Below the pieces are notes generated by a model. That model was not told the origin of the DNA. It searched no databases and saw nothing but the letters and a program-made list of their open reading frames with translations. The position numbers were made by a program, and so were the translations under genes. From a virus, in the IMG/VR virus record IMGVR_UViG_3300033233_000034, positions 5,000 to 68,999 of that record: DNA of 64,000 bases, one strand, 5' to 3'. Every line of letters begins with the position of its first letter. The first letter of the stretch is position 1. Below are positions 1-64,000 of this stretch, in pieces.

Positions 1-10
1 AATAATTCAA

Positions 11-433
11 TTACTTTACGAAGTAGATACAGGTCCAGGTATTTCCTTCAACTCTTAAACCTAACTTTTCAAGGTTTTTGGGTTGGTAGATAGGAAATAA
101 TTTATCAGTGATAGCAAATGGACCTTCTTTTACCATTTCCGGGTATTTTGCAGCCAGAACGTTATAAATAGCGTTTCTGGAAATGCCTTCTTTTCCGGCG
201 TTTTTTACCGCTGCTACAAAATCATCAGTAAGATTAATACGGCCGGCGGTTGTAACTTTAGCGGTAACTTTAGCGAAGTCACCTAAAAGTGCGGTTTTTT
301 GCTCTTCGCTCAATAGCGGGTTACTTTTAACCATTTCAATAAAAAGGTCACTAACTTTAACGGGAGCTTTTTTAGCTACTTTAGCTACATTTTGATTTTC
401 AGCTTCTGCTTTTAACGTTTCTACAGATTTCAT
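11..433 (-). CDS. hypothetical protein (140 aa)
   Basis: Clean ORF with an A/T-rich leader; no recognisable family motif. Confidence 0.7.
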   Translation of the reverse strand: MKSVETLKAEAENQNVAKVAKKAPVKVSDLFIEMVKSNPLLSEEQKTALLGDFAKVTAKVTTAGRINLTDDFVAAVKNAGKEGISRNAIYNVLAAKYPEMVKEGPFAITDKLFPIYQPKNLEKLGLRVEGNTWTCIYFVK

Positions 434-548
434 GATAATAACTTTTATAAATTTTATTTAAAAAATATCTTTCGCCTGATTAACGAAAAAATACTTTTTG
501 TACCCTATGCCGGAAACGATCCGGTATTAATACCATATAGGGTAAAAT

Positions 549-710
549 TCATATTTTTCTTAGTTCTAAACTAAAATTATTAAAACCGTTAATTTTATTA
601 AATCTTATTTCTTTTTCCAGGTACGTTGTACATTCTTTTTTCGTACCTTCCTTTAAAACGGTTTTTGAATTGTTATCGAATACTAGGTAATTAGCTTTTA
701 AATTTTTCAT
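549..710 (-). CDS. small hypothetical protein (53 aa, MKNLKANYLVF...LRKI)
   Basis: Translated by hand; below the ORF-track size cutoff; co-oriented with 11..433. Confidence 0.5.
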   Translation of the reverse strand: MKNLKANYLVFDNNSKTVLKEGTKKECTTYLEKEIRFNKINGFNNFSLELRKI

Positions 711-1651
711 ATTCTTATTTTTTAATTATTCCGAAATATATAAAATGGAATAATACCCTCCTAATTAAAAAGAAGTTATTTTTAACTAAAAATCTAATAA
801 TTGTAATCGTTATAAAAAGTAATCGAATTTAACAATTGTTATAAGCTCGTAAATCGAAAATATAAATAAAAGTAAAATTATTTTTTCTAAAAAAGATAGA
901 GCCTTAAAACGCCTTAAAATACAATTGTTAAAAAATGAAAAAGCGTAAAAGTAAAGAAGTAGATAAATTGATATAATATATAGGTTATTAAAAATTGTTG
1001 TACTAAAGTTGTACTAAATTAATTGAATAGAAGGAATAGATAAAATAAAGGTAAAAATAGCGATTTTAAGCGCGCTCCGATGGATACCAGGTCAAACCGC
1101 TAAAATAAGTCATTTTAACCATTGTACAACAAATAGTAATAAAGTTATGGTATAAAGTTATGGTATAAAGTAAAGTAATTAAATAGAAAGACTGTGGACC
1201 GGCCTGGTTGTCGAATGGTTTATGTCTGAAGGGGGCGTGGAGTACCCCTTACCAAATGTAGAATTTTTTAGACGTTTTTTTAAAAGAGCATAACAAAATT
1301 TCAAAATTTTTACAAGGATTTTTAAAACAACCATTTTAATACATCATAAATAAGTATAAAGACAATATAAGAAAATATTTTAACATAACATAAGATTAAT
1401 AAAAAAGGATTACTATTACCTTACTATATTATATTTATTATATTTATTATAGGTATTATTTTTATATTTTTTAAATATTACGCTACAGTCTTAAAAAATA
1501 ATATAATAGTTAAATAGTTGGTATTTACCTTTTTAGAGGATTGTAAGTACTTTGTATTTAAAAATAAAGTATATTTTATAGTGTAGGTATCAGGAATTAT
1601 TTATATTTTTCGATTTTTAAACCGAAAAACGTACATAGTATATAGTAACTT
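711..1651. other. AT-rich divergent non-coding region (promoters; possible packaging/terminus site)
   Basis: About 940 bp without ORFs between divergent genes, just upstream of terS; GC-rich patch at about 1190-1255. Confidence 0.55.
1141..1171 (+). repeat. 13-bp tandem repeat AAAGTTATGGTAT x2 plus partial copy
   Basis: Read directly from the sequence. Confidence 0.85.
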
Positions 1652-2269
1652 ATGACACGGAATTATAACAATATAGAAGTAGTAGTTAAGAAACAAGGAG
1701 CCCCTACAAAATATAAGGATAGTATGGTGGAGGATATACACCGTTTAGCACGTTTTGGTTGTACAAATGAAGAGATAGCAGAGTTTTTTAAGATTTCAGA
1801 ACAAACTTTCGCAAAGTACGTACAGGAAATACCAGAATTGTATGAAGCACTGCAACAGGGTAGGATGTTAGACTCGATGAAAGTTGTAGACAGTTTACAT
1901 AAACAAGCCCTGGGTTATGAGGTGACAGAGACGGAAGAAGCAGAACACATGGACCGTAATGGTAAGATACATATATTACATAAAACTATAAATAAACACG
2001 TACAACCATCGGTTACCGCTGCAATTTACCTATTAAAGACACGACACGGTGACAAGTGGATGGACATAGTTAAGACCGAGAAAACACAGAACCTTAACAT
2101 AATGGTAAAGAATGTTAATTTCAGTGATGTAAGTATGGAAGAAATGATGCACCTGAAAGCACTTGGAATTAAAAACATACCAGAGGAGTTTAGGAGTACC
2201 AAGATGGTACAACAAAAAGCAGGATTACAAACACAACATGTAGATATACAAGATGTACACGGAAACTGA
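1652..2269 (+). CDS. terS: terminase small subunit
   Basis: N-terminal HTH (GCTNEEIAEFFKISEQTF), AAIYLLKTR motif; overlaps terL. Confidence 0.85.
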   Translation: MTRNYNNIEVVVKKQGAPTKYKDSMVEDIHRLARFGCTNEEIAEFFKISEQTFAKYVQEIPELYEALQQGRMLDSMKVVDSLHKQALGYEVTETEEAEHMDRNGKIHILHKTINKHVQPSVTAAIYLLKTRHGDKWMDIVKTEKTQNLNIMVKNVNFSDVSMEEMMHLKALGIKNIPEEFRSTKMVQQKAGLQTQHVDIQDVHGN

Positions 2270-3809
2270 TACAGTGGAATTAACACGGGTACGACCCAAC
2301 ACACTACCTCCAAAACAGGATAGGATGCTAGAGTCGTTACAAAACCCACTGTTAATAATACGGGAGCTTAACAACCGTAGTTTGTACCATTTTATAGAAT
2401 GGTTTTGGCCCGTAATCTCAAACCAAGAGTTTAGTGGTAATTGGCATATTGAAAAGCTTTGTAAGGAACTAGAGGAAATAGCCACTCGTGTAGGTAACCG
2501 TGAACAAAAACTACATGACCTAATAATAAATATACCACCGGGTACAACTAAGACTATTACTTGCTCAATTATGTTCCCAGCATGGTGTTGGACAAAGTGG
2601 TATTGGATGCGATTTATTACGGCCTCATATTCAAGCGCACTTTCATTGGAATCAGCAGAGTATTGTCGTGACCTGATACGTAGCCCCCAATTTAAGGCTA
2701 TATACCCCGAGATTGATATCAAAGAGGATAAAGACACCAAAACAAACTTTAAGATAATAAAAAAGGATTGGTGGCACGGTAAACCTAATAAGTGTCCAAG
2801 AATACTAAACGGAGGAAATCGTTACACAACATCAGTAGGAGGAACCTTGATGGGATTCCATGCTGATATTATAGTTTGGGACGACCCGATTAACCCTACA
2901 CAGTCTGTTTCGGATAAAGAGCGTGACATAGCGACCAGATGGATAGATCAGACTTTACCTACTCGTAAGACCGATAAGGGAATCAGCGCCGTTGTAGGGG
3001 TAATGCAACGCCTCCATCAGGATGACCCTACCGGACACATCCTTAATAAGAAAAAAGTAAACGTAAGGAACATTTGCTTACCCGGTGAAATACGTAATTA
3101 TCGTGATAAATTAAACCCCCCAGAATGGGCTTCCTATTATAAGGATGATTTATTAGACCCTGTTCGATTATCATGGAAGAATTTAAAAGACCTTGAAGCA
3201 GATTTAGGACAGTATGGTTATGCTGGACAAATTGGACAAGACCCGACCCCCGCAGGTGGGGGAATGTTTAAGGTTGATAATTTTATCTCTGTTCAGAATC
3301 CACCCCCACCTGCAATGGTTATACAAACTGTTCGTTATTGGGATAAAGCTGGTAGTGAAGGTAAGGGAGCTTATACCGTAGGAGTAAAAATGGCTCGACT
3401 AAGAAATGATATTTATATAGTGTTAGATGTAAAGCGGGGACAATGGAGCACTAATCAACGTGAACAGATTATTCGTAGTACCGCAGAAGCAGATGGACGG
3501 GATACTGTTATTTACGTTGAACAAGAACCGGGATCAGGGGGTAAAGAAAGTGCAGAAGGATCAATACGTAATTTAGCTGGTTTTGCTATTTATGCAGATC
3601 GACCTACTGGTGATAAAGTATATAGAGCAGACCCATATTCAGTACAAGTAAATAACGGAGCGTTTCAAATATTAAAAGGGGATTGGAATCATTTGTATTT
3701 AGAAGAACATCGGTTTTTCCCTTATGGAAAATATAAAGATCAAGTGGATGCTTCAGCCGCAGGTGCAAATAAATTATTTGGACGGAAAGTAGTAACGAGA
3801 ATAACGTAA
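2253..3809 (+). CDS. terL: terminase large subunit
   Basis: Walker A-like PPGTTKT, Walker B IIVWDDP, nuclease motifs YWDKAG and DQVDA. Confidence 0.95.
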   Translation: MYTETDTVELTRVRPNTLPPKQDRMLESLQNPLLIIRELNNRSLYHFIEWFWPVISNQEFSGNWHIEKLCKELEEIATRVGNREQKLHDLIINIPPGTTKTITCSIMFPAWCWTKWYWMRFITASYSSALSLESAEYCRDLIRSPQFKAIYPEIDIKEDKDTKTNFKIIKKDWWHGKPNKCPRILNGGNRYTTSVGGTLMGFHADIIVWDDPINPTQSVSDKERDIATRWIDQTLPTRKTDKGISAVVGVMQRLHQDDPTGHILNKKKVNVRNICLPGEIRNYRDKLNPPEWASYYKDDLLDPVRLSWKNLKDLEADLGQYGYAGQIGQDPTPAGGGMFKVDNFISVQNPPPPAMVIQTVRYWDKAGSEGKGAYTVGVKMARLRNDIYIVLDVKRGQWSTNQREQIIRSTAEADGRDTVIYVEQEPGSGGKESAEGSIRNLAGFAIYADRPTGDKVYRADPYSVQVNNGAFQILKGDWNHLYLEEHRFFPYGKYKDQVDASAAGANKLFGRKVVTRIT

Positions 3810-3815
3810 AATAGT

Positions 3816-5285
3816 ATGGAACGGATAAAACCTAAAATAACAGTTAATAAGGAGCAAAGTTTACAAACCTTGGCTTCTGCACTGGTTTCTCGTGCAAATA
3901 TGGCAGCTTCACTGGGACAACAAACCTATGGTGGTAATCGGGATATATACCAAGCTCTTGGATACCCAATAACAATCACATATGAGGATTATGCTGCCCG
4001 TTATTTACGTCAAGATATGGCTAAGGCTGTTATAGACCGTCCTGCAAAAGCCACATGGCAGGGAGAATTAAATCTACAAGAATCAAAAGTAAAAGAAGAC
4101 TCAGCTTTAGAGACAAAATGGAAACTGCTAAATAAACAACTGAAACTGAAATCAAAGTTTAGTCGTGTAGATCGTCTTTCTGCTATTGGTAGTTATGGTG
4201 TTCTACTCTTAGGTTTAGATGATGTTACGAAACGTGAACATTGGAGTAATCCTGTGACAGTAGGAACAAGGAAATTACTATATGTAAAACCTTTTGGTGA
4301 AGGTTCAGCGAAAATATCCTCATTTGAAACCAATCCAGGTAATCCACGCTTTGGGTTACCCCTGATTTATCAGGTTTCATTATCAGAACCCATATCAGGG
4401 ACTACCACAGGTATTACTTCTACTATGTCATCAGAAACTGTTAATGTTCATTATTCTCGTGTTATTCATATTATAGATGATATTTTAGAAAATGAAGTAG
4501 TTGGTACGCCACGGTTAGAGGCTGTTTTTAATCGTTTAATTGATTTAGAAAAAATAGTTGGTGGTGATGCTGAAATGTTTTGGCGAGGAGCACGTCCTGG
4601 ATTTCAAGGCAAGGTGGATAAGGATTTTCAACTCACCACTTCCGCTAAAGCTGATTTACAGGCACAGATAGATGAATATGAGCATAACCTTCGTAGAATG
4701 TTAGTTAATGAAGGGGTTACTTATGAGGCTTTACAACAAGCTATATCTGATCCTACAAATCACGTTGATATTCAGATACAAATGATTTCTGCTGTTACAG
4801 GTATTCCCAAACGTATTCTCACGGGTACAGAACGTGGGGAATTATCATCAGGACAAGATGCTACGGAATATCGTACCTATGTACAGAATCGTAGAGAAGA
4901 TCATGCTGAAACACATATAGTCCGTCCGTTCGTGGATCGTTGTATTGAAATAGGGGTATTACCTAAACCAAAAGTAGAGGAAGAATATAATGTCGTATGG
5001 AGTGATATATTTGCTATTTCAGAAAAAGAATTAGTGGATGTTGGACGTGCTCGAAGTGAGGCTCTTAGGAATTATACTACATCACCTATGGCGGAAGCAG
5101 TAATACCACCAGAAGCATTCAAGGAATTTTTCTTAGGTTTAAATCCAGATCAAATAGCTTTGATGGAAAATATGGATGCCTCTACCGAAATTCGAGAATC
5201 TATGAGTTTATTTGAGCAACAAAATAATCCTTCAGCAGCAGTCCTTACACGGAAAGCAAAACAACCTATTAAAAAAAGTAGTTAA
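3816..5285 (+). CDS. portal protein (DUF1073-type)
   Basis: Follows terL; 489 aa; ISAVTGIPKRILTG...GELSS motif typical of DUF1073 portals. Confidence 0.9.
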   Translation: MERIKPKITVNKEQSLQTLASALVSRANMAASLGQQTYGGNRDIYQALGYPITITYEDYAARYLRQDMAKAVIDRPAKATWQGELNLQESKVKEDSALETKWKLLNKQLKLKSKFSRVDRLSAIGSYGVLLLGLDDVTKREHWSNPVTVGTRKLLYVKPFGEGSAKISSFETNPGNPRFGLPLIYQVSLSEPISGTTTGITSTMSSETVNVHYSRVIHIIDDILENEVVGTPRLEAVFNRLIDLEKIVGGDAEMFWRGARPGFQGKVDKDFQLTTSAKADLQAQIDEYEHNLRRMLVNEGVTYEALQQAISDPTNHVDIQIQMISAVTGIPKRILTGTERGELSSGQDATEYRTYVQNRREDHAETHIVRPFVDRCIEIGVLPKPKVEEEYNVVWSDIFAISEKELVDVGRARSEALRNYTTSPMAEAVIPPEAFKEFFLGLNPDQIALMENMDASTEIRESMSLFEQQNNPSAAVLTRKAKQPIKKSS

Positions 5286-5288
5286 AAA

Positions 5289-6245
5289 ATGACAGATTAT
5301 ACTACATACGTTCCGATAACATATGCTAAGGCTGTTTTTGATCCTACACATACTACTACTCTGCGAAACGCATTTGCAGCGGAAATGGCTCGTAGGTTTG
5401 CACGCCTGTGTATTGCTATTAAGAACAAAATTGTAGATGATGATTGTTTTGGGCTTAATGAAATTAAATTACAAATCAATATTGGGGAATTTAATTTTCC
5501 TCGTTCTGCTGAGAAGGTACAAGCCTTTATGAAGTGGTTACAGCAACAGGTAGATGAAGGTATTTTAAGCATAAAAGTATATGAACAAGTAGGTGAAGCT
5601 ATTGATCGAGCATGGACAAATTTATACATAGTTGATTCGTATAAAAGGGGCATCATTCGGGCAAGATATGAATTACAAAAAGCGGGTTTTAGTAATATCC
5701 CGAGCATAGAAGCTACTGGTGGAGTTCAGATGTCAATGATGATCCCTGTTCATGCTGATAGATTAGGTTTGTTGTATAGTAGGGCATATACAGACTTAAA
5801 AGGAATTACGGCTGCTATGGATACTCAAATCAGTAGGATACTTGCACAAGGTATAGCTGATGGTGATGGTCCAATGCTTTTAGCAAGGAAACTGGTTAGT
5901 ACCATAAACGGCTCAGGTATGGGAGATTTAGCACTAATCGATAAATTAGGTAGATTTATTCCAGCAGCACGTAGGGCGGAAATACTTGCTCGTACGGAAA
6001 TTATTAGAGCACACCATCAAGCCACAATTCAAGAATATCGTAATTGGGGAGTTTGGGGTGTAAATGTATTAGCGGAAATGGTAACAGCTGGGGATGATAG
6101 GGTTTGTACTATTTGTGAGGAATTAACTCTACATAATCCATATACATTAGATGATGCTATGAACTTAATACCTGTTCATCCACAATGTCGGTGCACCACC
6201 ATACCGTTTGAATTAGGTGTTGATACTTTAATTAAAAAGAATTAA
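5289..6245 (+). CDS. minor head morphogenesis protein (Mu gpF / SPP1 gp7-like)
   Basis: ILARTE, DDRVCTIC and PVHPQCRC motifs. Confidence 0.9.
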   Translation: MTDYTTYVPITYAKAVFDPTHTTTLRNAFAAEMARRFARLCIAIKNKIVDDDCFGLNEIKLQINIGEFNFPRSAEKVQAFMKWLQQQVDEGILSIKVYEQVGEAIDRAWTNLYIVDSYKRGIIRARYELQKAGFSNIPSIEATGGVQMSMMIPVHADRLGLLYSRAYTDLKGITAAMDTQISRILAQGIADGDGPMLLARKLVSTINGSGMGDLALIDKLGRFIPAARRAEILARTEIIRAHHQATIQEYRNWGVWGVNVLAEMVTAGDDRVCTICEELTLHNPYTLDDAMNLIPVHPQCRCTTIPFELGVDTLIKKN

Positions 6246-6246
6246 A

Positions 6247-7677
6247 ATGGAAGATTCAAAATTAGGGATTTTAACCAATTTGAAAATAAGTGGTTATTCT
6301 GTTGAGGAAAAAACTCATCAAGAAAAGAAACATTTGGTAGTCCCAGTCACCATGATAGTAGAAGGAGTTCTAGCGGGTAGCCGTGGACCACTTTTACATC
6401 TTGCAGAAGATTTTGGTAAATTTCCTGCTTCATGGGATGGGATACCAATAGTAATAAATCATCCTGAAAAGGATGGTGTAGCTATATCTGCTAATAATGT
6501 AGAAACGATTGATACAGGACTTGTAGGGCGTGTGTATAATGCTTTTATGGATGGGTCAAAGTTAAAAGCGGAAGCATGGCTTGATCCTGAACGTCTTTCT
6601 GTTATTTCCCCAGATACGTTTAGTGCAATAGGTTTAAAACAAGCGATTGAAGTAAGTGTTGGTGTTTTTACTGAAGAGGAAAAAGAACCCGGCACGTATG
6701 GAGACATAGAATATAATGCGATAGCCAGAAATCATAGACCAGATCATTTAGCTCTTCTGCCCGGCGGAGTTGGTGCTTGTTCTTTGAAAGATGGTTGTGG
6801 TATCAGAGTAAATAATAAGCAATTAAAAAAGAAAGGAGAGAATGATGAGATGAATATACTCACACAGGAACAAATAGGAATTTACAACCAAGTAAAGTAT
6901 ATCTTTCGAGGTATTACTGATAATTCCACAGGGGGATTAAAGGAAAAACTGGAAAATTTGCGAAAATTGGTTGATAGTTTGGATAAACCTTCAGATCAAA
7001 TGGGTAACAATGGAGTTTATAATTCGTTGGAAGAAGCCTATGATACTTATTTGATTTATGAACAATGGATGTCTGGTGGAGGTGATGACAAGTGTTTTAA
7101 GCAAGGTTATCAAATAGATGCTACTGGAGAAGCAACTTTCATTGGAGACCCTATTGAGGTAGAAAAGATTGTTACCTATACCCCAGTGATTCAACAGAAT
7201 CAATTCACAAGAGTAAAAATTAATAAAAATAAAAAAGAAAGTATGGATTGTACCCTATGTGTAAAAGCAAAGGTTGATACATTGATCACTAATGCTATAT
7301 TCACGGAGAATGATCGAACAGAACTAGAAACCCTTTCGGAAAAAGTTTTGGATCGAATGATAACTCCACCAACACCAGCTATTGAAGCTCTATCCGCTGA
7401 AGATAAAGCAGCTTTAGATTTTGGAAAAACTCAAATTAAAGCTCAAAGAGATTCTAAAATAGCTTCTATTACCGCTAACACGGCAGAAGGTGTTTGGACT
7501 CCTGAAGTTCTTGCTAGTATGTCGGAAGATATGCTGGACAGAATTGTAAAAACCCTTCCTAAAAATGAGGAAGCACCAGATTATTCTATGCAGGCAGCCG
7601 GAAGGAGTTTACAAGCTAATGCCATTGGTAAAGTAACCCCTTTATACCCTGCTGGAGTTGAGGTTGAAGGAAAGTAA
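6247..7677 (+). CDS. prohead protease/scaffold (DUF2213-like)
   Basis: IVINHP, VSVG and DHLALL..GACS motifs; position before capsid genes; C-terminal helical region. Confidence 0.8.
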   Translation: MEDSKLGILTNLKISGYSVEEKTHQEKKHLVVPVTMIVEGVLAGSRGPLLHLAEDFGKFPASWDGIPIVINHPEKDGVAISANNVETIDTGLVGRVYNAFMDGSKLKAEAWLDPERLSVISPDTFSAIGLKQAIEVSVGVFTEEEKEPGTYGDIEYNAIARNHRPDHLALLPGGVGACSLKDGCGIRVNNKQLKKKGENDEMNILTQEQIGIYNQVKYIFRGITDNSTGGLKEKLENLRKLVDSLDKPSDQMGNNGVYNSLEEAYDTYLIYEQWMSGGGDDKCFKQGYQIDATGEATFIGDPIEVEKIVTYTPVIQQNQFTRVKINKNKKESMDCTLCVKAKVDTLITNAIFTENDRTELETLSEKVLDRMITPPTPAIEALSAEDKAALDFGKTQIKAQRDSKIASITANTAEGVWTPEVLASMSEDMLDRIVKTLPKNEEAPDYSMQAAGRSLQANAIGKVTPLYPAGVEVEGK

Positions 7678-7707
7678 AAAGAATACTAATTTAAAACAAT
7701 AAAGATT

Positions 7708-8166
7708 ATGGCTTACAACACAATTAAAATTAAAAAGTACTCAGACGTAATTGAAGAGTACCCAGCTTTAACCACAACCATTTATCCCGGATATTTGATT
7801 GAAGTTGATGATGCTGGAAAGGTAAAGGTACACGCTACTGCAAATGGTACCGTTTTACCTATGTTTGCTTTGGAGGATGAATTACAAGGTGGTAGTATTG
7901 AAACAGCTTTTGCTGCTCTTGATAGAGTTCAGTGCTGGATTCCCGGACGTGGTGATGTGGTTTATGCACAATTAGCTGATGGTGAAAGTGTAGCAATTGG
8001 TGAGTTCCTTTCCAGTGATGGTACAGGAAAACTTCGTAAGTATGATGCTATTGCTTCTGGTGGAGTAGTCGAAGCTCCTGAATGTATTGTAGGGGTTGCC
8101 CTTGAAGCTGTTGATATGACCGTTTCTACTGATCCTTCTGGACGTATTAAAGTAAGAATTAAATAA
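7708..8166 (+). CDS. capsid decoration/cement protein
   Basis: 152-aa beta-rich protein between protease and major capsid gene; VGVALEA motif. Confidence 0.65.
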   Translation: MAYNTIKIKKYSDVIEEYPALTTTIYPGYLIEVDDAGKVKVHATANGTVLPMFALEDELQGGSIETAFAALDRVQCWIPGRGDVVYAQLADGESVAIGEFLSSDGTGKLRKYDAIASGGVVEAPECIVGVALEAVDMTVSTDPSGRIKVRIK

Positions 8167-8190
8167 TTTAAAGAAAGGAGAAAAATACAG

Positions 8191-9300
8191 ATGGAAGCAA
8201 ATGTAGATTTAATTAGTAATGGTTTGTCACAAGGAATGGTGGCTAATCAAATAGCAAACAATGGTCGTTTGAACTTGGGTCAAATGCGTCCGTTTATTGA
8301 TGCTGATGGTAAACCTTATATTACTACCTATATGGGTGGTGATCCAAAGGCAGCAACAAGTTGGAAAACCGAATTAATAACCAATGCTACTGCTACCCTG
8401 AGAAGGGATGAGTGGAAACAATTGGATGCAGCGATCATGGAACCAGCTCGTTTTCGCCTTGGAGGTATTCAGGATTTGATTGATAAAGGTTTGACTTTTA
8501 ATCTCGGAAATGCAATGGGAACTACCGTGCTGGAATGGCATGATGTTTCTGATGCAATGGAGGCCAGTTTAACAATGGATGGTGTTAGCCGTGGAAATGG
8601 GGATCGTCCAGTTTATCAACACAATTACTTACCTATCCCGATAGTCCATGTTGATTATGAAATCAATGCTCGGGTGTTAGCATCTTCTCGTAGTTTAGGA
8701 AATCCTTTGGATACTACTTCTGCGGAACGTGCTGCTCGTAAGGTTTTGGAGAAACTGGAAGCAATGTTATTCTCGGATACTACTTATTCCTTCGGGGAGA
8801 AAGATAGTCGTTCTAAAAATACCATTTATAGTTATCTAAATCATCCTGATAACAATCTGGTTACTTTGACCCATAGTTGGTCAGCTGCTGGTACGACTGC
8901 TGCTGAAATTCTTGCTGATGTAATGAATATGAAAACGGCCAGTGTTGATGATTATCATTATGGACCTTGGATGCTTTACATTCCTTCTGCCTACGATGCA
9001 AAATTGGATGAAGATTATGGTTCAACAGGAACTACAAATACTTTAACTATTCGTGATCGTATTTTGAAAATTGCGGGCATTACTGGAATCAAAGTAGTTG
9101 ATACTTTAGCTACTGACCATGTTTTGTTAGTTCAAATGACCCCCGACGTTGTTCGTTTGGTTCGTGGTATGGGTTTACAAAATGTAGAATGGGAAACCGA
9201 AGGTAAATTTGTTACCAAATATAAGGTGTTAACTATACAAGTTCCTCAAATTCGCTCAGATCAAAATCTGAGATCAGGTATTGTACTTGGTACACCGTAA
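8191..9300 (+). CDS. major capsid protein (HK97 fold, linocin/encapsulin-like)
   Basis: 369 aa; TLRRDEWKQLD and LPIPIVHVDY motifs; strong SD AAGAAAGGAG at 8171-8180; synteny. Confidence 0.88.
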   Translation: MEANVDLISNGLSQGMVANQIANNGRLNLGQMRPFIDADGKPYITTYMGGDPKAATSWKTELITNATATLRRDEWKQLDAAIMEPARFRLGGIQDLIDKGLTFNLGNAMGTTVLEWHDVSDAMEASLTMDGVSRGNGDRPVYQHNYLPIPIVHVDYEINARVLASSRSLGNPLDTTSAERAARKVLEKLEAMLFSDTTYSFGEKDSRSKNTIYSYLNHPDNNLVTLTHSWSAAGTTAAEILADVMNMKTASVDDYHYGPWMLYIPSAYDAKLDEDYGSTGTTNTLTIRDRILKIAGITGIKVVDTLATDHVLLVQMTPDVVRLVRGMGLQNVEWETEGKFVTKYKVLTIQVPQIRSDQNLRSGIVLGTP

Positions 9301-9354
9301 TCTATTTTAAGGGCTAATCATGCCATTAATTTATAATCATTAAATTAATTTATT

Positions 9355-9825
9355 ATGGAACGTATAAAGAAATCAAAAGTAGTAGAGCAAATAGATGAAC
9401 AAGTAGTAGCTACACCTAAAAAAGCTACAATTACTGTAAAAGAAAAAGAGGATGTTCTTGTTCCTGTTTTAAAGAAAGAAATTGAGGAAGAAGTTGAAGT
9501 AACCACAAAGTTATTATGGAAAAAAATCGGTGGGGGTTCACTCCGTTGGAAAAATCAAATAATTAAGCCTAACCAAGAATTTTGGGCTGATCCATCAGAA
9601 TTACCCCGTACTTTTTTACCTTATTTGAAATGTTTAGAGGCTACTAAATTTGAAGAAATAAAGAGTAAAAGAATATTAGAAAAAACAACTCCTGAAGGAC
9701 TGTATACTTTAGTGGAAAAGAAAAAGGGATTGTGGGCAGTCGTAGGAGCTTCTGGAAAAGCAATAAACGAAACTTTACTAAGTAAAGAAGCAGCAATAGA
9801 ATTATCTAATAATCTTAATACTTAA
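9355..9825 (+). CDS. hypothetical protein after the capsid gene (starts MERIK)
   Basis: ORF; K/E-rich N-terminal half. Confidence 0.7.
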   Translation: MERIKKSKVVEQIDEQVVATPKKATITVKEKEDVLVPVLKKEIEEEVEVTTKLLWKKIGGGSLRWKNQIIKPNQEFWADPSELPRTFLPYLKCLEATKFEEIKSKRILEKTTPEGLYTLVEKKKGLWAVVGASGKAINETLLSKEAAIELSNNLNT

Positions 9826-9828
9826 AAT

Positions 9829-12759
9829 ATGAAATGGGTAGTTCCAAGAATATGGGAAGGAGGCACTTGTGTGATTATAGGTGGTGGACCATCTATGCTT
9901 AAACAATTTGATATACCTGTGGAAATTATACAAGGGGTGTATTCAGGAGAATTAAAACCAGCAGCTTACTCCCCATATCTTGACCCCATTCATAATATGC
10001 ACGTGATAGCCGTGAATGTAGCTTATCAAATAGGGGATTGGATTGATGTTTGTTTTTTTGGGGATAATTCAACATGGGATGAAGAAAAAGAGGAATTAGC
10101 AAAGTGGAAGGGATTGAGGGTTACTTGTGCGGAGGAATTAATAGATGACATACGCCTAAAACACCTTGAAAGAAATGGAAAAAAGAGAATGGGGATTTCA
10201 GTCGAACCGAATATGGTTAGTTGGAATAGCAATAGCGGAAGTGCTGCTATTAATCTTGCAGTTCATTTTGGTGTCAAAAAAATAATTCTTTTAGGATTTG
10301 ACATGAAACTTGATGAAGGTAGAAATCAACATTGGCATAAAATATATAAAAAGCAATTAAAAACAAAGGAAACTACATTAAATAGTACGTTTAGAAAGCA
10401 TTTGAATGGTTTTCAACAAATGAAAAAGGATTTGGACACTTTAGGTGTGGAAGTGATTAATTGTAGTCCTGAGAGTAGCATAACAGTATTTCCAAAAATG
10501 AATTTTAAAGACATTAACGTTCTTGATAATCCCGGCAATAATATAAATTTAATTTTTGAGAAAGAACAGGAAGAGATACACTATGATTGGAGGAATAAAA
10601 ATCAAATTAAAAAAATCTGTATAACCACCACCTTTGACAGAAATTATAAAGAAGCCGGAAAAACTTTATTTAATTCAATTAAACGACATACAGATTGCAC
10701 CGGAATAGATTTTAAAATTATCACATCGGACACGGAAGTAGTTAAAGACTTTGGGGAAGAAAATTGTTATTTTATTACTGAGGAAATAAAAAATAGATAC
10801 AGCAATGTTAAATATCACAAAGAATTAACAGTAGAAAAATATGCTTCTTCATGGTATCGTTTTGAAATATTTAATATGACTGAATATGATCGGGTTATTT
10901 GTATTGATTCTGATTGTATTTGTGTAGAGGATATTTCTTATCTATTTAGTGAAGAATTAAATCAGTATGATTTAATATCTGTTGAAGATCATATTGTTTC
11001 TAAATGTTTTGTAAATCTCGTTCCTGAATTAGAAAGAAATGGTTCCCGCCTTAGTAATCTTACCAAACGATTAAAAGAAGGAAAAATAGATATTCAACCA
11101 GCATTATTGGTGGCTAATAAATCTATTGTAAATAAATCTTGGTATGAAAAACTAATTTCTTTTGCAAATATAGTTCCTTTTTCATATTCTATTGATGAGG
11201 GGGTTTTAAATGATTTCATTTATCAAGAAGGTATAAAAATAAAATTATTACCATTAGAATGGGATTTTCAAGATATTTATGAAAAAGTATGTTTAGATTT
11301 ACTCGTTCCTACGAAACCAATCATCATTCATTGTCAAGAATCTAAACCATTTAAGAAGTCAAAAGCACAATTAGAGCCATATTTTCATAAATATCATGAT
11401 TTATGGTGGGAAGAAAATAAATTCAGTGTATTAAGCCAATCAAAAACAATCGTTGTTATTATAGTTTGGAATCGGTTTGAAAATTTAAGAAGATGGATTA
11501 ATTGCTGGAACCAATGTGATACCTCAGAAGCGGAACTTGTGGTTGTTCATAATCAGGAAACAGATAATCATAGGTATTGGCAACTGTGTAGTGATAACGG
11601 TATTAAATATGTATATCGTGAAAATGTTGGTTTTGATATTGGTGCTTTTCAGGATATCTGTAAAGAAAGATTGGCAAATTTTCCAAATGAATGGAATAAC
11701 ATGATTTGGGTTACAGACGATTGTATTCCAATGGCTAAAGATTTTGTTAGTCAGTATTTAAAACAATTAACAGATACTAACACTCCTTGTTATGAGATTT
11801 CAAAGGAGGTTAAAACTCATGTAAGAACTACTGGTTTTTTGATTACTAAGGAGATTGCAAAAAAATTAATATTTCCTAAAGACCCTATTCATAACAGGGA
11901 AGATTGTTATCAATTTGAGCATAAAAGCAAAAATGCTTTATATGAACAACTGATTAGTATGGGTAAACATCCGATAATGGTAAATAAGGATTTAAAAACA
12001 TCTCCATTATGGGATTCTGACGTCCGAGCGTACTTAAATTTAATGAAAAAACATGAAGAAGTATTTGCCCCATTAAAATCTGAAAAAACAGAAGAACAAC
12101 CAATAAGTATTTTGGATGAATTAGCTATAAAATATAAGGCAGATAAAAGTTCAAGATACCATAATTACGCATCTAAATATGATAAAATATTAACTCCTTA
12201 CAAAGACATTTTCACATCTATTCTGGAAATCGGGGTAGCTCAGGGACAATCAGTAAGAATGTGGACAGATTATTTCCCAAAGGCTAAAATTCATGGAGCA
12301 GATATTGATAAGGCTTCTGAAATATGTGAGGCTTTTTCTAATAGAATAAAATTTCATTTACTTGATCAAAGAGATGCTGCTCAACTAAAAAATCTTGAAC
12401 CGTATTCTCCATTCGATTTGATAATAGATGATGGTAATCATTTTTGGATGGAACAAATCCTTACTTTTAAAATTCTTTTTCCTTATGTACGAAAGGGTGG
12501 TATTTATATTATAGAAGATACAACTACTTCATATTGGAAAGAGTATAGAAATCATCCTATTTCAACAATAGAATATTTTAAGACTTTAATAGATGAAATT
12601 AATTTTAAAGGTGAGAAAGCAACTGTACCCCTAAATCCCCCTGAAGAATTTGGAGATTGGGAAAAGGGATGGCATTGTAGAGAGGATTGTCATACAACAG
12701 TCCCTTTATTTGAGTCAATTCAATTTATGAATGGTTTTATTGTAATATACAAAAGATGA
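9829..12759 (+). CDS. four-domain glycan-modifying enzyme: Maf/MptE-like transferase + GT8-like + GT2-like + class I SAM O-methyltransferase
   Basis: IIGGGPS...NSGSAAINLA...ILLGFDM; YDRVICIDSD, DEGVLN, SKPF; RENVGFDIGAF, WVTDD; LEIGVAQGQS, DLIIDDGNH, GGIYIIED. Confidence 0.8.
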   Translation: MKWVVPRIWEGGTCVIIGGGPSMLKQFDIPVEIIQGVYSGELKPAAYSPYLDPIHNMHVIAVNVAYQIGDWIDVCFFGDNSTWDEEKEELAKWKGLRVTCAEELIDDIRLKHLERNGKKRMGISVEPNMVSWNSNSGSAAINLAVHFGVKKIILLGFDMKLDEGRNQHWHKIYKKQLKTKETTLNSTFRKHLNGFQQMKKDLDTLGVEVINCSPESSITVFPKMNFKDINVLDNPGNNINLIFEKEQEEIHYDWRNKNQIKKICITTTFDRNYKEAGKTLFNSIKRHTDCTGIDFKIITSDTEVVKDFGEENCYFITEEIKNRYSNVKYHKELTVEKYASSWYRFEIFNMTEYDRVICIDSDCICVEDISYLFSEELNQYDLISVEDHIVSKCFVNLVPELERNGSRLSNLTKRLKEGKIDIQPALLVANKSIVNKSWYEKLISFANIVPFSYSIDEGVLNDFIYQEGIKIKLLPLEWDFQDIYEKVCLDLLVPTKPIIIHCQESKPFKKSKAQLEPYFHKYHDLWWEENKFSVLSQSKTIVVIIVWNRFENLRRWINCWNQCDTSEAELVVVHNQETDNHRYWQLCSDNGIKYVYRENVGFDIGAFQDICKERLANFPNEWNNMIWVTDDCIPMAKDFVSQYLKQLTDTNTPCYEISKEVKTHVRTTGFLITKEIAKKLIFPKDPIHNREDCYQFEHKSKNALYEQLISMGKHPIMVNKDLKTSPLWDSDVRAYLNLMKKHEEVFAPLKSEKTEEQPISILDELAIKYKADKSSRYHNYASKYDKILTPYKDIFTSILEIGVAQGQSVRMWTDYFPKAKIHGADIDKASEICEAFSNRIKFHLLDQRDAAQLKNLEPYSPFDLIIDDGNHFWMEQILTFKILFPYVRKGGIYIIEDTTTSYWKEYRNHPISTIEYFKTLIDEINFKGEKATVPLNPPEEFGDWEKGWHCREDCHTTVPLFESIQFMNGFIVIYKR

Positions 12760-13676
12760 TAAACAGAATATTAAAACCGATTTCAAGAAACAGAGCCATT
12801 GAGACGTTGGGAACCGTTTGGACTACTTGCATGAAGCATAACATGGAAATAGACATAACGGAAGAGACGTTACAAAATATGTGCGTAAATCAACTAACAT
12901 TTGGTTTATTCTCATCTCACGAAAATGTGAATGATAGGGAAACTTTAGAAAAGTTGGCTTACGCTCTTGGTTTGTATGGTATTAAGAATCCTGAATCGGA
13001 TTCGTATGGAATTTATCCCCGAACAAGTTTAAAAGAAGTTAGTTCTAATGAATTACTAAAAAGTATCGAAAAAGAATTAGGCTTTCCAATTACCTTTGCT
13101 CGTTTATTTACGGGGGGTATGGTAAGACAAGAATCTGATTTTGGACGTTGGTCCATTCGTCAAATTCATTATTTGTGGATGATGAAAAAGATTCTTGAAT
13201 TATGCCCTAATCGTAATAGTAGGATTATAGAAGTTGGGGCTGGTATTGGTGTATTAGGGTTCTATTTGGATAAATTAGGGTACAAAGATTATACCATTGT
13301 TGATTTAGCAAGGGTGAATGCTGGACAGGCCTATTATTTATCAAAGAATCTTCCTGAACGTAATTTTATTCTTTCTGGTGAAGTTAAAAATCCTTTTGAG
13401 GATATTAAATCAATAAAGATACTGCATACATCAGATTTCAATAATGTTCCTACTGGTCGTTATGATCTGATGGTTAATATAGATGGGTTAACAGAGTACC
13501 CGGTAGAAGATGCGAAAAGGTATATACATAGCGATTGTGCTCCAATGCTATTAAGTATTAATCATGAAGTAAATCCATTCCGAGTGATTGAAATAGCAGA
13601 ACCATACAAGCATTTAGTATATCGCACTCCATTTTGGTTACGTGACGGATATGTAGAAGAACTTTATAAAGCATGA
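12756..13676 (+). CDS. putative sugar O-methyltransferase
   Basis: IIEVGAGIG SAM motif, YTIVDL, NIDGLTE. Confidence 0.75.
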   Translation: MINRILKPISRNRAIETLGTVWTTCMKHNMEIDITEETLQNMCVNQLTFGLFSSHENVNDRETLEKLAYALGLYGIKNPESDSYGIYPRTSLKEVSSNELLKSIEKELGFPITFARLFTGGMVRQESDFGRWSIRQIHYLWMMKKILELCPNRNSRIIEVGAGIGVLGFYLDKLGYKDYTIVDLARVNAGQAYYLSKNLPERNFILSGEVKNPFEDIKSIKILHTSDFNNVPTGRYDLMVNIDGLTEYPVEDAKRYIHSDCAPMLLSINHEVNPFRVIEIAEPYKHLVYRTPFWLRDGYVEELYKA

Positions 13677-13677
13677 T

Positions 13678-14913
13678 ATGAAAACTATAACTAAACAGCA
13701 TACAGCTTGTAGAATTTGTGGTTCCACGAATTTAAGTAAATATCTTGATTTGGGAGAAATGCCTTTACCAAACAATTTAGAATTAACTGAAAAATTGGCA
13801 AAAGAAAAAGAAAGATTTCCATTACAGGTTTTATTTTGTAATAATTGTGGACTATCCCAGTTATCTATTGTAGTTGATCCAGAGAAACTCTTTAGTTATT
13901 ACACCTATGTTTCCGGTATAAATCAGGGGTATGTTCTACATTGTAGGAAAATGGCACAGGATTTATCTAAACGGTTTGGTTTATGTTGTTCCTCTTTTCA
14001 TATTGATATTGCAGGAAATGATGGTACGTTGCTTATTGAATTTCAAAAATTACTTAAACATCAGGTACTGAATGTTGACCCGGCAGTAAATTTAACGGCT
14101 ATTGCAAGAGAAAAAGGAATACCGAGTATTACAACATTTTGGGGATTACCTGTTATATATGAAATAGGTAAACGAGCTGATTTAATCACTGCCACAAACG
14201 TATTTGCTCATTTGGACGATTTGGCTGAGTTTATGGTGGCTTGTCGGGGAATGTTAAAAGATACGAGTGTATTAGTAATTGAAAATCCATATTTGATAGA
14301 CTTTATAGATAATATGGAGTTCGATACTATTTACTTTGAACACATTACATATTGGAGTTTAATTCCAATGATGAGATTATGTAGTCAATATCACTTAAAA
14401 GTAATAGCAGCAGAAAAACAAGAAATCCATGGTGGTAGTATGCGTTATATTATTACTCGTGAAGAAAGTGAATACCAACCTTCTTCAGATTTAGAGAAGA
14501 TTTGTGCGGAGGAAAAAAGAAGGGGTTTTGATAAATATGAAAGTTATGCTGGATGGGCTAGTAAGGTTTGTTCATTTATATCGAACTTTAGAAAGAATCT
14601 ACTTAAATTAAAAGCAGAGAATAAAATCATTATTGGTTTTGCGGCATCAGCTAAAGGAAATACTCTTTTAAATTCTGCAAGGATTGACGATCATATTATT
14701 AACTGTATTATTGATGAAACCCCTGAAAAAATAGGAAAGTATTATCCTGGAGTTGGAATACCAATTGTAAATATTTCCAATATTATGGAAATAGTACCAG
14801 ATTATATTATTATACTTTCGTGGAATTTTAAAGATGAGATTATTGCAAAAGTAAAAGCATTGGGATATAAAGGAAAATTCATTATACCAATACCAACTTG
14901 GGAAATAATTTAA
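13678..14913 (+). CDS. NDP-sugar C-methyltransferase (TylC3/EryBIII/NovU-like)
   Basis: Zn motif CRICG...CNNCGLSQL, DIAGNDG, NVFAH, FDTIYFEH, IHGGSMR, ASAKGNTLL, ILSWNF. Confidence 0.9.
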   Translation: MKTITKQHTACRICGSTNLSKYLDLGEMPLPNNLELTEKLAKEKERFPLQVLFCNNCGLSQLSIVVDPEKLFSYYTYVSGINQGYVLHCRKMAQDLSKRFGLCCSSFHIDIAGNDGTLLIEFQKLLKHQVLNVDPAVNLTAIAREKGIPSITTFWGLPVIYEIGKRADLITATNVFAHLDDLAEFMVACRGMLKDTSVLVIENPYLIDFIDNMEFDTIYFEHITYWSLIPMMRLCSQYHLKVIAAEKQEIHGGSMRYIITREESEYQPSSDLEKICAEEKRRGFDKYESYAGWASKVCSFISNFRKNLLKLKAENKIIIGFAASAKGNTLLNSARIDDHIINCIIDETPEKIGKYYPGVGIPIVNISNIMEIVPDYIIILSWNFKDEIIAKVKALGYKGKFIIPIPTWEII

Positions 14914-14917
14914 AATT

Positions 14918-15610
14918 ATGATAGCACTTATAACACCGACCGGGGGACGTTCAGTACAGATTAAACATTGTGCAGAGTTTATGAAGGCTCAAACGTATGC
15001 TGGGGATGTTATTTGGATAATTGTAGATGACTGCGTTCCTGTTACTACTGATTTTATTACAAGTGATTTTCGTTCAGGTTGGGAAATAAACAAAGTTTAT
15101 CCTACTCCTAAATGGAGACAAGGGGATAATACTCAGGCACGAAATCTTCAAGCAGCTATTAATGTGGTTAAGACAATGGAAGTTTCATCTATTTGGATAA
15201 TTGAGGATGATGATTATTATTCTCCAAAATATTTGTCTATTATGACTGGTGCTTTGGAGGGATTTGATATTGTTGGTGAGACGGATACAATTTATTATCA
15301 TATTCGATTAAAAAGAGGATTAAAAAGTGGTAATAATAAACATTCAAGTTTATTTCAAACTGGATTTAAACCCTCTATAATTCCTATTTTTGAACAGGTT
15401 GTTTCAACAAAAGTTAAATACATAGATATAGAACTCTTTAAGGCTGTTCCTAATGTGCAATTCATAAAAGGTTTAGATTTAGCGATAGGTATAAAAGGAT
15501 TGCCCGGAAGAGGAGGTATTGGTGTAGGTCATAATCCTCGTAATTATAGAAGGGTAACAGATGATTTAACTGAAAAACAAAGCAAAACTTTAAGAAATAT
15601 ATACGGATGA
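14918..15610 (+). CDS. GT-A fold (GT2-like) glycosyltransferase
   Basis: LITPTGGR, WIIVDD, IEDDDYY. Confidence 0.8.
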   Translation: MIALITPTGGRSVQIKHCAEFMKAQTYAGDVIWIIVDDCVPVTTDFITSDFRSGWEINKVYPTPKWRQGDNTQARNLQAAINVVKTMEVSSIWIIEDDDYYSPKYLSIMTGALEGFDIVGETDTIYYHIRLKRGLKSGNNKHSSLFQTGFKPSIIPIFEQVVSTKVKYIDIELFKAVPNVQFIKGLDLAIGIKGLPGRGGIGVGHNPRNYRRVTDDLTEKQSKTLRNIYG

Positions 15611-16305
15611 GTACTAATATAAAAAATACACCTATCTTTATAACCGGAGCAGAACGCTCAGGTAGTTCAATTATTGCTCGTATTGTAAATCATTGTGGAG
15701 TTTTCTCAGGTAAGATTACAGATATGCAAGAGAATAAGAAAATAAAAGATTTATTGGATAAATATTATGTTTATAATTTACATATTAGTCCTTTAGGACA
15801 GTATCCATTACCAAATAGTTTAAAGATTAAAGTACCGGAAGATTGGAGAATAACCGTATTGCAATCCCTACAAATGGAATTGTACAATGAGAGAATACCT
15901 TGGTTTTATAAAAGTGGAAGATTGGCTCAAACATGGCCTATTTGGAACCATGAGTTTCCCCTGGCTAAATGGATTATTGTGAGACGTAGAACAGGAGATA
16001 TTATTCAGAGTTGTATGAAAACGGGTTGGATGATAGCCTTTGATAATACATATACTTTAGAGAAATTAGGAGTATCTACGATACAAGAAGGTTGGTTATG
16101 GTGGGTTCATCAGCATGAAAAAATGTTTATAGAGATGATAGAAGCTGGTTTAAATTACAGAGAAATTTGGCCGGAGCGTATGGCAACCGGGGATTTTGAG
16201 CAAGTAAAAGAAATAATACAATGGTTGGATTTAGAATGGAAAGAAGATATACCAGAGTTAGTAAAGCCTTTATTTAAAAATAGTTCTCAAAAGAAAGGAG
16301 TATAA
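15607..16305 (+). CDS. sulfotransferase-family protein
   Basis: PAPS-binding loop IFITGAERSGSS; KWIIVRR motif. Confidence 0.75.
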   Translation: MSTNIKNTPIFITGAERSGSSIIARIVNHCGVFSGKITDMQENKKIKDLLDKYYVYNLHISPLGQYPLPNSLKIKVPEDWRITVLQSLQMELYNERIPWFYKSGRLAQTWPIWNHEFPLAKWIIVRRRTGDIIQSCMKTGWMIAFDNTYTLEKLGVSTIQEGWLWWVHQHEKMFIEMIEAGLNYREIWPERMATGDFEQVKEIIQWLDLEWKEDIPELVKPLFKNSSQKKGV

Positions 16306-16309
16306 TATT

Positions 16310-16681
16310 ATGGCTGTAAGAGTAACAGAAGCAGAAGTGAAAGCATTATTAGATGATACTACTTTAACCGATCCGCAGGTATTAGCATTTATAACGAGTG
16401 CAAATGTTTTAGTTAATACAGCATTAGGTACAGGGGTTACTGATATTTTGAAAGAAATTGAAAAATGGTTGGCATGTCACATGATTGCTATTACTCGTGA
16501 ACGTCAAGCTAAAAAAGAAGAAGCTGGTGGAGCAAAGATAGAATACACAGGAGTAACGGGTGAAGGCTTAAAAATGACCTCTTACGGACAAATGGTGATA
16601 GCTTTGGACACAAGTGGTATCATGGCCTCCCTTAGTGGTAAGACACTTCAAATTTATGCCATTAAATCTTTCAACTCATGA
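16310..16681 (+). CDS. head-tail adaptor
   Basis: IEKWLACH, MTSYGQ..LDTSG motifs; synteny; SD AAGAAAGGAG at 16291-16300. Confidence 0.75.
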   Translation: MAVRVTEAEVKALLDDTTLTDPQVLAFITSANVLVNTALGTGVTDILKEIEKWLACHMIAITRERQAKKEEAGGAKIEYTGVTGEGLKMTSYGQMVIALDTSGIMASLSGKTLQIYAIKSFNS

Positions 16682-17064
16682 GCATTACACAATTTATAAA
16701 GAAAGTTTGTGTTCAAGACGCAATATATTGGGGAAGCCCTGTAAACAATGGTTACAGCGGTAAAACCTATGCTACACCTGTTGAAATAAAATGTCGTTGG
16801 GAGGAAAAGATGCGAGTGATTCATGATGATAAAGGACAAGAATTTTCTTCTAAAGCACAAATATTGGTAACTCAAAATTTAGACATGGAGGGTTATTTAT
16901 ATTTGGGTACATTGGATAGTCTTGAATCAGTTGTTGATGAAACTGATCCGAAGAATGTTACAGGTGCATATGAGATAATTGCTATTGATAGAATACCTTT
17001 GTTTAAATCATCTACGGATTTTGTACATATAGTTTATTTAGGATTCGGTAATAGAATGATATAA
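16678..17064 (+). CDS. head closure/stopper protein
   Basis: PVEIKCRWE motif; synteny. Confidence 0.7.
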   Translation: MSITQFIKKVCVQDAIYWGSPVNNGYSGKTYATPVEIKCRWEEKMRVIHDDKGQEFSSKAQILVTQNLDMEGYLYLGTLDSLESVVDETDPKNVTGAYEIIAIDRIPLFKSSTDFVHIVYLGFGNRMI

Positions 17065-17567
17065 TGGCAAATAAAGTAATACCAGTAGAAACACCTGGAG
17101 GATATGTAGGTACTCGTGGAAAGTCTTTAATAGCTTCCGGTAGTAGAGCAGCTTTAACACCTTCTCAATATAGTAAAGCATGGAGTATTCAAGGTTTTGA
17201 TGAAATCATTAAAAATCTGAATATAGAAATTATGCGAATTACTCAGGGGGGTAAAGAAGGTTTATTACAGGTTGCTAAAGAAATTCGTAGGGATATGGTG
17301 ATTACAGCACCCACTATACCTGTTGATAAAGGAAATTTAATAAATTCGTGGTCGGCTTCCCCTGTGAAAGATTCTGTTGGGAATAATGGTGTTTTAATGG
17401 GATTTTCTGCTAATTATGCACTTTGGGTACATGAAATGATAGAACCCATAAATTGGACACAGAGTGATAAATCCCCTGCACCGGGGGCTAAATTCTTTCA
17501 AGCAGCAATAAACAGGAATCGTGAAACTATACTACAAATTTTAGCAGATCATACTAAAGTTAAATAA
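17064..17567 (+). CDS. HK97 gp10-like neck/tail completion protein
   Basis: PVDKGNLINS, NYALWVHE, AKFF motifs. Confidence 0.75.
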   Translation: MANKVIPVETPGGYVGTRGKSLIASGSRAALTPSQYSKAWSIQGFDEIIKNLNIEIMRITQGGKEGLLQVAKEIRRDMVITAPTIPVDKGNLINSWSASPVKDSVGNNGVLMGFSANYALWVHEMIEPINWTQSDKSPAPGAKFFQAAINRNRETILQILADHTKVK

Positions 17568-17568
17568 C

Positions 17569-17973
17569 ATGAATGCTACAAGTAAAGATATTGCTACCAT
17601 ATTAGAAGGGATTAGTTCTTTAGGATTAACTTTCGGTGTAAATCTATTTATAGGCCGGGAACCCACCACCCCTTCAAATTGTGTTACAATTTATGATACA
17701 CCGGGTATGCCACCGCAGTTAAACCTTACGGATCAGGGATATGAGTATCCAGCCGTACAAATACGAGTCAGAGACATAAAATATCAGGATGGTTGGGATT
17801 TAATTTCAGCTATTAATAAAGAACTTCATGGTTTAAGCTATGAAATAACAGAAAGTGGTGCTGAGGCAACTTACACCGCTATCTATTGTGCTATGAACCC
17901 TTTCCTTTTGGATTGGGATGAAAACAGCCGGGCAAGGTTTGTTTCAAATTATAATTTACAAAGACACGCTTAA
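17569..17973 (+). CDS. tail terminator protein
   Basis: YPAVQIRVR, DENSRARFVSNY; directly upstream of the tail tube gene. Confidence 0.7.
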   Translation: MNATSKDIATILEGISSLGLTFGVNLFIGREPTTPSNCVTIYDTPGMPPQLNLTDQGYEYPAVQIRVRDIKYQDGWDLISAINKELHGLSYEITESGAEATYTAIYCAMNPFLLDWDENSRARFVSNYNLQRHA

Positions 17974-17984
17974 ACAATTTAATT

Positions 17985-18428
17985 ATGGCAAGTGAAGCTA
18001 TTAGTGGAGTAGGAGCAATGTTTCATCGGTATGATTCTACATCGAATGTGTGGGAAGCTATCGCTGAGATTACTTCTATTAAAGGACCAGGATTAAAACG
18101 AGATACCATTGATGTGACAAATTTAGACAGTCCCGATGGTTATAAAGAGTTTATTGCTGGTTTCAAAGAATCAGGAACAATATCATTATCAATGAATTTT
18201 CGTAGAGAAACTTATGATTTGATGAAGGCTGATTTTGAATCTGATGTTATGCAGAATTATGAAATTATTTTACCGGATACAGTGGAAACATCTTTTGAAT
18301 TTGAAGGTCTTGTAATAGAGTTACCTTTAAATATCACTACGAAAGATGCTATTACAGCGGATGTTACTATTCAAATTTCTGGTAAAGTAGTTGTGAATGA
18401 TGGGGTTGCTTCTGGTAGTCCTGATTAA
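17985..18428 (+). CDS. major tail (tube) protein
   Basis: IDVTNLDSPDGYKEFIAG.KESG motif of siphovirus tube proteins. Confidence 0.88.
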   Translation: MASEAISGVGAMFHRYDSTSNVWEAIAEITSIKGPGLKRDTIDVTNLDSPDGYKEFIAGFKESGTISLSMNFRRETYDLMKADFESDVMQNYEIILPDTVETSFEFEGLVIELPLNITTKDAITADVTIQISGKVVVNDGVASGSPD

Positions 18429-18491
18429 TTTTTTAATCCTAATCACGGATTTATTATTACTTTTGTATAATCAAAACAAAAAACAATTATT

Positions 18492-18920
18492 ATGGCACTT
18501 TTATTAGATCGTAGCAAGTTACTTGCAAAAGAAGAACTACAAGTTGTTAAAGTAGATTTGGGTAAAGATGAGTATGTTTTTGTCCGTCAAATGACAGGAC
18601 GTGAAAGAGGAAAGTATGAGCAATCCCTTATGATTGAGAAAAAAGATAACAAAGGAGTTGTTACTGGATTTGACCAAAGTTTAGAAGATTTTCGTGCGAA
18701 AGTAGCAGTTTATACCCTTTGTGATGAAAAAGGGAAATTACTGTTAAAACCAGAAGATGTATCTGTATTGAGTGAAAATATGTCAGCAGCTCGTTTGGAA
18801 AAAATTGCTGAAGAAGCACAAAAAATAAATGCAATTACGGAACAACAGAAGGAGGTTTTACTAAAAAACTCCGAAGCCGTCCAGGACGGCAATTCCAGTT
18901 CCGTCTCTGCAAAGAATTAG
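18492..18920 (+). CDS. tail assembly chaperone (lambda gpG-like)
   Basis: Between tube and tape-measure genes; VRQMTGRER; slippery site near the 3' end. Confidence 0.85.
   Translation: MALLLDRSKLLAKEELQVVKVDLGKDEYVFVRQMTGRERGKYEQSLMIEKKDNKGVVTGFDQSLEDFRAKVAVYTLCDEKGKLLLKPEDVSVLSENMSAARLEKIAEEAQKINAITEQQKEVLLKNSEAVQDGNSSSVSAKN
18851..18890 (+). promoter_or_regulatory. -1 programmed ribosomal frameshift signal
   Basis: GGAGG at 18851-18855, slippery A_AAA_AAC at 18863-18869, hairpin GCCGTC-CAG-GACGGC at 18876-18890. Confidence 0.88.
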
Positions 18921-19297
18921 GATTTGCTCACCCCGACCACTTACTGAATGAATTAACAAGCGTTCAGTTAAGTGAGTGGGAAGCTTATGATATTCTTGAT
19001 CCTACTGGTAAATGGCGTGATGAACACATGTTAGCTGAGGTTATTGCTAATATAACAAATATAGCAGCAGCTATTTATAAGGAAGAAGGAAAAGAACCTA
19101 AGTGGAGTAAAGCAAGCGATTATATGCCTATTTGGGACCCGGATAAGGCTAGGAGACTATCAGAAGAAGATAATAAAAAACAAAGCCTTGAAATGATGAA
19201 ACAAACCCTATTAGGTATAGCTCGATTACAGAATAAAAAAGTGGATAGAAAAGAAGCCGCAAAAATGAGAAAGCCTACAGTTAAACGAATGAAGTAA
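18869..19297 (+). CDS. frameshifted extension of the tail chaperone (gpGT-like)
   Basis: The -1 frame is open from the slip site (LRSRPGRQFQFRLCKELG...EWEAYDILDP) into ORF 19028..19297. Confidence 0.85.
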   Translation, partial: LRSRPGRQFQFRLCKELGFAHPDHLLNELTSVQLSEWEAYDILDPTGKWRDEHMLAEVIANITNIAAAIYKEEGKEPKWSKASDYMPIWDPDKARRLSEEDNKKQSLEMMKQTLLGIARLQNKKVDRKEAAKMRKPTVKRMK

Positions 19298-19309
19298 TAT
19301 TATAAAGCA

Positions 19310-22300
19310 ATGGCAGACTTAGGACAGTTATGGGTAACGTTGGGGATGAATACAGCAGCTCTTGTTAAAGGGGTGGCTGAGATACAACGTATGCAAAAAC
19401 AAATACAAGTGGCTACCGAAGCAGCTAATAAAGCACAACTAACATCTACTGAAAGAACAACAGCCGGACAGATTGCAGCCCATAATCGAGTAGCCCAAGC
19501 ATCTCAAGTTGCTAATACAAAAATAGTAGCGGATAGTACAAAAGCGGCAGCATTAACAGCTAGTGCTTGGCATAGTAAAATAAATCAAGTAGGTTATGAC
19601 TTCCAACGATTGGGAATGACTGCTTCTATGTTTATAACAGCTCCTTTAGCATTAATAGGGAAAGGTTCTTTTTCAACAGCTATGGAAATTGAATTTGCAG
19701 CTAAAAAGATTGTGGCTTTAGCTGGAGTTACGGGTAAAACTTTAGATTCTTGGCAAGGTGAACTTAGTAGGATTAGTGATTCTACTGGTAAAACGGCTTT
19801 AGAATTAAATACAGCTTTATATTTTATTACTTCATCAGGACAAAAAGGTGCTGAGGCTTTAAAAATATTAGATATATCGGCAAAAGCCTCAGCATCAGGA
19901 TTAGGGGAAACGGATGCTATTTCTCGATTATTGGTTTCATCCATGAATGCTTATGGTAAAGAGGTTTTAACATCTGCAAGAGCTGGAGATATTTTAACAG
20001 CAGCAGTAAGGGAAGGTACAGCGGAGGCATCTGATATGGCTAATCAAATAGGAAAAGTAGTACCTATGGCTAAGTTACTTGGTGTTTCTTTTGCACAAGT
20101 AGCAGGGGCTACGGCAGCTATGACTTTAACAGGTATGAATGCAGCACAAGCAACAACTTCCTTAACACAAATTTTTACACAATTATTAAAGAATAGTCAT
20201 GAAGCGGTAGGATTAATAGCTAAAGATCATCAAACGTTAGCTATGCTTCGTGCTGAATTAGTTGCTGGAAATTTACCTGATGTTTTGGATAAGATTAATA
20301 AAATAATGGAGGATTCAGGGAATACTCTTGCACAATTCTTTGGTAATAAACGATCTTTGACAGGGGGTTTAAATTTAATTAATGATTTAGAACGCACTAA
20401 AGCGGTAATGTTAGCAGTGGAAATGTCTGCGGGGGATTTAAGTAAAGGGTGGAGAGAAATGGATGATACCATGAAAAACCAATTAAAACATGCTACTACG
20501 GCTTTAAATGATGCTTTTAAAACTTTAGGTATGTCTATGCGTGGTTCTTTAATTTCCGTGTTTAAAGATTTTACAGTATGGATTAAAAGTGTTACCAAAG
20601 CATATTCAGAATTAACGGTATCGGCACAAAAATCTATAATGGTATGGGTGGGTGTATTAGCAGCTATTGGACCAGTATCTTTATTTATAACATTGATTAC
20701 CCGTTTAATGGTGGGATTTAATTATGCCATAAAAATAGTAACAGTTTCTTTAGGATTTTTGAGAACAGCTATGCTTACTTCGGGGGTTGGAGCCATATTA
20801 GTAGCATTAGGGGCAGTAGTGGCTTTAGGGGTTGGTTTGAGTATGTTTAGTCGTAGAAACGAAGAAGCAGCAATATCAGAAAAGAAATTAGGGGAAGCAG
20901 CAGAAGCAGCTAAAATTCAATTACAGGAGAATTTTGATTCAATTAAGGATATGATGACAACCACTCCTAAAATGAATCCTTATGAATTAGATGCTCAAAT
21001 ATTAAAAGTTAAAAAAGAAATTGAAGAATTAAAGAATGGTTATGCTTCTAAAGCTAAAGAAATTCAGGCTATAATAGACAAAGACCCTATTATTTTGAAA
21101 CTGAAAGCCAAAATGGATAGCAGTGATCCTGATGTTAGGAATAGTTATATTGCAGGTACTGACCGGTACATTTCTAAAAAATATAATATTCCTACGGATT
21201 CTCTTACATCTAATATTCCAAAATTAGATTCACTTTTATTAGCTGATCGTAGAGCAAAATTACTTGAATTAGCTAATACCACACAAGCTACGGACACAAT
21301 AGCACGAGGAGCAATAGCTATTTATCAAGCCGATATAGCTATAATGGAACAACTTAAAAAAGAATATAAAGGTAAAGAAGTAGAGTTTGAAAATACAGAA
21401 AAAAATAAACGTGCGGCTGATGCAATAAAAGGTGCTTATGATGATTATGCTAACGGATTGCAAAGAATAATAGCCCTAAGAAAAGTATTTGGGGAGTCCG
21501 TTGATGTTCTTGGTTTTAAATTTAATGCTGAAGAGGAATCCTATAAAATATTGGGAAATCTCGTAAATGCTTTAGGGGATACTTCAGAAAGAAATACACC
21601 AAAGTTTAAAAACTTAACGGTTGAATTAATACGGATGACACAAGCGATTAGAGATAAAGAACTTAGTCGTTTAGAAGCTGCTGGAATTAATACTACTAAA
21701 GATACAGGATATTTACCAAGCAGAGCCAAATCCTTACCTATGTTTGCACAGTTAGGAGGACAATTAGAAGTATCGATTAAAGGTATTCAAAATAATGGTT
21801 GGTTGAATAAAGAACTTATACCTACTTTAGTACAAGAGGCTCGTCATAGAAAAGAAATTAATAGGTTAATGGAACAAGCTCGTGTAATGGGTGTTGATCC
21901 GAAAGCTTTAAAAAACATAAAGGAAAGTGCTCAAGGATATGAAATGCAAAAAATATTTTTAGAGGGCTTATTAGAACCTTTAACAGAAGCTGAAATTAAG
22001 TTTCAGGAATTTAATAGTAATTTTCAATGGTTTGGGCAAAAGGCTTTAGAGTTTATTCAAACATACACAGAAATGATTACGAATAAACAACAAAAAGCAT
22101 ATGCTTTTATAGATAATATTGCTAAACGAGAATATAAATCAGCAGAATGGGTTACTAAACAAAAAGAAAAATTAGATGCTGAGTATAATCGTAAAAAGAA
22201 AATAGCATCTATTGCTTCCGTAGCGATTAATGGTGCAATGGCAGTTATGAATTTAGCAGCAACTTTACCCGGATCAGTATTAAATCCTTTATTTTACCCA

Positions 22301-22576
22301 ATGGCTGCATTGATTGCAGGGTTGACAATAGCTCAAACAGCTATTATAAATGGGGCGGGTATGGCTCAAGGTGGGACAATACCTTCAGGTTATCCAAATG
22401 ATAGTTACCCAGCTCGCCTAACGTCAGGGGAAATAGTAGTGCCTCCGGGAAAACTTCCAGAGTTCCGTGGTGGTATGAATCCTATAATAATTCATCTGAC
22501 AGGTAAACTTCTTGCAGAGGGTAACGACTTAGTTTATGTTATGGACAAACAAATAACTGTTAATAATAGTTACTAA
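19310..22576 (+). CDS. tape measure protein (TP901-like core)
   Basis: 1088 aa, Ala-rich helical, central hydrophobic segments, C-terminal MAQGG...PARLTSGE. Confidence 0.93.
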   Translation: MADLGQLWVTLGMNTAALVKGVAEIQRMQKQIQVATEAANKAQLTSTERTTAGQIAAHNRVAQASQVANTKIVADSTKAAALTASAWHSKINQVGYDFQRLGMTASMFITAPLALIGKGSFSTAMEIEFAAKKIVALAGVTGKTLDSWQGELSRISDSTGKTALELNTALYFITSSGQKGAEALKILDISAKASASGLGETDAISRLLVSSMNAYGKEVLTSARAGDILTAAVREGTAEASDMANQIGKVVPMAKLLGVSFAQVAGATAAMTLTGMNAAQATTSLTQIFTQLLKNSHEAVGLIAKDHQTLAMLRAELVAGNLPDVLDKINKIMEDSGNTLAQFFGNKRSLTGGLNLINDLERTKAVMLAVEMSAGDLSKGWREMDDTMKNQLKHATTALNDAFKTLGMSMRGSLISVFKDFTVWIKSVTKAYSELTVSAQKSIMVWVGVLAAIGPVSLFITLITRLMVGFNYAIKIVTVSLGFLRTAMLTSGVGAILVALGAVVALGVGLSMFSRRNEEAAISEKKLGEAAEAAKIQLQENFDSIKDMMTTTPKMNPYELDAQILKVKKEIEELKNGYASKAKEIQAIIDKDPIILKLKAKMDSSDPDVRNSYIAGTDRYISKKYNIPTDSLTSNIPKLDSLLLADRRAKLLELANTTQATDTIARGAIAIYQADIAIMEQLKKEYKGKEVEFENTEKNKRAADAIKGAYDDYANGLQRIIALRKVFGESVDVLGFKFNAEEESYKILGNLVNALGDTSERNTPKFKNLTVELIRMTQAIRDKELSRLEAAGINTTKDTGYLPSRAKSLPMFAQLGGQLEVSIKGIQNNGWLNKELIPTLVQEARHRKEINRLMEQARVMGVDPKALKNIKESAQGYEMQKIFLEGLLEPLTEAEIKFQEFNSNFQWFGQKALEFIQTYTEMITNKQQKAYAFIDNIAKREYKSAEWVTKQKEKLDAEYNRKKKIASIASVAINGAMAVMNLAATLPGSVLNPLFYPMAALIAGLTIAQTAIINGAGMAQGGTIPSGYPNDSYPARLTSGEIVVPPGKLPEFRGGMNPIIIHLTGKLLAEGNDLVYVMDKQITVNNSY

Positions 22577-22580
22577 CGAT

Positions 22581-25124
22581 ATGGCATACGGTAATAAATA
22601 TGATATTCGATGGGCTGGAAAAGACCTTAAGGGACATCTATACTTAGATAAGGATGCTTACGCTGGTGCAGTCGATACAAGCGTTCGTATCCCTTTCGAT
22701 AGTATATCCTATAATTATTTATTTGGTGACTGGAATGAGCCTGTAATCGGTATGCAATTAGAATTTGAGATTGTTAACGATAAAGCTAATTATTTTACTT
22801 TAGATGATTTACTAACATCTACTGAGGGTGAATATAAAGTTCGTTTGGTGGTAGATTATCCTACAACCTATACTCTATTTGAAGGATTCCTAAATTGTGA
22901 TACAGTTACTCAAAAATATTTACAGAAACAAAATATTAAATTTGTAGCTAGTAGTTACCTTTCTAAATTAGAAAATGATCATCCTATAAGTATTGATACT
23001 TTACAAAATAAAACATTTATTGATATTATAGATGAAATTTTGGTAAGTACGGGAGCATCCTATAATATAAAAATAAATAGTACTCTTCATGCTGAGGGGG
23101 ATGTTCTTTCTGCCGGAAAATCTTTGTTTAATCTCAATGGTTTTAATACGGAATTATTTTGGGAGGATGAAGTTGAGCGTAAATCCAGTTTAGATATTCT
23201 TAAAACTATATTAACTACTTTTGAGTGTTATTTGTATTGGTGGGGAAGTTATTGGTATATTGAACGCTATGAAGATATTTGGAAAGAATCTGTTTCATAT
23301 ATAGAATATACCACAGGAACACCTTATGCTCCTACTGGCACTGGAGCAGTGGTTGCAGGAACGAAAAGTATTAATAGAGTACATTATGATCCAATTACAA
23401 AAACAGGTTTACGATTTATTCAACAATCTCAAAATAGACATAGTATTCCAGGATTAAAAAGTATTCAAATAAATTTAGAGGATAAAAAATTCCTTAATTT
23501 GGTTAAAGCGGATTTAACAAACATAGGAACTACTTCAACGGCTGCACCTACTCCTGATTATAGAACATGGTTACGGTGGGTTGATGGGGATGTTGAGTGG
23601 GCGTGGGCTACAATAGGTCAACCAAAATCAAATATTAGTAATAGTATTTGTAGAATAGCTTGGGGAGGTATTCAAGGAGAAGAACTTGTATTTGATTCTT
23701 TTAAGGGTTTATATACTCAATTTAAGATAACGGTAACAGAATCTACTGAATTAAAAATAGCTTTTAAATACGCTGTGGATAGGTATGGGACGATAGCGCC
23801 GTGGAGTAATGCAAACTCACCTTCATTAGATGGTTTTATATTTCATTTTCCTTGGTATTTACGATCTGTTACAGATAGTGAATATATAACACAACCAAAC
23901 ATAGAAGTAGATTCATGGATAAAAAGTCCAAAAGATACTGAATTACGTGCTTTACAATATATACAGGTAAACGGATCATCCTTCAATCCTAAAACTAATA
24001 CAGTAGATGTAAGTGTGACTATACCTATTGGTAAAGTTGTTAAACAAGAATTAGAATTACCAGCAGGTTTATTGATAGGGGATATTTCTTTAGTATTGTG
24101 TATAGGATCAGAAGTAATAAAGAAACAGGATGTAGCAGATTCACAACCCAATCAGGCTTGGTTTGGTGATTTTGAAGTAACAGCTACAGATGAAAATCAA
24201 AATAATGTTATAGAGGGTAAAATTTCTACTAAATTTCTAAACAAAAAAACTATTCCCTTATCGTTATATGATTCTGAAAATGTTAATTATAAGAATGGTA
24301 TTGTACGTGGGAGTGACTTGTCTATAAGAACAGAAAAATGGGGAACCACTGGAGAGGCTACCGAAATAGTTCAAAAAGGAGTAGTTTGGTCAACAATAAT
24401 AAACCCAACAGTAGCATTAGCTACTAAAACTTTAGATGGTGCTGGTACAGATACTTTTACAAGTCTTATAACAGGGTTATCTCCCGGAACTACTTATTAT
24501 GTTCGTTCTTATTTTACCGATGCTTTAGGGGATACTTATTATGGGAATGAAATAGAATTTGCTACAACGGCTTTAGTTATAGGTAGTCCTTATATGGGTG
24601 GTAAAATTGGGTATTTGTATCAACCGGGGGATGGTCCTTATGATGCAAATGTTGTACATGGTATTATAGTTTCAGATTATGATATATCTTATTTATTTAC
24701 TTCTCATCCGGGGAAAAACTTTTGGTGTAGTTTACAAAGTGTTTCAAGTAATAATGTATCTTGTGATACAATATTAGGTTTAGGAACTCACGATGCTGAA
24801 GGGGGTAGAGTTAATTCCGATTTAATGAATGATAATGCTTTTGTATTGGATTATGCTATACATGATGTAGCTTTATATGATATGGGGAATTACACGGATT
24901 GGAAAATGCCAAGTATAGATGAATTAAATTTAATTAGAGGAAATAAAGTAGCTTTAGGAAATAATTTTGTTTCTGATTGGTATTGGAGTAGTAGTGAACC
25001 AAGTTTAGATGGTATTCATGGTGCGGGGGTAAAAGCATATGCTTTAAATTTTGGGAACACCTCTGTTAAGGATGCTTGGAAAAAGAATAATTGGAGGCGA
25101 GTACGTGCCGTAAGATATTTTTAA
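22581..25124 (+). CDS. tail tip/hub protein with C-terminal partial FN3 and DUF1566 (Lcl C-type lectin-like) domain
   Basis: Follows the tape measure gene; GVVWST...TGLSPGTTYYVRSY; DWKMPSIDEL, YWSSSE, VRAVRYF. Confidence 0.75.
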   Translation: MAYGNKYDIRWAGKDLKGHLYLDKDAYAGAVDTSVRIPFDSISYNYLFGDWNEPVIGMQLEFEIVNDKANYFTLDDLLTSTEGEYKVRLVVDYPTTYTLFEGFLNCDTVTQKYLQKQNIKFVASSYLSKLENDHPISIDTLQNKTFIDIIDEILVSTGASYNIKINSTLHAEGDVLSAGKSLFNLNGFNTELFWEDEVERKSSLDILKTILTTFECYLYWWGSYWYIERYEDIWKESVSYIEYTTGTPYAPTGTGAVVAGTKSINRVHYDPITKTGLRFIQQSQNRHSIPGLKSIQINLEDKKFLNLVKADLTNIGTTSTAAPTPDYRTWLRWVDGDVEWAWATIGQPKSNISNSICRIAWGGIQGEELVFDSFKGLYTQFKITVTESTELKIAFKYAVDRYGTIAPWSNANSPSLDGFIFHFPWYLRSVTDSEYITQPNIEVDSWIKSPKDTELRALQYIQVNGSSFNPKTNTVDVSVTIPIGKVVKQELELPAGLLIGDISLVLCIGSEVIKKQDVADSQPNQAWFGDFEVTATDENQNNVIEGKISTKFLNKKTIPLSLYDSENVNYKNGIVRGSDLSIRTEKWGTTGEATEIVQKGVVWSTIINPTVALATKTLDGAGTDTFTSLITGLSPGTTYYVRSYFTDALGDTYYGNEIEFATTALVIGSPYMGGKIGYLYQPGDGPYDANVVHGIIVSDYDISYLFTSHPGKNFWCSLQSVSSNNVSCDTILGLGTHDAEGGRVNSDLMNDNAFVLDYAIHDVALYDMGNYTDWKMPSIDELNLIRGNKVALGNNFVSDWYWSSSEPSLDGIHGAGVKAYALNFGNTSVKDAWKKNNWRRVRAVRYF

Positions 25125-25136
25125 AAAATAGAATTA

Positions 25137-25496
25137 ATGGAAATTACAACAACAGCAATAACCAGTATTACAACGGTATCTGCAAAGAGCGGTGGGGTTA
25201 TAACTACTATTGCGGGGGATTATTCCCCAATAGTGGATAAATTATTACATAATAAATGGCAATTGTATAATAAAACCCGTCAAAAATTAACAGCTGATGT
25301 AAAGATGGTTGCCCCTATACAACCATTGAGTTTATTTGAAGATAGTAAACAAATAGAAATTATTGGTGGGGGTGTGGGTGGAGCTGATGTTTTAAAAAAG
25401 TTTGTATTAACTGCATACAGATTCAAACCTATAAGTGGGATTTGTACAGTAGAATTACAAGAATATGATAATACAACAGAAGTAACTTTAGTATAA
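25137..25496 (+). CDS. tail protein; N-terminus is the missing first part of an FN3 repeat
   Basis: TTTAITSITTVSAKSGGVIT matches repeat starts in 29439..32075; same frame as the upstream gene. Confidence 0.65.
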   Translation: MEITTTAITSITTVSAKSGGVITTIAGDYSPIVDKLLHNKWQLYNKTRQKLTADVKMVAPIQPLSLFEDSKQIEIIGGGVGGADVLKKFVLTAYRFKPISGICTVELQEYDNTTEVTLV

Positions 25497-26233
25497 TGGC
25501 AATTAATGTAACAGTAACTAGAAGATTTAGAGGGGCTAAGGACAAAACAGCTTCCAGTCCTTCTTATATGTTTCAGAATCCACAAGCATTAAGTGGAGGT
25601 GTTACTATGGAACAGGTAAATGCTGCTATATTGAATAAAAAATCATTACATGGTTTTGAAAGAAGTTCAAACAATGTTTTGTCATTTAACGCTGGGACTG
25701 GTGTTTTTTCTATTACTGGAACTCAATTTGGGATTTGGTATATGGGGTATCAGTATTTAAAAGACACTGAAACGGTAACGCTCACCCTTGAAAGTGGAAT
25801 ACCTTCTCGATGGTTTGTTTTTTGGGATAATGAATTAACCTTATCTGTAAATGAAACTTGTGATGTTTATGAATCCTTATTAGTAGCTATTCTTATTTGG
25901 AATGGGACTACTGGTGAAATTGTAGATCGTAGGCATCCAGCATATACAGATTGGGATGATATGGAAGCACAAAAAGTACCCATAATAATTCCTTTTACAG
26001 CCGTTGTTAATCCGATTCTCCCAATAGACTACCCTACTCATACATATCAGGATTTGTTTGTTACAAAATACGGAGAGTACCCAAATTTACAGTTAATAAT
26101 CGAAGTAGATGCAAATACTGAATATATTAACACTGTACAACCCATCCGGCACCTATCAGATGGTAAGTTGGATTATATAGATTGGTATTTAGACGGAGCA
26201 GAAGTAACTGGGAAAATAAAATTATCACGATGA
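25496..26233 (+). CDS. putative tail/fibre-associated protein
   Basis: Beta-rich ORF in the tail module, translationally coupled on both sides. Confidence 0.55.
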   Translation: MAINVTVTRRFRGAKDKTASSPSYMFQNPQALSGGVTMEQVNAAILNKKSLHGFERSSNNVLSFNAGTGVFSITGTQFGIWYMGYQYLKDTETVTLTLESGIPSRWFVFWDNELTLSVNETCDVYESLLVAILIWNGTTGEIVDRRHPAYTDWDDMEAQKVPIIIPFTAVVNPILPIDYPTHTYQDLFVTKYGEYPNLQLIIEVDANTEYINTVQPIRHLSDGKLDYIDWYLDGAEVTGKIKLSR

Positions 26234-29200
26234 AAAAGATATTTGTCACATTTTGCCTTGTCGGTTTTTGCCTTGTCGGTTTTGGGCAATTTCGTTCAGA
26301 GACTCCTCCCGCTGTTTCTGACACAGGAAGGCACGCACTATTAACACCTCCGCCATTTACTTTATGGTTCCCTCCCGGCGACACAATTCGCAGGATTTAC
26401 ATTAACATGGGAAACAAATACAAATATGAGTCACTAATTACGGGCCAAAGATTAAATACAATAATTGATAGTCTGTTATTAGTTACTTCAGGAATTTATA
26501 AGCGGTTAGACGACAGCACCGCTCGTGACGGATTTGCAAAAAGGGAGTATGTTCAACACTTTTTCGTTCAAAAGCAAGATAGTGATAATTTAGAAACAGG
26601 TTATTTCCCTAATTCACGAGCAGATACAAAAACCGATACTTCTTTTCATGACAATCTTAGGCATTTAGCTGAAAGAAATTATTCTTCATTAACAAATGTT
26701 CCAGATTTAGGATTAAAAAGGGATACGTCAAGCCATGATAATTTAAGGCATTTAACTGAAAAGTCTTATAATTCGCTAACTGAAACGCCTAATCTAACAC
26801 TAAAAACCGATACGTCCTTCCATGATAATCTTAGGCATTTAGCTGAAAGAAAATATGAATCTTTAACAGATAAACCTGATTTAGATATTTATAGAGAAAA
26901 AACAACCCCAATAACATACGCTGAAATAACAAGTAAGCCAAATTTAGCTATATATAGAGAGAGAAGTGATACAATAGATCATGATGGTACAGCCTCCGTT
27001 GGTGAATTAAGGAAAAAAATACCCTTAGCAGAAAAAGGGGTAAATAATGGTGTTGCCACATTAGATGCTGGCGGTAAGGTTCCTGCATCACAATTGATCG
27101 CTACCACATATCCTCACAAGGGCGTTTGGAATGCTGCAACAAATACTCCAACCTTAGCAGATGGTACAGGAACAGCAGGATGGGTTTATCTTGTTACAAC
27201 AGGAGGAACTGTCAATCTTGGTAGTGGAAATATAACTTTTGCAGTAAATGAACATGCAGTATATAGTGGTACAATTTGGCAAAAATCAGGATCAAGCAGT
27301 GCTGTTTCTTCCGTTAACTCCCAAACAGGAGTAGTGGTATTAAACACGGATAATATTGCAGAAGGTAGTACAAATAAATACAGTACTGGTAATCTTTGGA
27401 AAAGAACGGGGACTACACTTTCACCTAATACTACAAATGACAATATAGATAATGGCAATGGTAAAGTAACCACGGGGATGGTTTCTTCTGATAGTATTAT
27501 GGCTAAAAATAGAACAAGTGGTTTGGTTTTTGACACTTCTGGTTCTGTGACAATTGACACTAGCTATACTACATATTCTACGACATTGGATAAAATGGAG
27601 TATAGTACTAATGCATTAGCACAAATGGCTTATGTGACGAGTGCGGATAGTGTAGCTGAAGGTGCTCAAGGAACAATTGACGCTGAAACAAAGTTATTAG
27701 TACATTTTAATGGAGCAAATGACGGTACTACATTTTCAGACACAGCAACAAATAAGCAAATAACAAACCCGAACAATGGGGTGCTTACTAAAACAGGAAT
27801 TAAGAAATTTGGTACAGCAGCGGGATATTTTAATGGAGCGAGCTATCTTCATTTGAACGATAACGCAGATTGGGACTTTGGAACAGGAACATTTTCGGTA
27901 GACTTTTGGGTATATCCAACTTCTGCAGATTTTTCCGGTTACTTGCCGATGGTTGCGTCTGGCAATTATAATACACCAGAAAACACGCACGGCTGGACAA
28001 TATATACTAGAGATAGTGGTGTTGTAAAATTATCAACAAACGGTTCCTCTGTTAATCAGGTTACATCGGGTGATCAAGTACTAACCATGAATACTTGGAA
28101 TCACATTGCCGTGATAAAAAAGGGTACAGGGAGTACGGATTTTAATATCTATGTGAATGGAGTTGCTGGGAATGCTCCCGAGACAGGTAACGTAATTACA
28201 GACGCGGGAACTTATGGTTTGACAATTGGCAGGTATTATAATGACTTAAACGGTTATTATTATACAGGTTATTTGGATGAACTTAGAATATCTAAAGGCG
28301 TCGCCCGCTGGACTTCCAATTTTACATTACCTGCAAGACAATATCCATATGTACAAGCTGGATCGAGTGGAATAGCGTTACAAGTACAATCGACTACGAT
28401 TAAGACAGAAGGATCAAATGCTATTAAAGGTATTGCAATGAAAGATTCAACTGGGTTTACCCTTACTCGCTCTATTGTAGAACCTATCAATCTTTCAACA
28501 GCTGATACTTTAAAATTTGATATTCGTTCAACCAGAACAGGGCAAAATCTTAAAGTAACTGTAAAAGATAAAACAAGTAATTATGCCATAGACGTAACAC
28601 CAACGATAGCTGTTGCAAATCAGTATCAAACCGTTCGCACAAACATAGCTAATATAGCACCTACAAATAGAGATTCTATCAACAAAATTATCATAACTGT
28701 TATAGATGCTGCTGCCGCAGATACTTTTTATGTGGACAATATGTTTACTAATGAAAAGGACACTACTATAACAGAAACGATGCATGGTGGGGGTATTGAA
28801 TTAAGGTTACGGGGATACAAGGTATTTGTAGCTGATTCCTCTAAAAATATAGAGGTCGTAAATAAACTCAAAGGTCCAGTTATTAATGTAACAGATTCAT
28901 TGACTGTTCAGGCAGCTACTTATACATCTGGTGGCTACAGTATTCTTGTGCGTAATGACGCCAATGGTCGGGTTGAAAAGATACCATCAAGTTCTATTTC
29001 ATTAACAGATACCAAGTGGAATGGTGGTTCAGAAACACTTGTTGCAGCAACAGGTAGGGCAAGTCTTGGATTAGGTACGGCAGCATTAAGTTCAGCATCT
29101 ACATTTGTTCCTTATACTGGAGCAACAGGAAATGTAACTCTTGGAGCAAATACTATCACGGCTGGTAATTTCATTTTGTCCTCAGATAGGAGATTAAAAA

Positions 29201-29442
29201 TGAAAATAAAACCTATTGATTTTACTGGAGTTAATATTAAGTATTATCAATATAGAGCTATATCTGATACCTCACAGATTAGGTATGGCGTTATGGCAGA
29301 TGAAGTACAAAAAACAAATCCTGAATTAGTACGAAAAGATGAAAATGGAATGTTAAGTGTTGCCTATATCGATTTGCTTATTAAGGAAATAGCAGCTTTA
29401 AAGCAAAGAGTTTTGGAACTTGAAAAAACAATACAACCATGA
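26230..29442 (+). CDS. tail fibre-like protein: signal peptide, 29-aa repeats, LamG domain, C-terminal S74 intramolecular chaperone
   Basis: Likely start 26230 (ATGA overlap): MKKIFVTFCLVGFCLVGFGQ; FSVDFWVY/WNHIAV/GYLDELRISK; SDRRLK...YGVMADEV...VAYIDL. Confidence 0.82.
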   Translation: MKKIFVTFCLVGFCLVGFGQFRSETPPAVSDTGRHALLTPPPFTLWFPPGDTIRRIYINMGNKYKYESLITGQRLNTIIDSLLLVTSGIYKRLDDSTARDGFAKREYVQHFFVQKQDSDNLETGYFPNSRADTKTDTSFHDNLRHLAERNYSSLTNVPDLGLKRDTSSHDNLRHLTEKSYNSLTETPNLTLKTDTSFHDNLRHLAERKYESLTDKPDLDIYREKTTPITYAEITSKPNLAIYRERSDTIDHDGTASVGELRKKIPLAEKGVNNGVATLDAGGKVPASQLIATTYPHKGVWNAATNTPTLADGTGTAGWVYLVTTGGTVNLGSGNITFAVNEHAVYSGTIWQKSGSSSAVSSVNSQTGVVVLNTDNIAEGSTNKYSTGNLWKRTGTTLSPNTTNDNIDNGNGKVTTGMVSSDSIMAKNRTSGLVFDTSGSVTIDTSYTTYSTTLDKMEYSTNALAQMAYVTSADSVAEGAQGTIDAETKLLVHFNGANDGTTFSDTATNKQITNPNNGVLTKTGIKKFGTAAGYFNGASYLHLNDNADWDFGTGTFSVDFWVYPTSADFSGYLPMVASGNYNTPENTHGWTIYTRDSGVVKLSTNGSSVNQVTSGDQVLTMNTWNHIAVIKKGTGSTDFNIYVNGVAGNAPETGNVITDAGTYGLTIGRYYNDLNGYYYTGYLDELRISKGVARWTSNFTLPARQYPYVQAGSSGIALQVQSTTIKTEGSNAIKGIAMKDSTGFTLTRSIVEPINLSTADTLKFDIRSTRTGQNLKVTVKDKTSNYAIDVTPTIAVANQYQTVRTNIANIAPTNRDSINKIIITVIDAAAADTFYVDNMFTNEKDTTITETMHGGGIELRLRGYKVFVADSSKNIEVVNKLKGPVINVTDSLTVQAATYTSGGYSILVRNDANGRVEKIPSSSISLTDTKWNGGSETLVAATGRASLGLGTAALSSASTFVPYTGATGNVTLGANTITAGNFILSSDRRLKMKIKPIDFTGVNIKYYQYRAISDTSQIRYGVMADEVQKTNPELVRKDENGMLSVAYIDLLIKEIAALKQRVLELEKTIQP
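26251..26280 (+). repeat. 15-bp tandem duplication (FCLVG x2) in the signal peptide
   Basis: TTTTGCCTTGTCGGT twice in tandem. Confidence 0.85.
26628..26885 (+). repeat. three 87-bp (29-aa) intragenic repeats K(T/R)DTS(F/S)HDNLRHLxE
   Basis: Copies 1 and 3 are nearly identical in DNA. Confidence 0.85.
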
Positions 29443-32075
29443 AGGCAAAAGTATTTATTATATTTTTATGTCTCTGGGGGAATCTGTTTGGGCAATCAGT
29501 ACCCAATACCAGTACCTTTTCATTACAAGACGTGGTGAATGTAGTTACTGGCACAACTCTTATTCAGTCTTTCACAAATTCAATTGATGCTCAATTTGAT
29601 CCTACCTATAAAGGATCAAAAGACCGATTATATAATTTTAGAAATTATACAGGGATTGTATTAGCTCTTCCTACTGTAAGTACATATGATGCAAGTAATG
29701 TAACAGCTTCTTCTGCTTTACTCGGTGGCAATGTTTCGTCGGATGGTGGTTCTTATGTTACAATGAAAGGTATCGCTTGGTTTGCAAGCATGGGGGGTAG
29801 CGTACCCTATGCCGTTAATGGGTACAGTCCAGGGGTGGGTTCATTTTCATTTACAATAACAGGATTAAATACCGGAACTGTTTACTATGTTGCTGTATAC
29901 GCTACTAATAGTATTGGTACGAATTATGGCAACAAAGTATCCTTCACTCCTTATGCAGCCACATATGTCCCTATTGTAACTACTTCGGTTCCTTATAATA
30001 TAACTTCAGTAGGAGCAATCGTTGGGGGAAATGTAACATCGGATGGAGGGGCTTATGTGTCAGTAAAAGGAGTGTGTTGGAATACGTCCCCGAATCCTAC
30101 AACAAATAATTCAAATAACAATTATGGTTCTGGAACTGGTTCTTATTCATATTACCAAACAGGATTTTCTGCAAATACACTTTATTATGTTAGGGCATTT
30201 GCAACAAATAGTGTTGGTACAAGTTATGGAAATCAAGAAACGTTTACAACTTTAGCAAATATCACAACTCCAACGGTAACAACTACTCCATCTAGCAATG
30301 TAACGGCATCGACTGCAACCAGTGGGGGGAACGTAACAAGTGATGGTGGTGCCACGGTTTCAGCGAGAGGGGTCTGTTGGAGTACATCATCGTATCCAAC
30401 AATTTCAGATAGTAAAACAAGTGATGGTACAGGTACAGGTACTTTTACAAGTAGTATAACAGGATTAAATTCAGGTGCTACTTACTATTATCGTGCGTAC
30501 GCAACTAATTCAGCAGGGACTGCTTATGGAGCCAATTATAGTTTTTCAATAGTATCTATAACCCTACCAACCGTGACAACTACATCTGTTACAAGTTATA
30601 CGTCAACAAGTGCTATAATGGGAGGAAATGTAACAGCGGATGGTAATGCCACGGTAACAGAAAAAGGTGTTTGTTATTCAATAAGCCCGAATCCTACAAC
30701 AAATAATTTTAAGATGGGTTTGGGGAATGATACTGGTGTATTTAGTGGAACAGTAAATGGATTAAATCAAAATTCTACTTATTATGTAAGAGCCTACGCT
30801 ATAAATTCTATGGGTACAGCCTACGGAAACCAAGTATCATTTACTACTTCCATAATATTATCTGCACCCACGGTAACGACAACAGCGGCAACCAATATAA
30901 CTACATCAACTGTTTATTTAGGTGGAAATGTAACTTCTAGCGGAGGAGCAACAGTATCATCGAGAGGGGTATGTTATTCAACATCTCAAACGCCAACACT
31001 GGCCAGTAGCGTGCATTTTTTCGGTTCTGGTACCGGGGAATTTTCTTTTGTTCAAACAGGCCTGACTTCAAACACTTTATATTATGCTCGTGCATTTGCA
31101 ACCAATTCGGTGGGCACTTCCTACGGAAATCAAGTGTCTTTTACAACAGCTACAAATATAGTCGTTCCAACTGTTAGTGCCACTACATTACTTACTGATG
31201 CTGGATGGACAGCTGCATCGTCAGTTACCTCTGATGGTGGGGCAACAGTTACAGTTAGGGGATTCTGTTGGTCAACGTCACCAAATCCAACAACGGCAAA
31301 TTCCCATAATGATAGCGGGTCCGGCACTGGTGTTTTTGTGGGAACTCTTACTGGATTATCGGAGGGTACGGCTTATTATGTTCGGGCATACGCTACGAAT
31401 AGTGCTGGTACAGGATATGGATCACAAGTATCTTTCATTACAGGTGTAACCACAACGACCCCAACGGTCACCACGGCTGCGATCACAAATATAACAGCAA
31501 CAGGAGCGACCGGGGGCGGTGAAGTAACAGCTACCGGAGGGCTAACAGTTACCTCTCGTGGCGTTCAATATTCAACAAATCCACTATTTCAACAAAATTC
31601 TGTTATAAGCTCAGGTTCGGGATTAGGAGTGTTTACAGTTAATATGGCTGGATTAAATACCGCTACCACCTATTACTACCGTGCTTATGCTGTAAATGTA
31701 AATGGGTATAGTTATGGAAGTATTGTAAGTTTTGTACCGCAACCTCCAGTTTGTGTTAAGCCAACAAATTTACCAATAATAAACCTCGTAACGTCTGCAA
31801 ATGGGATTCTTATAAATTCTTCACAATTAGCTTGTTATTGGTCAAATGCATCTAATCAGAGTGGAACTGTTTATGGATCGTCACAAAGATATATTCAGCA
31901 AGTACAAGTAGGAGGTTCTGAAGTTCCTTACGATATCATTTATAAATATTTAGATACAAGCTGTGATTTAGTTGCTGATGGATATTACATAACACTTTAC
32001 ACTATTACAGGATCATATTATCTATATCCAGTTCAAATAATATCAGGAAAAACATATATAATAAATTGTCCTTAA
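29439..32075 (+). CDS. adhesin-like protein with signal peptide and 7 FN3-like repeats
   Basis: MKAKVFIIFLCLWGNLFGQ; about 100-aa repeats PTVTT..GGNVTSDGG..GVCWST..TYYVRAYATNS.GT.YG. Confidence 0.82.
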   Translation: MKAKVFIIFLCLWGNLFGQSVPNTSTFSLQDVVNVVTGTTLIQSFTNSIDAQFDPTYKGSKDRLYNFRNYTGIVLALPTVSTYDASNVTASSALLGGNVSSDGGSYVTMKGIAWFASMGGSVPYAVNGYSPGVGSFSFTITGLNTGTVYYVAVYATNSIGTNYGNKVSFTPYAATYVPIVTTSVPYNITSVGAIVGGNVTSDGGAYVSVKGVCWNTSPNPTTNNSNNNYGSGTGSYSYYQTGFSANTLYYVRAFATNSVGTSYGNQETFTTLANITTPTVTTTPSSNVTASTATSGGNVTSDGGATVSARGVCWSTSSYPTISDSKTSDGTGTGTFTSSITGLNSGATYYYRAYATNSAGTAYGANYSFSIVSITLPTVTTTSVTSYTSTSAIMGGNVTADGNATVTEKGVCYSISPNPTTNNFKMGLGNDTGVFSGTVNGLNQNSTYYVRAYAINSMGTAYGNQVSFTTSIILSAPTVTTTAATNITTSTVYLGGNVTSSGGATVSSRGVCYSTSQTPTLASSVHFFGSGTGEFSFVQTGLTSNTLYYARAFATNSVGTSYGNQVSFTTATNIVVPTVSATTLLTDAGWTAASSVTSDGGATVTVRGFCWSTSPNPTTANSHNDSGSGTGVFVGTLTGLSEGTAYYVRAYATNSAGTGYGSQVSFITGVTTTTPTVTTAAITNITATGATGGGEVTATGGLTVTSRGVQYSTNPLFQQNSVISSGSGLGVFTVNMAGLNTATTYYYRAYAVNVNGYSYGSIVSFVPQPPVCVKPTNLPIINLVTSANGILINSSQLACYWSNASNQSGTVYGSSQRYIQQVQVGGSEVPYDIIYKYLDTSCDLVADGYYITLYTITGSYYLYPVQIISGKTYIINCP

Positions 32076-32086
32076 ATATAAATACT

Positions 32087-32665
32087 ATGAAAAACCTACT
32101 TGTCATTTTTCTTTTAGCTGCACTCTTTCAATCACATAAGAAAATAGCTACGTATCGAGTAACTGAATATGGTCAAAAAAATGGCGTTTTGTATATTCGA
32201 TTAGATGATAATAAAAAGCCAATATATGTTGATCATTATTTTACGGCTGAAGAACAAAAAACAACTGCCACCAAGGCAATTGTGGTCGCAAAACTTATTG
32301 AAGGTCTGGAGGAAAAGTCTTTAGCATATAAGACTCCCATAAAAACGGTAAATAATTTAAAAACAGGCAGGGGCATTTTACAAGAAGGGAAAAAGGAATA
32401 TCAAATAAGAAAGGATAGACGAGCAGTAAATAAGGAGCAAAAGATAATAGAAAATAAAGTCTATGCAGAAATGCGACAAAAAATTATAGTTGATTCTTTG
32501 TTGAAATTGCAATATGAAAAGGTCTTACAAGCGGAAGCTGAAAGAATCCATAACCTTCAAGAAATAGAAGCCGCACGTATAGCAGCATTGCCAATAATAG
32601 TACCTACGGCTATTGGTATAACACAAACAACCGGAATATCAACTACTAAATCAATTACGAGATGA
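32087..32665 (+). CDS. hypothetical protein with hydrophobic N-terminus
   Basis: Likely ATG at 32087: MKNLLVIFLLAALFQ. Confidence 0.6.
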   Translation: MKNLLVIFLLAALFQSHKKIATYRVTEYGQKNGVLYIRLDDNKKPIYVDHYFTAEEQKTTATKAIVVAKLIEGLEEKSLAYKTPIKTVNNLKTGRGILQEGKKEYQIRKDRRAVNKEQKIIENKVYAEMRQKIIVDSLLKLQYEKVLQAEAERIHNLQEIEAARIAALPIIVPTAIGITQTTGISTTKSITR

Positions 32666-33102
32666 GCGGAAACAAATTTGATCCAGTGGCCAACTTGGCC
32701 AGATTAAAAGAAATGTTAGAAAACATAAAACAATTATGTTCAATTGCTTTTATAGATAATGAGTTATCTGAGTATAAAATGAACTCAGGTAACTGTTCAG
32801 GGGAGGCAATTTTCAATGAGGATGGTATTTCTGTACAAAATGCCTATTTCTCTGCTGACTCTCAAATGGAACCACACGCTCATGAGAATGTCGAAGAGAT
32901 TCATATAGTTTACGAAGGTGACCTAACCAATACGATGGAATTTGCTAACGGTGAAGTAAGGACACTAACAGTACAAGGCAGAGGGGTTATTATTGTCCCA
33001 CCAAATGTAAATCACATAATAGGCTCAAAAAACGGCTGTAAAATAATAGCTATAACTATCCCAAGTGATCCGGGGTATCCTAAAACGAAACAAGATGGTT
33101 AA
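32662..33102 (+). CDS. cupin-domain protein
   Basis: PHAHENVEEIHIVYEG and IVPPNVNH cupin motifs. Confidence 0.8.
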   Translation: MSGNKFDPVANLARLKEMLENIKQLCSIAFIDNELSEYKMNSGNCSGEAIFNEDGISVQNAYFSADSQMEPHAHENVEEIHIVYEGDLTNTMEFANGEVRTLTVQGRGVIIVPPNVNHIIGSKNGCKIIAITIPSDPGYPKTKQDG

Positions 33103-33487
33103 ATCTAAACAGAATGAATTGATTGAATTATTATCTGGAATGATTCAACATATCGAAAAGACTACAACGAAAAAAGAAGGGTTTTTTGATAAAGTGTCAA
33201 ATAGTGTGTTAGTAATCATCATTGCTGGTATGTGTTCTGTTATCGGTTTTAATTTCAATGAGGTCACAAAGAAAGCCGATAAAGAAACAGTGGAAAGGGA
33301 TTACGTTCAGAAATTAACCTATTATCAAATCGAAGCTGATGAGCACAGAATAATGAAACCTCTTTTTTTAACACTAAATCAAAACGGCGACAAGATAACC
33401 AATGTCATCGAAGAAATCAACGACCATATGGCCGGAATGCTGGGATTTAAATATGGAACAACAAGGGGAGGGGGTGAGAAAAAATGA
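33095..33487 (+). CDS. single-TM protein, possible holin/lysis accessory
   Basis: One TM segment (SVLVIIIAGMCSVIGFNF); upstream of the endolysin. Confidence 0.5.
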   Translation: MVKSKQNELIELLSGMIQHIEKTTTKKEGFFDKVSNSVLVIIIAGMCSVIGFNFNEVTKKADKETVERDYVQKLTYYQIEADEHRIMKPLFLTLNQNGDKITNVIEEINDHMAGMLGFKYGTTRGGGEKK

Positions 33488-33584
33488 ATATGGTTAAGGA
33501 TATACAAGATAGAATCGAACAGATAAATCAAAACGATGATTTGTTTGAAGAAATTGATACAGAATTAAAAACGGAGGTGACAAA

Positions 33585-34004
33585 ATGATCTTCTCAAAAG
33601 ACTGTCTTAAAAAATATGGTGAATCAACACCAAATAATAAATGGTTAACACTCTGGGATGTTCCTACCGAATTAGAAATCGGGATGATTCCTAAAAGAAT
33701 ATATTGTAATAAAGATTTGATTCTGCCATTAAGTAAAGTATTTAGAAGCCTAATAGATACCGGGTTTGTTGAAGAAATTAAAACATGGGATGGTTGTTTT
33801 AATATACGTAAAATAAAAGGTTCTAAATCTATGAGTTTACATAGTTGGGCCATTGCTTGTGATGTTAATGCCTTTGAAAACCAATTAGGGCAGATACCAA
33901 AATTATCGGAAGGTTTCGTTTCCTGCTGGACAGATAACGGGTTTGATTGGGGAGGGAGATTTAGTAGAATGGATGGGATGCATTTTCAATTATCGAACAT
34001 TTAA
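33585..34004 (+). CDS. endolysin, M15 family peptidase
   Basis: FNIRK..., SLHSWAIACD, WGG, DGMHFQ; SD GGAGG upstream. Confidence 0.9.
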   Translation: MIFSKDCLKKYGESTPNNKWLTLWDVPTELEIGMIPKRIYCNKDLILPLSKVFRSLIDTGFVEEIKTWDGCFNIRKIKGSKSMSLHSWAIACDVNAFENQLGQIPKLSEGFVSCWTDNGFDWGGRFSRMDGMHFQLSNI

Positions 34005-34015
34005 TAACTACAATT

Positions 34016-34456
34016 ATGAGAGCACTTTTTTTGAGATTTAAAGCGTGGATAGTAAAAGCGTACACCACAGCAAACAGGAAAGCAAAAGTAATCATTCCTA
34101 TTGCAGTTCAGGTAGTCAATAGGATAAAAACATTTATTGATAGTCCTGATGCGGACTTTTTAACGGGGGTTATCCCTGGTACCATTGACGACAGTATTAA
34201 ATTATTCCTCCGCAAAGTTTTGCCTGGTATTCTTTTAGGTTTGCGAAAATGGGAAAGCATCGCAGGAATCGAGGATACAAACGAGAAATTAAAAGCAATT
34301 GCAGAAGAGTTCAAACTATTGTCGAAAGATGAAAGAGACGGCCTAAAAACACAATCTTCCGCAAAGATTATTGCTGCTTATTCCGGCCTACCTGAACCGG
34401 ATGCAAAAATAGCTACTTTGATTGAATATCACCATCCTGATATTATGAACGGATGA
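34016..34456 (+). CDS. hypothetical protein in the lysis module
   Basis: ORF; amphipathic, IPGTIDD motif. Confidence 0.6.
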   Translation: MRALFLRFKAWIVKAYTTANRKAKVIIPIAVQVVNRIKTFIDSPDADFLTGVIPGTIDDSIKLFLRKVLPGILLGLRKWESIAGIEDTNEKLKAIAEEFKLLSKDERDGLKTQSSAKIIAAYSGLPEPDAKIATLIEYHHPDIMNG

Positions 34457-34510
34457 AAATACCTCAGATAAATATCGTTCAAGTTTTCAAATTCATTAAA
34501 AAACTCAAAG

Positions 34511-34906
34511 ATGAAAAATTTAAAATTGATTTTCGTTCTAAGCCTGTTGATATTACCTATAATGGTAGTAGCACAAGACCAAGTTCAGACATTGGGATTC
34601 TTCGCAAAGATAAAGGAATGGGTTCAAACCAACGCCCTTGAAATGTTAGTAGTCTTTCTGGGAGGGATCGGAGCGAAACATGGGTGGACGCAGATAATTA
34701 AAAAATATGCTGCCAAAGGGGCAGTGGTTTGTCATTTGGGAGAAATGGCCCTTGGTACGGCCGAGCATTTTCTTAACGACGTAAGTAATACGGTTAAAGA
34801 AGATGGAACTATTCAGCAAAATAGCATCAAAGAAGTATTCGAAAGCGGGAAATCTCTTGTTACCACGGTTGGAGATATGAAAGTAATATTTCAACCAAAG
34901 ATATAA
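34511..34906 (+). CDS. membrane protein with signal-like N-terminus (possible holin/spanin component)
   Basis: MKNLKLIFVLSLLILPIMVVAQ plus a second hydrophobic stretch; last gene of the late operon. Confidence 0.55.
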   Translation: MKNLKLIFVLSLLILPIMVVAQDQVQTLGFFAKIKEWVQTNALEMLVVFLGGIGAKHGWTQIIKKYAAKGAVVCHLGEMALGTAEHFLNDVSNTVKEDGTIQQNSIKEVFESGKSLVTTVGDMKVIFQPKI

Positions 34907-34926
34907 ACCCCGGTTTTGCTTTGTTG

Positions 34927-34959
34927 AGGGGCTGGCTATTGTGGTTAGCCTCTTTTTTT
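34927..34959 (+). terminator. rho-independent terminator of the late operon
   Basis: AGGGGCTGGCTA-TTG-TGGTTAGCCTCT stem (with G-U pairs) followed by a T run, at the convergence point. Confidence 0.85.
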
Positions 34960-35256
34960 ATGGTTCATTTTTTATTACAAATACAACTAATTTAAAGACT
35001 CCAAAAATCAGTGCTCCAACAAATAATAACCAAAGCCAATTACAAAGTTTTGTTTTCATAGATTTTCTTCTTTTAAAAGTTCTTTAAGTTCTGAAATGAA
35101 TTGTTGATTTTCCATATATAGCATTTTATTACTGAAGGAATTTAATCTACTCAATAAGTTTTTATTCAGTTTTTCTAACCTGATTAACTCTTTTTCCTTT
35201 TCAGATATTAATTGTTCGATTTTTTCTTTCATTTCTCAATTTGTTTAAATTCTATT

Positions 35257-35445
35257 TTAAGACGATAAAACAATTACTTCACAATTTAAGTTCCACATAT
35301 TAGGCTGAAGGCCCTCAAAATCCGTAATAGTTACACGGTTTATAAAACAATTTAATTCAGTTTCATCCTGATCGTGATCCCTCACAGCCACTATCGTATT
35401 AGGGGGCAATTTTTTTAATTCTTTTATTAATTCTTTTGCTGTCAT
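35257..35445 (-). CDS. small hypothetical protein
   Basis: MTAKELIKELKKLP start, common in small phage proteins. Confidence 0.6.
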   Translation of the reverse strand: MTAKELIKELKKLPPNTIVAVRDHDQDETELNCFINRVTITDFEGLQPNMWNLNCEVIVLSS

Positions 35446-35616
35446 GGTTTATTCTGTTAATTTATTTTTCATATTATCATAGTCATCACTTAATTCTTCC
35501 AGTTTTCGACCAGTATAAGTGCCTCTTTTATCTGTTAGTTCACCGCCTAAGGTAGCAACGTCTTTTATCATCGCAACAGGTGTTTCAAATCCCAACCTGC
35601 GGCAACCTGTAGGACG

Positions 35617-35757
35617 TTATGTAGAATTAATGACTCCTAATCCCCTCAATGTGAATATTATCCCTACAACTAATATAATTAAACCACAAGCAAATAATAT
35701 TGCACCAAGCAATATTTGGCCGTGCCCATCAAATAACCATTCTTGAATATTTCTCAT
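35617..35757 (-). CDS. 46-aa membrane peptide
   Basis: Translated by hand: MRNIQEWLFDGHGQILLGAILFACGLIILVVGIIFTLRGLGVINST. Confidence 0.55.
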   Translation of the reverse strand: MRNIQEWLFDGHGQILLGAILFACGLIILVVGIIFTLRGLGVINST

Positions 35758-35775
35758 AATAAATTTATTATTTCC

Positions 35776-35783
35776 CAAAGTTA
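35776..35783 (-). promoter_or_regulatory. possible Bacteroidota -7 promoter box TAACTTTG
   Basis: Matches TAnnTTTG, intergenic, 18 nt upstream of the ORF at 35757. Confidence 0.35.
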
Positions 35784-35795
35784 TAAAATATTGTC

Positions 35796-36410
35796 TTAAT
35801 TATTTACTATTACCTTGGTAACACCTTTCCTAATCCTTGTTTCAAATACCTTATCAGCATAAGATGTTAAAATATCATTATGCGTTACTATAATAAATTG
35901 TAACCCTAACCGTTGGCTTAATTCTTTAATCATAGCAGAAGCCCTTTCTTGACAATCCGCTGATAAGAATCGCAAAGGTTCATCCAGAATTATAGTATTC
36001 CTTGTCCGGGGATTACTCATACTCCAAGAAGCTATTCGTAAAGCAAAAGCAGCTACATCTATCGTACCCCCACCACTTGCAGACAGTGGGTCAACCACCA
36101 TACCATCACGTACAAACAATAAATCACATTCGGTACGATTTCTACGCTGTACAAATTCTACTTTCAGTTCATAAGGATCATTAAACACGGCTTCCAATGC
36201 TAGTGTAGTAATATCCCCGATAGAGAACTGTAGTTGCTCTTGAGTTTTAAGTCCGACAGCCCGTATAATTTCTTTGGCTTCCTCGTGGCGGTGTAAGGAT
36301 CGTTGTAATTGCTTTAATTCCGTGGTAGTAGTTTCCAGAGTTTGTTCTACTTGTATTTGTTGTCCTTTACGTTGCTCAAGGATTTGACGGAGTTGTGGTA
36401 GAGTTTTCAT
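35796..36410 (-). CDS. SbcC/Rad50-like ATPase, C-terminal half
   Basis: Coiled coil, signature ASGGG, Walker B IILDEP, IIVTH. Confidence 0.85.
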   Translation of the reverse strand: MKTLPQLRQILEQRKGQQIQVEQTLETTTTELKQLQRSLHRHEEAKEIIRAVGLKTQEQLQFSIGDITTLALEAVFNDPYELKVEFVQRRNRTECDLLFVRDGMVVDPLSASGGGTIDVAAFALRIASWSMSNPRTRNTIILDEPLRFLSADCQERASAMIKELSQRLGLQFIIVTHNDILTSYADKVFETRIRKGVTKVIVNN

Positions 36411-36546
36411 CTATATTTCTTTTGTATTTGTTTTATTGAAATATCACAAAAGGGAATTGATATTACAATATCACGACATCCCTTATACCAGTTAGTAATA
36501 GTAACTAAAAAACCAAATTGAAATTGAAAATCAAACCTTACTTTTT

Positions 36547-36783
36547 TCATATCTCATATTGTTCTTCAAGTTTCTCAACACCTTCCTCGATTTGTGTTTC
36601 CAAAGTTTCAATCTCTTTTTTCATAGTTTTGAGTTTCTTTTCGGCTTCTTCTACAGTTTTACAACCCCAGTCTTTTTTTAACTGTTTAGTCATGGCTGTT
36701 AATTGACCGTTGAGCTCTGATACGGATGATTTTGCTTCATCCACTTGTTGTTTTAATTTGAGTAATTCACGTTCTGTTTTCAT
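36547..36783 (-). CDS. short coiled-coil protein (possible SbcC middle segment)
   Basis: Heptad pattern over the whole length; lies within the SbcCD cluster. Confidence 0.6.
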   Translation of the reverse strand: MKTERELLKLKQQVDEAKSSVSELNGQLTAMTKQLKKDWGCKTVEEAEKKLKTMKKEIETLETQIEEGVEKLEEQYEI

Positions 36784-36934
36784 GATATTTTTTCTAAAGT
36801 ATCTATAATTGCAAATTTTATTAATTTCCCATTTTTTAATTCTTGTTCTAATTTTTTAACTTTTTTAGGATGGAATAACAACCAATACCAAACTATAAAA
36901 AATTCTTTGCATGATACATTTTGTGTTAATATTT

Positions 36935-37813
36935 TCATACTTCAAGTGCTTTGTAAATAATTTCCATTGTTTTCTCACGTATTTGGTTTTCTTTCTTAAA
37001 CGTTTCCAAATTTTCCTCGAAAGAAAGAGTCCCTACAAAATCATCGTTTAGTCTGCTAATAAAAGCATCAATCTTATTATCACGTTCTGCTTTACCATCT
37101 AAATGGTCACGGGTAACAACATCTTCCTCAATAGGCAGGTAAACAAGTTCTACGGTATTAGTATCTGCAAACCACAGGTAAACCCGTGGACGAAAATCTA
37201 CTTGATCTGCTGACTGTCGAGTAATACAACCGGGATTTACAAGTACTCTCCCTTGATATTCTTCTACAAACGGAATATGGTTATGTCCTGTAAGTATTAG
37301 GTCATAATCCTTGTATTTCCTTAGTATTCCCCCGGCTTTCATATCCGTACATCCCGGCCAAGGTTCTTTACCTTGGTAGTTCATCACGTGCCAAACAAGT
37401 ATATCTCTATCTTGATACCACCAAGAATTTTTAGAAGGGATTTGCCCCCAATGACAACCATCATAAATATCCAATTTATTTGCTTTTTCTAAAGCGTAAA
37501 TACCACACTTATTTGCTAACTCAAGACTATGTTGTGGTAAATCATGATTCCCAAAAATAGTAAAAAATCTATTTGGTAAATACTGCATAGCCATAGAAAG
37601 TAACCATGGGGAAGGTTTCCAATGGTTAAATAGATCACCGGAATGTAGCACTGGACAATCATGGTTCTTTTGTAAATAGGAAATAAATTGGACTTTTTTC
37701 CATTGAACAGCCTGAAAATCATCAGTGCGGCAAGTAGGAGTATCTTCACGTAAGTGCCAGTCACCCGTAAGTATAGCAGAAGCTTGTTTGAATATTTTTT
37801 TAGTCCTTTCCAT
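36935..37813 (-). CDS. SbcD/Mre11-like metallophosphoesterase nuclease
   Basis: GDWH, GDLF, GNHD, GHNH, NPG motifs. Confidence 0.92.
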   Translation of the reverse strand: MERTKKIFKQASAILTGDWHLREDTPTCRTDDFQAVQWKKVQFISYLQKNHDCPVLHSGDLFNHWKPSPWLLSMAMQYLPNRFFTIFGNHDLPQHSLELANKCGIYALEKANKLDIYDGCHWGQIPSKNSWWYQDRDILVWHVMNYQGKEPWPGCTDMKAGGILRKYKDYDLILTGHNHIPFVEEYQGRVLVNPGCITRQSADQVDFRPRVYLWFADTNTVELVYLPIEEDVVTRDHLDGKAERDNKIDAFISRLNDDFVGTLSFEENLETFKKENQIREKTMEIIYKALEV

Positions 37814-37992
37814 ATCATCTTTTTGGGATTAATTCTTAATAAAGAGCAAGGTTCTAAATTTTTTAAATATTCTTTGCCACCAACTTATTTTTGTGGTAAT
37901 TTTTTTAATAGTTACTTTAGTATTTTTTAATGCCTTATTTAATTCAGAAGTATCAATATTTACTTCAAAATTTAATTCTCCTTTAGCCATTA

Positions 37993-39063
37993 TTATTTAT
38001 TTTTTATAGGTTGTACATAAGATTCACATAATGGACAAATAAGAGGCATTTCTTTTTTAAATGCAATCTCTAATAAGCGTTTGTTTTCAATCATCTCTTT
38101 TAGATTAGTAGATATATCGTTTAAGGTAGAAACGGCTTGTTTTAGCCCTTGTAATCGAAGGAATAAGGCTTTTTTCTTCTCTATTAAACCTAAGATATTA
38201 TTAAGGGGGGTTTCAATCTCTAAAAGTTTCCCATATTCCTCTAAACCTTCATTAATCTGATCAAATCCAATTAAGAATATTCGCAATCTTTCTGATTCTT
38301 CAAAACGTAATCTTTTTTGTTCATATAAAGATAAAATATTGTTTAAAGGCATTTCCAATACAAGTATAGCTGCTTTTTCATTTTTTTCCATACTAACATT
38401 AAGCCAACTATTAAATAATACACTTAAATCATTTACTTTCTTTCCTTTACTTTTAACCTGATTCTGCATTTCTTCCAATACTTCTATCTCAATTTCCATT
38501 TTTTGTAGATACCGGAATGTTTCCTTTTGCTCCTCCAGACGTTTTACCTCAGCATCTTTGTACTTAATATCTGCCGTAAGTTCTCGTACCCATTTATTTA
38601 CATTAGCCGTAGCCTGATCTATTTTATCCAACCGCGCTACCTTATTAAAATGTGTGGCTACCTCACCGGGAGTAGCTGAAATAAGGAAGGGACTGTCATG
38701 CTGTGCTTGTAGGTTGATTTCTGATAAGTTCAGGGTATTTGAGATTTCCACTGGTACTCCCTCTTTACCAAAAGCCTTGAAAGATAAACTATCTGTACTA
38801 TCCGATAAAATATATTCCTCTGCTTTATCTTTAATACGTGTAATGTGGTGGGAATCCATTTCTATTTTTACGGAAGTTTCCCCACCCCAAGTGCTACGAA
38901 AAGCATTACCAGAAGGTTTATTCCACACTACCCAACGAAGTGCCCGTATTATAGTAGATTTACCCGAATCACTACTACCAATTATTACGTTAACTCCATC
39001 AACAAATTGTAAATCAGTCTTTTTATGGCTTTGGAAGTTCCTAATTTTTAGTGATTGTATCAT
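37993..39063 (-). CDS. SbcC/Rad50-like ATPase, N-terminal half ending at the zinc hook
   Basis: NFQSH, Walker A GSSDSGKS, coiled coil, terminal CPLC. Confidence 0.87.
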   Translation of the reverse strand: MIQSLKIRNFQSHKKTDLQFVDGVNVIIGSSDSGKSTIIRALRWVVWNKPSGNAFRSTWGGETSVKIEMDSHHITRIKDKAEEYILSDSTDSLSFKAFGKEGVPVEISNTLNLSEINLQAQHDSPFLISATPGEVATHFNKVARLDKIDQATANVNKWVRELTADIKYKDAEVKRLEEQKETFRYLQKMEIEIEVLEEMQNQVKSKGKKVNDLSVLFNSWLNVSMEKNEKAAILVLEMPLNNILSLYEQKRLRFEESERLRIFLIGFDQINEGLEEYGKLLEIETPLNNILGLIEKKKALFLRLQGLKQAVSTLNDISTNLKEMIENKRLLEIAFKKEMPLICPLCESYVQPIKNK

Positions 39064-39695
39064 ATTCCTAATAATTGTTTAATGAGAAAATTAAGATATT
39101 CAAAATTATTTTGTAAACTCTTTTTTATTTCATCACTTATAAAAACACGATCACCATTAATAATAGCATCAGCTACTTGTTTTCGTTCTTCTATAATAGG
39201 TTTTAATAAAGTAAATAAAGACTCTGTATTTACCATACAAGCGGAAATAAGTTTTGTTTGATTTTCTACATAATCATTTGTGCTCATAATTCTGGTATTT
39301 TAGTAGTAATTAAAAATATAGCGATCGCTTTGGTAACTGTATTTCGTGTTAAAGGTTTCCGTGTACCAAAAGTGTACATACCATTTTCCGTTTCACGAGC
39401 GTAAGAACCTTCATATTGCTTCGTTTCTCTTTTAGCATTATTTGTAGGATAGAGATACATAACTTCTATGATTTTCCGTAAACGAGGACAAATGTAATCA
39501 GCGTTCATGCTTACAACTATAAATAGGAAGAATGGTGCAACATTGATGACTTCTTAAATTTAGTTTTTCAATATAAGCAATAGCTTCTTCATTAGTATTA
39601 CAAGAAGCCATCCATTCACCTAAAACATAATAACTATCATCACCATAAATTTTACGTTCTTGATTTATCCAAAATACAACATATTTGAGTTCCAT
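39060..39695 (-). CDS. three small hypothetical ORFs (39060-39287, 39284-39508, 39498-39695)
   Basis: Overlapping, co-oriented ORFs. Confidence 0.55.
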
Positions 39696-39697
39696 AA

Positions 39698-40300
39698 TTA
39701 CTTCATTTTAAATAGTTTTAATGCTGGACTTTCTTTCATAGCCAAATGATGAATACTAAGACTATCCGCTACCGCTTCGTCTATATATTTGGTTCCTGTA
39801 GGTTTCCAATTTGGATATATTATTTTCATTTTTTGTACCATTTCTAATTTTTCCCCAGTAGATTTATTTAATGAATGGCGTTTAGAATCGTTTTCGCTAT
39901 ACCACTCAATCCCAATCTCCAAAGCATTAGAAATAGTTTCTAAAATACCCATACAAATACCGATCATAACGGCTGCCGAAGCAGATTGACTACCATGTGG
40001 TAATTCTGAAACGATGTACTCGATATTATGTTTTTTAACCTGACTTAATAACCGTTCATTGATTTCCCGTATTCTGCGAATAGTGTCATCACCTTTCCTA
40101 ACTCTGAGTTTCTTACCACCTGATTCAGTTTTAATACAACCAGTTTCAAGTATCTTACCATCCTGATTAAGCACGGAATACCCCCAAGCACAAATACTAG
40201 GATCATTAGCAAGGATAGTAATTTGTTTAGTAGGGACTACTTGTTTAGAATAAACCATATCCTCTTTCCAAATTACCGTATTTTTAATTCTTTCCATCAT
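39698..40300 (-). CDS. ruvC: RuvC-like Holliday junction resolvase
   Basis: ILANDPS...WG, IVSELP, EAVADSL acidic catalytic motifs. Confidence 0.78.
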   Translation of the reverse strand: MMERIKNTVIWKEDMVYSKQVVPTKQITILANDPSICAWGYSVLNQDGKILETGCIKTESGGKKLRVRKGDDTIRRIREINERLLSQVKKHNIEYIVSELPHGSQSASAAVMIGICMGILETISNALEIGIEWYSENDSKRHSLNKSTGEKLEMVQKMKIIYPNWKPTGTKYIDEAVADSLSIHHLAMKESPALKLFKMK

Positions 40301-40435
40301 TTCGTTTTAACATTTGTAGTATAGAATAATTAAACAGTATTTGATTCATTAGGATCATAAATTCCATACGCTCTTCTGCCGTTAATTCTGATAAAGGTAC
40401 TATTTCACCATTGTCACGCTCCACCAGTACTCGTT

Positions 40436-40914
40436 TCATTTATTTTTCTTGAAATAAATCATATCTGCTTTCAATACCATATTTTGTCCATTCTTGTATA
40501 CCGTAGCAACCTTTGTAAACTGTCCATTTAACACCCATTTAAAGGAGTCTATTTGTATTTCAGAAGTATAGGACATATAAGTATTTCCTTGAATAATATA
40601 GACAGTGTAAGGGTGTGTTGGTTTTTGATTGTTTTTTAAAAAAGACACAGTTCCAAAAACCATAAGAAAAGTCAAAGAAATAAAAAGTAAAAATGTTTTC
40701 ATAGCTTTTCCTCCTCCTCCCATCGTTTAATATCTGTAAAAACGGATATACAAGAATAAATAAATAAAGAAAGCATTATAAGTACACAAAATAATAAAAC
40801 CAATATAACGGGGATTAAAACTATCCACCAAGAATTATTTGGCATTATACCAAATAATTTGCACAAAATTAACACCAATTGAAAACCACCATAAAGCAAA
40901 TAAGTTAGTTTCAT
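40436..40914 (-). CDS. two small membrane proteins (40436-40723, 40699-40914)
   Basis: Hydrophobic segments; SWWIVLIP motif. Confidence 0.55.
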
Positions 40915-40998
40915 TTGAATAATTTATTTAGTTTGTATAAAAGATATAAAAACTCAACCCATAACCATTGAAAAATATTTAGTCTCATCGCTTAGGTT

Positions 40999-41853
40999 TT
41001 AAAAATATACTTTTGCTTTTCTTTTAATAGTCTTAACTCGATACATTTCTATATAAATCGGTTTTATCTTTTTCATTCGATTTAGTTTTCTATTAACCCA
41101 ACCCTTTTTAACATTTTCTATAAATTTTAATTTATTTTCAGGATTTTGTAAAAAGAGTTTGCGATTTTCAGACATTTTTAATTTAGTTTCTACTGTATGA
41201 GGAAACCTTTCTTTTTGAAGATTTGAAACAGTATAAGTTAAACCTTTATTCCAAGGAATCCTACCTTTGATTTTTTCTGCATGTAGTAACCTATTTTCTT
41301 TATTCCAATAATTATGTATTTTATCTAATTGTTCTTGCGTATGAAAAAATTTATTCCCTAAAGCATGAGTATTCCCTTTTAATTTATCTTTGTTTTTAAT
41401 ACTTATTTTCTTTTTTGTTTCTTCTGAGTGAACTTTGCCATAAAAGGAATTTAATATACCAATAGGGTGTTCATTATTGTCCCAAAACTCTTTTTTCTTT
41501 TTAGATTGTTTTCGTTTTGTTTCCTCGGAATGATGGGAACCTAATGGAGAACCCGCATAAGGGTAGATATTGTATAACCCATGAGTTTCTCTATAAGAAT
41601 CTATCATCAGTTGTTCTTGTAATAAACGATTTTTTTCTTCACAATAAAGTAAAACCTTAAATTGAAAATTATCTTCACCGTATTTATTCCAAGCTCGTTG
41701 TAAATATGGATTAAGATGGTTTCTTTTTTGTAATGCTTTTAAATGAACTTTTAATCGTTTTTCTATATTTATAGAACTACCAACATAAACTTTATTAGTA
41801 ATAATGTTTTGAATTAAATATACCCCTGATAGGATTAATGTAGATTTATTCAT
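40999..41853 (-). mobile_element. free-standing GIY-YIG homing endonuclease with NUMOD3 repeats
   Basis: GVYLIQN...YVGSS...R...H; HSEETK repeats; PWNKG. Confidence 0.9.
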
Positions 41854-42914
41854 TTTCTCTTTTTCCTATCTCTTTCTTTTGTAAATTTACTTTCTATTTC
41901 TTCCCAAAGATCAATAACTTCGTTTTTTAAATAACCATCCCATTGTTTTTCTTCAATCATAGAAATAGCTTTATCTAACGAATTACTCAATTCAACTCCT
42001 CTACAAGTATAAGTTGTATTTTTGGTAAAATCTTTAATATATTGTAGTTCATCTCGAATAGAATCTATACCATAATCAAAAATTATTGATACAGGGGCAC
42101 TACGGTAAGGTTTCCAGATACTCGATTTAAATACATCAATTAACACTTCTACGCCTATACAACGCTTTACTTCTTTACCGACTACCTTTTGCTTATCCCA
42201 AATCTTTTCGGGTTTTGTAAAGCGTAATCGTAGGCTGCTATAAAAACCTATGGCCTCACCACCGGGAGTAATATACTTTTGACCGTAAGGACCAGCATCC
42301 ATATTTACCCTTACCTGATTACTACAAACCATCAAGTAGTTATTTTTTACTAAAGTACGTGCAGATTTCCTAAGTTCCTCACTAAATTCCTTTGCTCTAC
42401 GCATACCCATTTTATCACCATCCTTGTTATCCATTTCCATTTTAGTAGAAAGGGCTGCAAGAGAATCTGCAAAAATACCGTTAATAAGTTTCTTTTTAAA
42501 AGATTTTGGCTCCCATGCACTAATAGTTGTGAATAGATCAGTAACAGTATCAGGACGGGAATATTCAGAATCACTTAAATCCAAACCAAACATACTGGCA
42601 AATTGTTTATTCAATCGGGCTTCTGGATCGGCAAACATAATTTCCCCCCCTTGTCTTTGCACAGCACCTGCGATTTCTGATAATAAGACGGTTTTTCCAC
42701 TACCACTTGGTCCGAAAGCTTCGACGAGTATTCCTCCAGGTAAACCCCCGCCACGCACTCTTCCTCCACTAATGGCAAGGTCAAGCAGTGTACTTCCAGT
42801 GCTAATAATTGTACCGAAGTCTCCATCGTATTCTTTCTTTTCACTTATCGTTGGTTTTAAAGATTTACGTACCATTTGGGCACTTAAAGATTCTTCTGGT
42901 TTTATTCGTTCCAT
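41850..42914 (-). CDS. recA: RecA/UvsX-like recombinase
   Basis: ISTGSTLLDLA, Walker A GPSGSGKT, ADSLAAL, NQVR, TPGGEAIGFYSSLR. Confidence 0.93.
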   Translation of the reverse strand: MERIKPEESLSAQMVRKSLKPTISEKKEYDGDFGTIISTGSTLLDLAISGGRVRGGGLPGGILVEAFGPSGSGKTVLLSEIAGAVQRQGGEIMFADPEARLNKQFASMFGLDLSDSEYSRPDTVTDLFTTISAWEPKSFKKKLINGIFADSLAALSTKMEMDNKDGDKMGMRRAKEFSEELRKSARTLVKNNYLMVCSNQVRVNMDAGPYGQKYITPGGEAIGFYSSLRLRFTKPEKIWDKQKVVGKEVKRCIGVEVLIDVFKSSIWKPYRSAPVSIIFDYGIDSIRDELQYIKDFTKNTTYTCRGVELSNSLDKAISMIEEKQWDGYLKNEVIDLWEEIESKFTKERDRKKRK

Positions 42915-42980
42915 AGTTAAGATTTTAAAAATAGGTAGGGAATATTTCTATACCCATACCCATTTTTGATTTATTTAAAA

Positions 42981-44378
42981 CTACTTTTTACTATTCTTTT
43001 TCTTTAGGGTATTACATTCATCCCAAAGATCACAAGAATCACATTCATCAAACTTATCAACATCTTTCCCAAATATATGATCGGAAGGACACTTATCATC
43101 AGCCGTAGCTTTTTTAGCTGGAACTTTAGTTGATTTTTTTACAGGTTTTTCATCATCATCATCATCATCTACCGGAGCAACTTTTTTACTTTTCTTAGCT
43201 GGTTTAACACCTGTACCCATACAATCCTCACAAACACCGCCCTCAGAATCTTTACCAGAACCTTCACAAGTTAAGCAACGAGTTTCAAAAGGAATAGTAG
43301 CTATTTTAATTATAGATTTAGACATACCTGTTACACCTAATGAGTAAGCGACATCAATTTGTAAACTTTTAGTAAACCCAATGTAATCATCAGGGTCAAG
43401 TTCGATTTCTTTTAAAACAATGAATTTCTTTAATTCTTTAGCTGACATCATTTTGATAGTATCCCAAGTAATATTATCAGCTTCATCCTCATCATCATCT
43501 ACCGGAGCAACTTTCTTTTTCCTTACAGGAGCGGGATCATCATTATCCTCCTCTACCTTTTGTACTTTTTTACGTACTGGTTTTTCATCCTCATCAATAT
43601 CATCTACTTCTTCTTCTTCTTCAATTTCAAAGAATTTATGCTCCATTTGCTCATAAGTAAGTACGTTTAGGATTTCATCCAATCGAGGGGTTTCATCAGC
43701 TACGGAAAGTTTGTAAGGTTTATCCCTTTCAACAGATATAATTTTAGTAGCTTCTGCAAATGGTTTACTATTACCAATAACTTTTCCTGTAAAACGCACT
43801 TTCAGTGTTTCACCTTCTTCCAAATCCATAAAGACTTCTGATACTGATTCTTCTTCAATTTCATCGTTCAATAGCTTTTGAAACATAGCTTTTGATACAT
43901 CAAAAATATGCCATTTTCCGGCATCATGCTTCGGACTATCCAAAGGATTTACAATGTAAAGATAACGATCACTGGCACTCATAGATTTTAATTCATCTTT
44001 ATCCGCACCAGCTTTTGCTCGTTTAGCTCTTTCCTCACAAATAGGACATTTCTTACCAAAAGTTGCTAAACAAACCACCGTATCCCCAGTACCTGCACCT
44101 ACGTTACGATGCACTTTAAATGGGAATCGCCACCAGTAACTATCCTTAATGGCTATTCCGGCTTTTTCATCTTTCTCAGGATGATTATTACTTGTAACTA
44201 AATACGGTGCAAAATCTAAAAGGTAGTTTTTACCTTTATCTGCACTTACTTCGGGAGAAAATACTGATACACCATTTGGTAATTTTAAATACCCATAACT
44301 GGATGCTTTAGCTTTGTCGGTTTTAACCGCTTGTGATACTTTTCCCCTAAAACTACTCTTCGATGTTTTCTTTGCCAT
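42981..44378 (-). CDS. single-stranded DNA-binding protein (gp32-like) with acidic linker and Cys-rich domains
   Basis: HRNVG..VC..FGKKCPICE core; next to recA and a UvsY-like gene. Confidence 0.72.
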   Translation of the reverse strand: MAKKTSKSSFRGKVSQAVKTDKAKASSYGYLKLPNGVSVFSPEVSADKGKNYLLDFAPYLVTSNNHPEKDEKAGIAIKDSYWWRFPFKVHRNVGAGTGDTVVCLATFGKKCPICEERAKRAKAGADKDELKSMSASDRYLYIVNPLDSPKHDAGKWHIFDVSKAMFQKLLNDEIEEESVSEVFMDLEEGETLKVRFTGKVIGNSKPFAEATKIISVERDKPYKLSVADETPRLDEILNVLTYEQMEHKFFEIEEEEEVDDIDEDEKPVRKKVQKVEEDNDDPAPVRKKKVAPVDDDEDEADNITWDTIKMMSAKELKKFIVLKEIELDPDDYIGFTKSLQIDVAYSLGVTGMSKSIIKIATIPFETRCLTCEGSGKDSEGGVCEDCMGTGVKPAKKSKKVAPVDDDDDDEKPVKKSTKVPAKKATADDKCPSDHIFGKDVDKFDECDSCDLWDECNTLKKKNSKK

Positions 44379-44528
44379 TTTGATTTTGATTTTTAGATAA
44401 ATACTTATTCACTGCTTTGTTAATAAATCTTTCGATTTCGTCCAACCATGCCATCATAACGATACGTGATAGAATGTATAGTAAAATAGGGATAGAACAT
44501 CCTATTAAAATCATTATTATATACTCCT

Positions 44529-45044
44529 TCATTCTTCTTTCATTTTACGTGTACGTTGTAATTCACTAAAACCTTTGCTTACTTTTTCATCCACTTTCTT
44601 TTCTTGTTCTCGCTTTTCCCAGTCACGATTAATCTGATAAGGAACTGTTGGTCCAGAGAAGTACTGCTGCCCATAAAGCCGTACAAGATTTTCCAGTGCT
44701 GATTTACGATGCTCAAAAGCATTTACGGCAGCTTGTGCCATTTCTGCTTCATACTTAGAATTTAGATAAGCTGTATAAGCCTCCTGATAACCATCCTCTT
44801 TTAGAATAGCATTGGCTACTACGGTTTCTGTCACTTTCTCAATACCATATTTTTCAGGATTACTTCTTATACTTTTATCAGCTTCAGCTTTAGCAATATC
44901 TAAATTCTGCTTCGCTTCCTCCAGACGTTTTTTCATTTTAGCCGAATGCCTACCATACTTTAGGCAAAAGGAGGGTTGTGCTAACCATTCTTGGTCAAGG
45001 GCTTCACCATCAATTTCAATGTCCTGTTCATAATTTAATGCCAT
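44529..45044 (-). CDS. UvsY-like recombination mediator
   Basis: Helical; KVTETVV..., AFEHRKSAL; synteny with SSB and RecA. Confidence 0.6.
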   Translation of the reverse strand: MALNYEQDIEIDGEALDQEWLAQPSFCLKYGRHSAKMKKRLEEAKQNLDIAKAEADKSIRSNPEKYGIEKVTETVVANAILKEDGYQEAYTAYLNSKYEAEMAQAAVNAFEHRKSALENLVRLYGQQYFSGPTVPYQINRDWEKREQEKKVDEKVSKGFSELQRTRKMKEE

Positions 45045-45148
45045 ATTTTTAGTTTTAAAGGTTTAAAAAAATCGGGAACTTTTTTTAAAAATGATTTCTA
45101 GTGTGGATAGATTTATCATGGATAAGAACGGTGTCCCCGATTATATTT

Positions 45149-46063
45149 TTAGTTTTTAATTATTAAAAAACAATTCAAAGTAATTTGTGGCCAGCCTGAA
45201 TTATACGTTGGTTCCATAAATTGTTCCAATACCATACCGGCTCGTTCGTTATCAGCTCCTTTCAGTAGAATAGCTTGACAGTACCCCATTACCACTCGGC
45301 GAATATCCTCAGGTTCTTGATCTTTTAAAGCTGTTAGAATTATAGCTACCTCCTTCCAAGATGATTTCTTTAGTAGTACCCTACATAGTTCAATAGCTTG
45401 ACTTTGCATCGCTGCTGTCTGTCGTGCTACTTCTAAACGCTTTTCTTCATCTACGTTTAGCACTTGTTCTAAAATCTGAATAGCATTACGTGGGTGTCCC
45501 TGTGAATCCTGAATGATTTGGTCGTATATTTCCGTAGATAGGTATTCCCCTTCTCCTCGAACTATTGATCGAAGCAAACCCTTCATTTGGGTATCTGTAA
45601 GGGGTTTTACCTGTAACTCTATACACCTACCACGAATAGCAGCTATAACCTTTTGTGGGTCGGTAGTACAAAGGATAAAGTAAACGTGCTTTGGGGTATC
45701 TTCAAGAATTTTTAATAGAGCATTTTGTGCATCGTTTGTACTTTTATGAATTTCATCTATAAGCCAAACTCTACATTCCCCTTCCAATGGTTTATATTGA
45801 CTGTTTTTAATTATATCTCGTACTGTATCAATACCACGGAAATCTGCTGAATTTACTTCACGGAAATCAGAACCTTTGCACCCCAAACGGTCTGCTATAA
45901 TACGTCCAATGGTAGTTTTACCACAACCACTTGAACCATGTAACATAAATACATGAGGACAGGTTTCAGGATTAGAAAGCATTTTGTCTAAAGTAGCTAT
46001 AATACTTTCATTTCCTTTTATAGAATCTAAAGAATCGGGTCGGTATTTAAGGTATAAACTCAT
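45149..46063 (-). CDS. clamp loader AAA+ subunit (DnaX gamma/tau-like)
   Basis: LYLKYRP, GSSGCGKTT, IDEIH, AQNALLKILED, GRC. Confidence 0.9.
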   Translation of the reverse strand: MSLYLKYRPDSLDSIKGNESIIATLDKMLSNPETCPHVFMLHGSSGCGKTTIGRIIADRLGCKGSDFREVNSADFRGIDTVRDIIKNSQYKPLEGECRVWLIDEIHKSTNDAQNALLKILEDTPKHVYFILCTTDPQKVIAAIRGRCIELQVKPLTDTQMKGLLRSIVRGEGEYLSTEIYDQIIQDSQGHPRNAIQILEQVLNVDEEKRLEVARQTAAMQSQAIELCRVLLKKSSWKEVAIILTALKDQEPEDIRRVVMGYCQAILLKGADNERAGMVLEQFMEPTYNSGWPQITLNCFLIIKN

Positions 46064-46615
46064 TTTGGTATAATGGTTATTTTAAAGTTTCTAATTTGTC
46101 TTATTTGCTCAACTCTAGAACTAAGGTCAATAAAATCTATATCAATCGAAGTTATAGTTATATTATGCTTTTCCTGAAATTCTGTTAGTGGTTGATTAAT
46201 TAATAACTTACAATGTTCTTGTAATCGTGCTAAATCTACTCCGAAAGATGGTTTACTCATGATCTTATTATTAAAGTTTGTAGTGCTTGCATAATTACTA
46301 ATTGATTATTAAGTATTATGAGTTCTATTGTAGAACAACGGTCTTCAGCTACTCTTATATTTGTAAGTTTAATTCTTTCTTCTAAAATTGCTACATCATC
46401 ACTCATTTTGTTCGTTTTATTCTTGTTAAACATTTTCTCTTACATCTCATAACCCCTTGCAATGCCCAACCTTGTTGTCCCATGTAACATGGTGGACTAA
46501 CACCATAGCAAGAATCTGTCCTACCTTTAACCAGTGTATAAATAAATCCGTTGATAAAAATGTCTTTTGTTTCTCTTTCTGGTTTTAATTTTTTCTTTTG
46601 TAGCGGTTTTTCCAT
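46060..46615 (-). CDS. small hypothetical ORFs (46060-46260, 46403-46615)
   Basis: Co-oriented ORFs in the operon. Confidence 0.5.
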
Positions 46616-46629
46616 ACTTTAGAATTTAG

Positions 46630-48054
46630 TTATTTTATTTTATCAGCCCAACTACCATTTATGGCATATTTTTCCATATCCATTTCAATAGGTACATTTA
46701 TCCATTTCCAATGTTCAGGTAAATCCTTTGTTATAATCTTCTGTACTTGTGCAGAAACTTCCTCTAATTCATCAGGGTTCATATCTACTACAATACTATC
46801 ATGTATTTGACCAATAATCCGTGAATCCATATTCTTTTCTCTAAGCCATCGGTCTAATTGTATTAGTGACCAAAGTAAGCAATGGAAAGCTGCTCCCTGA
46901 ACAGGATAATTAGTAACGTCTGTTTTCCGCATTATTCCTGCACATCGAAAACCTGTATGCATATCTACATACCCTTTTCGTTGATATTCAGCGTACCAAT
47001 CTTCTTTCCATTGTGCATACTGAGGAAAACGATTTTTCCAGAAATCATCCTCAATAGTTTTAACGTGCCGCATAAAACCAGTAACGTATTGTCCTGATTT
47101 ACCCCCACCGTTTACCGATCCTAATTCTGTAATCCCTTTACTGATTAAATGATCCGATAGGAATTTACCGTTAGGCATCGGAATCCCTTGTCCACGTTTC
47201 CATTTATCGGTAGGAGATAACCTACCCCAATCACAAACCAGATTAGAAGCACAATTTTTCCAATATGAACCATAAAACTCAGGGAATACGAAACCATTTT
47301 TAGCAGCTTGTCGTAAAGTATAATGCTCTGGTATCTTTTTATTAAAATCTTCTACCATAAATAATTGAGTAGCTAAATCACCGTGCATATCCGTAGTAGG
47401 GTCTTTGATATACTTTAAGAGATTTTCATCCTTATTATAACAGCAAGAAACCCTTACTTCTGCTCCGGAAAAATCAAATTCTACTAACTGGTGTCCCGGA
47501 CGTGCAAACAGTGCTTTACGGCAAGTTTTCATAGCTTCCTCATCCCTTTTGGGGATATTTTGGAAGTTTGGCTCAGAACTACTTGACCTGTAAGTAGTTA
47601 CGAGATGTAGATTAAAGAACGGGTGTATAACACCATCTACCTGTTCCCGTGCAAACCCTTCGAGATAATCCCCTAATTTTTTCTGTTTACTAATCCTGAT
47701 CAGGTAATCGAGTTCAGGTATATTTAGTTGTTTTAGTGCTTCCTCATCCGTACTACCTTTCCCCGAAGTCGTTGCCTTTCCTACTGTAATCCCTTTAACA
47801 CCATATAAGAATTTCCCTAACTGATCACCACTGTTAATGTTTACTTTGGTTTTCGTGGATTTCTGCCAATCCTTAAAAAACTGAGTTTCCCGGAACTCAT
47901 CTTCGAGATGTTCTATTTTATTAGCTATCTGTTGTTTCTTCCGATTAACATAGTCCATATCTATTCGGATACCCTGTCTCTCAGCTCTGGCCAGCGACAA
48001 AATTCCTTGATGTAGCAATAGGTAAGCATCTTCCGTGTTAGGATGAATGTTCAT
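46630..48054 (-). CDS. polA: DNA polymerase family A, polymerase domain only
   Basis: PNFQNIP, motif A DFSGAEVR, motif B RQAAKNGFVFPEFYG, NYPVQG, motif C QIHDS. Confidence 0.95.
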   Translation of the reverse strand: MNIHPNTEDAYLLLHQGILSLARAERQGIRIDMDYVNRKKQQIANKIEHLEDEFRETQFFKDWQKSTKTKVNINSGDQLGKFLYGVKGITVGKATTSGKGSTDEEALKQLNIPELDYLIRISKQKKLGDYLEGFAREQVDGVIHPFFNLHLVTTYRSSSSEPNFQNIPKRDEEAMKTCRKALFARPGHQLVEFDFSGAEVRVSCCYNKDENLLKYIKDPTTDMHGDLATQLFMVEDFNKKIPEHYTLRQAAKNGFVFPEFYGSYWKNCASNLVCDWGRLSPTDKWKRGQGIPMPNGKFLSDHLISKGITELGSVNGGGKSGQYVTGFMRHVKTIEDDFWKNRFPQYAQWKEDWYAEYQRKGYVDMHTGFRCAGIMRKTDVTNYPVQGAAFHCLLWSLIQLDRWLREKNMDSRIIGQIHDSIVVDMNPDELEEVSAQVQKIITKDLPEHWKWINVPIEMDMEKYAINGSWADKIK

Positions 48055-48422
48055 ATTTGTGATTTTAAAACAGCGTGTTCTGTATCATCTTCGTTTAGAT
48101 AAAAAGCATCAGCATATTTTGGTTTTTTAAATTCAAGCATAGCATAATTTCTAATATCCACTAATAATTCCAAATTATGTGTTTTTTCATATAAATCCAA
48201 TTTATTTCTTAAAGAAGCAATAAAATCGTAGTTATTATTAAAACGAAGTAAACCATAACGAAAAGCTGCTTGAATCATTTTATTTTTAGCCAACATATCA
48301 AATTCTGGAACCCATTCTGTTTCTTTTAATTCTTCCAGAGTAGGCAATTCACTGATTTTTCTCTCAGGTAATTTTTTCGATAACCGGCAGCGATTATACT
48401 TATACCAAACTCTTTCTCTCAT
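48051..48422 (-). CDS. hypothetical protein, possibly all-alpha NTP pyrophosphatase-like
   Basis: RYG and LELLVDIRNYAMLE resemble MazG-type helices. Confidence 0.4.
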   Translation of the reverse strand: MRERVWYKYNRCRLSKKLPERKISELPTLEELKETEWVPEFDMLAKNKMIQAAFRYGLLRFNNNYDFIASLRNKLDLYEKTHNLELLVDIRNYAMLEFKKPKYADAFYLNEDDTEHAVLKSQI

Positions 48423-48426
48423 AGAA

Positions 48427-49047
48427 TTAGCAAATTATATCGTCAAATATAATTGGAAGTGTGTTTTTTAATTCTTTAAGTAAAGGAATCATTAATTCTC
48501 TCATTTGAGGGTGTGCTGCTTCCGAAGTCCTTTGTTTAAAAATAGTCCGCCATTCTCTTAAATTTGTTGTAACTACTATTTCCGTTTTTAATGAATTAGG
48601 TAAAACAGAACGTGCTATTTGAGCAGAACACCCCATTTGTGTTAATGCTAAATAAGTTGTTTCAGAAAACTGTAATGATAATTCCCACTGAACCCTTTGA
48701 CTTTCTGTCAAATACTGGGATAAATCAATAAAAGTTAGTTCACCTCCAAATTTACTTTTAGAATAATTACAATAACGTGTTGATTCCTGACTAAAAGAGC
48801 ATAATCTATGCCTGACAATTTCATGGGAAACTCCTCGGTCACAAATAAATTTAATAGAAAGGGATTGGTGCTCTAATACGCTTTCATGTCCTCGATTAAT
48901 TAACATTTTAATAAACTTTAGAGAAGAATCATAAGTTTGTTTTTCTTCACTTTTGTAACAGGTTCTACCAGCTTGTTCAATTTTTTCTAAAACTAAGGGG
49001 GCGTTTAAACTTGTTAAAATCTCATAAGAAGCCTTAATAATTTTCAT
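48427..49047 (-). CDS. thyX: FAD-dependent thymidylate synthase
   Basis: GHESVLEH, RHRLCSFSQESTRY, ARSVLP, NLREWR. Confidence 0.96.
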   Translation of the reverse strand: MKIIKASYEILTSLNAPLVLEKIEQAGRTCYKSEEKQTYDSSLKFIKMLINRGHESVLEHQSLSIKFICDRGVSHEIVRHRLCSFSQESTRYCNYSKSKFGGELTFIDLSQYLTESQRVQWELSLQFSETTYLALTQMGCSAQIARSVLPNSLKTEIVVTTNLREWRTIFKQRTSEAAHPQMRELMIPLLKELKNTLPIIFDDIIC

Positions 49048-49379
49048 AATGTTTCTTTTATAAAATGAATTGGTTTATCTAAAGTATTTGCTATTATCAT
49101 TTCAGCAGTAACCCCCTTACTATTAAGGATTTTATTTTGACCATCTTTTAACAATTCAACTACGTATAATTCATCACACCATTCTATAAAACAAGTATCA
49201 ACTTCTTTCCAAAATTCCCAGCCCTTTGGTAAATTATGGTTCACTGCTAAACAATGATTATGAGAAATGGGGGAGAAAACAATATGTCCTTTTTGCATTA
49301 ATTGAGCTGTTATTTTATTAGCCACTAAAAAACTTTCTTCTTCTATTCCGCTATAAGGAATTGCTAAGTATATTTTCAT
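49044..49379 (-). CDS. DUF1937 / nucleoside 2-deoxyribosyltransferase-like protein
   Basis: KIYLAIPYS, VFSPISHNH, SKGVTAE. Confidence 0.75.
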   Translation of the reverse strand: MKIYLAIPYSGIEEESFLVANKITAQLMQKGHIVFSPISHNHCLAVNHNLPKGWEFWKEVDTCFIEWCDELYVVELLKDGQNKILNSKGVTAEMIIANTLDKPIHFIKETL

Positions 49380-49792
49380 TTCTTTTCTGCTTGCTCGTTA
49401 CGGAGTTCTAAAAGTTTTTCGATTAACCATTCGTGAAATTCTGCTTCTTTTAAAGTTCCAATTAATTGAAAATCACGAGAAGCTACATTACCTGTTTCCT
49501 TGTGAAATTCCATCTGTAAATCAAATTTTGTAATCATAATTTTATGTTTTTATTGTTCAATTAAGTTCAAAAATTCCGCCCACCCACGGGGCATTACCTT
49601 AATATTAAAGGTATTATCAGGTAACTCAAACCAAATCTTATCTAAAACTTTAAGCATTTTAGTCTTATTCTTTTCGGCACGATAGATTTCTAATTTATCC
49701 CGACACCCACAGTCGAAATACATATCTATGAACCACATGAATTTATCTTTCGTGGAATCATAATAATCAAACCATTCTTCGTCTGAGAACAT
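49376..49792 (-). CDS. two small hypothetical ORFs (49376-49537, 49550-49792)
   Basis: 53-aa ORF translated by hand (ATGA-coupled to the next gene) and the 80-aa ORF from the track. Confidence 0.55.
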
Positions 49793-49803
49793 AATAAGTT
49801 AGT

Positions 49804-51033
49804 TTAAAAAGGTAATTCAATAACACTTCGTTGTAATTTAGCAAGCCTGTATTCAAATATAGAATCGTATGCACAGTATTTCAGTAACTTTTCCTTACCA
49901 CCGGGAAGTTTTAAAAGTTCATCTATCCGATTCAGGGAGTTACTATTCTTTTCTTCTTTGGCTTTCAGGTAAGGTTCTATATCAGAAGAGTAATCTACTT
50001 TACCGAACTGAACGTATACCTGAAACTTTAAACCCGTTACCCCCGGACGATTGTCTAATAAATGTGTTGCCTGCATAGTATCCCATTTCCAATTTTTAAC
50101 TTCTGTATTACCTAATCGGACGATTGACCAAGTATCTTCAAACTTCATATTTTGGGCAATCTTTCCTATCCGTTCGTTACTAAGTAAATCTTTAAAAGGT
50201 TGAACATCTCTTTTTCGTTCGGGGATCATAAAGGAATAAACATGATCCGTGGAAGTAGCAACCGAAGCACAAATAATCCTGTGACCTTCAGCGTGTGGTT
50301 TAAGCCCAGTCGTCTCAAAATCAAATGCTATTTCACCTTGTCGATAAGTATTTAAAACAGGTAATAAATCATCAGTAAGGTATTCTATCCGTGGTTCCTG
50401 ATACAATGGAAACTTTTCTTTCAGTTTAAGTAAGGCTTCCTTAATATCTAAATCCCAAATACTTTGCACCTCAGCACCCTTAGCACGCTCGACCTGATCA
50501 GGCTCGAAGATCGGACAAAGCCAAGCCTTGTAATCCTGATCGGGTATCCGCCATCCTCTCCACTTATCTATACCTCCCAAATCACGTTTCCATCGGTGTC
50601 CTATAAGGCTATAAACCGCAGAGTGTCCTAATAGGAAAATTAACTTTGGTTTATGTGTTTCTATGGTTTTAAGAACGGTTTTACGACAACAATCAATTTC
50701 ATAATTCGTAGGGTCACGGTCTTCAGCATCTTCATCCGTTACACGGCAAAGGCATGAATTTATTAATAAACAATCTTTAAGTAAATCTATACCATGATTC
50801 TCGAAAGTGCGTTTCAGGAGTTTACCAGCTTTACTTTGGAAATATAGGTTATACTTATCATCCTGTTCCGTAGGGGACGATCCTAAAATCATAATCCGTT
50901 TACCGAAATTACCTTGTGGTTTCATCTTCGGTGACTTACAATTTTTATACCCTCCGCACGATATACAGGAAAGTATTTTCCCATCAGGACGGGTTTTGGA
51001 TTCTGTTTCTTGTTTATTAAAAAATCCGGTCAT
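49804..51033 (-). CDS. family 4 UDG-like domain fused to PolA 3'-5' exonuclease (N-terminal part of the split polymerase)
   Basis: Fe-S cysteines CISC..C; ExoI DFETTG, ExoII NMKFE, ExoIII YCAYD; likely start 51033 (ATGA overlap). Confidence 0.9.
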   Translation of the reverse strand: MTGFFNKQETESKTRPDGKILSCISCGGYKNCKSPKMKPQGNFGKRIMILGSSPTEQDDKYNLYFQSKAGKLLKRTFENHGIDLLKDCLLINSCLCRVTDEDAEDRDPTNYEIDCCRKTVLKTIETHKPKLIFLLGHSAVYSLIGHRWKRDLGGIDKWRGWRIPDQDYKAWLCPIFEPDQVERAKGAEVQSIWDLDIKEALLKLKEKFPLYQEPRIEYLTDDLLPVLNTYRQGEIAFDFETTGLKPHAEGHRIICASVATSTDHVYSFMIPERKRDVQPFKDLLSNERIGKIAQNMKFEDTWSIVRLGNTEVKNWKWDTMQATHLLDNRPGVTGLKFQVYVQFGKVDYSSDIEPYLKAKEEKNSNSLNRIDELLKLPGGKEKLLKYCAYDSIFEYRLAKLQRSVIELPF

Positions 51034-52043
51034 TTCGTACCTTTTACTACCGTAATAAATTCCCAACCCTCACCCACGAATTTTAGTATCTTACCGTTAA
51101 ACGAACAAGTTAGCACGGTGCTAAGTATGTTTTTAAGCAACGAGGGAATAATATTAAATTCTAATCGTTCCCCTTCATACTTTACATTACTTTCCTCGCT
51201 GAACCAACCCGTATTTGATTGTGAAGCTATTTTAATACGGTTTTTTTCCAGACATACGGCTACATCCTCATTTATGGAAGTACCTTCAACCTTTTTAAAT
51301 ACTGAAGCACGTTCCAGGATTTCATTGATAGTTCGTGGGAAAGTTATTTCCTTACCATCCTCGATGTTTAGAATACCTGTTGTTTCAGGAAAAGTATCCT
51401 CCAGAATACGACAAGATAGTACCGTGCCGGCTTCAGTTTGAAAATGCACCCAACCCTCACCCATAGCCATTTTAATTGGAATAAGTTTTAATACCGTAGT
51501 TACTGAATGTGCTGGGATCAGGAAAGTAGGTACGTTCAGTTTTTTAGATAGAGTTGTTCTCATAATCCTGTACCCGTCCGACCCTTCAATAAAACCTTTT
51601 TGATTTACGTGTACACAAGTCAAGACGGGTTTCGAGTTATCAGTACCAGTACTATACATTGCCATACGCATGGCCGTAAGAAAGTCCTCTGGTAGGGTTT
51701 TCCATTTTTCTATCGTTCCGACCTCTTCTAAAGGTAGCTTTATTTCCGATTGTAGCGTTAAACCGACCCTCACACGCCCTGCGGTTAATAGTACCTCCGT
51801 CTCGGTTAATTCGACGTTTATATCGTCTTGTTTTAGCTTCTTTAGGATTAGGTATAATTCCGTAGCCTGAACTGCTCCGGTGATTTCCAAATCCTCCACT
51901 GGGTGGCTGATACTGATTTCATCGTTGTAGGTCACTACACGATTCTCCATAAAAGCAAACGATGTACTTTGCTCTATTATTTCTTTCGATGCTAAACCTG
52001 GTTTTACGATTTCGAGTGCTTTCAACAATTCCTCTTTTTTCAT
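51030..52043 (-). CDS. DNA sliding clamp (beta/DnaN-like)
   Basis: 337 aa; KPVLTCVHV, GSDGYRI, CRILEDTFP. Confidence 0.82.
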   Translation of the reverse strand: MKKEELLKALEIVKPGLASKEIIEQSTSFAFMENRVVTYNDEISISHPVEDLEITGAVQATELYLILKKLKQDDINVELTETEVLLTAGRVRVGLTLQSEIKLPLEEVGTIEKWKTLPEDFLTAMRMAMYSTGTDNSKPVLTCVHVNQKGFIEGSDGYRIMRTTLSKKLNVPTFLIPAHSVTTVLKLIPIKMAMGEGWVHFQTEAGTVLSCRILEDTFPETTGILNIEDGKEITFPRTINEILERASVFKKVEGTSINEDVAVCLEKNRIKIASQSNTGWFSEESNVKYEGERLEFNIIPSLLKNILSTVLTCSFNGKILKFVGEGWEFITVVKGTK

Positions 52044-52052
52044 TTTAAATAT

Positions 52053-52451
52053 TTATTTCGGTTGTTTATTAAATAATGCTCTTACTATTTCTAATTCTCT
52101 TTCAACACGTATTCCAAAATATTGTCCCAAATCATCTGCAGACTTTAAGATTTCAATAAGTTTGTAAAGCAATGGTCTGGTACTACCATTAATAGGTTTA
52201 GGTTCAAAGAAATTTGCTACTAAAGGATCAGGTAAAGGTTTTTCTGGTTCCCAACCTTCTGTTACTATTGCTTGGAAGGCTTTATAGTTACTTTCAAAAA
52301 CTTGTAATATAGTATAAACATCTCCTTCATGTTTCATTATTACAGTTTTGTCGAAATAAGGTTGATTGCCTATAACTATAATTTCAGGCCAACGTACCTG
52401 TAGAATCTTTTGTAACATTTCTACTGTAAACTGTTCTTTATTTCCGGACAT
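52053..52451 (-). CDS. hypothetical protein
   Basis: ORF only. Confidence 0.55.
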   Translation of the reverse strand: MSGNKEQFTVEMLQKILQVRWPEIIVIGNQPYFDKTVIMKHEGDVYTILQVFESNYKAFQAIVTEGWEPEKPLPDPLVANFFEPKPINGSTRPLLYKLIEILKSADDLGQYFGIRVERELEIVRALFNKQPK

Positions 52452-52452
52452 A

Positions 52453-53535
52453 TTAATCTAATTTACTTAACCATTGTTCATATATTTTTGTAGCTATTTG
52501 AGCTATCATAACAGGTGGTACACTCATCCCTATTAAGTACTGTTCTTTATTATTTAGAAAGTTATAATCTTGTGGAAATGTACCAGCACAACAAAGTTCT
52601 TTTCTATTTAACAACCTACAATAATTAGGGTGCCAAGCACCATCACCAGGATTAGCTGTAATTGTAGGAACAATATCAGAAGATTTTAATTTATAAAAAG
52701 AATAATAATGTCCTTTAGGATGGTATTCTGAAAAATTATGTCCTTGTTTACATATCTGCCATAATTTTGTAGCTCCTGTTTCCTTTTGTATCGTATTGTC
52801 TTTATTATCAATAAATTTTGCAAATGATATTTCTTTTTCCTTCCAGTTTAAATCTAATCTTGGAAGTATATTAAAAACATCTTTTGAATATAAAAAGGGT
52901 TTAGCAAGGTCTTTTCGTAGTGTTATAAAGAAAACTCGTTCTCTACGTTGAGGTACACCCATTTTACTTGCATCTAATAACCAATGTTGACAATAATACC
53001 CTGCATTATCAAAAGCCTTATAAATCCTGTCAACATAATTTGTTCTATACTTTGTAGCAGAACCTAATAAAATACCTTTAACGTTTTCTGCAATAACGAC
53101 TTTAGGTTGTAATTTTTTAGCTAAATCAATAAAGTCAAAAAATAAAGTGTCTAAAACTTGTTTAGCTTGTCCTTCACGAAACTTTTTTTCTTTACCCCAA
53201 TCTTTTTCCCGATTACCAACCATAGAAAAACTACTACATGGTGGTGAACCATCTAAAATATCAAGTCTGTAAAATACTTTAGGTAAATCTTCACGAAATT
53301 TAAATGTTTGTATTGGTTCTAAAAATGAATACTTAGGATTATGATTTTCTTTATAAACTTGCATCATTTTAGGATCAATTTCATTACATCCTATAACATT
53401 ATATCCTGCGAGTTTATATCCTAAAGTGGAACCCCCACCACAGGCAAAGCATGAAAATACTTTTGCACCGTGGTAAGGAACTCCAATTTCTGGAAGATCA
53501 GTTAATTTCCATTTATAAGGAAATTTATGATTCAT
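52453..53535 (-). CDS. DNA cytosine-C5 methyltransferase
   Basis: Motif I FACGGG, IV GSPPC, VI ENV, VIII QRRERVF, X GMSVPP. Confidence 0.93.
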   Translation of the reverse strand: MNHKFPYKWKLTDLPEIGVPYHGAKVFSCFACGGGSTLGYKLAGYNVIGCNEIDPKMMQVYKENHNPKYSFLEPIQTFKFREDLPKVFYRLDILDGSPPCSSFSMVGNREKDWGKEKKFREGQAKQVLDTLFFDFIDLAKKLQPKVVIAENVKGILLGSATKYRTNYVDRIYKAFDNAGYYCQHWLLDASKMGVPQRRERVFFITLRKDLAKPFLYSKDVFNILPRLDLNWKEKEISFAKFIDNKDNTIQKETGATKLWQICKQGHNFSEYHPKGHYYSFYKLKSSDIVPTITANPGDGAWHPNYCRLLNRKELCCAGTFPQDYNFLNNKEQYLIGMSVPPVMIAQIATKIYEQWLSKLD

Positions 53536-53538
53536 ACA

Positions 53539-54123
53539 CTACAATTTACCTAATTCAGTAAGGATTTCTATTGCAGCTAACATTTCATTTTTACGCATCG
53601 TAATTGAAACATCAGCCATAGTTAATTTTTGAGCTACCAACTTTTTCATAATTTGCTCATTTGTAATTTTTGGATTTTCACAAACAAGTTTACGAACAAC
53701 GTAAGAAGCAGATATACCTTTTATAGCAGGTTGTTTCTTTTCTTTAGCCACAGGAGCTACTTTTTCAGCTTTACCTTTTTTAACAGGTACATTGTCATCA
53801 TCCTCTTCTTCAACTACAACACGATCTTTCTTTTTCTTCGGTGGGTCTACAACTTCCTCCTCAGGTTCCGGAGTATCATCTTCCTCTACAACGGGAGCTT
53901 TTTTCTTAGCTGGAGTGGGGACTTCTTTTTTCACTGGTGCTTTCAACTCTTCAATGATTTCCTGAAGTTCATCAGAAAGGTCATCATCAGGTTCAAGCAA
54001 TGTGATTGCTTTTTTAATTAACTTTTTTAACTCGTCTGCTGGGAGTTTAAAATCAATTGGTGGGGTAATCCCCAACTCATTCAGCTCTTTTGCGGCTGCT
54101 TTCAACGCTTTGTCTGTTGCCAT
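53539..54123 (-). CDS. acidic/basic low-complexity protein
   Basis: Likely start MATDKALK at 54123; K/E/D/P-rich linker. Confidence 0.65.
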   Translation of the reverse strand: MATDKALKAAAKELNELGITPPIDFKLPADELKKLIKKAITLLEPDDDLSDELQEIIEELKAPVKKEVPTPAKKKAPVVEEDDTPEPEEEVVDPPKKKKDRVVVEEEDDDNVPVKKGKAEKVAPVAKEKKQPAIKGISASYVVRKLVCENPKITNEQIMKKLVAQKLTMADVSITMRKNEMLAAIEILTELGKL

Positions 54124-54469
54124 AACACTTAAAATTTGATTAATGATTAAAAAATAAAACAAAACTAAATTGATCAATTCTTATTATCTATTTCTAAATC
54201 CTAAAAACTAATCTATTATAAGAATAATTTTTTTAGTATTTGGGTTTCAAGGGATTTATTTTTACTTCAATACGTAATTTATATTTGGTCTAAATAAGTA
54301 GATTATGTTATTTCCGTTAAAGTTTGATTTATAAGTTCTATTTGATCTTCAAAACCTTGATCTGATCTATCCCATTCCCCTTGTAAAGCCATTTCTGCAT
54401 CCGTCCTAAGAGTATTTAAGACTTCTACACATTTTAGTAATTTTTCTAATTCTGTCATACTAATTAAAT

Positions 54470-55720
54470 TTATTTATGATTATCTGTTACTTCCCAATGT
54501 GTTTCGGTATCATTATTTTCCTGAGTATATCGTAAGGAGAATATTTTGAAACTAAATCCTCGGCTACGTTGCTTATCAGTAGTTATTGTAAACCAAGCTT
54601 CACCCTCTTCAGTATTCTTACTATTATGATCAAATAATTTAAAAATATTATGTGCCATAGCCCCCATAGCTGAAGCCCCTCGTAACCCCTTACTCTTTTC
54701 TTTACCAGCATGATGCAGCATTAAACAAGCTACATTTAAGGCTCTCAAATCTCTTAGGAAGGGGTTTATCTTGTTTGACCATTCAGAGTTATCATTCTCC
54801 TCCACAAGTCCAAACAAAGTGGAAGCAGAATCCAGTACAATCAGTTTATAATTCGGGTGTTCCCTAAGCCATTGTATTATTTTTAATTGATTAATTCGAT
54901 TGGATAGATAAAACTGATCTTCCGTTGCTATTTGATACTCTGGTATAGATAGTATTCGCATACGATATTTACTTTGTTGTACACCCAGCCATTCAAATTG
55001 AGAGATACGCTCCTCCATCTCCTGTTCCCCTAACTCCCCATCTACATATAAACATCCAGTTTGGTGTTTAACTTGCCATTTACCTATTTCTGCTTCTTCG
55101 GTTTCAAAATCTTTTAACCCCAGGATATAAGCTACAGTTAAAGTTAATAAGGATTTACCTACACCATAGTTAGCATAAATAATTGTAGTTTGACCCTCAC
55201 GTAACCAAGGCTTTAATAACAATCGGGGTTGATCTCGTTTATGCTTTCGTATTTCGAGTACTGATAATATAAATTGATTAAGGTCTGTTTTAGGATTTGA
55301 GAAATTTACTTTATATTCTGATGCAAGTTTTTTAGCCTCTTCCAGTTTACCCGTGGTAAGGAGTTGTTCTATATTATCTTTGTACTGATGTAGACTTCGT
55401 TCATCAAAATATTTCATGGTTAAATCTACTAAGTAATCTACGTTAATTTCTGCTTCTGCTTCATCACTCAGACTTTGTAGTATTTCCTCTATATCTTCGG
55501 CTTCATCCTTAGGTATTTTATGGGCCTTTACTTTTTGATAGAAAATCCCCTCAATGTCCCTACCGGGGGCATGTTGAAATTGAGTATAATATTCCATCAC
55601 CCATGTAGCTAATTTTCGGGCGGAACTCGATTCAAGTAAAAGTATATTCCAAATTGTTTGTATTTGTTGGATATATTCTGTGCTAGATATTATACCAATA
55701 ATTATTTTTCTTTCTTCCAT
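54470..55720 (-). CDS. replicative helicase (RecA-fold, AAA_25/DnaB-like)
   Basis: Walker A ANYGVGKS, YVDGE, LIVLDS, LHHAGK..RGAS. Confidence 0.82.
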   Translation of the reverse strand: MEERKIIIGIISSTEYIQQIQTIWNILLLESSSARKLATWVMEYYTQFQHAPGRDIEGIFYQKVKAHKIPKDEAEDIEEILQSLSDEAEAEINVDYLVDLTMKYFDERSLHQYKDNIEQLLTTGKLEEAKKLASEYKVNFSNPKTDLNQFILSVLEIRKHKRDQPRLLLKPWLREGQTTIIYANYGVGKSLLTLTVAYILGLKDFETEEAEIGKWQVKHQTGCLYVDGELGEQEMEERISQFEWLGVQQSKYRMRILSIPEYQIATEDQFYLSNRINQLKIIQWLREHPNYKLIVLDSASTLFGLVEENDNSEWSNKINPFLRDLRALNVACLMLHHAGKEKSKGLRGASAMGAMAHNIFKLFDHNSKNTEEGEAWFTITTDKQRSRGFSFKIFSLRYTQENNDTETHWEVTDNHK

Positions 55721-55730
55721 TGTTTAAAAG

Positions 55731-56627
55731 TTAGTAAGAACCTGTTTGATAAGGAACCATGTCTTTGTTAAACCAATCCTGATACTCTTCGTTCCAAGTA
55801 TATGTTCGACCCATGTAATCCTTTTTAGGTTTATGTAGGATTTCTTCTTTTTGTTTATCAAAATCTATAACTCTTTTCATACCCTTTGCATCATTCATCC
55901 ATTTGTAACCGTTTAACCAAGAGGAGGGATTTGCTATATATTGGGGATCTTTCCATTGTTCGGAATCTATATGTTCTGATAAGGCTAATCTAATATCTCG
56001 CCATAATGGTTTGTCTTTTTTATTGCATAGTTTAATCCAAGCTGACTTGGCAGTACCTTTATTTACTTTTTTAGGATACCTTTGCCAAAATTTATCAAAT
56101 AAGTCTATGGTAATATATCCGTTTACATGATTATTAATTAATGAAGAAATAGGTGATGTAGCTATATCTAAATCTATTATATTAGTCTTATTATATATAG
56201 TATTAATATTATTATTAGCCTCTATTATTGTTTTAATAGGGGGATTCGATTTATTTAATACCCCTTTGTTTAGTTTTTTGTACCTTTCTTTTATCATAGA
56301 ATCATAAATCATAGGGTATTTTGGATTTACAAAAATATGTCTAACATCAAAATTAAATTTATTTTTTTGAGTAATAACTGTAATGTATTTAAGTTTTAAA
56401 AGGTTACTTACGCTATTTGTTATTGTTTGATTTTTAACTTCTAATTTTTCAGCTAACCAAGCATTAGAAGCAAAACAACCATCTTCTGACGCAGATAAAA
56501 TTTTAATAAATCCAAAAAGTATTTTTTCAGTATTTGTTAATTCAGGATTAAATAATACCTCTGCGGGAATGTATATTCCGGGCAAACCCCATTCCTGTTT
56601 TTTATTAATTATTCTACTATTATCCAT
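55731..56627 (-). CDS. replication initiator-like HTH protein
   Basis: CFASNAWLAEKL winged HTH; FDKFWQRYPKK...NPSSWLN C-terminal domain. Confidence 0.8.
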   Translation of the reverse strand: MDNSRIINKKQEWGLPGIYIPAEVLFNPELTNTEKILFGFIKILSASEDGCFASNAWLAEKLEVKNQTITNSVSNLLKLKYITVITQKNKFNFDVRHIFVNPKYPMIYDSMIKERYKKLNKGVLNKSNPPIKTIIEANNNINTIYNKTNIIDLDIATSPISSLINNHVNGYITIDLFDKFWQRYPKKVNKGTAKSAWIKLCNKKDKPLWRDIRLALSEHIDSEQWKDPQYIANPSSWLNGYKWMNDAKGMKRVIDFDKQKEEILHKPKKDYMGRTYTWNEEYQDWFNKDMVPYQTGSY

Positions 56628-56914
56628 GATTCTAAGGGTTTTAATATTTTAAAAAAATAAGGGTTTAATGTTTTATTTGGGAAATATTGAACGTATCCTT
56701 TATCTATTAATTCATTTAAACCATTTTCCCATATAGAATCTATTTCTTTTTCACTACTAAAAAATAGTAAATGAGCATCAGAAATATTAATTTCCATATC
56801 AAGAGCATTTTGTATAAATAAATAAATACCTCTTGCTTTATAAGAAATTTTAGGATTTTCATTATGCCGAACACCATGTTTAGGTATTTTTTCTTTGCTT
56901 TTAATTCTTTCCAT
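56609..56914 (-). CDS. small HTH-like protein (starts MERIK)
   Basis: ISYKARGIY...GLNELIDKGYV. Confidence 0.6.
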   Translation of the reverse strand: MERIKSKEKIPKHGVRHNENPKISYKARGIYLFIQNALDMEINISDAHLLFFSSEKEIDSIWENGLNELIDKGYVQYFPNKTLNPYFFKILKPLESWIIVE

Positions 56915-56933
56915 AACAAAATAGTATTAAAAA

Positions 56934-57057
56934 TTAAATGCCCCTGAACAAAAGAAACCCCAACAAAATAGCCTCTACTCTATTAAGCTGGGGAAGTCTT
57001 TTGCCAAGGGCAAAAATATAAGAACTTTGTAAATTGTTACTTTTCATTTTGTAGAGG
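56934..57057 (-). promoter_or_regulatory. structured leader: long stem-loop, pseudoknot and 37-aa uORF
   Basis: Inverted repeat 56939-57012; loop GUAGAGG complementary to CCUCUAC at 57051-57057; uORF 57047-56934. Confidence 0.7.
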
Positions 57058-57158
57058 ATTTAAAATCAGAAAGTAAAGATAAATATAATAATTTAGACTA
57101 AAAAATACAAACCAATTTATTTTTAATAAATTTTATAAATCGCTGAGAATCAGGTTAT

Positions 57159-58009
57159 TTAATTTTTTTTAACTCGGGTCATTTCTTGTACAGGTTTAAC
57201 CCTTGTCATTTGTACAGGTTCTACATAAGGTTTCCACCCCCAAAACCGTACAAACACAGGTTCAGTCAATCCATCTACCCAAACCCCCATATCTCCATTT
57301 CTACGGCTTTGTCGGTTTGGCCTATCAACTATACTATGTATGCTACCGGGTACTATTTCTTTAGCATCTCGTTTGTAAATATCATCATAGCATGATGCTA
57401 ATACTATACGAATTAGCTTACCATATTGTATATGGGTAGTTTTATCAATCGGCTGGGATTTCATCTTGTAGTATAAAAATTAATTTCCTACTTAAACAAT
57501 CATTTGGTAATTTGGAACATAAAATAGCATCAAATTCTGCCACGCACCCTTTACATCGACAAGGAATATCTTGTAGGGCATCAGTAAAAGTATAAGTTTT
57601 ACCTTCTATTACAAATAAATGTTTCATTTTTTACACATATTTTTTAAAAATTCAAATAAATCCATCATAATCATAATTATTATTAAAATAGCTAAAAAAG
57701 CTGTTATTTCTTTATTAGAAGAAGGTTGATTGGGATATATAGCATTTGCTATAAATAATCCTGCAAAAATAATAGCTGTTCTCATAATTTTACAATATTA
57801 AGTACTTTACCACAACGCATACAAATACCTTTTCTATCGAGTAAATGTCCATACTTACACCAGCACCAGAATTTAAAGAAACGACTTTTTTGTGCTGAAA
57901 CTTGAGGGTCAACTTCAGGTTCCATTTCAGAAATTACAAATATTTTATGTAATTCCATTAATTCTTTTAATTTATCTTCCCATTCAGAATTGTCAAATAT
58001 ACTTTTCAT
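57159..58009 (-). CDS. small hypothetical ORFs (57159-57464, 57445-57627, 57782-58009)
   Basis: Co-oriented ORFs; two are Cys-rich. Confidence 0.55.
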
Positions 58010-58017
58010 AACTTTTA

Positions 58018-58935
58018 TTATTTAGATTTCATTAAATCATCTACAAACCAATTGGCTTGTTCTTGAGTCATATCACCGGGATCATTAGCCCCACCAGTCC
58101 AAGTAGCTAATTTAGCATCAACCCCATGAAAACGCAAATCTCCTCGTAGGTTGGTTGCTTGTTGTAAAGCTTGGGATTCACCTGAGTCGTAGCAAATCCA
58201 TATCTTTTTAAACGTTCGTGCCATAACTCTAACTTGCTTTGGTGTATATTTAATTCCGCTTGTCGCAAAACTATTGATCCCAAACCGCCAGACGTCAGTT
58301 GGTCCTTCGACACATATACCAGTTTTCCCCCACGCTTCTTGTTTCCCATACAAAATTTCTTTATGAGGGATTAACTCCCGATCTTTTGGACAAGCCATAT
58401 ATTTGTTAGGGCTTTTCCCTGTTATATCACGACTATCAAACGATACTTGCTGTGAATCCCAATGAAAAGGAATCATTAAGCGGTGTTTATAATCTATTCC
58501 ATCTAATAAGGAACTTGGTCCAGTACCAAGAATCCCCCATTCCCTTTCCATCTTATCAGGATCAAATCCTCTTTTAAGTAGGTACTTTCGATGGTTTTCC
58601 CCCATAGGCATTACTCCTGATGGGAATTGATGTATTTTAGATTGTCGTTCTATAATTGGTAGAGGTCGGGAAAGTAGTAATCCATATCGTTTTATAATTT
58701 GTTCTACTTTCTTATAATCACGTTCACCAATCAGACGGGAAATAGTAGGAACGGTGTGATGCCCCCCACAACGCCAACATACAAAGAAATCTCCATCAAA
58801 CTTATAGCCCAAATGTAGTCCTGGATTACCTTCACAAAAGGGGCAAGCAGTATGAACCCAGCCGGGATGGGTGTGTTTGTGTCTTTCTGTTCTATAATCA
58901 ATGGAGTAGTCATTATAGAGTTGTAGGATATCCAT
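58018..58935 (-). CDS. DNA primase (Zn finger + TOPRIM)
   Basis: CPFC...CWRC, VEGPTD, YD...DPGD. Confidence 0.88.
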   Translation of the reverse strand: MDILQLYNDYSIDYRTERHKHTHPGWVHTACPFCEGNPGLHLGYKFDGDFFVCWRCGGHHTVPTISRLIGERDYKKVEQIIKRYGLLLSRPLPIIERQSKIHQFPSGVMPMGENHRKYLLKRGFDPDKMEREWGILGTGPSSLLDGIDYKHRLMIPFHWDSQQVSFDSRDITGKSPNKYMACPKDRELIPHKEILYGKQEAWGKTGICVEGPTDVWRFGINSFATSGIKYTPKQVRVMARTFKKIWICYDSGESQALQQATNLRGDLRFHGVDAKLATWTGGANDPGDMTQEQANWFVDDLMKSK

Positions 58936-59207
58936 TATTTAACTTCTGATTGTTTACAATATAAAACATCACCTACAATATAATCCCCATTAGGTTTCCC
59001 ATCCCAATAATATTGAGTAGCTCTTGGATTTATAGGTAATCTATGTATCTTACCTTCTTCATTAATCACAAGGATCATTTCATTTTTCAGATAAACCACC
59101 TCTATGTAACCACCTACAATAGTATTTAGTTCCTCAAGTTTAAAATCTTTATGATTTTTAGGCTCTACTGTTTGCCAACTACCATCAGTCTTTAATATCA
59201 TTGCCAT
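58935..59207 (-). CDS. DUF3846-like protein
   Basis: LEELNTIVGGYIE, NEEGK..LPINPRAT, IVGDV. Confidence 0.8.
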   Translation of the reverse strand: MAMILKTDGSWQTVEPKNHKDFKLEELNTIVGGYIEVVYLKNEMILVINEEGKIHRLPINPRATQYYWDGKPNGDYIVGDVLYCKQSEVK

Positions 59208-59550
59208 TAGTTACCTCCTTTTCTTCTTTTTGTAATGCTACTATTGTTCTTAATAAATTACTCTGTACAAAATCATGCACAAATTCTCTTTGTAGATAAG
59301 GTAGTTTGCTTTCTTTGTTCTCAATCTTTAGGAACTCAATACCTACCTGAGTAGGGTCATCGAACATACCTTGTGATTGTAGGGTTGAAAATGGGGTAGC
59401 TTTGAATTTTGGATCATGTACACCATTTCTTTTTGCAGCATTTAGTATTTTTTGTCTTTGTTGATTAATACTATGAATATTCTCTCTGACTAATTCAGCA
59501 AATTTTGGGTGTAAAATTAATTCTGTAAAAGACAATTCATTTGTTTTCAT
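59185..59550 (-). CDS. hypothetical protein
   Basis: ORF only. Confidence 0.55.
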   Translation of the reverse strand: MKTNELSFTELILHPKFAELVRENIHSINQQRQKILNAAKRNGVHDPKFKATPFSTLQSQGMFDDPTQVGIEFLKIENKESKLPYLQREFVHDFVQSNLLRTIVALQKEEKEVTNGNDIKD

Positions 59551-59575
59551 TTTTAAAGATAGATTAAAGAGTTAA

Positions 59576-60097
59576 TTAACTATTACAAGCCATTTGTAAG
59601 CCCCGTAAACCGAAGCAAATACGATTTAGGGGTAAACCCTTATCTTCCGATAATAAAGCCGTCAAACGGCTTGTAATCGCTTCTTTCGTTGATAATAAAT
59701 AGGGTACAGGGTCACGCAAAACTTCAGTAGCTATTATCTGAGATTCAACGGGTAGATTATCAAAGAAACTAATATACTGTTCCTGTTCGTCCACAATATC
59801 ATAAGCTAAAGAATGTGTAGTTTCAGTGACTTGTAAAGTGTTTGGTATAGGTAGGAAATGTCCATTTTTTCTGACTTCCAATTTTATATAGTCCTGAATA
59901 GTAGAATGAATACAATACCAAGCATGAGTGCTGAAAGCACCTTTAGAGGGGTTATGAGTTTCAATGGCTCGTAAGTAACCAAGATAACCCTCCTGAAATA
60001 AATCTTCCCAAGATTCTCTAGATTTACGTTTAAAATACCAAACAATTTTACAAAGAAGTTTATAATCTGGTATTTGTTTTCGTTCACGTTTAGTCAT
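59576..60097 (-). CDS. sigma-70 family sigma factor (region 2)
   Basis: EDLFQEGYLGYLRAIETHNPSKGAFSTHAWYCI. Confidence 0.85.
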   Translation of the reverse strand: MTKRERKQIPDYKLLCKIVWYFKRKSRESWEDLFQEGYLGYLRAIETHNPSKGAFSTHAWYCIHSTIQDYIKLEVRKNGHFLPIPNTLQVTETTHSLAYDIVDEQEQYISFFDNLPVESQIIATEVLRDPVPYLLSTKEAITSRLTALLSEDKGLPLNRICFGLRGLQMACNS

Positions 60098-63049
60098 ACC
60101 TTTGTTTCTTTTTTAAGTTTATCAATAAAATATTCTCGATAAGCAGGAAGAATTTCATTTAGAAGTAGTTTGGTATCTATGTTTTCCAAGTACGCAGGTG
60201 TTAACCACTTGTTAATAGCGTGAATATGCTGAATCATTTCATCTCTAACGGAAATTTTTTCAATTTTTGTTTTCATAATAAGTAAGTTTTAAATTATCTA
60301 TAAAAAGTAATATTTTTATTATAATGAATGATTGCAAATTTAGCCTGTTGTCGATTACCTGAACGAACGAAAAATTGATGACCTTCCTGATCTTGACAAA
60401 CCCAAAGATTAGCAGGATAACCCCAATAAGCACCACCACGATCATATACTCCCAAAAGTAAAGGTAATCTTTGAAGATAACATTTACCTGAAACTTCTTG
60501 ATTATTTCTACCCATTGGCGCACCAAAACGATTTGAAACATCTGTAAGTTGAATTTTCATGATTAAATTATTTTAAGTTCATAACCAATACTTTCAAGTT
60601 CTTGCTTTAAACTGGCATATTGCTCAGGTGTAGCTTTCCGACAACCCTTAGCATAACGAGGACAACAACCGGAATGTTGTCCTATGTGAGAATACCCTGT
60701 TTTCATAAAACCATATAATTCCTTATTATAATATTCATCAGGAAAATAAGCAAATACTTCATCGTGTTTTTTACTATACAAAAAACTGACTTTTGTTTTC
60801 ATGGGTGTAAATTTAAAGTTTGTAAATCTTTAATTACTTCATTATATGCCTGAATTTTTCCATTTAAAGAAATACAGGAACCACCGTTTCCTTGTGATTC
60901 AAAAAATGCGATTTGTCTTTGACATTTAGTTATTCTTTGTTTTAAAATGTCAATCAATTCTTTAACTGTCATGGGTTTAATTTATTAAGTTTTTACGAAC
61001 GTATTCACGTAATTCACCAATGGTAAAAATAAAACAATCACATTTCCAGTGTCCCGGCCAAACCTGCATAATTATATCTTCATCCGTTAAAAAGTCATAT
61101 TCACCATTAAGTAAATTACGCCAATACCATTCGGTATAAACACAACCATTTTTAATGATAATGAAGGGACTGAAAGCAGGTTTCCGGTGATCAACTCCTG
61201 TGCACCACTTGAAATAGTCCTCCGTATCTTCACGGAATCCTATAAATTTTTCTTTGTTTTTCATATTATTTTTTTAATTTCTGCTTTCATTTTCATTTGA
61301 GTATCATGAAGAGTTAATGCCTGAAAATTAGCTCTGGAAGCATTTACTCCGGGATTAATCCAAGAAAAATTATAACTGCCAAATTTTAGTACAAAATGGA
61401 CATTAAGAAAAAGTTTCTTTTGATGTAAAGTTTTAATGGTATAATTAAACCAACTACAAATAGTTAATGTAGGTCTATTACCACGTAACTTTCTAGAATG
61501 ATAATTATAATAAGCATTCCAAAAATTATTTGACCCTGTTTGAAGAAAGGAGATTACTTCCCCTTCACGTTTACAAATTTCTATTCCTTGATATTTCATG
61601 ACAGTTCCCAATCTTTAGCATTTGTTTCATCAATATAAAAATATTCATATATTCCATATTTTACAGGAATCCTGAATCTTTCAGGTGAACGTACCCAAGT
61701 TTTGGTTTTGCCGTTTCTACGGCATCTCACTTTACCCATTGAATTTTTAAAACTTACATGAGTAAAGTAGTGATTATGTTTGTTTATAGCTTGTTCTTTA
61801 GTTATCATATCAGTGGCGTGTTAAGCGTTCAACGTATAAAATATCATGTAATTGGTGAGGTACTTTTTCCATTTGTTCACGATATTGTTTACCGATAGCT
61901 TGTAATTTTTCAAATTCACCATAAATAATATCTGCATTAAAACGCATCATAGTATAGGGGTCTTGAATAACTTTGGTAATTATACCCTGAGCATTAATTT
62001 CAACCAGATATAAATGAGATTCTTCTGACATACTAAAGTTAGTTCTAACATCATAAGAACCACCGTTGTAAGAAATTCTGATTCTTATTTGTCCATCCGT
62101 TTTGAAGTAGTGGGTAATACTAAAGAAATTCCCACAATGACGCCCTTTAATTTCTCCACGATTTAGGTGTTTATATTTTTGTATAAACCCACCATCAACG
62201 GCAAATACTTTTTTACCAATTAAAGGAGTCAGTTTTTCTTGATATATATCCCAAAGAACTTCTTTGTAATTCTCCATAAGATTAAGCATTTCAACCCGAT
62301 GAATAAACGATGTTGTTTTCATTTTCTTTTATGGTTTTTATGTTTTAAAATAGTTTGTTTATTAGGTCTATAATCCTGATGTATTTTAGTAGGAATAATG
62401 TTATTTTTTACAACGATAGGGGGTATTAAATAATTTATTTCTTCAGTTATTTTAGGTAATAACGTAAAATAAGTAGGTTTAGGATCAAAAGGATTTTTCA
62501 TATTAAATCTAATTTAAGTTGTAATTTATCAATTTCCGCTTGTTTCATTTTAATTAAAGAATCAATCTCAGCCTCAGCTTCTTCAATCATTTGCTTTTTA
62601 CCTTCGTTACCGTAAAAACCACAACAACCTCCAGCTTCAGAATTGTACCCATAAACTTCACCGGAAAGGTATTGGTTCCACTCGGTAATAATACTTTCAG
62701 CTATTTTACTTGCTTTTTCACGGGTCCAACTCCAACCTTTTCCTCTTTTAACTAAAACATAACCAGTGGTGGAAACATCCCAACGATCATTGAAGGGATA
62801 TTTACCTAAAGATAAAACAATCCCACTGTGAATATAAGCATTAACACGAAATACATGGTAACCATTTATAAAGGCTCTACCATCTTCCCAAAGTTCTCTT
62901 GGTTCAAAACCTTTTCTTTTTATTGTAAAATCTCGGTGGTCATATACAAGAAAACAATCATCATTCCCCCAACTATCAGGACTTTCAGCATCCTCATCCT
63001 GATGAATCTCGATCTCATAATCTTTGTAAGTAATCGTTTCTAATTTCAT
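60094..63049 (-). CDS. cluster of about 10 small early hypothetical genes (e.g. 60294-60560, 60563-60802, 60977-61264, 61810-62322, 62498-63049)
   Basis: Densely packed, co-oriented, often ATGA-coupled ORFs. Confidence 0.6.
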
Positions 63050-63069
63050 GGTTTACAAGTTTTAAATTG

Positions 63070-64000
63070 TTAAACGTATTCTTTCATTAATTCGGTTAAT
63101 AAACTCGTTTGTGCTGTTTTTTCACCGTCAAGTACTGAATCAAGTATTTTCCTTTTGCTATCCAATAGGTGAGCAATCTTTTCTTCAATAGTTCCAGTAG
63201 CCAAAAGATAATGTATAGTTACACTATCTTTTTGTCCAATACGGTGACAACGATCTTCTGCCTGCACGAGTGCCCCAGGAGTCCATGGCAATTCTATAAA
63301 AGCTACATTTGATGAAGCCGTTAATGTTAAACCAACCCCAGCAGCTTGTATATTTCCAATAAAAATTCTACAAGTAGGATCATTTTGAAACTTATCGACA
63401 GCATTTTGTCTTTCTAACATAGACACACTACCATCAACCTTTACAGCTATTTTGTAGTATGCACCTATAAGCCATTCAATCGTTTCTTTATGTACTGCGA
63501 AGATAACTAACTTTTGATCGGATCCTTCCAAGAAAGCTTCAACCCAATCCACTACCTGATCTATTTTACCACGGACGGATAATTGTTTTAACGCTTCGAT
63601 TCGTACCAAAGTCTCAGCATTACTTGCTCTTTCAGCAGCAGCCATACCTTTGGTATGTGTCAGATAACTAATAAAATCATTTTCGGCTTGCTGATACTCT
63701 TCAGCATTTGTTAATTGCATAGGTACAAATGCTTTTAACTTATCTGGCAAGTCTTTCAGTACATCAGCTTTTTTCCTACGAATCATAAAGGAACCTATGA
63801 GTAATCGATGTAGTTCATCAGTATTAGTAGCTCCAGTAAAATCCCAACCAAACCCGTTATGTTTTGCACCACACTAACGCATAGTAAATTGCTTAAAGTT
63901 TGGAAGTGCTAATGAATTAATAATAGCGAGGGCATTGTACGCTTCAATAGGTCGATTAACAATGGGGGTTCCGGACAAACCTAAAACATGATCAATGCCC
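63070..64000 (-). CDS. SNF2/SMARCAL1-like helicase, 5' truncated by the window edge, with an in-frame TAG at 63874-63876
   Basis: LSGTPIVNRP upstream of the TAG; MIRRKKADVL.DLP, AAGVGLTL, QAEDRCHRIGQ downstream. Confidence 0.85.

Follow-up and report, generated by a model that had tools for sequence, protein, structure and literature searches.

A terminal pentapeptide shared by unrelated recombination and packaging proteins across a phage clade: a possible docking tag

Many unrelated proteins of the phage genome analysed here carry the same short peptide, mostly at or near one of their ends, and this tag is clade-wide, extending well past this genome. The analysis covers a window of 64,000 nucleotides (viral record IMGVR_UViG_3300033233_000034, 5000-68999), and positions are counted from its first letter. 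Judged by its sequence behaviour, the tag is a protein-level terminal motif, neither a translation element nor a DNA repeat. The best explanation, which we hold tentatively and with slightly less than even confidence, is that it serves as a docking peptide for one shared partner. An earlier note, made from the sequence alone, had described a phage-wide short linear tag and offered three functions for it: docking onto a hub, a degron or protease signal, and a nascent-peptide translation element. The tag itself is borne out by its retention in portal, SbcD, RecA and UvsY-like homologues beyond this genome; among the functions, hub docking appears to fit best.

A regular-expression scan of all ORFs in the window finds MERIK at residue 1 of four proteins, and it reproduces all six N-terminal copies that had been noticed earlier, with their Arg codons (CGG, CGT, AGG, AGA, CGA and AGA). 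The first opens the portal protein (ORF 3816-5285, plus strand; PF06381, E 9.6e-33), where the tag at 3816..3830 reads ATG GAA CGG ATA AAA. The second (9355..9369, plus strand) opens the 156-residue product of the post-capsid gene (9355-9825), for which Pfam and PHROG searches gave no known family and whose orthologues start MERIR, MIRKN, MKRVE or MKRTK. On the minus strand, MERIK opens the RecA/UvsX-like recombinase (tag 42900..42914, ORF 41850-42914; PF00154, E 6.6e-34), in which Met-1 and Arg-3 are invariant among 12 aligned relatives, and a 101-residue protein (tag 56900..56914, ORF 56609-56914). The latter had been labelled an HTH protein, a label that was not confirmed, as neither Pfam nor PHROG searches gave it a family. 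The RuvC-like resolvase (ORF 39698-40300, minus strand) starts MMERIK (40283..40300), that is, with MERIK from residue 2, and its orthologues start MKRTK or MKRTN; its assignment comes from phrog_159 (E 4.1e-18), the Pfam RuvC match (E 0.0069) failing the cut-off. The SbcD-like nuclease (ORF 36935-37813, minus strand; PF00149, E 2.1e-10) starts MERTK (37799..37813), on an extension of about 12 residues ahead of its DxH motif. Just beyond the window edge, RadC begins MKRIK.

Related forms lie elsewhere in the proteome. The large terminase (TerL) has LTRVR at residues 10-14 (2280..2294, plus strand), and the TerL of some relatives begins M-x-R-T-K. The protease-scaffold ORF has FTRVK in its linker, at residues 320-324 (7204..7218, plus strand). 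The remaining copies are all on the minus strand: MYRVK near the C-terminus of the GIY-YIG/NUMOD3 endonuclease (41032..41046; PF01541), LQRTR in the C-terminal tail of a 171-residue UvsY-like protein (44547..44561), LTRIK followed by RTK and the stop in a 70-residue protein (46415..46429), one orthologue of which has an N-terminal MERTR instead, and, C-terminally in the 101-residue ORF 57159-57464, a tandem duplication that contains MTRVK twice (57168..57209), written ACA-AGG in one copy and ACC-CGA in the other. As had been claimed, forms of the type x-T-R-[VI]-[KR] are real: the proteome has seven where 0.89 would be expected (P 0.0005), and five lie within 20 residues of a protein end (0.18 expected); the first position is hydrophobic in six of the seven. 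Their placement at protein ends holds less strictly, in that the GIY-YIG copy stands 10 residues before the end and the protease copy is internal, at residue 320 of 476. The C-terminal 20-residue zones of this genome contain six motif matches (0.48 expected), an enrichment that is limited to this genome for copies outside the UvsY-like family.

These observations are confirmed as real and far above chance. Counting N-terminal 5-mers against a shuffled null, as had been suggested, gives four MERIK starts among the 92 ORF products of at least 60 residues in the whole 68,999-bp record, against a mean of 0.023 in 20,000 column shuffles that preserve each position's own composition; none of the shuffles reached four, and the share in which any 5-mer at all reached four copies was 0.0001. 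A single unrelated AT-rich phage served as control (Staphylococcus phage K, first 50 kb, GC 29.4%), in which 0 of 90 ORFs start M-x-R-[TSI]-[KR], as against 6 of 112 here. The tag might nonetheless be put down to chance, base composition or miscalled gene starts, given that AT-rich genomes have K, I and E frequently at N-termini and that gene starts were assigned mechanically. This reading has a negligible probability and is, for practical purposes, refuted. The shuffles and the control phage speak against it; the motif is kept in 119 portal, 119 SbcD and 108 UvsY-like homologues drawn from an independent protein collection, and portal and SbcD have no alternative start codon between the tag and the conserved core.

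Conservation among these homologues shows which positions matter. Arginine is residue 3 in 94 of 119 portals (with Glu-2 in 72, Thr-4 in 56 and Lys-5 in 56) and in 104 of 119 SbcD proteins (with Thr-4 in 89 and Lys-5 in 69), for an N-terminal consensus of M-[EKQ]-R-T-K in which the arginine is the most constant residue after Met (79-87% of homologues), positions 4 and 5 are kept less often (47-75%) and position 2 is unconstrained. The motif falls within the first 20 residues of 66/119 portals and 83/119 SbcDs, compared with 5.8 and 8.8 in shuffled sequences, and begins exactly at residue 1 in 63 of those 66 portals and 76 of those 83 SbcDs. With starts placed so strictly, a free N-terminus could also matter for a reason other than docking. 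The segment that follows varies in length: the portal linker from tag to first conserved helix measures 7-24 residues, and the DxH motif of SbcD starts anywhere from residue 9 to residue 35. Where DxH starts at residues 15-18, Arg-3 is present in 73 of 74 SbcDs, as opposed to one of six without the extension, which upholds the earlier placement of the tag on an extension ahead of the conserved domain; the same was confirmed for RuvC. The tag thus has the properties of a short linear motif: five residues with few fixed positions, recurring in unrelated proteins, within variable-length and poorly conserved segments outside folded domains, and absent from SbcD when the extension is absent. Relatives in public data number more than 1,600 for SbcD and more than 1,900 for the portal.

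The motif is not tied to starts. In the UvsY-like family it lies in the last 14 residues of 56/108 homologues (11.8 in shuffled sequences), 18 of which terminate exactly with it. In the protease-scaffold linker, [LIMF]-x-R-[TSV]-K occurs in 8 of 25 aligned relatives; the forms in relatives fit [LIM]-[KEV]-R-[TS]-K and align with the copy of this genome, and all eight copies begin with L, I, M or F. The linker copy stands about 10 residues ahead of a conserved Met that resembles a nested scaffold start. Codon use is free as well. Across 66 distinct instances, Arg is written AGA 18 times, AGG 10, CGA 19, CGT 12, CGG 6 and CGC once, Thr uses all four of its codons and Ser both AGT and TCN, and the use of Thr, Lys and Glu codons at tags equals that of the genome. 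At portal residue 3, Arg outnumbers Lys by 94 to 6, although Lys is twice as common as Arg in these genomes. With all six Arg and all four Thr codons represented, the view that conservation acts on the peptide and not on a DNA repeat is sustained. In view of the C-terminal UvsY-like copies, the Met-less linker copies and the free codon use, we regard the tag as a protein-level motif and not a start element.

That judgement bears directly on the proposal of a translation-initiation or early-elongation element, in which start choice or yield, in a host without Shine-Dalgarno (SD) pairing, would depend on the first five codons or on the pentapeptide as it emerges. The setting is congenial to it: SD-like motifs precede only 6 of 72 genes here, start regions are A-rich at -3 and at -11 to -14, a pattern described as an SD-independent signature of Bacteroidia start regions in the available text of PMC6847099, and N-terminal motifs almost always begin at residue 1. 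CGA is also in excess at the Arg position (19 versus 8.5 expected, P 0.004), and therefore some codon-level pressure at starts is possible; residue 2 is E, K, Q or I, always through N-A-A or A-T-A codons, a restriction also compatible with RNA-level or mutational bias. Yet there is no constraint on synonymous sites or on the choice between the two Arg codon families, the highly expressed structural genes are untagged, and the motif persists at the UvsY-like C-terminus and in a linker without Met. Nor do 151 Bacteroidia genomes over-use the DNA pattern ATGRAAMGNACNAAR: its 363 matches (about 2.4 per genome) are of the same order as the unsummed columns of a backwards-read control. That set includes the unpublished genome G104, which contributes one match and on which the conclusion does not depend. 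A link with first-in-operon position is weak, at P 0.04 for the strict motif and not significant for the loose one. A translation element is accordingly very unlikely.

Four further ideas were set aside. An operon-first or leaderless-mRNA role was rejected: tagged genes have somewhat larger upstream gaps under the strict motif (median 49 versus 4 nt, P 0.04), but the difference is not significant under the loose one, with many relatives overlapping the upstream gene. A promoter was rejected too, GGAAC (resembling an ECF -35 element) being found, by eye, inside ATG-GAA-CGN in only three of six tags, whereas conservation extends to the ATG and the reading frame. SD-like pairing between GAAAG and the 16S tail was discarded, since tags of the CGN or MKR type no longer allow it. 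The Bacteroidetes -7 box TANNTTTG was uninformative, with 118 matches against 96.5 expected and 3 of 100 shuffles as high.

The motif is also specific to certain families. Carriers belong to at least eight families of unrelated fold, and a terminal motif is found in 12/20 RecA, 6/10 RuvC, 8/14 SbcD, 9/17 UvsY-like, 18/36 portal, 8/16 small terminase (TerS), 5/14 post-capsid and 4/18 TerL proteins. It is absent from capsid (0/14), decoration (0/22), clamp loader (0/16), SbcC-N (0/15) and polymerase (0/10), and from six tail families; primase is also without it. Within this genome, the motif is present on 8 of 22 DNA-transaction proteins and on none of the 16 virion structural ones (Fisher P 0.012), the portal being counted as DNA-handling.

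Such a distribution might suggest a nucleic-acid-binding arm, whose Arg/Lys end would contact DNA directly (a minor-groove Arg or a backbone clamp) and boost affinity for the AT-rich phage DNA with no protein partner. Nearly every carrier whose function is known handles DNA, additional K, R, H, N and P residues follow the tag, and its composition is like that of the gp32 LAST residues, which line the ssDNA trough in the gp32 core according to those parts of PMC12893549 that are accessible. However, the commonest portal residue 2 is Glu (72/119), whose acidic charge opposes DNA binding; the hydrophobic first position is kept where it is not an initiator, in 8/8 linker copies and in 6/7 x-T-R-[VI]-[KR] forms; Arg occupies one fixed register and not a loose K-rich patch; and polymerase, clamp loader, primase and SbcC-N go untagged. 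We consider a DNA arm unlikely, though worth keeping in mind.

A docking peptide would account for the same facts as follows. The motif, hydrophobic-x-Arg-[Thr/Ile/Val]-[Lys/Arg], would be displayed in variable, presumably flexible chain ends, with the initiator Met filling the hydrophobic position in N-terminal copies. Residues 1, 3 and 5, on one i/i+2/i+4 face, would contact an acidic pocket of the shared partner. The motif appears to have been kept for long on recombination proteins (RecA/UvsX-like, UvsY-like, SbcD and RuvC, joined here by RadC and the GIY-YIG nuclease) and on packaging proteins (TerS, TerL and portal), with the small post-capsid protein and the protease-scaffold linker as further carriers. 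Docking would then bring all of them to branched concatemeric DNA under resolution and packaging. The likeliest partner would be a gp32-like single-stranded DNA-binding protein (SSB) or SSB-coated DNA, and the second candidate DNA itself.

The extreme N- or C-terminal position of the tag, like that of known terminal degrons, could also point to a degradation or processing signal, read by a host ClpX- or Lon-type protease or by the phage prohead protease, which would time the removal of carriers or, in the manner of the T4 capsid targeting sequence (CTS), mark them for the prohead. One copy does lie at the protease-scaffold junction, and portal and scaffold are prohead components. Against this, TerS, TerL, RecA, SbcD and RuvC work outside the capsid, and it is hard to see why recombination and packaging proteins should all be degraded as one group. 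The ClpX N- and C-motifs known to us do not match the tag. Such a signal is improbable.

Returning to the docking peptide, the window encodes a candidate reader at 42981..44378 (minus strand), between the UvsY-like gene and RecA. The predicted protein is conserved and has a basic (K/R)(S/T) N-terminus, KKRKSS-like, an H-x12-C-x7-C-x2-C motif, acidic runs over a very long stretch and a C-terminus rich in Cys. It aligns with T4 gp32 over the zinc-ligand region and the core (BLASTP E 0.006, over the zinc-ligand region; hhalign E 0.0016, with a probability of only 16%); there is no Pfam match, and a PDB search with its alignment returned low-complexity matches only. These features give a weak indication of a gp32-like ssDNA-binding protein, and we give a low probability to such an SSB being the tag's partner. 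In T4, residues 3-7 of gp32 (KRKST) bind the core of a neighbouring gp32, and through its acidic C-domain gp32 binds further proteins of replication, recombination and repair (PMC12893549, in the parts available). Also in T4, the portal is a partner of the resolvase gp49, and a link between the terminase gp17 and gp32 is supported genetically, as reported in the available part of PMC3012670. A more specific version, in which a LAST-like pentapeptide, convergent on at least eight families, docks recombination and packaging proteins onto the phage SSB by mimicking its SSB-SSB peptide and thereby physically couples concatemer repair, resolution and packaging on SSB-coated DNA, we regard as doubtful. 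It counts against SSB docking that the portal, the scaffold linker and the post-capsid protein are not obvious SSB clients. The sliding clamp was rejected as a hub on sequence grounds, the motif not being hydrophobic; a likelier ligand of the clamp here is the exonuclease subunit, through its ...IELPF end.

Relatives add some texture. In one of them, G004, SbcD and RuvC are untagged, and portal and RecA share V-I-R-G instead, the portal version still matching hydrophobic-x-R-x-[KR]. Loss of a reader gene in G004 was considered and rejected, there being no G000 gene kept in four other genomes yet missing from G004 alone. With the discovery genome left out, the within-genome 'flavour' of the tag reaches significance only at position 2 (24 versus 14.6, P 0.005); taken over the three variable positions together, the figures are 5 versus 2.2 (P 0.06). 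A phage collection gave no blastn match to a cultured relative, and tblastn matches of portal, RecA and SbcD were all below 35% identity. The host of the clade probably lies in the Bacteroidia. Literature searches found no description of such a tag, the peptide strings matching the human kinase MERTK and author names, and the literature on short linear motifs in bacteriophages likewise yielded nothing on it.

Eukaryotic DNA repair is organised by short docking peptides, of which very little has been mapped in phages. In this large uncultured clade, the proteins bearing the pentapeptide form a coherent set, concerned with making, repairing, resolving and packaging concatemeric DNA. Should the peptide be an address tag, the members of a phage DNA-processing complex could be listed from sequence alone, cargo could be directed to the DNA-processing site, and there would be a concrete test of a physical coupling between recombination, resolution and packaging, an idea of long standing in T4. 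If it is instead a degron or DNA arm, it would still be a new, easily mutated control point common to a dozen genes.

Three T4 and Bacteroidia systems and one general principle invite comparison. The Kozak-like starts of Bacteroidia show the same upstream A pattern as the phage start regions (PMC6847099, as far as its available text goes). That signal is upstream RNA, whereas the tag is a peptide, is also C-terminal, and has a pattern that is not enriched in 151 Bacteroidia genomes. The T4 CTS, which the prohead protease cuts off, is also a short N-terminal address-type peptide on unrelated phage proteins. Its carriers are packaged internal head proteins, while tag carriers are mostly terminase and recombination enzymes, with portal and scaffold linker as the only prohead components; the sequences are unrelated, and the tag is at times C-terminal. 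In T4 the CTS is common to unrelated, fast-evolving proteins (available portion of PMC3012670).

The LAST motif of T4 gp32 (residues 3-7, KRKST, of the N-terminal domain) is alike in being a basic Lys/Arg and Ser/Thr pentapeptide at the N-terminus of a DNA-metabolism protein. It binds the neighbouring protein on DNA, and Arg-to-Ser/Tyr substitutions at its residue 4 have been studied in T4 (PMC12893549, accessible sections). LAST is on gp32 itself and serves gp32-gp32 binding, whereas here a related peptide is found on at least eight other families, terminase and portal included. The tag also differs in its order (x-R-T-K), its hydrophobic first residue and its possible C-terminal position. 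MKRTKS and MKRTKT match the LAST composition (Lys/Arg)3(Ser/Thr)2, MERIK does not, and the tags are on non-SSB proteins.

Finally, clamp-binding motifs and the acidic tails of SSBs exemplify short terminal or linker peptides that recruit unrelated DNA enzymes to one DNA-bound hub, and hub-peptide motifs appear and disappear in flexible ends as proteins evolve. The clamp-binding kind is hydrophobic (QL-x-LF-like), and SSB-tail systems carry the peptide on the hub and not on its clients. With these hub-and-peptide replication systems the phage tag shares its general design, one short terminal or linker peptide on many unrelated DNA enzymes.

The short peptide at the ends of many proteins of this phage (hydrophobic-x-R-x-[KR]; MERIK in this genome) is a genuine terminal motif, conserved as protein sequence, and the proteins that bear it form a functional set with a putative reader. 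As the earlier note had reported from the sequence alone, four ORFs start with MERIK: the portal (3816), the post-capsid protein (156 aa, encoded after the capsid gene, 9355-9825 (+)), RecA (42914) and the protein labelled HTH in that note (56914; 101 aa, a label that Pfam and PHROG searches do not confirm). RuvC (40300) starts MMERIK and SbcD (36935-37813 (-)) starts MERTK. The Arg codons also read as reported there (CGG, CGT, CGA and AGA in the four MERIK ORFs, AGA in RuvC, AGG in SbcD). RadC, which family searches place just outside the window, has the N-terminus MKRIK.

Chance is excluded as the source of the tag. When the 92 ORF products are column-shuffled 20,000 times with the residue frequencies of each position kept, the mean number of MERIK starts is 0.023 and no shuffle reaches the observed 4. 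In an unrelated AT-rich phage, 0/90 ORFs have M-x-R-[TSI]-[KR] starts, compared with 6/112 here. In portal and SbcD the stretch from the tag to the conserved core holds no further start codon, which rules out a true start downstream. The related x-T-R-[VI]-[KR] forms that had been noticed near other protein ends are also enriched (7 versus 0.89), with L, F, I or M as the preceding residue in 6/7. ORF 57159-57464 has about 27 nt duplicated in tandem at its C-terminus (window 57168-57227 (-)); CCTGTACAA and GTTAAA are the same in both copies, and the intervening Thr/Arg codons differ synonymously only (ACA-AGG versus ACC-CGA).

The tag is a clade-wide feature. The source record is an IMG/VR virus of 68,999 bp, 94% complete, with the window at bases 5000-68999; blastn of the phage collection gave no match and no cultured relative, and the best tblastn matches of portal, RecA and SbcD fall below 35% identity. 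Within IMG/VR, 45 loci have portal relatives (47-63% identity) and 20 have RecA relatives (53-81% identity), most of which start MERTK, MKRTK, MERTR, MERSR or MIRSK. Homologue clusters from a 5.8-billion-protein collection, 119 each for portal and SbcD, agree: portal has E2 in 72, R3 in 94, T4 in 56 and K5 in 56, and SbcD has K, E or Q at residue 2 (43, 28 and 28), R3 in 104, T4 in 89 and K5 in 69. M1 and R3 are invariant in an alignment of 12 RecA sequences. In SbcD the motif does sit on an extension before the conserved domain, as had been proposed: it is present in 73/74 homologues whose DxH starts at residues 15-18, and in 1/6 of those without the N-terminal extension of about 12 residues.

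It is the peptide that is conserved, not the RNA or DNA. Among the 66 distinct tag instances, Arg is encoded by all six of its codons (both families), Thr by all four and Ser by AGT or TCN, and the DNA upstream of the six tagged starts in this genome is dissimilar. Thr, Lys and Glu codon use in the tags equals genome-wide use; the sole skew is an over-use of CGA for Arg at codon 3 (19/66 versus 8.5 expected genome-wide). Arg is preferred to Lys even though Lys is twice as common in the clade proteomes. The early proposal of a nascent-peptide translation element is contradicted, decisively, by copies at C-termini and in a linker. A conserved 171-aa UvsY-like protein, whose gene adjoins that of the clamp loader, carries LQRTR in its C-terminal tail (44547-44561 (-)), and [MLIFV]-x-R-x-[KR] occurs in the last 14 residues of 56/108 homologues versus 11.8 when shuffled; 18 end exactly with the motif. 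Some relatives carry Pfam UvsY (PF11056 in 2/108 sequence homologues), and neighbouring Atlas clusters have 17% and 42% UvsY members. Further copies lie in a linker: an insertion of the form [LIMF]-x-R-[TSV]-K occurs in 8/25 aligned protease-scaffold ORFs and reads FTRVK in this genome. Together with the L, F, I or M of the x-T-R-[VI]-[KR] forms, these C-terminal and linker copies show that motif position 1 is hydrophobic, a place that the initiator Met fills at N-termini. About 10 residues past the linker motif (residues ~320-345 of the ORF at window 6247-7677 (+)), a Met is conserved among the 25 aligned ORFs (..KIMAE, ..TMADE, ..KMERT), suggesting that a nested scaffold protein is initiated separately.

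Family searches give the gene content. Genes for packaging, head and tail form a module in the + strand half of the window (TerS, TerL, portal, minor head protein, protease-scaffold ORF, decoration protein, capsid). Those for replication and recombination form another in the - strand half: SbcD between the two halves of a split SbcC, a RuvC-like resolvase, a GIY-YIG endonuclease, a RecA/UvsX-like recombinase, a clamp loader, a family-A polymerase, ThyX, a UDG-exonuclease fusion, a clamp, a C5 methylase, a DnaB-like helicase, a primase and a sigma-70-type factor. No tRNA genes were found in the genome. Several features stand out in their own right. SbcC/Rad50 is apparently split into an N-terminal ATPase half of 356 aa (37993-39063 (-)) and a C-terminal half of 204 aa (35796-36410 (-)); SbcD and three small ORFs lie between them, a 179-nt gap separates the N-half from SbcD, and relatives keep the arrangement. 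The family-A polymerase is likewise spread over two ORFs (46630-48054 (-) and 49804-51066 (-)), one with the polymerase domain and the other, five genes away, with a 3'-5' exonuclease fused to a uracil-DNA-glycosylase-superfamily domain and ending in what looks like a clamp-binding C-terminus (...IELPF). The structural module also contains a 976-aa protein with sialyltransferase-like and methyltransferase parts (9829-12759 (+)) and a sulfotransferase-like protein (15607-16305 (+)), both kept in all five whole relatives. Just 3' of the capsid stop (9311-9325 (+)) lies a small hairpin, with counterparts at this position in five related genomes. The stem varies between genomes with compensation (GGC/GCC, AGAC/GTCT, CAC/GTG, TCAC/GTGA, TTCAC/GTGAA), whereas the loop keeps the sequence (C)TAATCA; a T-run follows. 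It looks like a terminator, and the loop is possibly a protein-binding site.

All ORFs of six whole genomes and 65 loci were clustered irrespective of annotation, and a carrier was scored when hydrophobic-x-R-x-[KR] lay within 12 residues of either end. Shares are high in recombination families (RecA 12/20, RuvC 6/10, SbcD 8/14, UvsY-like 9/17, the last C-terminal) and in packaging families (portal 18/36, TerS 8/16, TerL 4/18), as well as in the post-capsid protein (5/14). The tag is rare in clamp (1/10) and SSB candidate (1/18), and absent from capsid (0/14), decoration (0/22), clamp loader (0/16), SbcC-N (0/15), polymerase (0/10), exonuclease (0/10) and six tail families (0/7 or 0/6). The tag thus marks the recombination and packaging sets, not the replisome or virion shell. 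Here, 8/22 DNA-transaction proteins carry it and 0/16 structural ones do (Fisher P 0.012, with portal counted as DNA-handling; counting it as structural would weaken the contrast). Such a carrier list would suit a plain DNA-binding arm, but the conserved Glu at position 2 and the hydrophobic position 1 are at odds with one. Placement at chain ends and the copy at the protease-scaffold junction would both suit a terminal degron or protease signal, but that reading leaves the carrier set without a reason.

Tags of different families tend to agree within one genome: MERIK here; MKRTK throughout, MIR-x-K or Arg at position 5 elsewhere. Shuffling genomes within each family gives 2.7 fully matching pairs against 11 observed (P 0.0001), a test biased by this genome, which was picked for that very property. 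With it left out, only position 2 is significant (24 versus 14.6, P 0.005; full matches 5 versus 2.2, P 0.06). Position 2 tracks GC content by eye, so co-evolution with a reader is only suggestive.

The host is likely in Bacteroidia. The six genomes lack Shine-Dalgarno (SD) sequences, with SD-like motifs before only 6/72 to 13/72 genes, and their start regions show an excess of A at positions -3 and -11 to -14, the upstream pattern that PMC6847099 reports for Flavobacterium johnsoniae. The nearest cellular ThyX records are from Bacteroidales, Parabacteroides and Lutibacter, interspersed with records of other phyla. The host does not favour tag-like starts, since across 151 Bacteroidia genomes (including one unpublished genome, G104, on which the conclusion does not depend) the tag DNA pattern occurs no more often than the control pattern read backwards. 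Over the six genomes, virion structural genes mostly have M-A starts and replication genes M-K starts.

Conservation within the tag is highest at positions 1, 3 and 5 and lowest at 2, a pattern from which we infer that an extended peptide would dock by one face, with a hydrophobic anchor and with Arg and Lys toward an acidic surface. The proposed reader is the gp32-like SSB candidate (42981-44378 (-)), a conserved protein of 465 aa here and 341-494 aa among relatives, encoded between the UvsY-like gene and RecA. It has a K/R-rich N-terminus followed by S/T, an invariant H-x12-C-x7-C-x2-C, and a core co-linear with T4 gp32 (BLASTP E 0.006; hhalign E 0.0016 over 162 columns, with a probability of just 16%). 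Its low-complexity region is unusually long, with very long acidic runs alternating with P-V-R-K-K-like basic blocks, and a Cys-rich C-terminal mini-domain is conserved (KCP-x-GH-x-FG ... C-x2-C-x-WD-x-C). Residues 3-7 of T4 gp32 read KRKST; according to PMC12893549, they attach to the core of the neighbouring gp32 molecule on ssDNA, and the partners of the acidic C-domain are other proteins of replication, recombination and repair. PMC3012670 describes an association of the T4 resolvase gp49 with portal and a genetic tie between terminase and gp32. By analogy, the tag may serve to dock proteins of recombination and packaging onto concatemer DNA coated by the SSB, which would fit both these T4 facts and the features of the SSB candidate.

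Literature searches found no published description of such a terminal motif. In its address or hub logic the tag is like the gp32 LAST, the T4 capsid targeting sequence, and clamp and SSB hubs; it differs from all of these in its sequence, its carrier set and its use of either chain end.

Follow-up and report, generated by a model that had tools for sequence, protein, structure and literature searches.

A circularly permuted FN3-DUF1566 module interrupts the tail-hub gene in a clade of uncultured phages, leaving one FN3 domain divided between two predicted proteins

Phage tail-tip proteins are known to gain sugar-binding modules in frame, and selfish DNA is a known cause of split phage genes. 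The gp27-like hubs at the tail tip are trimers. In the FN3 topology, one sheet is three-stranded and includes strands A and B. Completion of a beta-sandwich by another chain is known from the donor-strand complementation of chaperone-usher pili, where a fold lacking one C-terminal strand is completed by the next fibre subunit; fragment complementation of an engineered FN3 was reportedly achieved by Dutta et al. in 2005. Among siphophages of Gram-positive bacteria, ‘evolved’ Dit and Tal proteins carrying inserted carbohydrate-binding modules have been described (PMC10688798, PMC7533335). Phage genes split by insertions have been reported as well, namely nrdA of Aeromonas phage Aeh1 (mobE), T4 genes 39/60 (mobA), and genes 43A/43B (PMC2988022).

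The locus described here lies in a window of 64,000 nucleotides, the whole stretch of DNA that was analysed (positions 5,000 to 68,999 of IMG/VR virus record IMGVR_UViG_3300033233_000034); coordinates are those of the window and all features are on the + strand. The tape measure protein gene (19310..22576), matched by 16 PHROG tape-measure families (best E 1.4e-36), has directly downstream of it gene A (22581..25124), an ORF of 847 aa, and beyond this gene B (25137..25496), an ORF of 119 aa. As read directly, the TAA stop of A and a 12-nt spacer up to the ATG of B occupy 25122..25136; both genes are in one frame, with the TAA (25122-25124) and four sense codons (AAA ATA GAA TTA) between them. 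Among the 43 fetched loci, 23 had matching upstream sequence, with a tape-measure C-terminus ahead of the hub homologue; the window's own stretch was added as a self-control beyond these 23.

Uninterrupted single-gene forms, which the preliminary description had expected to exist if a tail gene is interrupted here, were found: they make up 25 of the 57 homologues, with their last 80-95 residues matching B, and a wider search yielded 85 full-length examples. Comparisons were made with a hub profile of 646 positions built from 23 uninterrupted homologues. A-type proteins end at positions 561-568 of this profile and B-type proteins start at 563-568, the two abutting in 7 of 7 loci; in the window, A matches positions 1-568 and B positions 567-646. 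Judging from these matches, A and B together are a single gene in relatives. Relatives that lack the module and still encode two genes, which would speak against an interruption, were not found among those examined: the sole two-gene relative without the module (L006) is a frameshifted copy, and three short hits (P0086, P0166 and P0174) are ambiguous fragments in this respect. The hub family comprises at least 85 full-length uninterrupted members and 31 split ones. No cultured phage carrying the split hub gene was found. A distant cultured relative is gp59 of Cellulophaga phage phi18:1, which hhalign aligns along the first ~250 residues (probability 95.9%, E 6e-9) and which is given in its record as a virion structural protein by MS/MS. 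The phages of the split clade probably infect Flavobacteriia.

Neither Pfam nor PHROGs has a family for A residues 1-590 (22581..24350), and searching the 68,999-bp record for the curated hub families PF06605 (Prophage_tail), PF13550 (Phage-tail_3) and PF14594 (Sipho_Gp37) yielded nothing at E<=10, the PF14594 search being a weak one in that no control genome gave a match either. Structure models, together with the hub profile, nevertheless predict that these residues form a gp27-like baseplate hub without its last domain, and that this last domain is provided by B (residues 25-119 and stop, 25209..25496), so that the product of the two genes would be the tail-tip hub. The model of an uninterrupted homologue (pLDDT 91.6) aligned with 9qgm_8A (Z 19.0, rmsd 4.5, 303 aligned), with T4 gp27 1k28_D (Z 17.8, rmsd 3.9, 316 of 364, model range 12..683) and with 1wru (Z 16.8). 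The window proteins were modelled as a single-chain readthrough product, with the TAA read as Q and a five-residue tether between the A and B parts; this model reached Z 18.8, 17.9 and 16.3 to the same kinds of hub chains, with ranges up to 963-967 (best: Z 18.8, rmsd 4.7, 316 aligned, range 15..963). In VIA-align it scored Z 17-19 to the PVC spike, Mu gp44 and other hubs, with 283-316 residues aligned over both models; the hub alignments extend to model residues 961-971, with a Z equal to that of the uninterrupted protein. Confidence in the readthrough model is mostly above pLDDT 90 for A residues 1-590 and 82-98 for the hub domain of B, the placement of which leans on the 85 uninterrupted rows in the alignment used and on the artificial single chain. 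A large family that lacks Pfam or PHROG annotation is thereby assigned a fold and the role of tail hub.

Nested in the hub is a CBM4-like beta-sandwich (approximately residues 305-536 of A, 23493..24188), which VIA-align matched to the BT_4411 sugar-binding protein 3see (Z 12.9, model range 305..536) and to the CBM4 1gui_A (Z 9.5, range 307..536). It is an in-frame insertion, in one polypeptide and with both ends joined to the host chain. Of five long relatives, three have a nested Fib_succ_major domain near residue 30 and the other two an insert of similar size without a Pfam match. One further relative (P0138) has an in-frame insert of ~200 residues at or beside the same linker as the split module, and two others (P0026 and P0191) have an FN3 at the C-terminus.

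The C-terminal part of A (residues ~666-847, 24576..25121) is a DUF1566 or Lcl_C-like lectin-type domain ending in RAVRYF-COOH. Its scores against Pfam Lcl_C (PF07603), 29.8 and 32.7 bits, are both below the gathering cut-off of 34.9, with residues 764-845 aligning to profile positions 35-117 of 117, i.e. up to the last position. Homology is supported despite these scores because homologues of A carry PF07603 and the domain matches PDB 8q4e (E 3.3e-5). The DUF1566 domain is a known target of diversity-generating retroelements (PMC4159848, PMC5758913), and for the Legionella Lcl C-terminal domain, described as C-type-lectin-like, a role in carbohydrate recognition or trimer formation is suggested (PMC11162425). 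The module is 35-41% identical, over 98% of its length, to canonical Bacteroidota FN3-DUF1566 surface proteins of 264-450 aa, many of which have lipoprotein-type signal peptides and some of which are named by NCBI as DUF1566 or Lcl C-terminal domain proteins. The end of DUF1566, with the motif RAVRxF, lies 0-3 residues from the C-terminus in 99 of 113 canonical proteins, and the RAVRYF of A likewise stands at the extreme end. The phage and canonical proteins are thus alike in sequence and in C-terminal motif; they differ in that the canonical order runs from strand A to strand G and then into DUF1566, with the FN3 intact in 111 of 113, whereas the phage chain lacks strands A-B and no single chain of the split forms holds all seven strands.

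The missing strands are found at the start of B. A canonical FN3 profile of 93 positions was built from 116 intact FN3 domains of other proteins. A-type proteins match it from positions 25-30 to 90-93 in 31/31 cases, and the first ~25 residues of B-type proteins match it from 2-4 to 24-32 in 22/22 (median 8.75 bits). The maximum among shuffled B N-termini (n=110) was 4.2 bits, with 20 of the 22 real sequences above all shuffles, and the best match among 23 uninterrupted hub proteins was only -0.4 bits. In the window, strands C-G of A (residues 591 to ~665, 24351..24575) match profile positions 28-92 with 76.2 bits, while Met and strands A-B of B (residues 1-24, 25137..25208) match positions 3-26 with 12.5 bits (E 0.0036 among 520 segments). 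A six-frame scan of the window (the same 520 segments) returned only these two, the truncated A copy and the orphan B piece, and seven intact repeats. The latter belong to an 878-aa protein of the same FN3 subfamily encoded outside the split gene (29439..32075), which served for comparison only; they match profile positions 1-3 to 91-93 with 75-121 bits and Pfam fn3 with E 3.8e-10, while the Pfam fn3 search gave no match in A. The permuted split arrangement is present in every A-type and B-type protein compared and in all 10 distinct loci. The profile matches of both protein types therefore bear out what the preliminary description had claimed, namely a tail gene interrupted by a circularly permuted FN3-DUF1566 module with one FN3 divided over two ORFs. 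Its placing of the junction at a shared pair of threonines holds for the window (T589-T590 of A, 24345-24350, close to W587 at 24339-24341; T23-T24 of B, 25203-25208) but is specific to it; family-wide, the common element is a turn rich in glycine (A: W-G-x-x-G-G; B: T-G-x-x-G-x-Y; uninterrupted proteins: W-T-x-D-G).

Several measures suggest that the small A-B piece is conserved and under selection. Its key residues T6, I12, A17 and G20-G21 are as frequent in B as in intact domains, and identities for strands A-B and C-G are 0.38 and 0.475 in the split forms, as compared with 0.45 and 0.64 in intact domains. The five column pairs that are most strongly coupled between A-B and C-G in intact domains show the canonical residue pair in 9, 9, 8, 10 and 9 of 10 split loci. 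In an exploratory test of 10 pairs with a home-made coupling model (Neff 198), cognate A/B pairings scored 1377 against 1308 +/- 37 for permuted ones, with 599 of 20000 permutations as high. From this conservation we infer that the FN3 may be reassembled from two chains, in line with the strand complementation put forward in the preliminary description.

The preliminary description had allowed for readthrough of the TAA, and a functional product that is one fused chain, made by readthrough or frameshifting, would render the FN3 a single-polypeptide circular permutant. The window and three other loci (L004, L043 and L050) would permit this, as A and B share a frame there with no further stop between them. 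However, B is in the same frame as A in only 4 of 10 distinct loci and in a different one in 6, so that it is already contradicted for the out-of-frame members. In 8 of the 10 loci the A-to-B spacer measures 2-15 nt; in the remaining two (L044 and L046) it extends to 85-92 nt and holds stops in all three frames, and the stop of A is TAG, not TAA. An ATG-led B lies directly downstream of A in 10/10 loci, the ATG preceding strand A in every one, so that both the stop and the new ATG fall inside the insert, and RNA folding at the A-B junction of the window is unremarkable (z 0.01). A fused product is on these grounds barely credible, and A and B are predicted to be translated as separate polypeptides.

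The split arose once and long ago, with the module co-diverging with the hub. When a tree is built from hub columns 1-560, all 31 split forms fall on one branch (SH-aLRT 99), requiring one change; a module tree likewise unites the 31 split modules on a single branch, apart from 112 canonical ones (support 96). Hub and module identities, taken pair by pair, are correlated (r 0.68; 0/2000 permutations as high). The two junctions coincide on the hub gene and coincide on the FN3 as well, and junction lengths are 12+19 observed against 13+17 expected, i.e. length was kept to within one residue. This topology is consistent with a single reciprocal crossover in which the donor would have been circular or in tandem. 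The preliminary description had proposed the integration of an 858-bp circle, corresponding to 24351..25208; the reciprocal junctions and conserved length fit that part of the proposal, whereas an active mobile element is at odds with a single old event and with the lack of enzymes and joints in the material searched. That this stretch is a currently mobile cassette, excising as a circle and integrating into tail genes, is accordingly very improbable: its permuted order and reciprocal junctions are those that circle integration would give, but against it stand the single origin and co-divergence, an insertion point identical in all loci, a level GC content across the module in the window, and a 68,999-bp record in which no tyrosine integrase, serine resolvase or reverse transcriptase (RVT_1) was found. 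A weaker point is that the contigs of 4 runs contained no excision or circle joint, as contigs cannot show rare forms. Searches for parts of a diversity-generating retroelement likewise gave no RVT_1 in the record and no module repeat elsewhere in the window save an FN3 paralogue (76% over 88 nt). No homing endonuclease ORF lies between A and B, neither in the 12 nt of the window nor in the spacers of the other loci, the two long ones being without an open frame. A split intein with protein trans-splicing was also considered and rejected, given that the C-terminus of A is Lcl_C, B has no Pfam family and the N-terminus of B is FN3 strands A-B.

The history that we favor, with a probability of roughly 0.6 for the explanation as a whole, is an ancient reciprocal insertion followed by separate translation of A and B, docking of the hub parts and formation of a two-chain FN3. 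The ancestral hub gene, following the tape measure gene, would have encoded a gp27-like protein with its nested CBM4-like domain. An FN3-DUF1566 adhesin gene would have recombined, in one ancestor of this diverse clade of uncultured phages, into the short linker before the last hub domain, in a reciprocal and nearly seamless exchange within a turn common to both partners (T-x-D-G). Because the crossover would lie inside this shared turn, the hub chain would enter the FN3 at strand C, continue to the C-terminus of the lectin-type domain and stop, giving protein A, while a new chain would start at strand A and pass through strand B into the last hub domain, giving protein B. The stop after the module would have been kept because DUF1566 normally lies at the C-terminus. 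With the two proteins translated separately, the ATG of B usually 2-15 nt after the stop of A, the hub domain of B would retake its former place, and the two FN3 pieces, side by side at the old linker, would make one seven-strand sandwich. The outcome would be a complete hub that displays a lectin-like domain and leaves the C-terminus of that domain free, as it always is.

For A and B to associate, FN3 complementation is not required: the fold of the hub could by itself keep them together, as happens with other split phage genes. In that case B residues 1-24 would be a leftover without structural role, and the five-strand remnant in A would fold alone or serve as a flexible linker to the lectin domain. 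The readthrough model agrees with this to a degree, as it places the hub domain of B confidently and gives strands C-G of A pLDDT 70-91 without a confident partner. Strands A-B of B are at pLDDT 33-56 in this artificially tethered single chain, with a short strand assigned only at 869-872, so that, with the TAA read as Q and a five-residue tether, the FN3 is not confidently completed; confidence is poor for the DUF1566 part, too (pLDDT 32-81), where the alignment is shallow (~27 rows). Other split phage enzymes are, moreover, described as reassembling without an added clasp (PMC2988022). However, the A-B piece is kept with its canonical residues in all B-type proteins and loci and is no more relaxed than the C-G part, and with clade members only ~40-50% identical an unused 24-residue leader should have decayed or gone. 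We therefore regard association through the hub fold only as rather unlikely.

A protomer swap, in which a B chain lends its strands A-B to the FN3 of a neighboring A and so cross-links the ring, would agree with the trimeric nature of gp27-like hubs. The DUF1566 domain of Lcl is itself reported to form trimers (PMC11162425), and the present results fit links within and between A/B pairs alike. Against a swap, the old linker is ~8 residues long, which would set the hub end of A and the start of the B hub domain next to each other in one protomer, and we consider it improbable.

If the favored two-chain FN3 is real, it would offer a route by which a domain needing a free C-terminus is inserted into the interior of an essential ring-forming protein, a clean natural gene fission made and mended by the same event, and a small selected complementing pair (24 residues and a five-strand remnant) for protein engineering. 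The further notion that it acts as a natural clasp, one crossover with a one-gene circle (or tandem pair) having split the hub and fragment complementation re-tying the halves, is put forward tentatively; if true, it would provide a ready-made natural heterodimerising tag.

With respect to known systems, the hub resembles gp27-like hubs (T4 gp27, Mu gp44, the N-terminal part of siphophage Tal, VgrG and PVC spike bases) in its predicted whole-hub fold and in its gene following the tape measure; it differs in having no sequence-family match, a nested CBM4-like domain and a last hub domain that is a separate polypeptide. Like the ‘evolved’ Dit and Tal proteins it is a tail-tip structural protein decorated with sugar-binding modules, and the hub family has several such sites. 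The modules in those proteins, as they are described, are in frame with both ends joined to the host chain, whereas the split module is permuted, brings its own stop and start codons and breaks the host protein into two chains. As in Aeh1 nrdA, T4 39/60, and 43A/43B, a contiguous coding region has become two polypeptides that need reassembly, with uninterrupted relatives known. The accounts of those genes place an endonuclease gene or an untranslated spacer between halves without added parts; in the split hub, only 12 nt separate the genes of the window, the insert is translated in both halves and the insert fold itself is divided. As in known cases of strand complementation among Ig-like folds, a second chain would supply N-terminal strands to an incomplete beta-sandwich; unlike in chaperone-usher pili, two N-terminal strands are missing here and the partner would be the other half of the split hub. 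A full-text literature search returned no relevant paper on adhesin insertion combined with a host-gene split. What appears to be new is the combination of module acquisition and gene split in one, with the adhesin read in both halves and its fold divided at a turn, so that the two host fragments would emerge side by side.

Gene A (22581..25124, + strand, 847 aa) and gene B (25137..25496, + strand, 119 aa) lie in the same frame, separated by a TAA and four sense codons, downstream of the tape measure gene (19310..22576; 16 PHROG tape-measure families). The preliminary description had read them as one tail gene interrupted by a circularly permuted FN3-DUF1566 module, and a search with residues 1-590 of A recovered the uninterrupted single-gene homologues for which this reading called. 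These made up 25 (632-768 aa) of the 57 proteins found, the window's own included, and B, from residue ∼23-32 through to its end, matches their C-terminal 80-95 residues (blastp E 4e-18 to 7e-6). A further 31 (773-1072 aa) have an A-like end in the FN3/DUF1566 part, and one (P0038) is cut short. Against a hub profile of 646 positions built from 23 uninterrupted proteins, A-type proteins match positions 1 to 561-568 and B-type proteins 563-568 to 646 (7 loci); no part of the host gene is lost or duplicated at the interruption. Interruption of the hub gene by the module is thereby well supported from sequence. At one locus (L006:4001-6023) a hub gene of the uninterrupted type is frameshifted before its last domain, which reflects a sequencing error or else a gene that is broken.

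A word-based search with B alone returned no match beyond B itself, and its relatives came from a profile search, in which a profile of 7 B proteins was compared with 1.84 billion representatives (248 matches at E<=0.001; best 150 of the 248 listed). Among the matches listed, at least 21 free-standing proteins of 107-124 aa match the whole B profile, uninterrupted proteins match it only from position ∼24-31, at their own C-terminal ends, and multi-FN3 proteins match positions 2-27 at 5-16 places each. The listed short matches lacking the N-terminal piece begin before hub-profile position 565 and are therefore fragments of uninterrupted genes; three matches of 65-73 aa (P0086, P0166, P0174) are of ambiguous placement. 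At least 85 full-length uninterrupted proteins were collected, and scanning viral sequences a second time, with the B alignment, yielded no further split locus. An independent run (X4, record 18) has one contig that crosses the right junction in the window without differences; another run, X1, may represent the sample of origin. The split arrangement is real, not an artefact, and spans a diverse clade of uncultured phages.

The division of one FN3 domain over two ORFs, as first proposed, was confirmed using a profile of 93 positions derived from 116 intact FN3 domains of other proteins. A-type proteins match from positions 25-30 to 90-93 in 31/31 cases and B-type proteins from 2-4 to 24-32 in 22/22 (median 8.75 bits, minimum 0.3). 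Shuffled B N-termini (n = 110) reached at most 4.2 bits on the same profile, and the uninterrupted proteins (n = 23) gave nothing above -0.4 bits. A six-frame scan of the window recovered seven intact repeats in an 878-aa ORF plus the two partial matches, truncated domain (A) and orphan piece (B), with no further FN3 match. Of 120 module homologues listed (141-450 aa), 113 have the DUF1566 part; many carry a lipoprotein-type signal peptide, and those named belong to Bacteroidota. Among the matches listed, a complete FN3 precedes DUF1566 in 111 of these 113 canonical proteins (i.e. those outside the split hub), while one of the remaining two has FN3 from profile position 9 and the other no FN3 match. 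The permuted order and the divided FN3 are thus well supported by sequence comparison. The only repeat of the module inside the window pairs the FN3 part of A (24419..24506) with a repeat of the 878-aa gene (30407..30494; 76% nucleotide identity over 88 nt).

The Thr-Thr coordinates first assigned to the junctions (24345-24350 and 25203-25208, 858 bp apart) are correct; the “shared TT” itself, however, is the window's own version of a turn and is not conserved in the family. The family-wide motifs are ...RTERW-G-x-x-G-G-...KGVCW at the A junction and ...SGG-x-I-T-G-x-x-G-x-Y-x-PIVD...KFQLYN at the B junction; uninterrupted forms have ...RTxxW-T-x-D-G-x-x-Y...KFxLYN, and the strand B-C turn of intact FN3 reads T-S-D-G-G. 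Both partners thus carried similar turns where the exchange took place. The GG-to-GVCW stretch spans 13 residues in intact FN3 domains (94 of 102 matched, out of 116), and that from W to the KFQLYN-like motif spans 17 in uninterrupted hubs (the mode; 23 of 42 matched, out of 85). The corresponding lengths are 12 residues in A (30/31) and 19 in B (12 of 20 matched, out of 22), summing to 31 against 30 expected for reciprocal exchange, so that length is nearly conserved, as such an exchange requires. Exactly the observed order would result from a single crossover with the adhesin gene in circular form, or from copying of one unit from a tandem pair; integration of a circle, which the preliminary description had favoured at 858 bp, we infer on formal grounds only.

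In a hub tree (first 560 columns, 57 rows, IQ-TREE quick search) the 31 split forms fall on one side of a branch (SH-aLRT 99), and one change suffices for the split trait, an outcome equalled in 0 of 500 shuffles. All more distant loci (24-31% identity) showing the last domain are uninterrupted. The module tree (143 rows, FastTree) likewise places the 31 phage modules on one side of a branch (96) from 112 canonical ones, and pairwise hub and module identities correlate (r 0.68; 0/2000 permutations as high). A single, old origin of the split is well supported by these trees and identities; P0043 and P0052 are the uninterrupted proteins nearest to the split clade. No integrase, resolvase or reverse transcriptase was found in the 68,999-bp record, GC content does not shift across the module, and the module's 3′ end has no repeat elsewhere in the record; contigs of 4 runs contain no joint that skips the module, a comparison in which rare excision would be invisible. 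An active cassette was rejected, there being neither integrase nor resolvase, as were a diversity-generating retroelement, reverse transcriptase and template repeat both being absent, and a split intein, for want of a Hint domain.

TAA readthrough, which had been offered as one route to a joined product, fits the window, where B shares the frame of A, but not the family. Across ten distinct split loci (the window, L001, L004=L049, L005, L007=L008=L054, L009, L043, L044, L046=L047 and L050), B lies directly downstream of A in 10/10, with an ATG followed by strand A. Its frame is that of A in 4 loci and another in 6. The intergenic gap is 2-15 nt in 8 loci and 85 and 92 nt in the other two, where stops occur in every frame and the preceding stop is TAG. 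Readthrough therefore cannot be the family's route to the protein, and separate translation of A and B is well supported by these arrangements, with the short gaps suggesting that it may be coupled. The A/B junction RNA folds no better than shuffles, and the local-feature scan gave no tRNA or Rfam match and no enrichment of promoter-like (24 found vs 21.5 expected) or terminator-like sites (4 vs 1.9). L043, the only match in the genome collection, is a 33,389-bp contig with split hub and tape measure genes filed in a Candidatus Paceibacterota bin, and is therefore probably of phage origin and sorted into that bin along with the genome. On one 165,133-bp metagenome contig a single hub locus recurs every 69,649 bp, as L056, L057 and L058, as though one ∼69.6-kb phage genome had been assembled head to tail.

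Sequence searches said little about the host protein. Residues 1-590 of A match no Pfam or PHROG family, the uninterrupted members gave nothing useful with either, no PDB sequence matched the hub profile at E<=1, and the leads Sipho_Gp37, Prophage_tail, Phage-tail_3 and hub fourth domains were unconfirmed by sequence profiles; the fold search later agreed with hub identity. An AlphaFold2 model of the uninterrupted homologue P0031 (85-row alignment; mean pLDDT 91.6, pTM 0.89) had tail-tip and baseplate hubs as its best Foldseek matches. By VIA-align it matched the PVC central spike (Z 19.0, rmsd 4.5, 303 aligned), T4 gp27 (Z 17.8, rmsd 3.9, 316 of 364; model range 12..683) and Mu gp44 (Z 16.8), with residues 332..547, a nested CBM4-like sandwich, matching a Bacteroides sugar-binding protein (Z 12.1). 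These matches give good support to the host protein being a tail hub, and since the hub fold extends to the last residue, the part encoded by B is the hub's last domain. The family was not found in cultured phages (50,697 records, tblastn), where the only match was to FN3. Cellulophaga phage phi18:1, which is cultured, does encode a distant relative, gp59, behind its tape measure gene; per its record gp59 is a virion structural protein by MS/MS (hhalign probability 95.9%, E 6e-9, first ∼250 residues); the gene after the tape measure in Croceibacter phage P2559Y has no similarity (hhalign probability 0.2%).

The virus record (68,999 bp, most of it in the window) is siphophage-like, with genes for terminase, portal, capsid, major tail and tail-chaperone proteins. 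The large terminases nearest to its own (34-38% identity) belong to Cellulophaga, Croceibacter and Riemerella phages, and a host among Flavobacteriia is therefore likely. Within the head/tail block lies a 976-aa ORF (9829..12759, +) with matches to sialyltransferase-like, glycosyltransferase family 8 and methyltransferase sequences; at a comparable position phi18:1 encodes a methyltransferase and a glycosyltransferase. A 1086-aa tail-fibre-like protein ending in a Peptidase_S74 chaperone domain (26182..29442, +) and the 878-aa protein with seven FN3 repeats (29439..32075, +) both have hydrophobic, signal-peptide-like N-termini, odd in virion proteins. Besides the hub, a second gene of this phage is split, the family A DNA polymerase (46630..48054 and 49804..51066, both -), one gene encoding the exonuclease part fused to a uracil-DNA-glycosylase-like domain and the other the polymerase part, with three ORFs between them (48051..49379), including ThyX and a DUF1937 protein.

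Several features of the sequences speak for use of the strands A-B piece of FN3. It is kept in every split form (22/22 proteins, 10/10 loci), and its consensus is the same as that of intact domains at conserved positions, with frequencies in split and intact forms, respectively, of 0.86 and 0.91 (T6), 0.77 and 0.74 (I12), 0.86 and 0.87 (A17), 0.91 and 0.88 (G20) and 0.91 and 0.91 (G21). Relative to C-G, the identity of A-B is at least as high as that of intact domains (0.38/0.475 split vs 0.45/0.64 intact). In a mean-field coupling model of 263 intact FN3 domains (Neff 198), the strongest couplings between A-B and C-G were column pairs 6-89, 21-89, 20-63, 21-61 and 20-36, at which 9, 9, 8, 10 and 9 of 10 split loci, respectively, retain the canonical residue pair. 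Cognate A/B pairs outscored permuted ones in a weak, exploratory comparison (599/20000 permutations as high).

The window's readthrough product was also folded as a single chain, with TAA as Q (971 residues; 133-row alignment including uninterrupted homologues; mean pLDDT 84.2, pTM 0.82). Confidence was high for the hub part of A (residues 1-590, pLDDT mostly above 90) and the hub domain of B (881-970, 82-98), and lower for A's strands C-G (591-660, 70-91), the DUF1566 part (661-847, 32-81) and B's strands A-B (853-876, 33-56), which formed one short strand (869-872); around FN3 the alignment is shallow and the chain is held by an artificial five-residue tether from the lectin-domain C-terminus. 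Hub structures align equally well to this model (Z 18.8, 316 aligned, range 15..963) and to the uninterrupted one, which means that the model sets the domain of B at its former position.

Reassembly of A and B through a two-chain FN3, the complementation envisaged in the preliminary description, is in our view the best explanation of these sequences, though unproven. Cutting a domain at a turn would leave both cut ends side by side, and in the ancestor only 8-9 residues separated the hub part now in A from the hub domain now in B; a folded FN3 would draw these two hub ends together, and the hub ends would in turn do so for the FN3 pieces.

The hub family carries other decorations, at several sites. 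P0138 has ∼200 extra in-frame residues at or beside profile position 566, in the same linker region, which can thus also accommodate a different kind of in-frame insert, and P0124 has ∼150 at positions 317-334. In P0026 (=L003) and P0191 a complete FN3 is appended behind the last hub domain. Five split-type proteins of 1031-1072 aa (P0009, P0013, P0015, P0019 and, in a different subclade from these four, P0037) bear a further in-frame insert of ∼190-240 residues after hub residue ∼30, with a Fib_succ_major (PF09603) match in P0015, P0019 and P0037.

Full-text literature searches found no description of a comparable arrangement. A possible reason for retaining the split lies in the DUF1566 domain, which in 99 of the 113 canonical proteins stops 0-3 residues from the C-terminus and bears the motif RAVRxF there; A itself ends in RAVRYF. 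Nesting in frame is impossible for a domain whose C-terminus must be free, a problem that a retained stop codon solves. The C-terminal domain of Lcl has been described as C-type-lectin-like, with carbohydrate recognition or trimer formation suggested (PMC11162425). Speculatively, a trimer-forming lectin would fit a trimeric hub.
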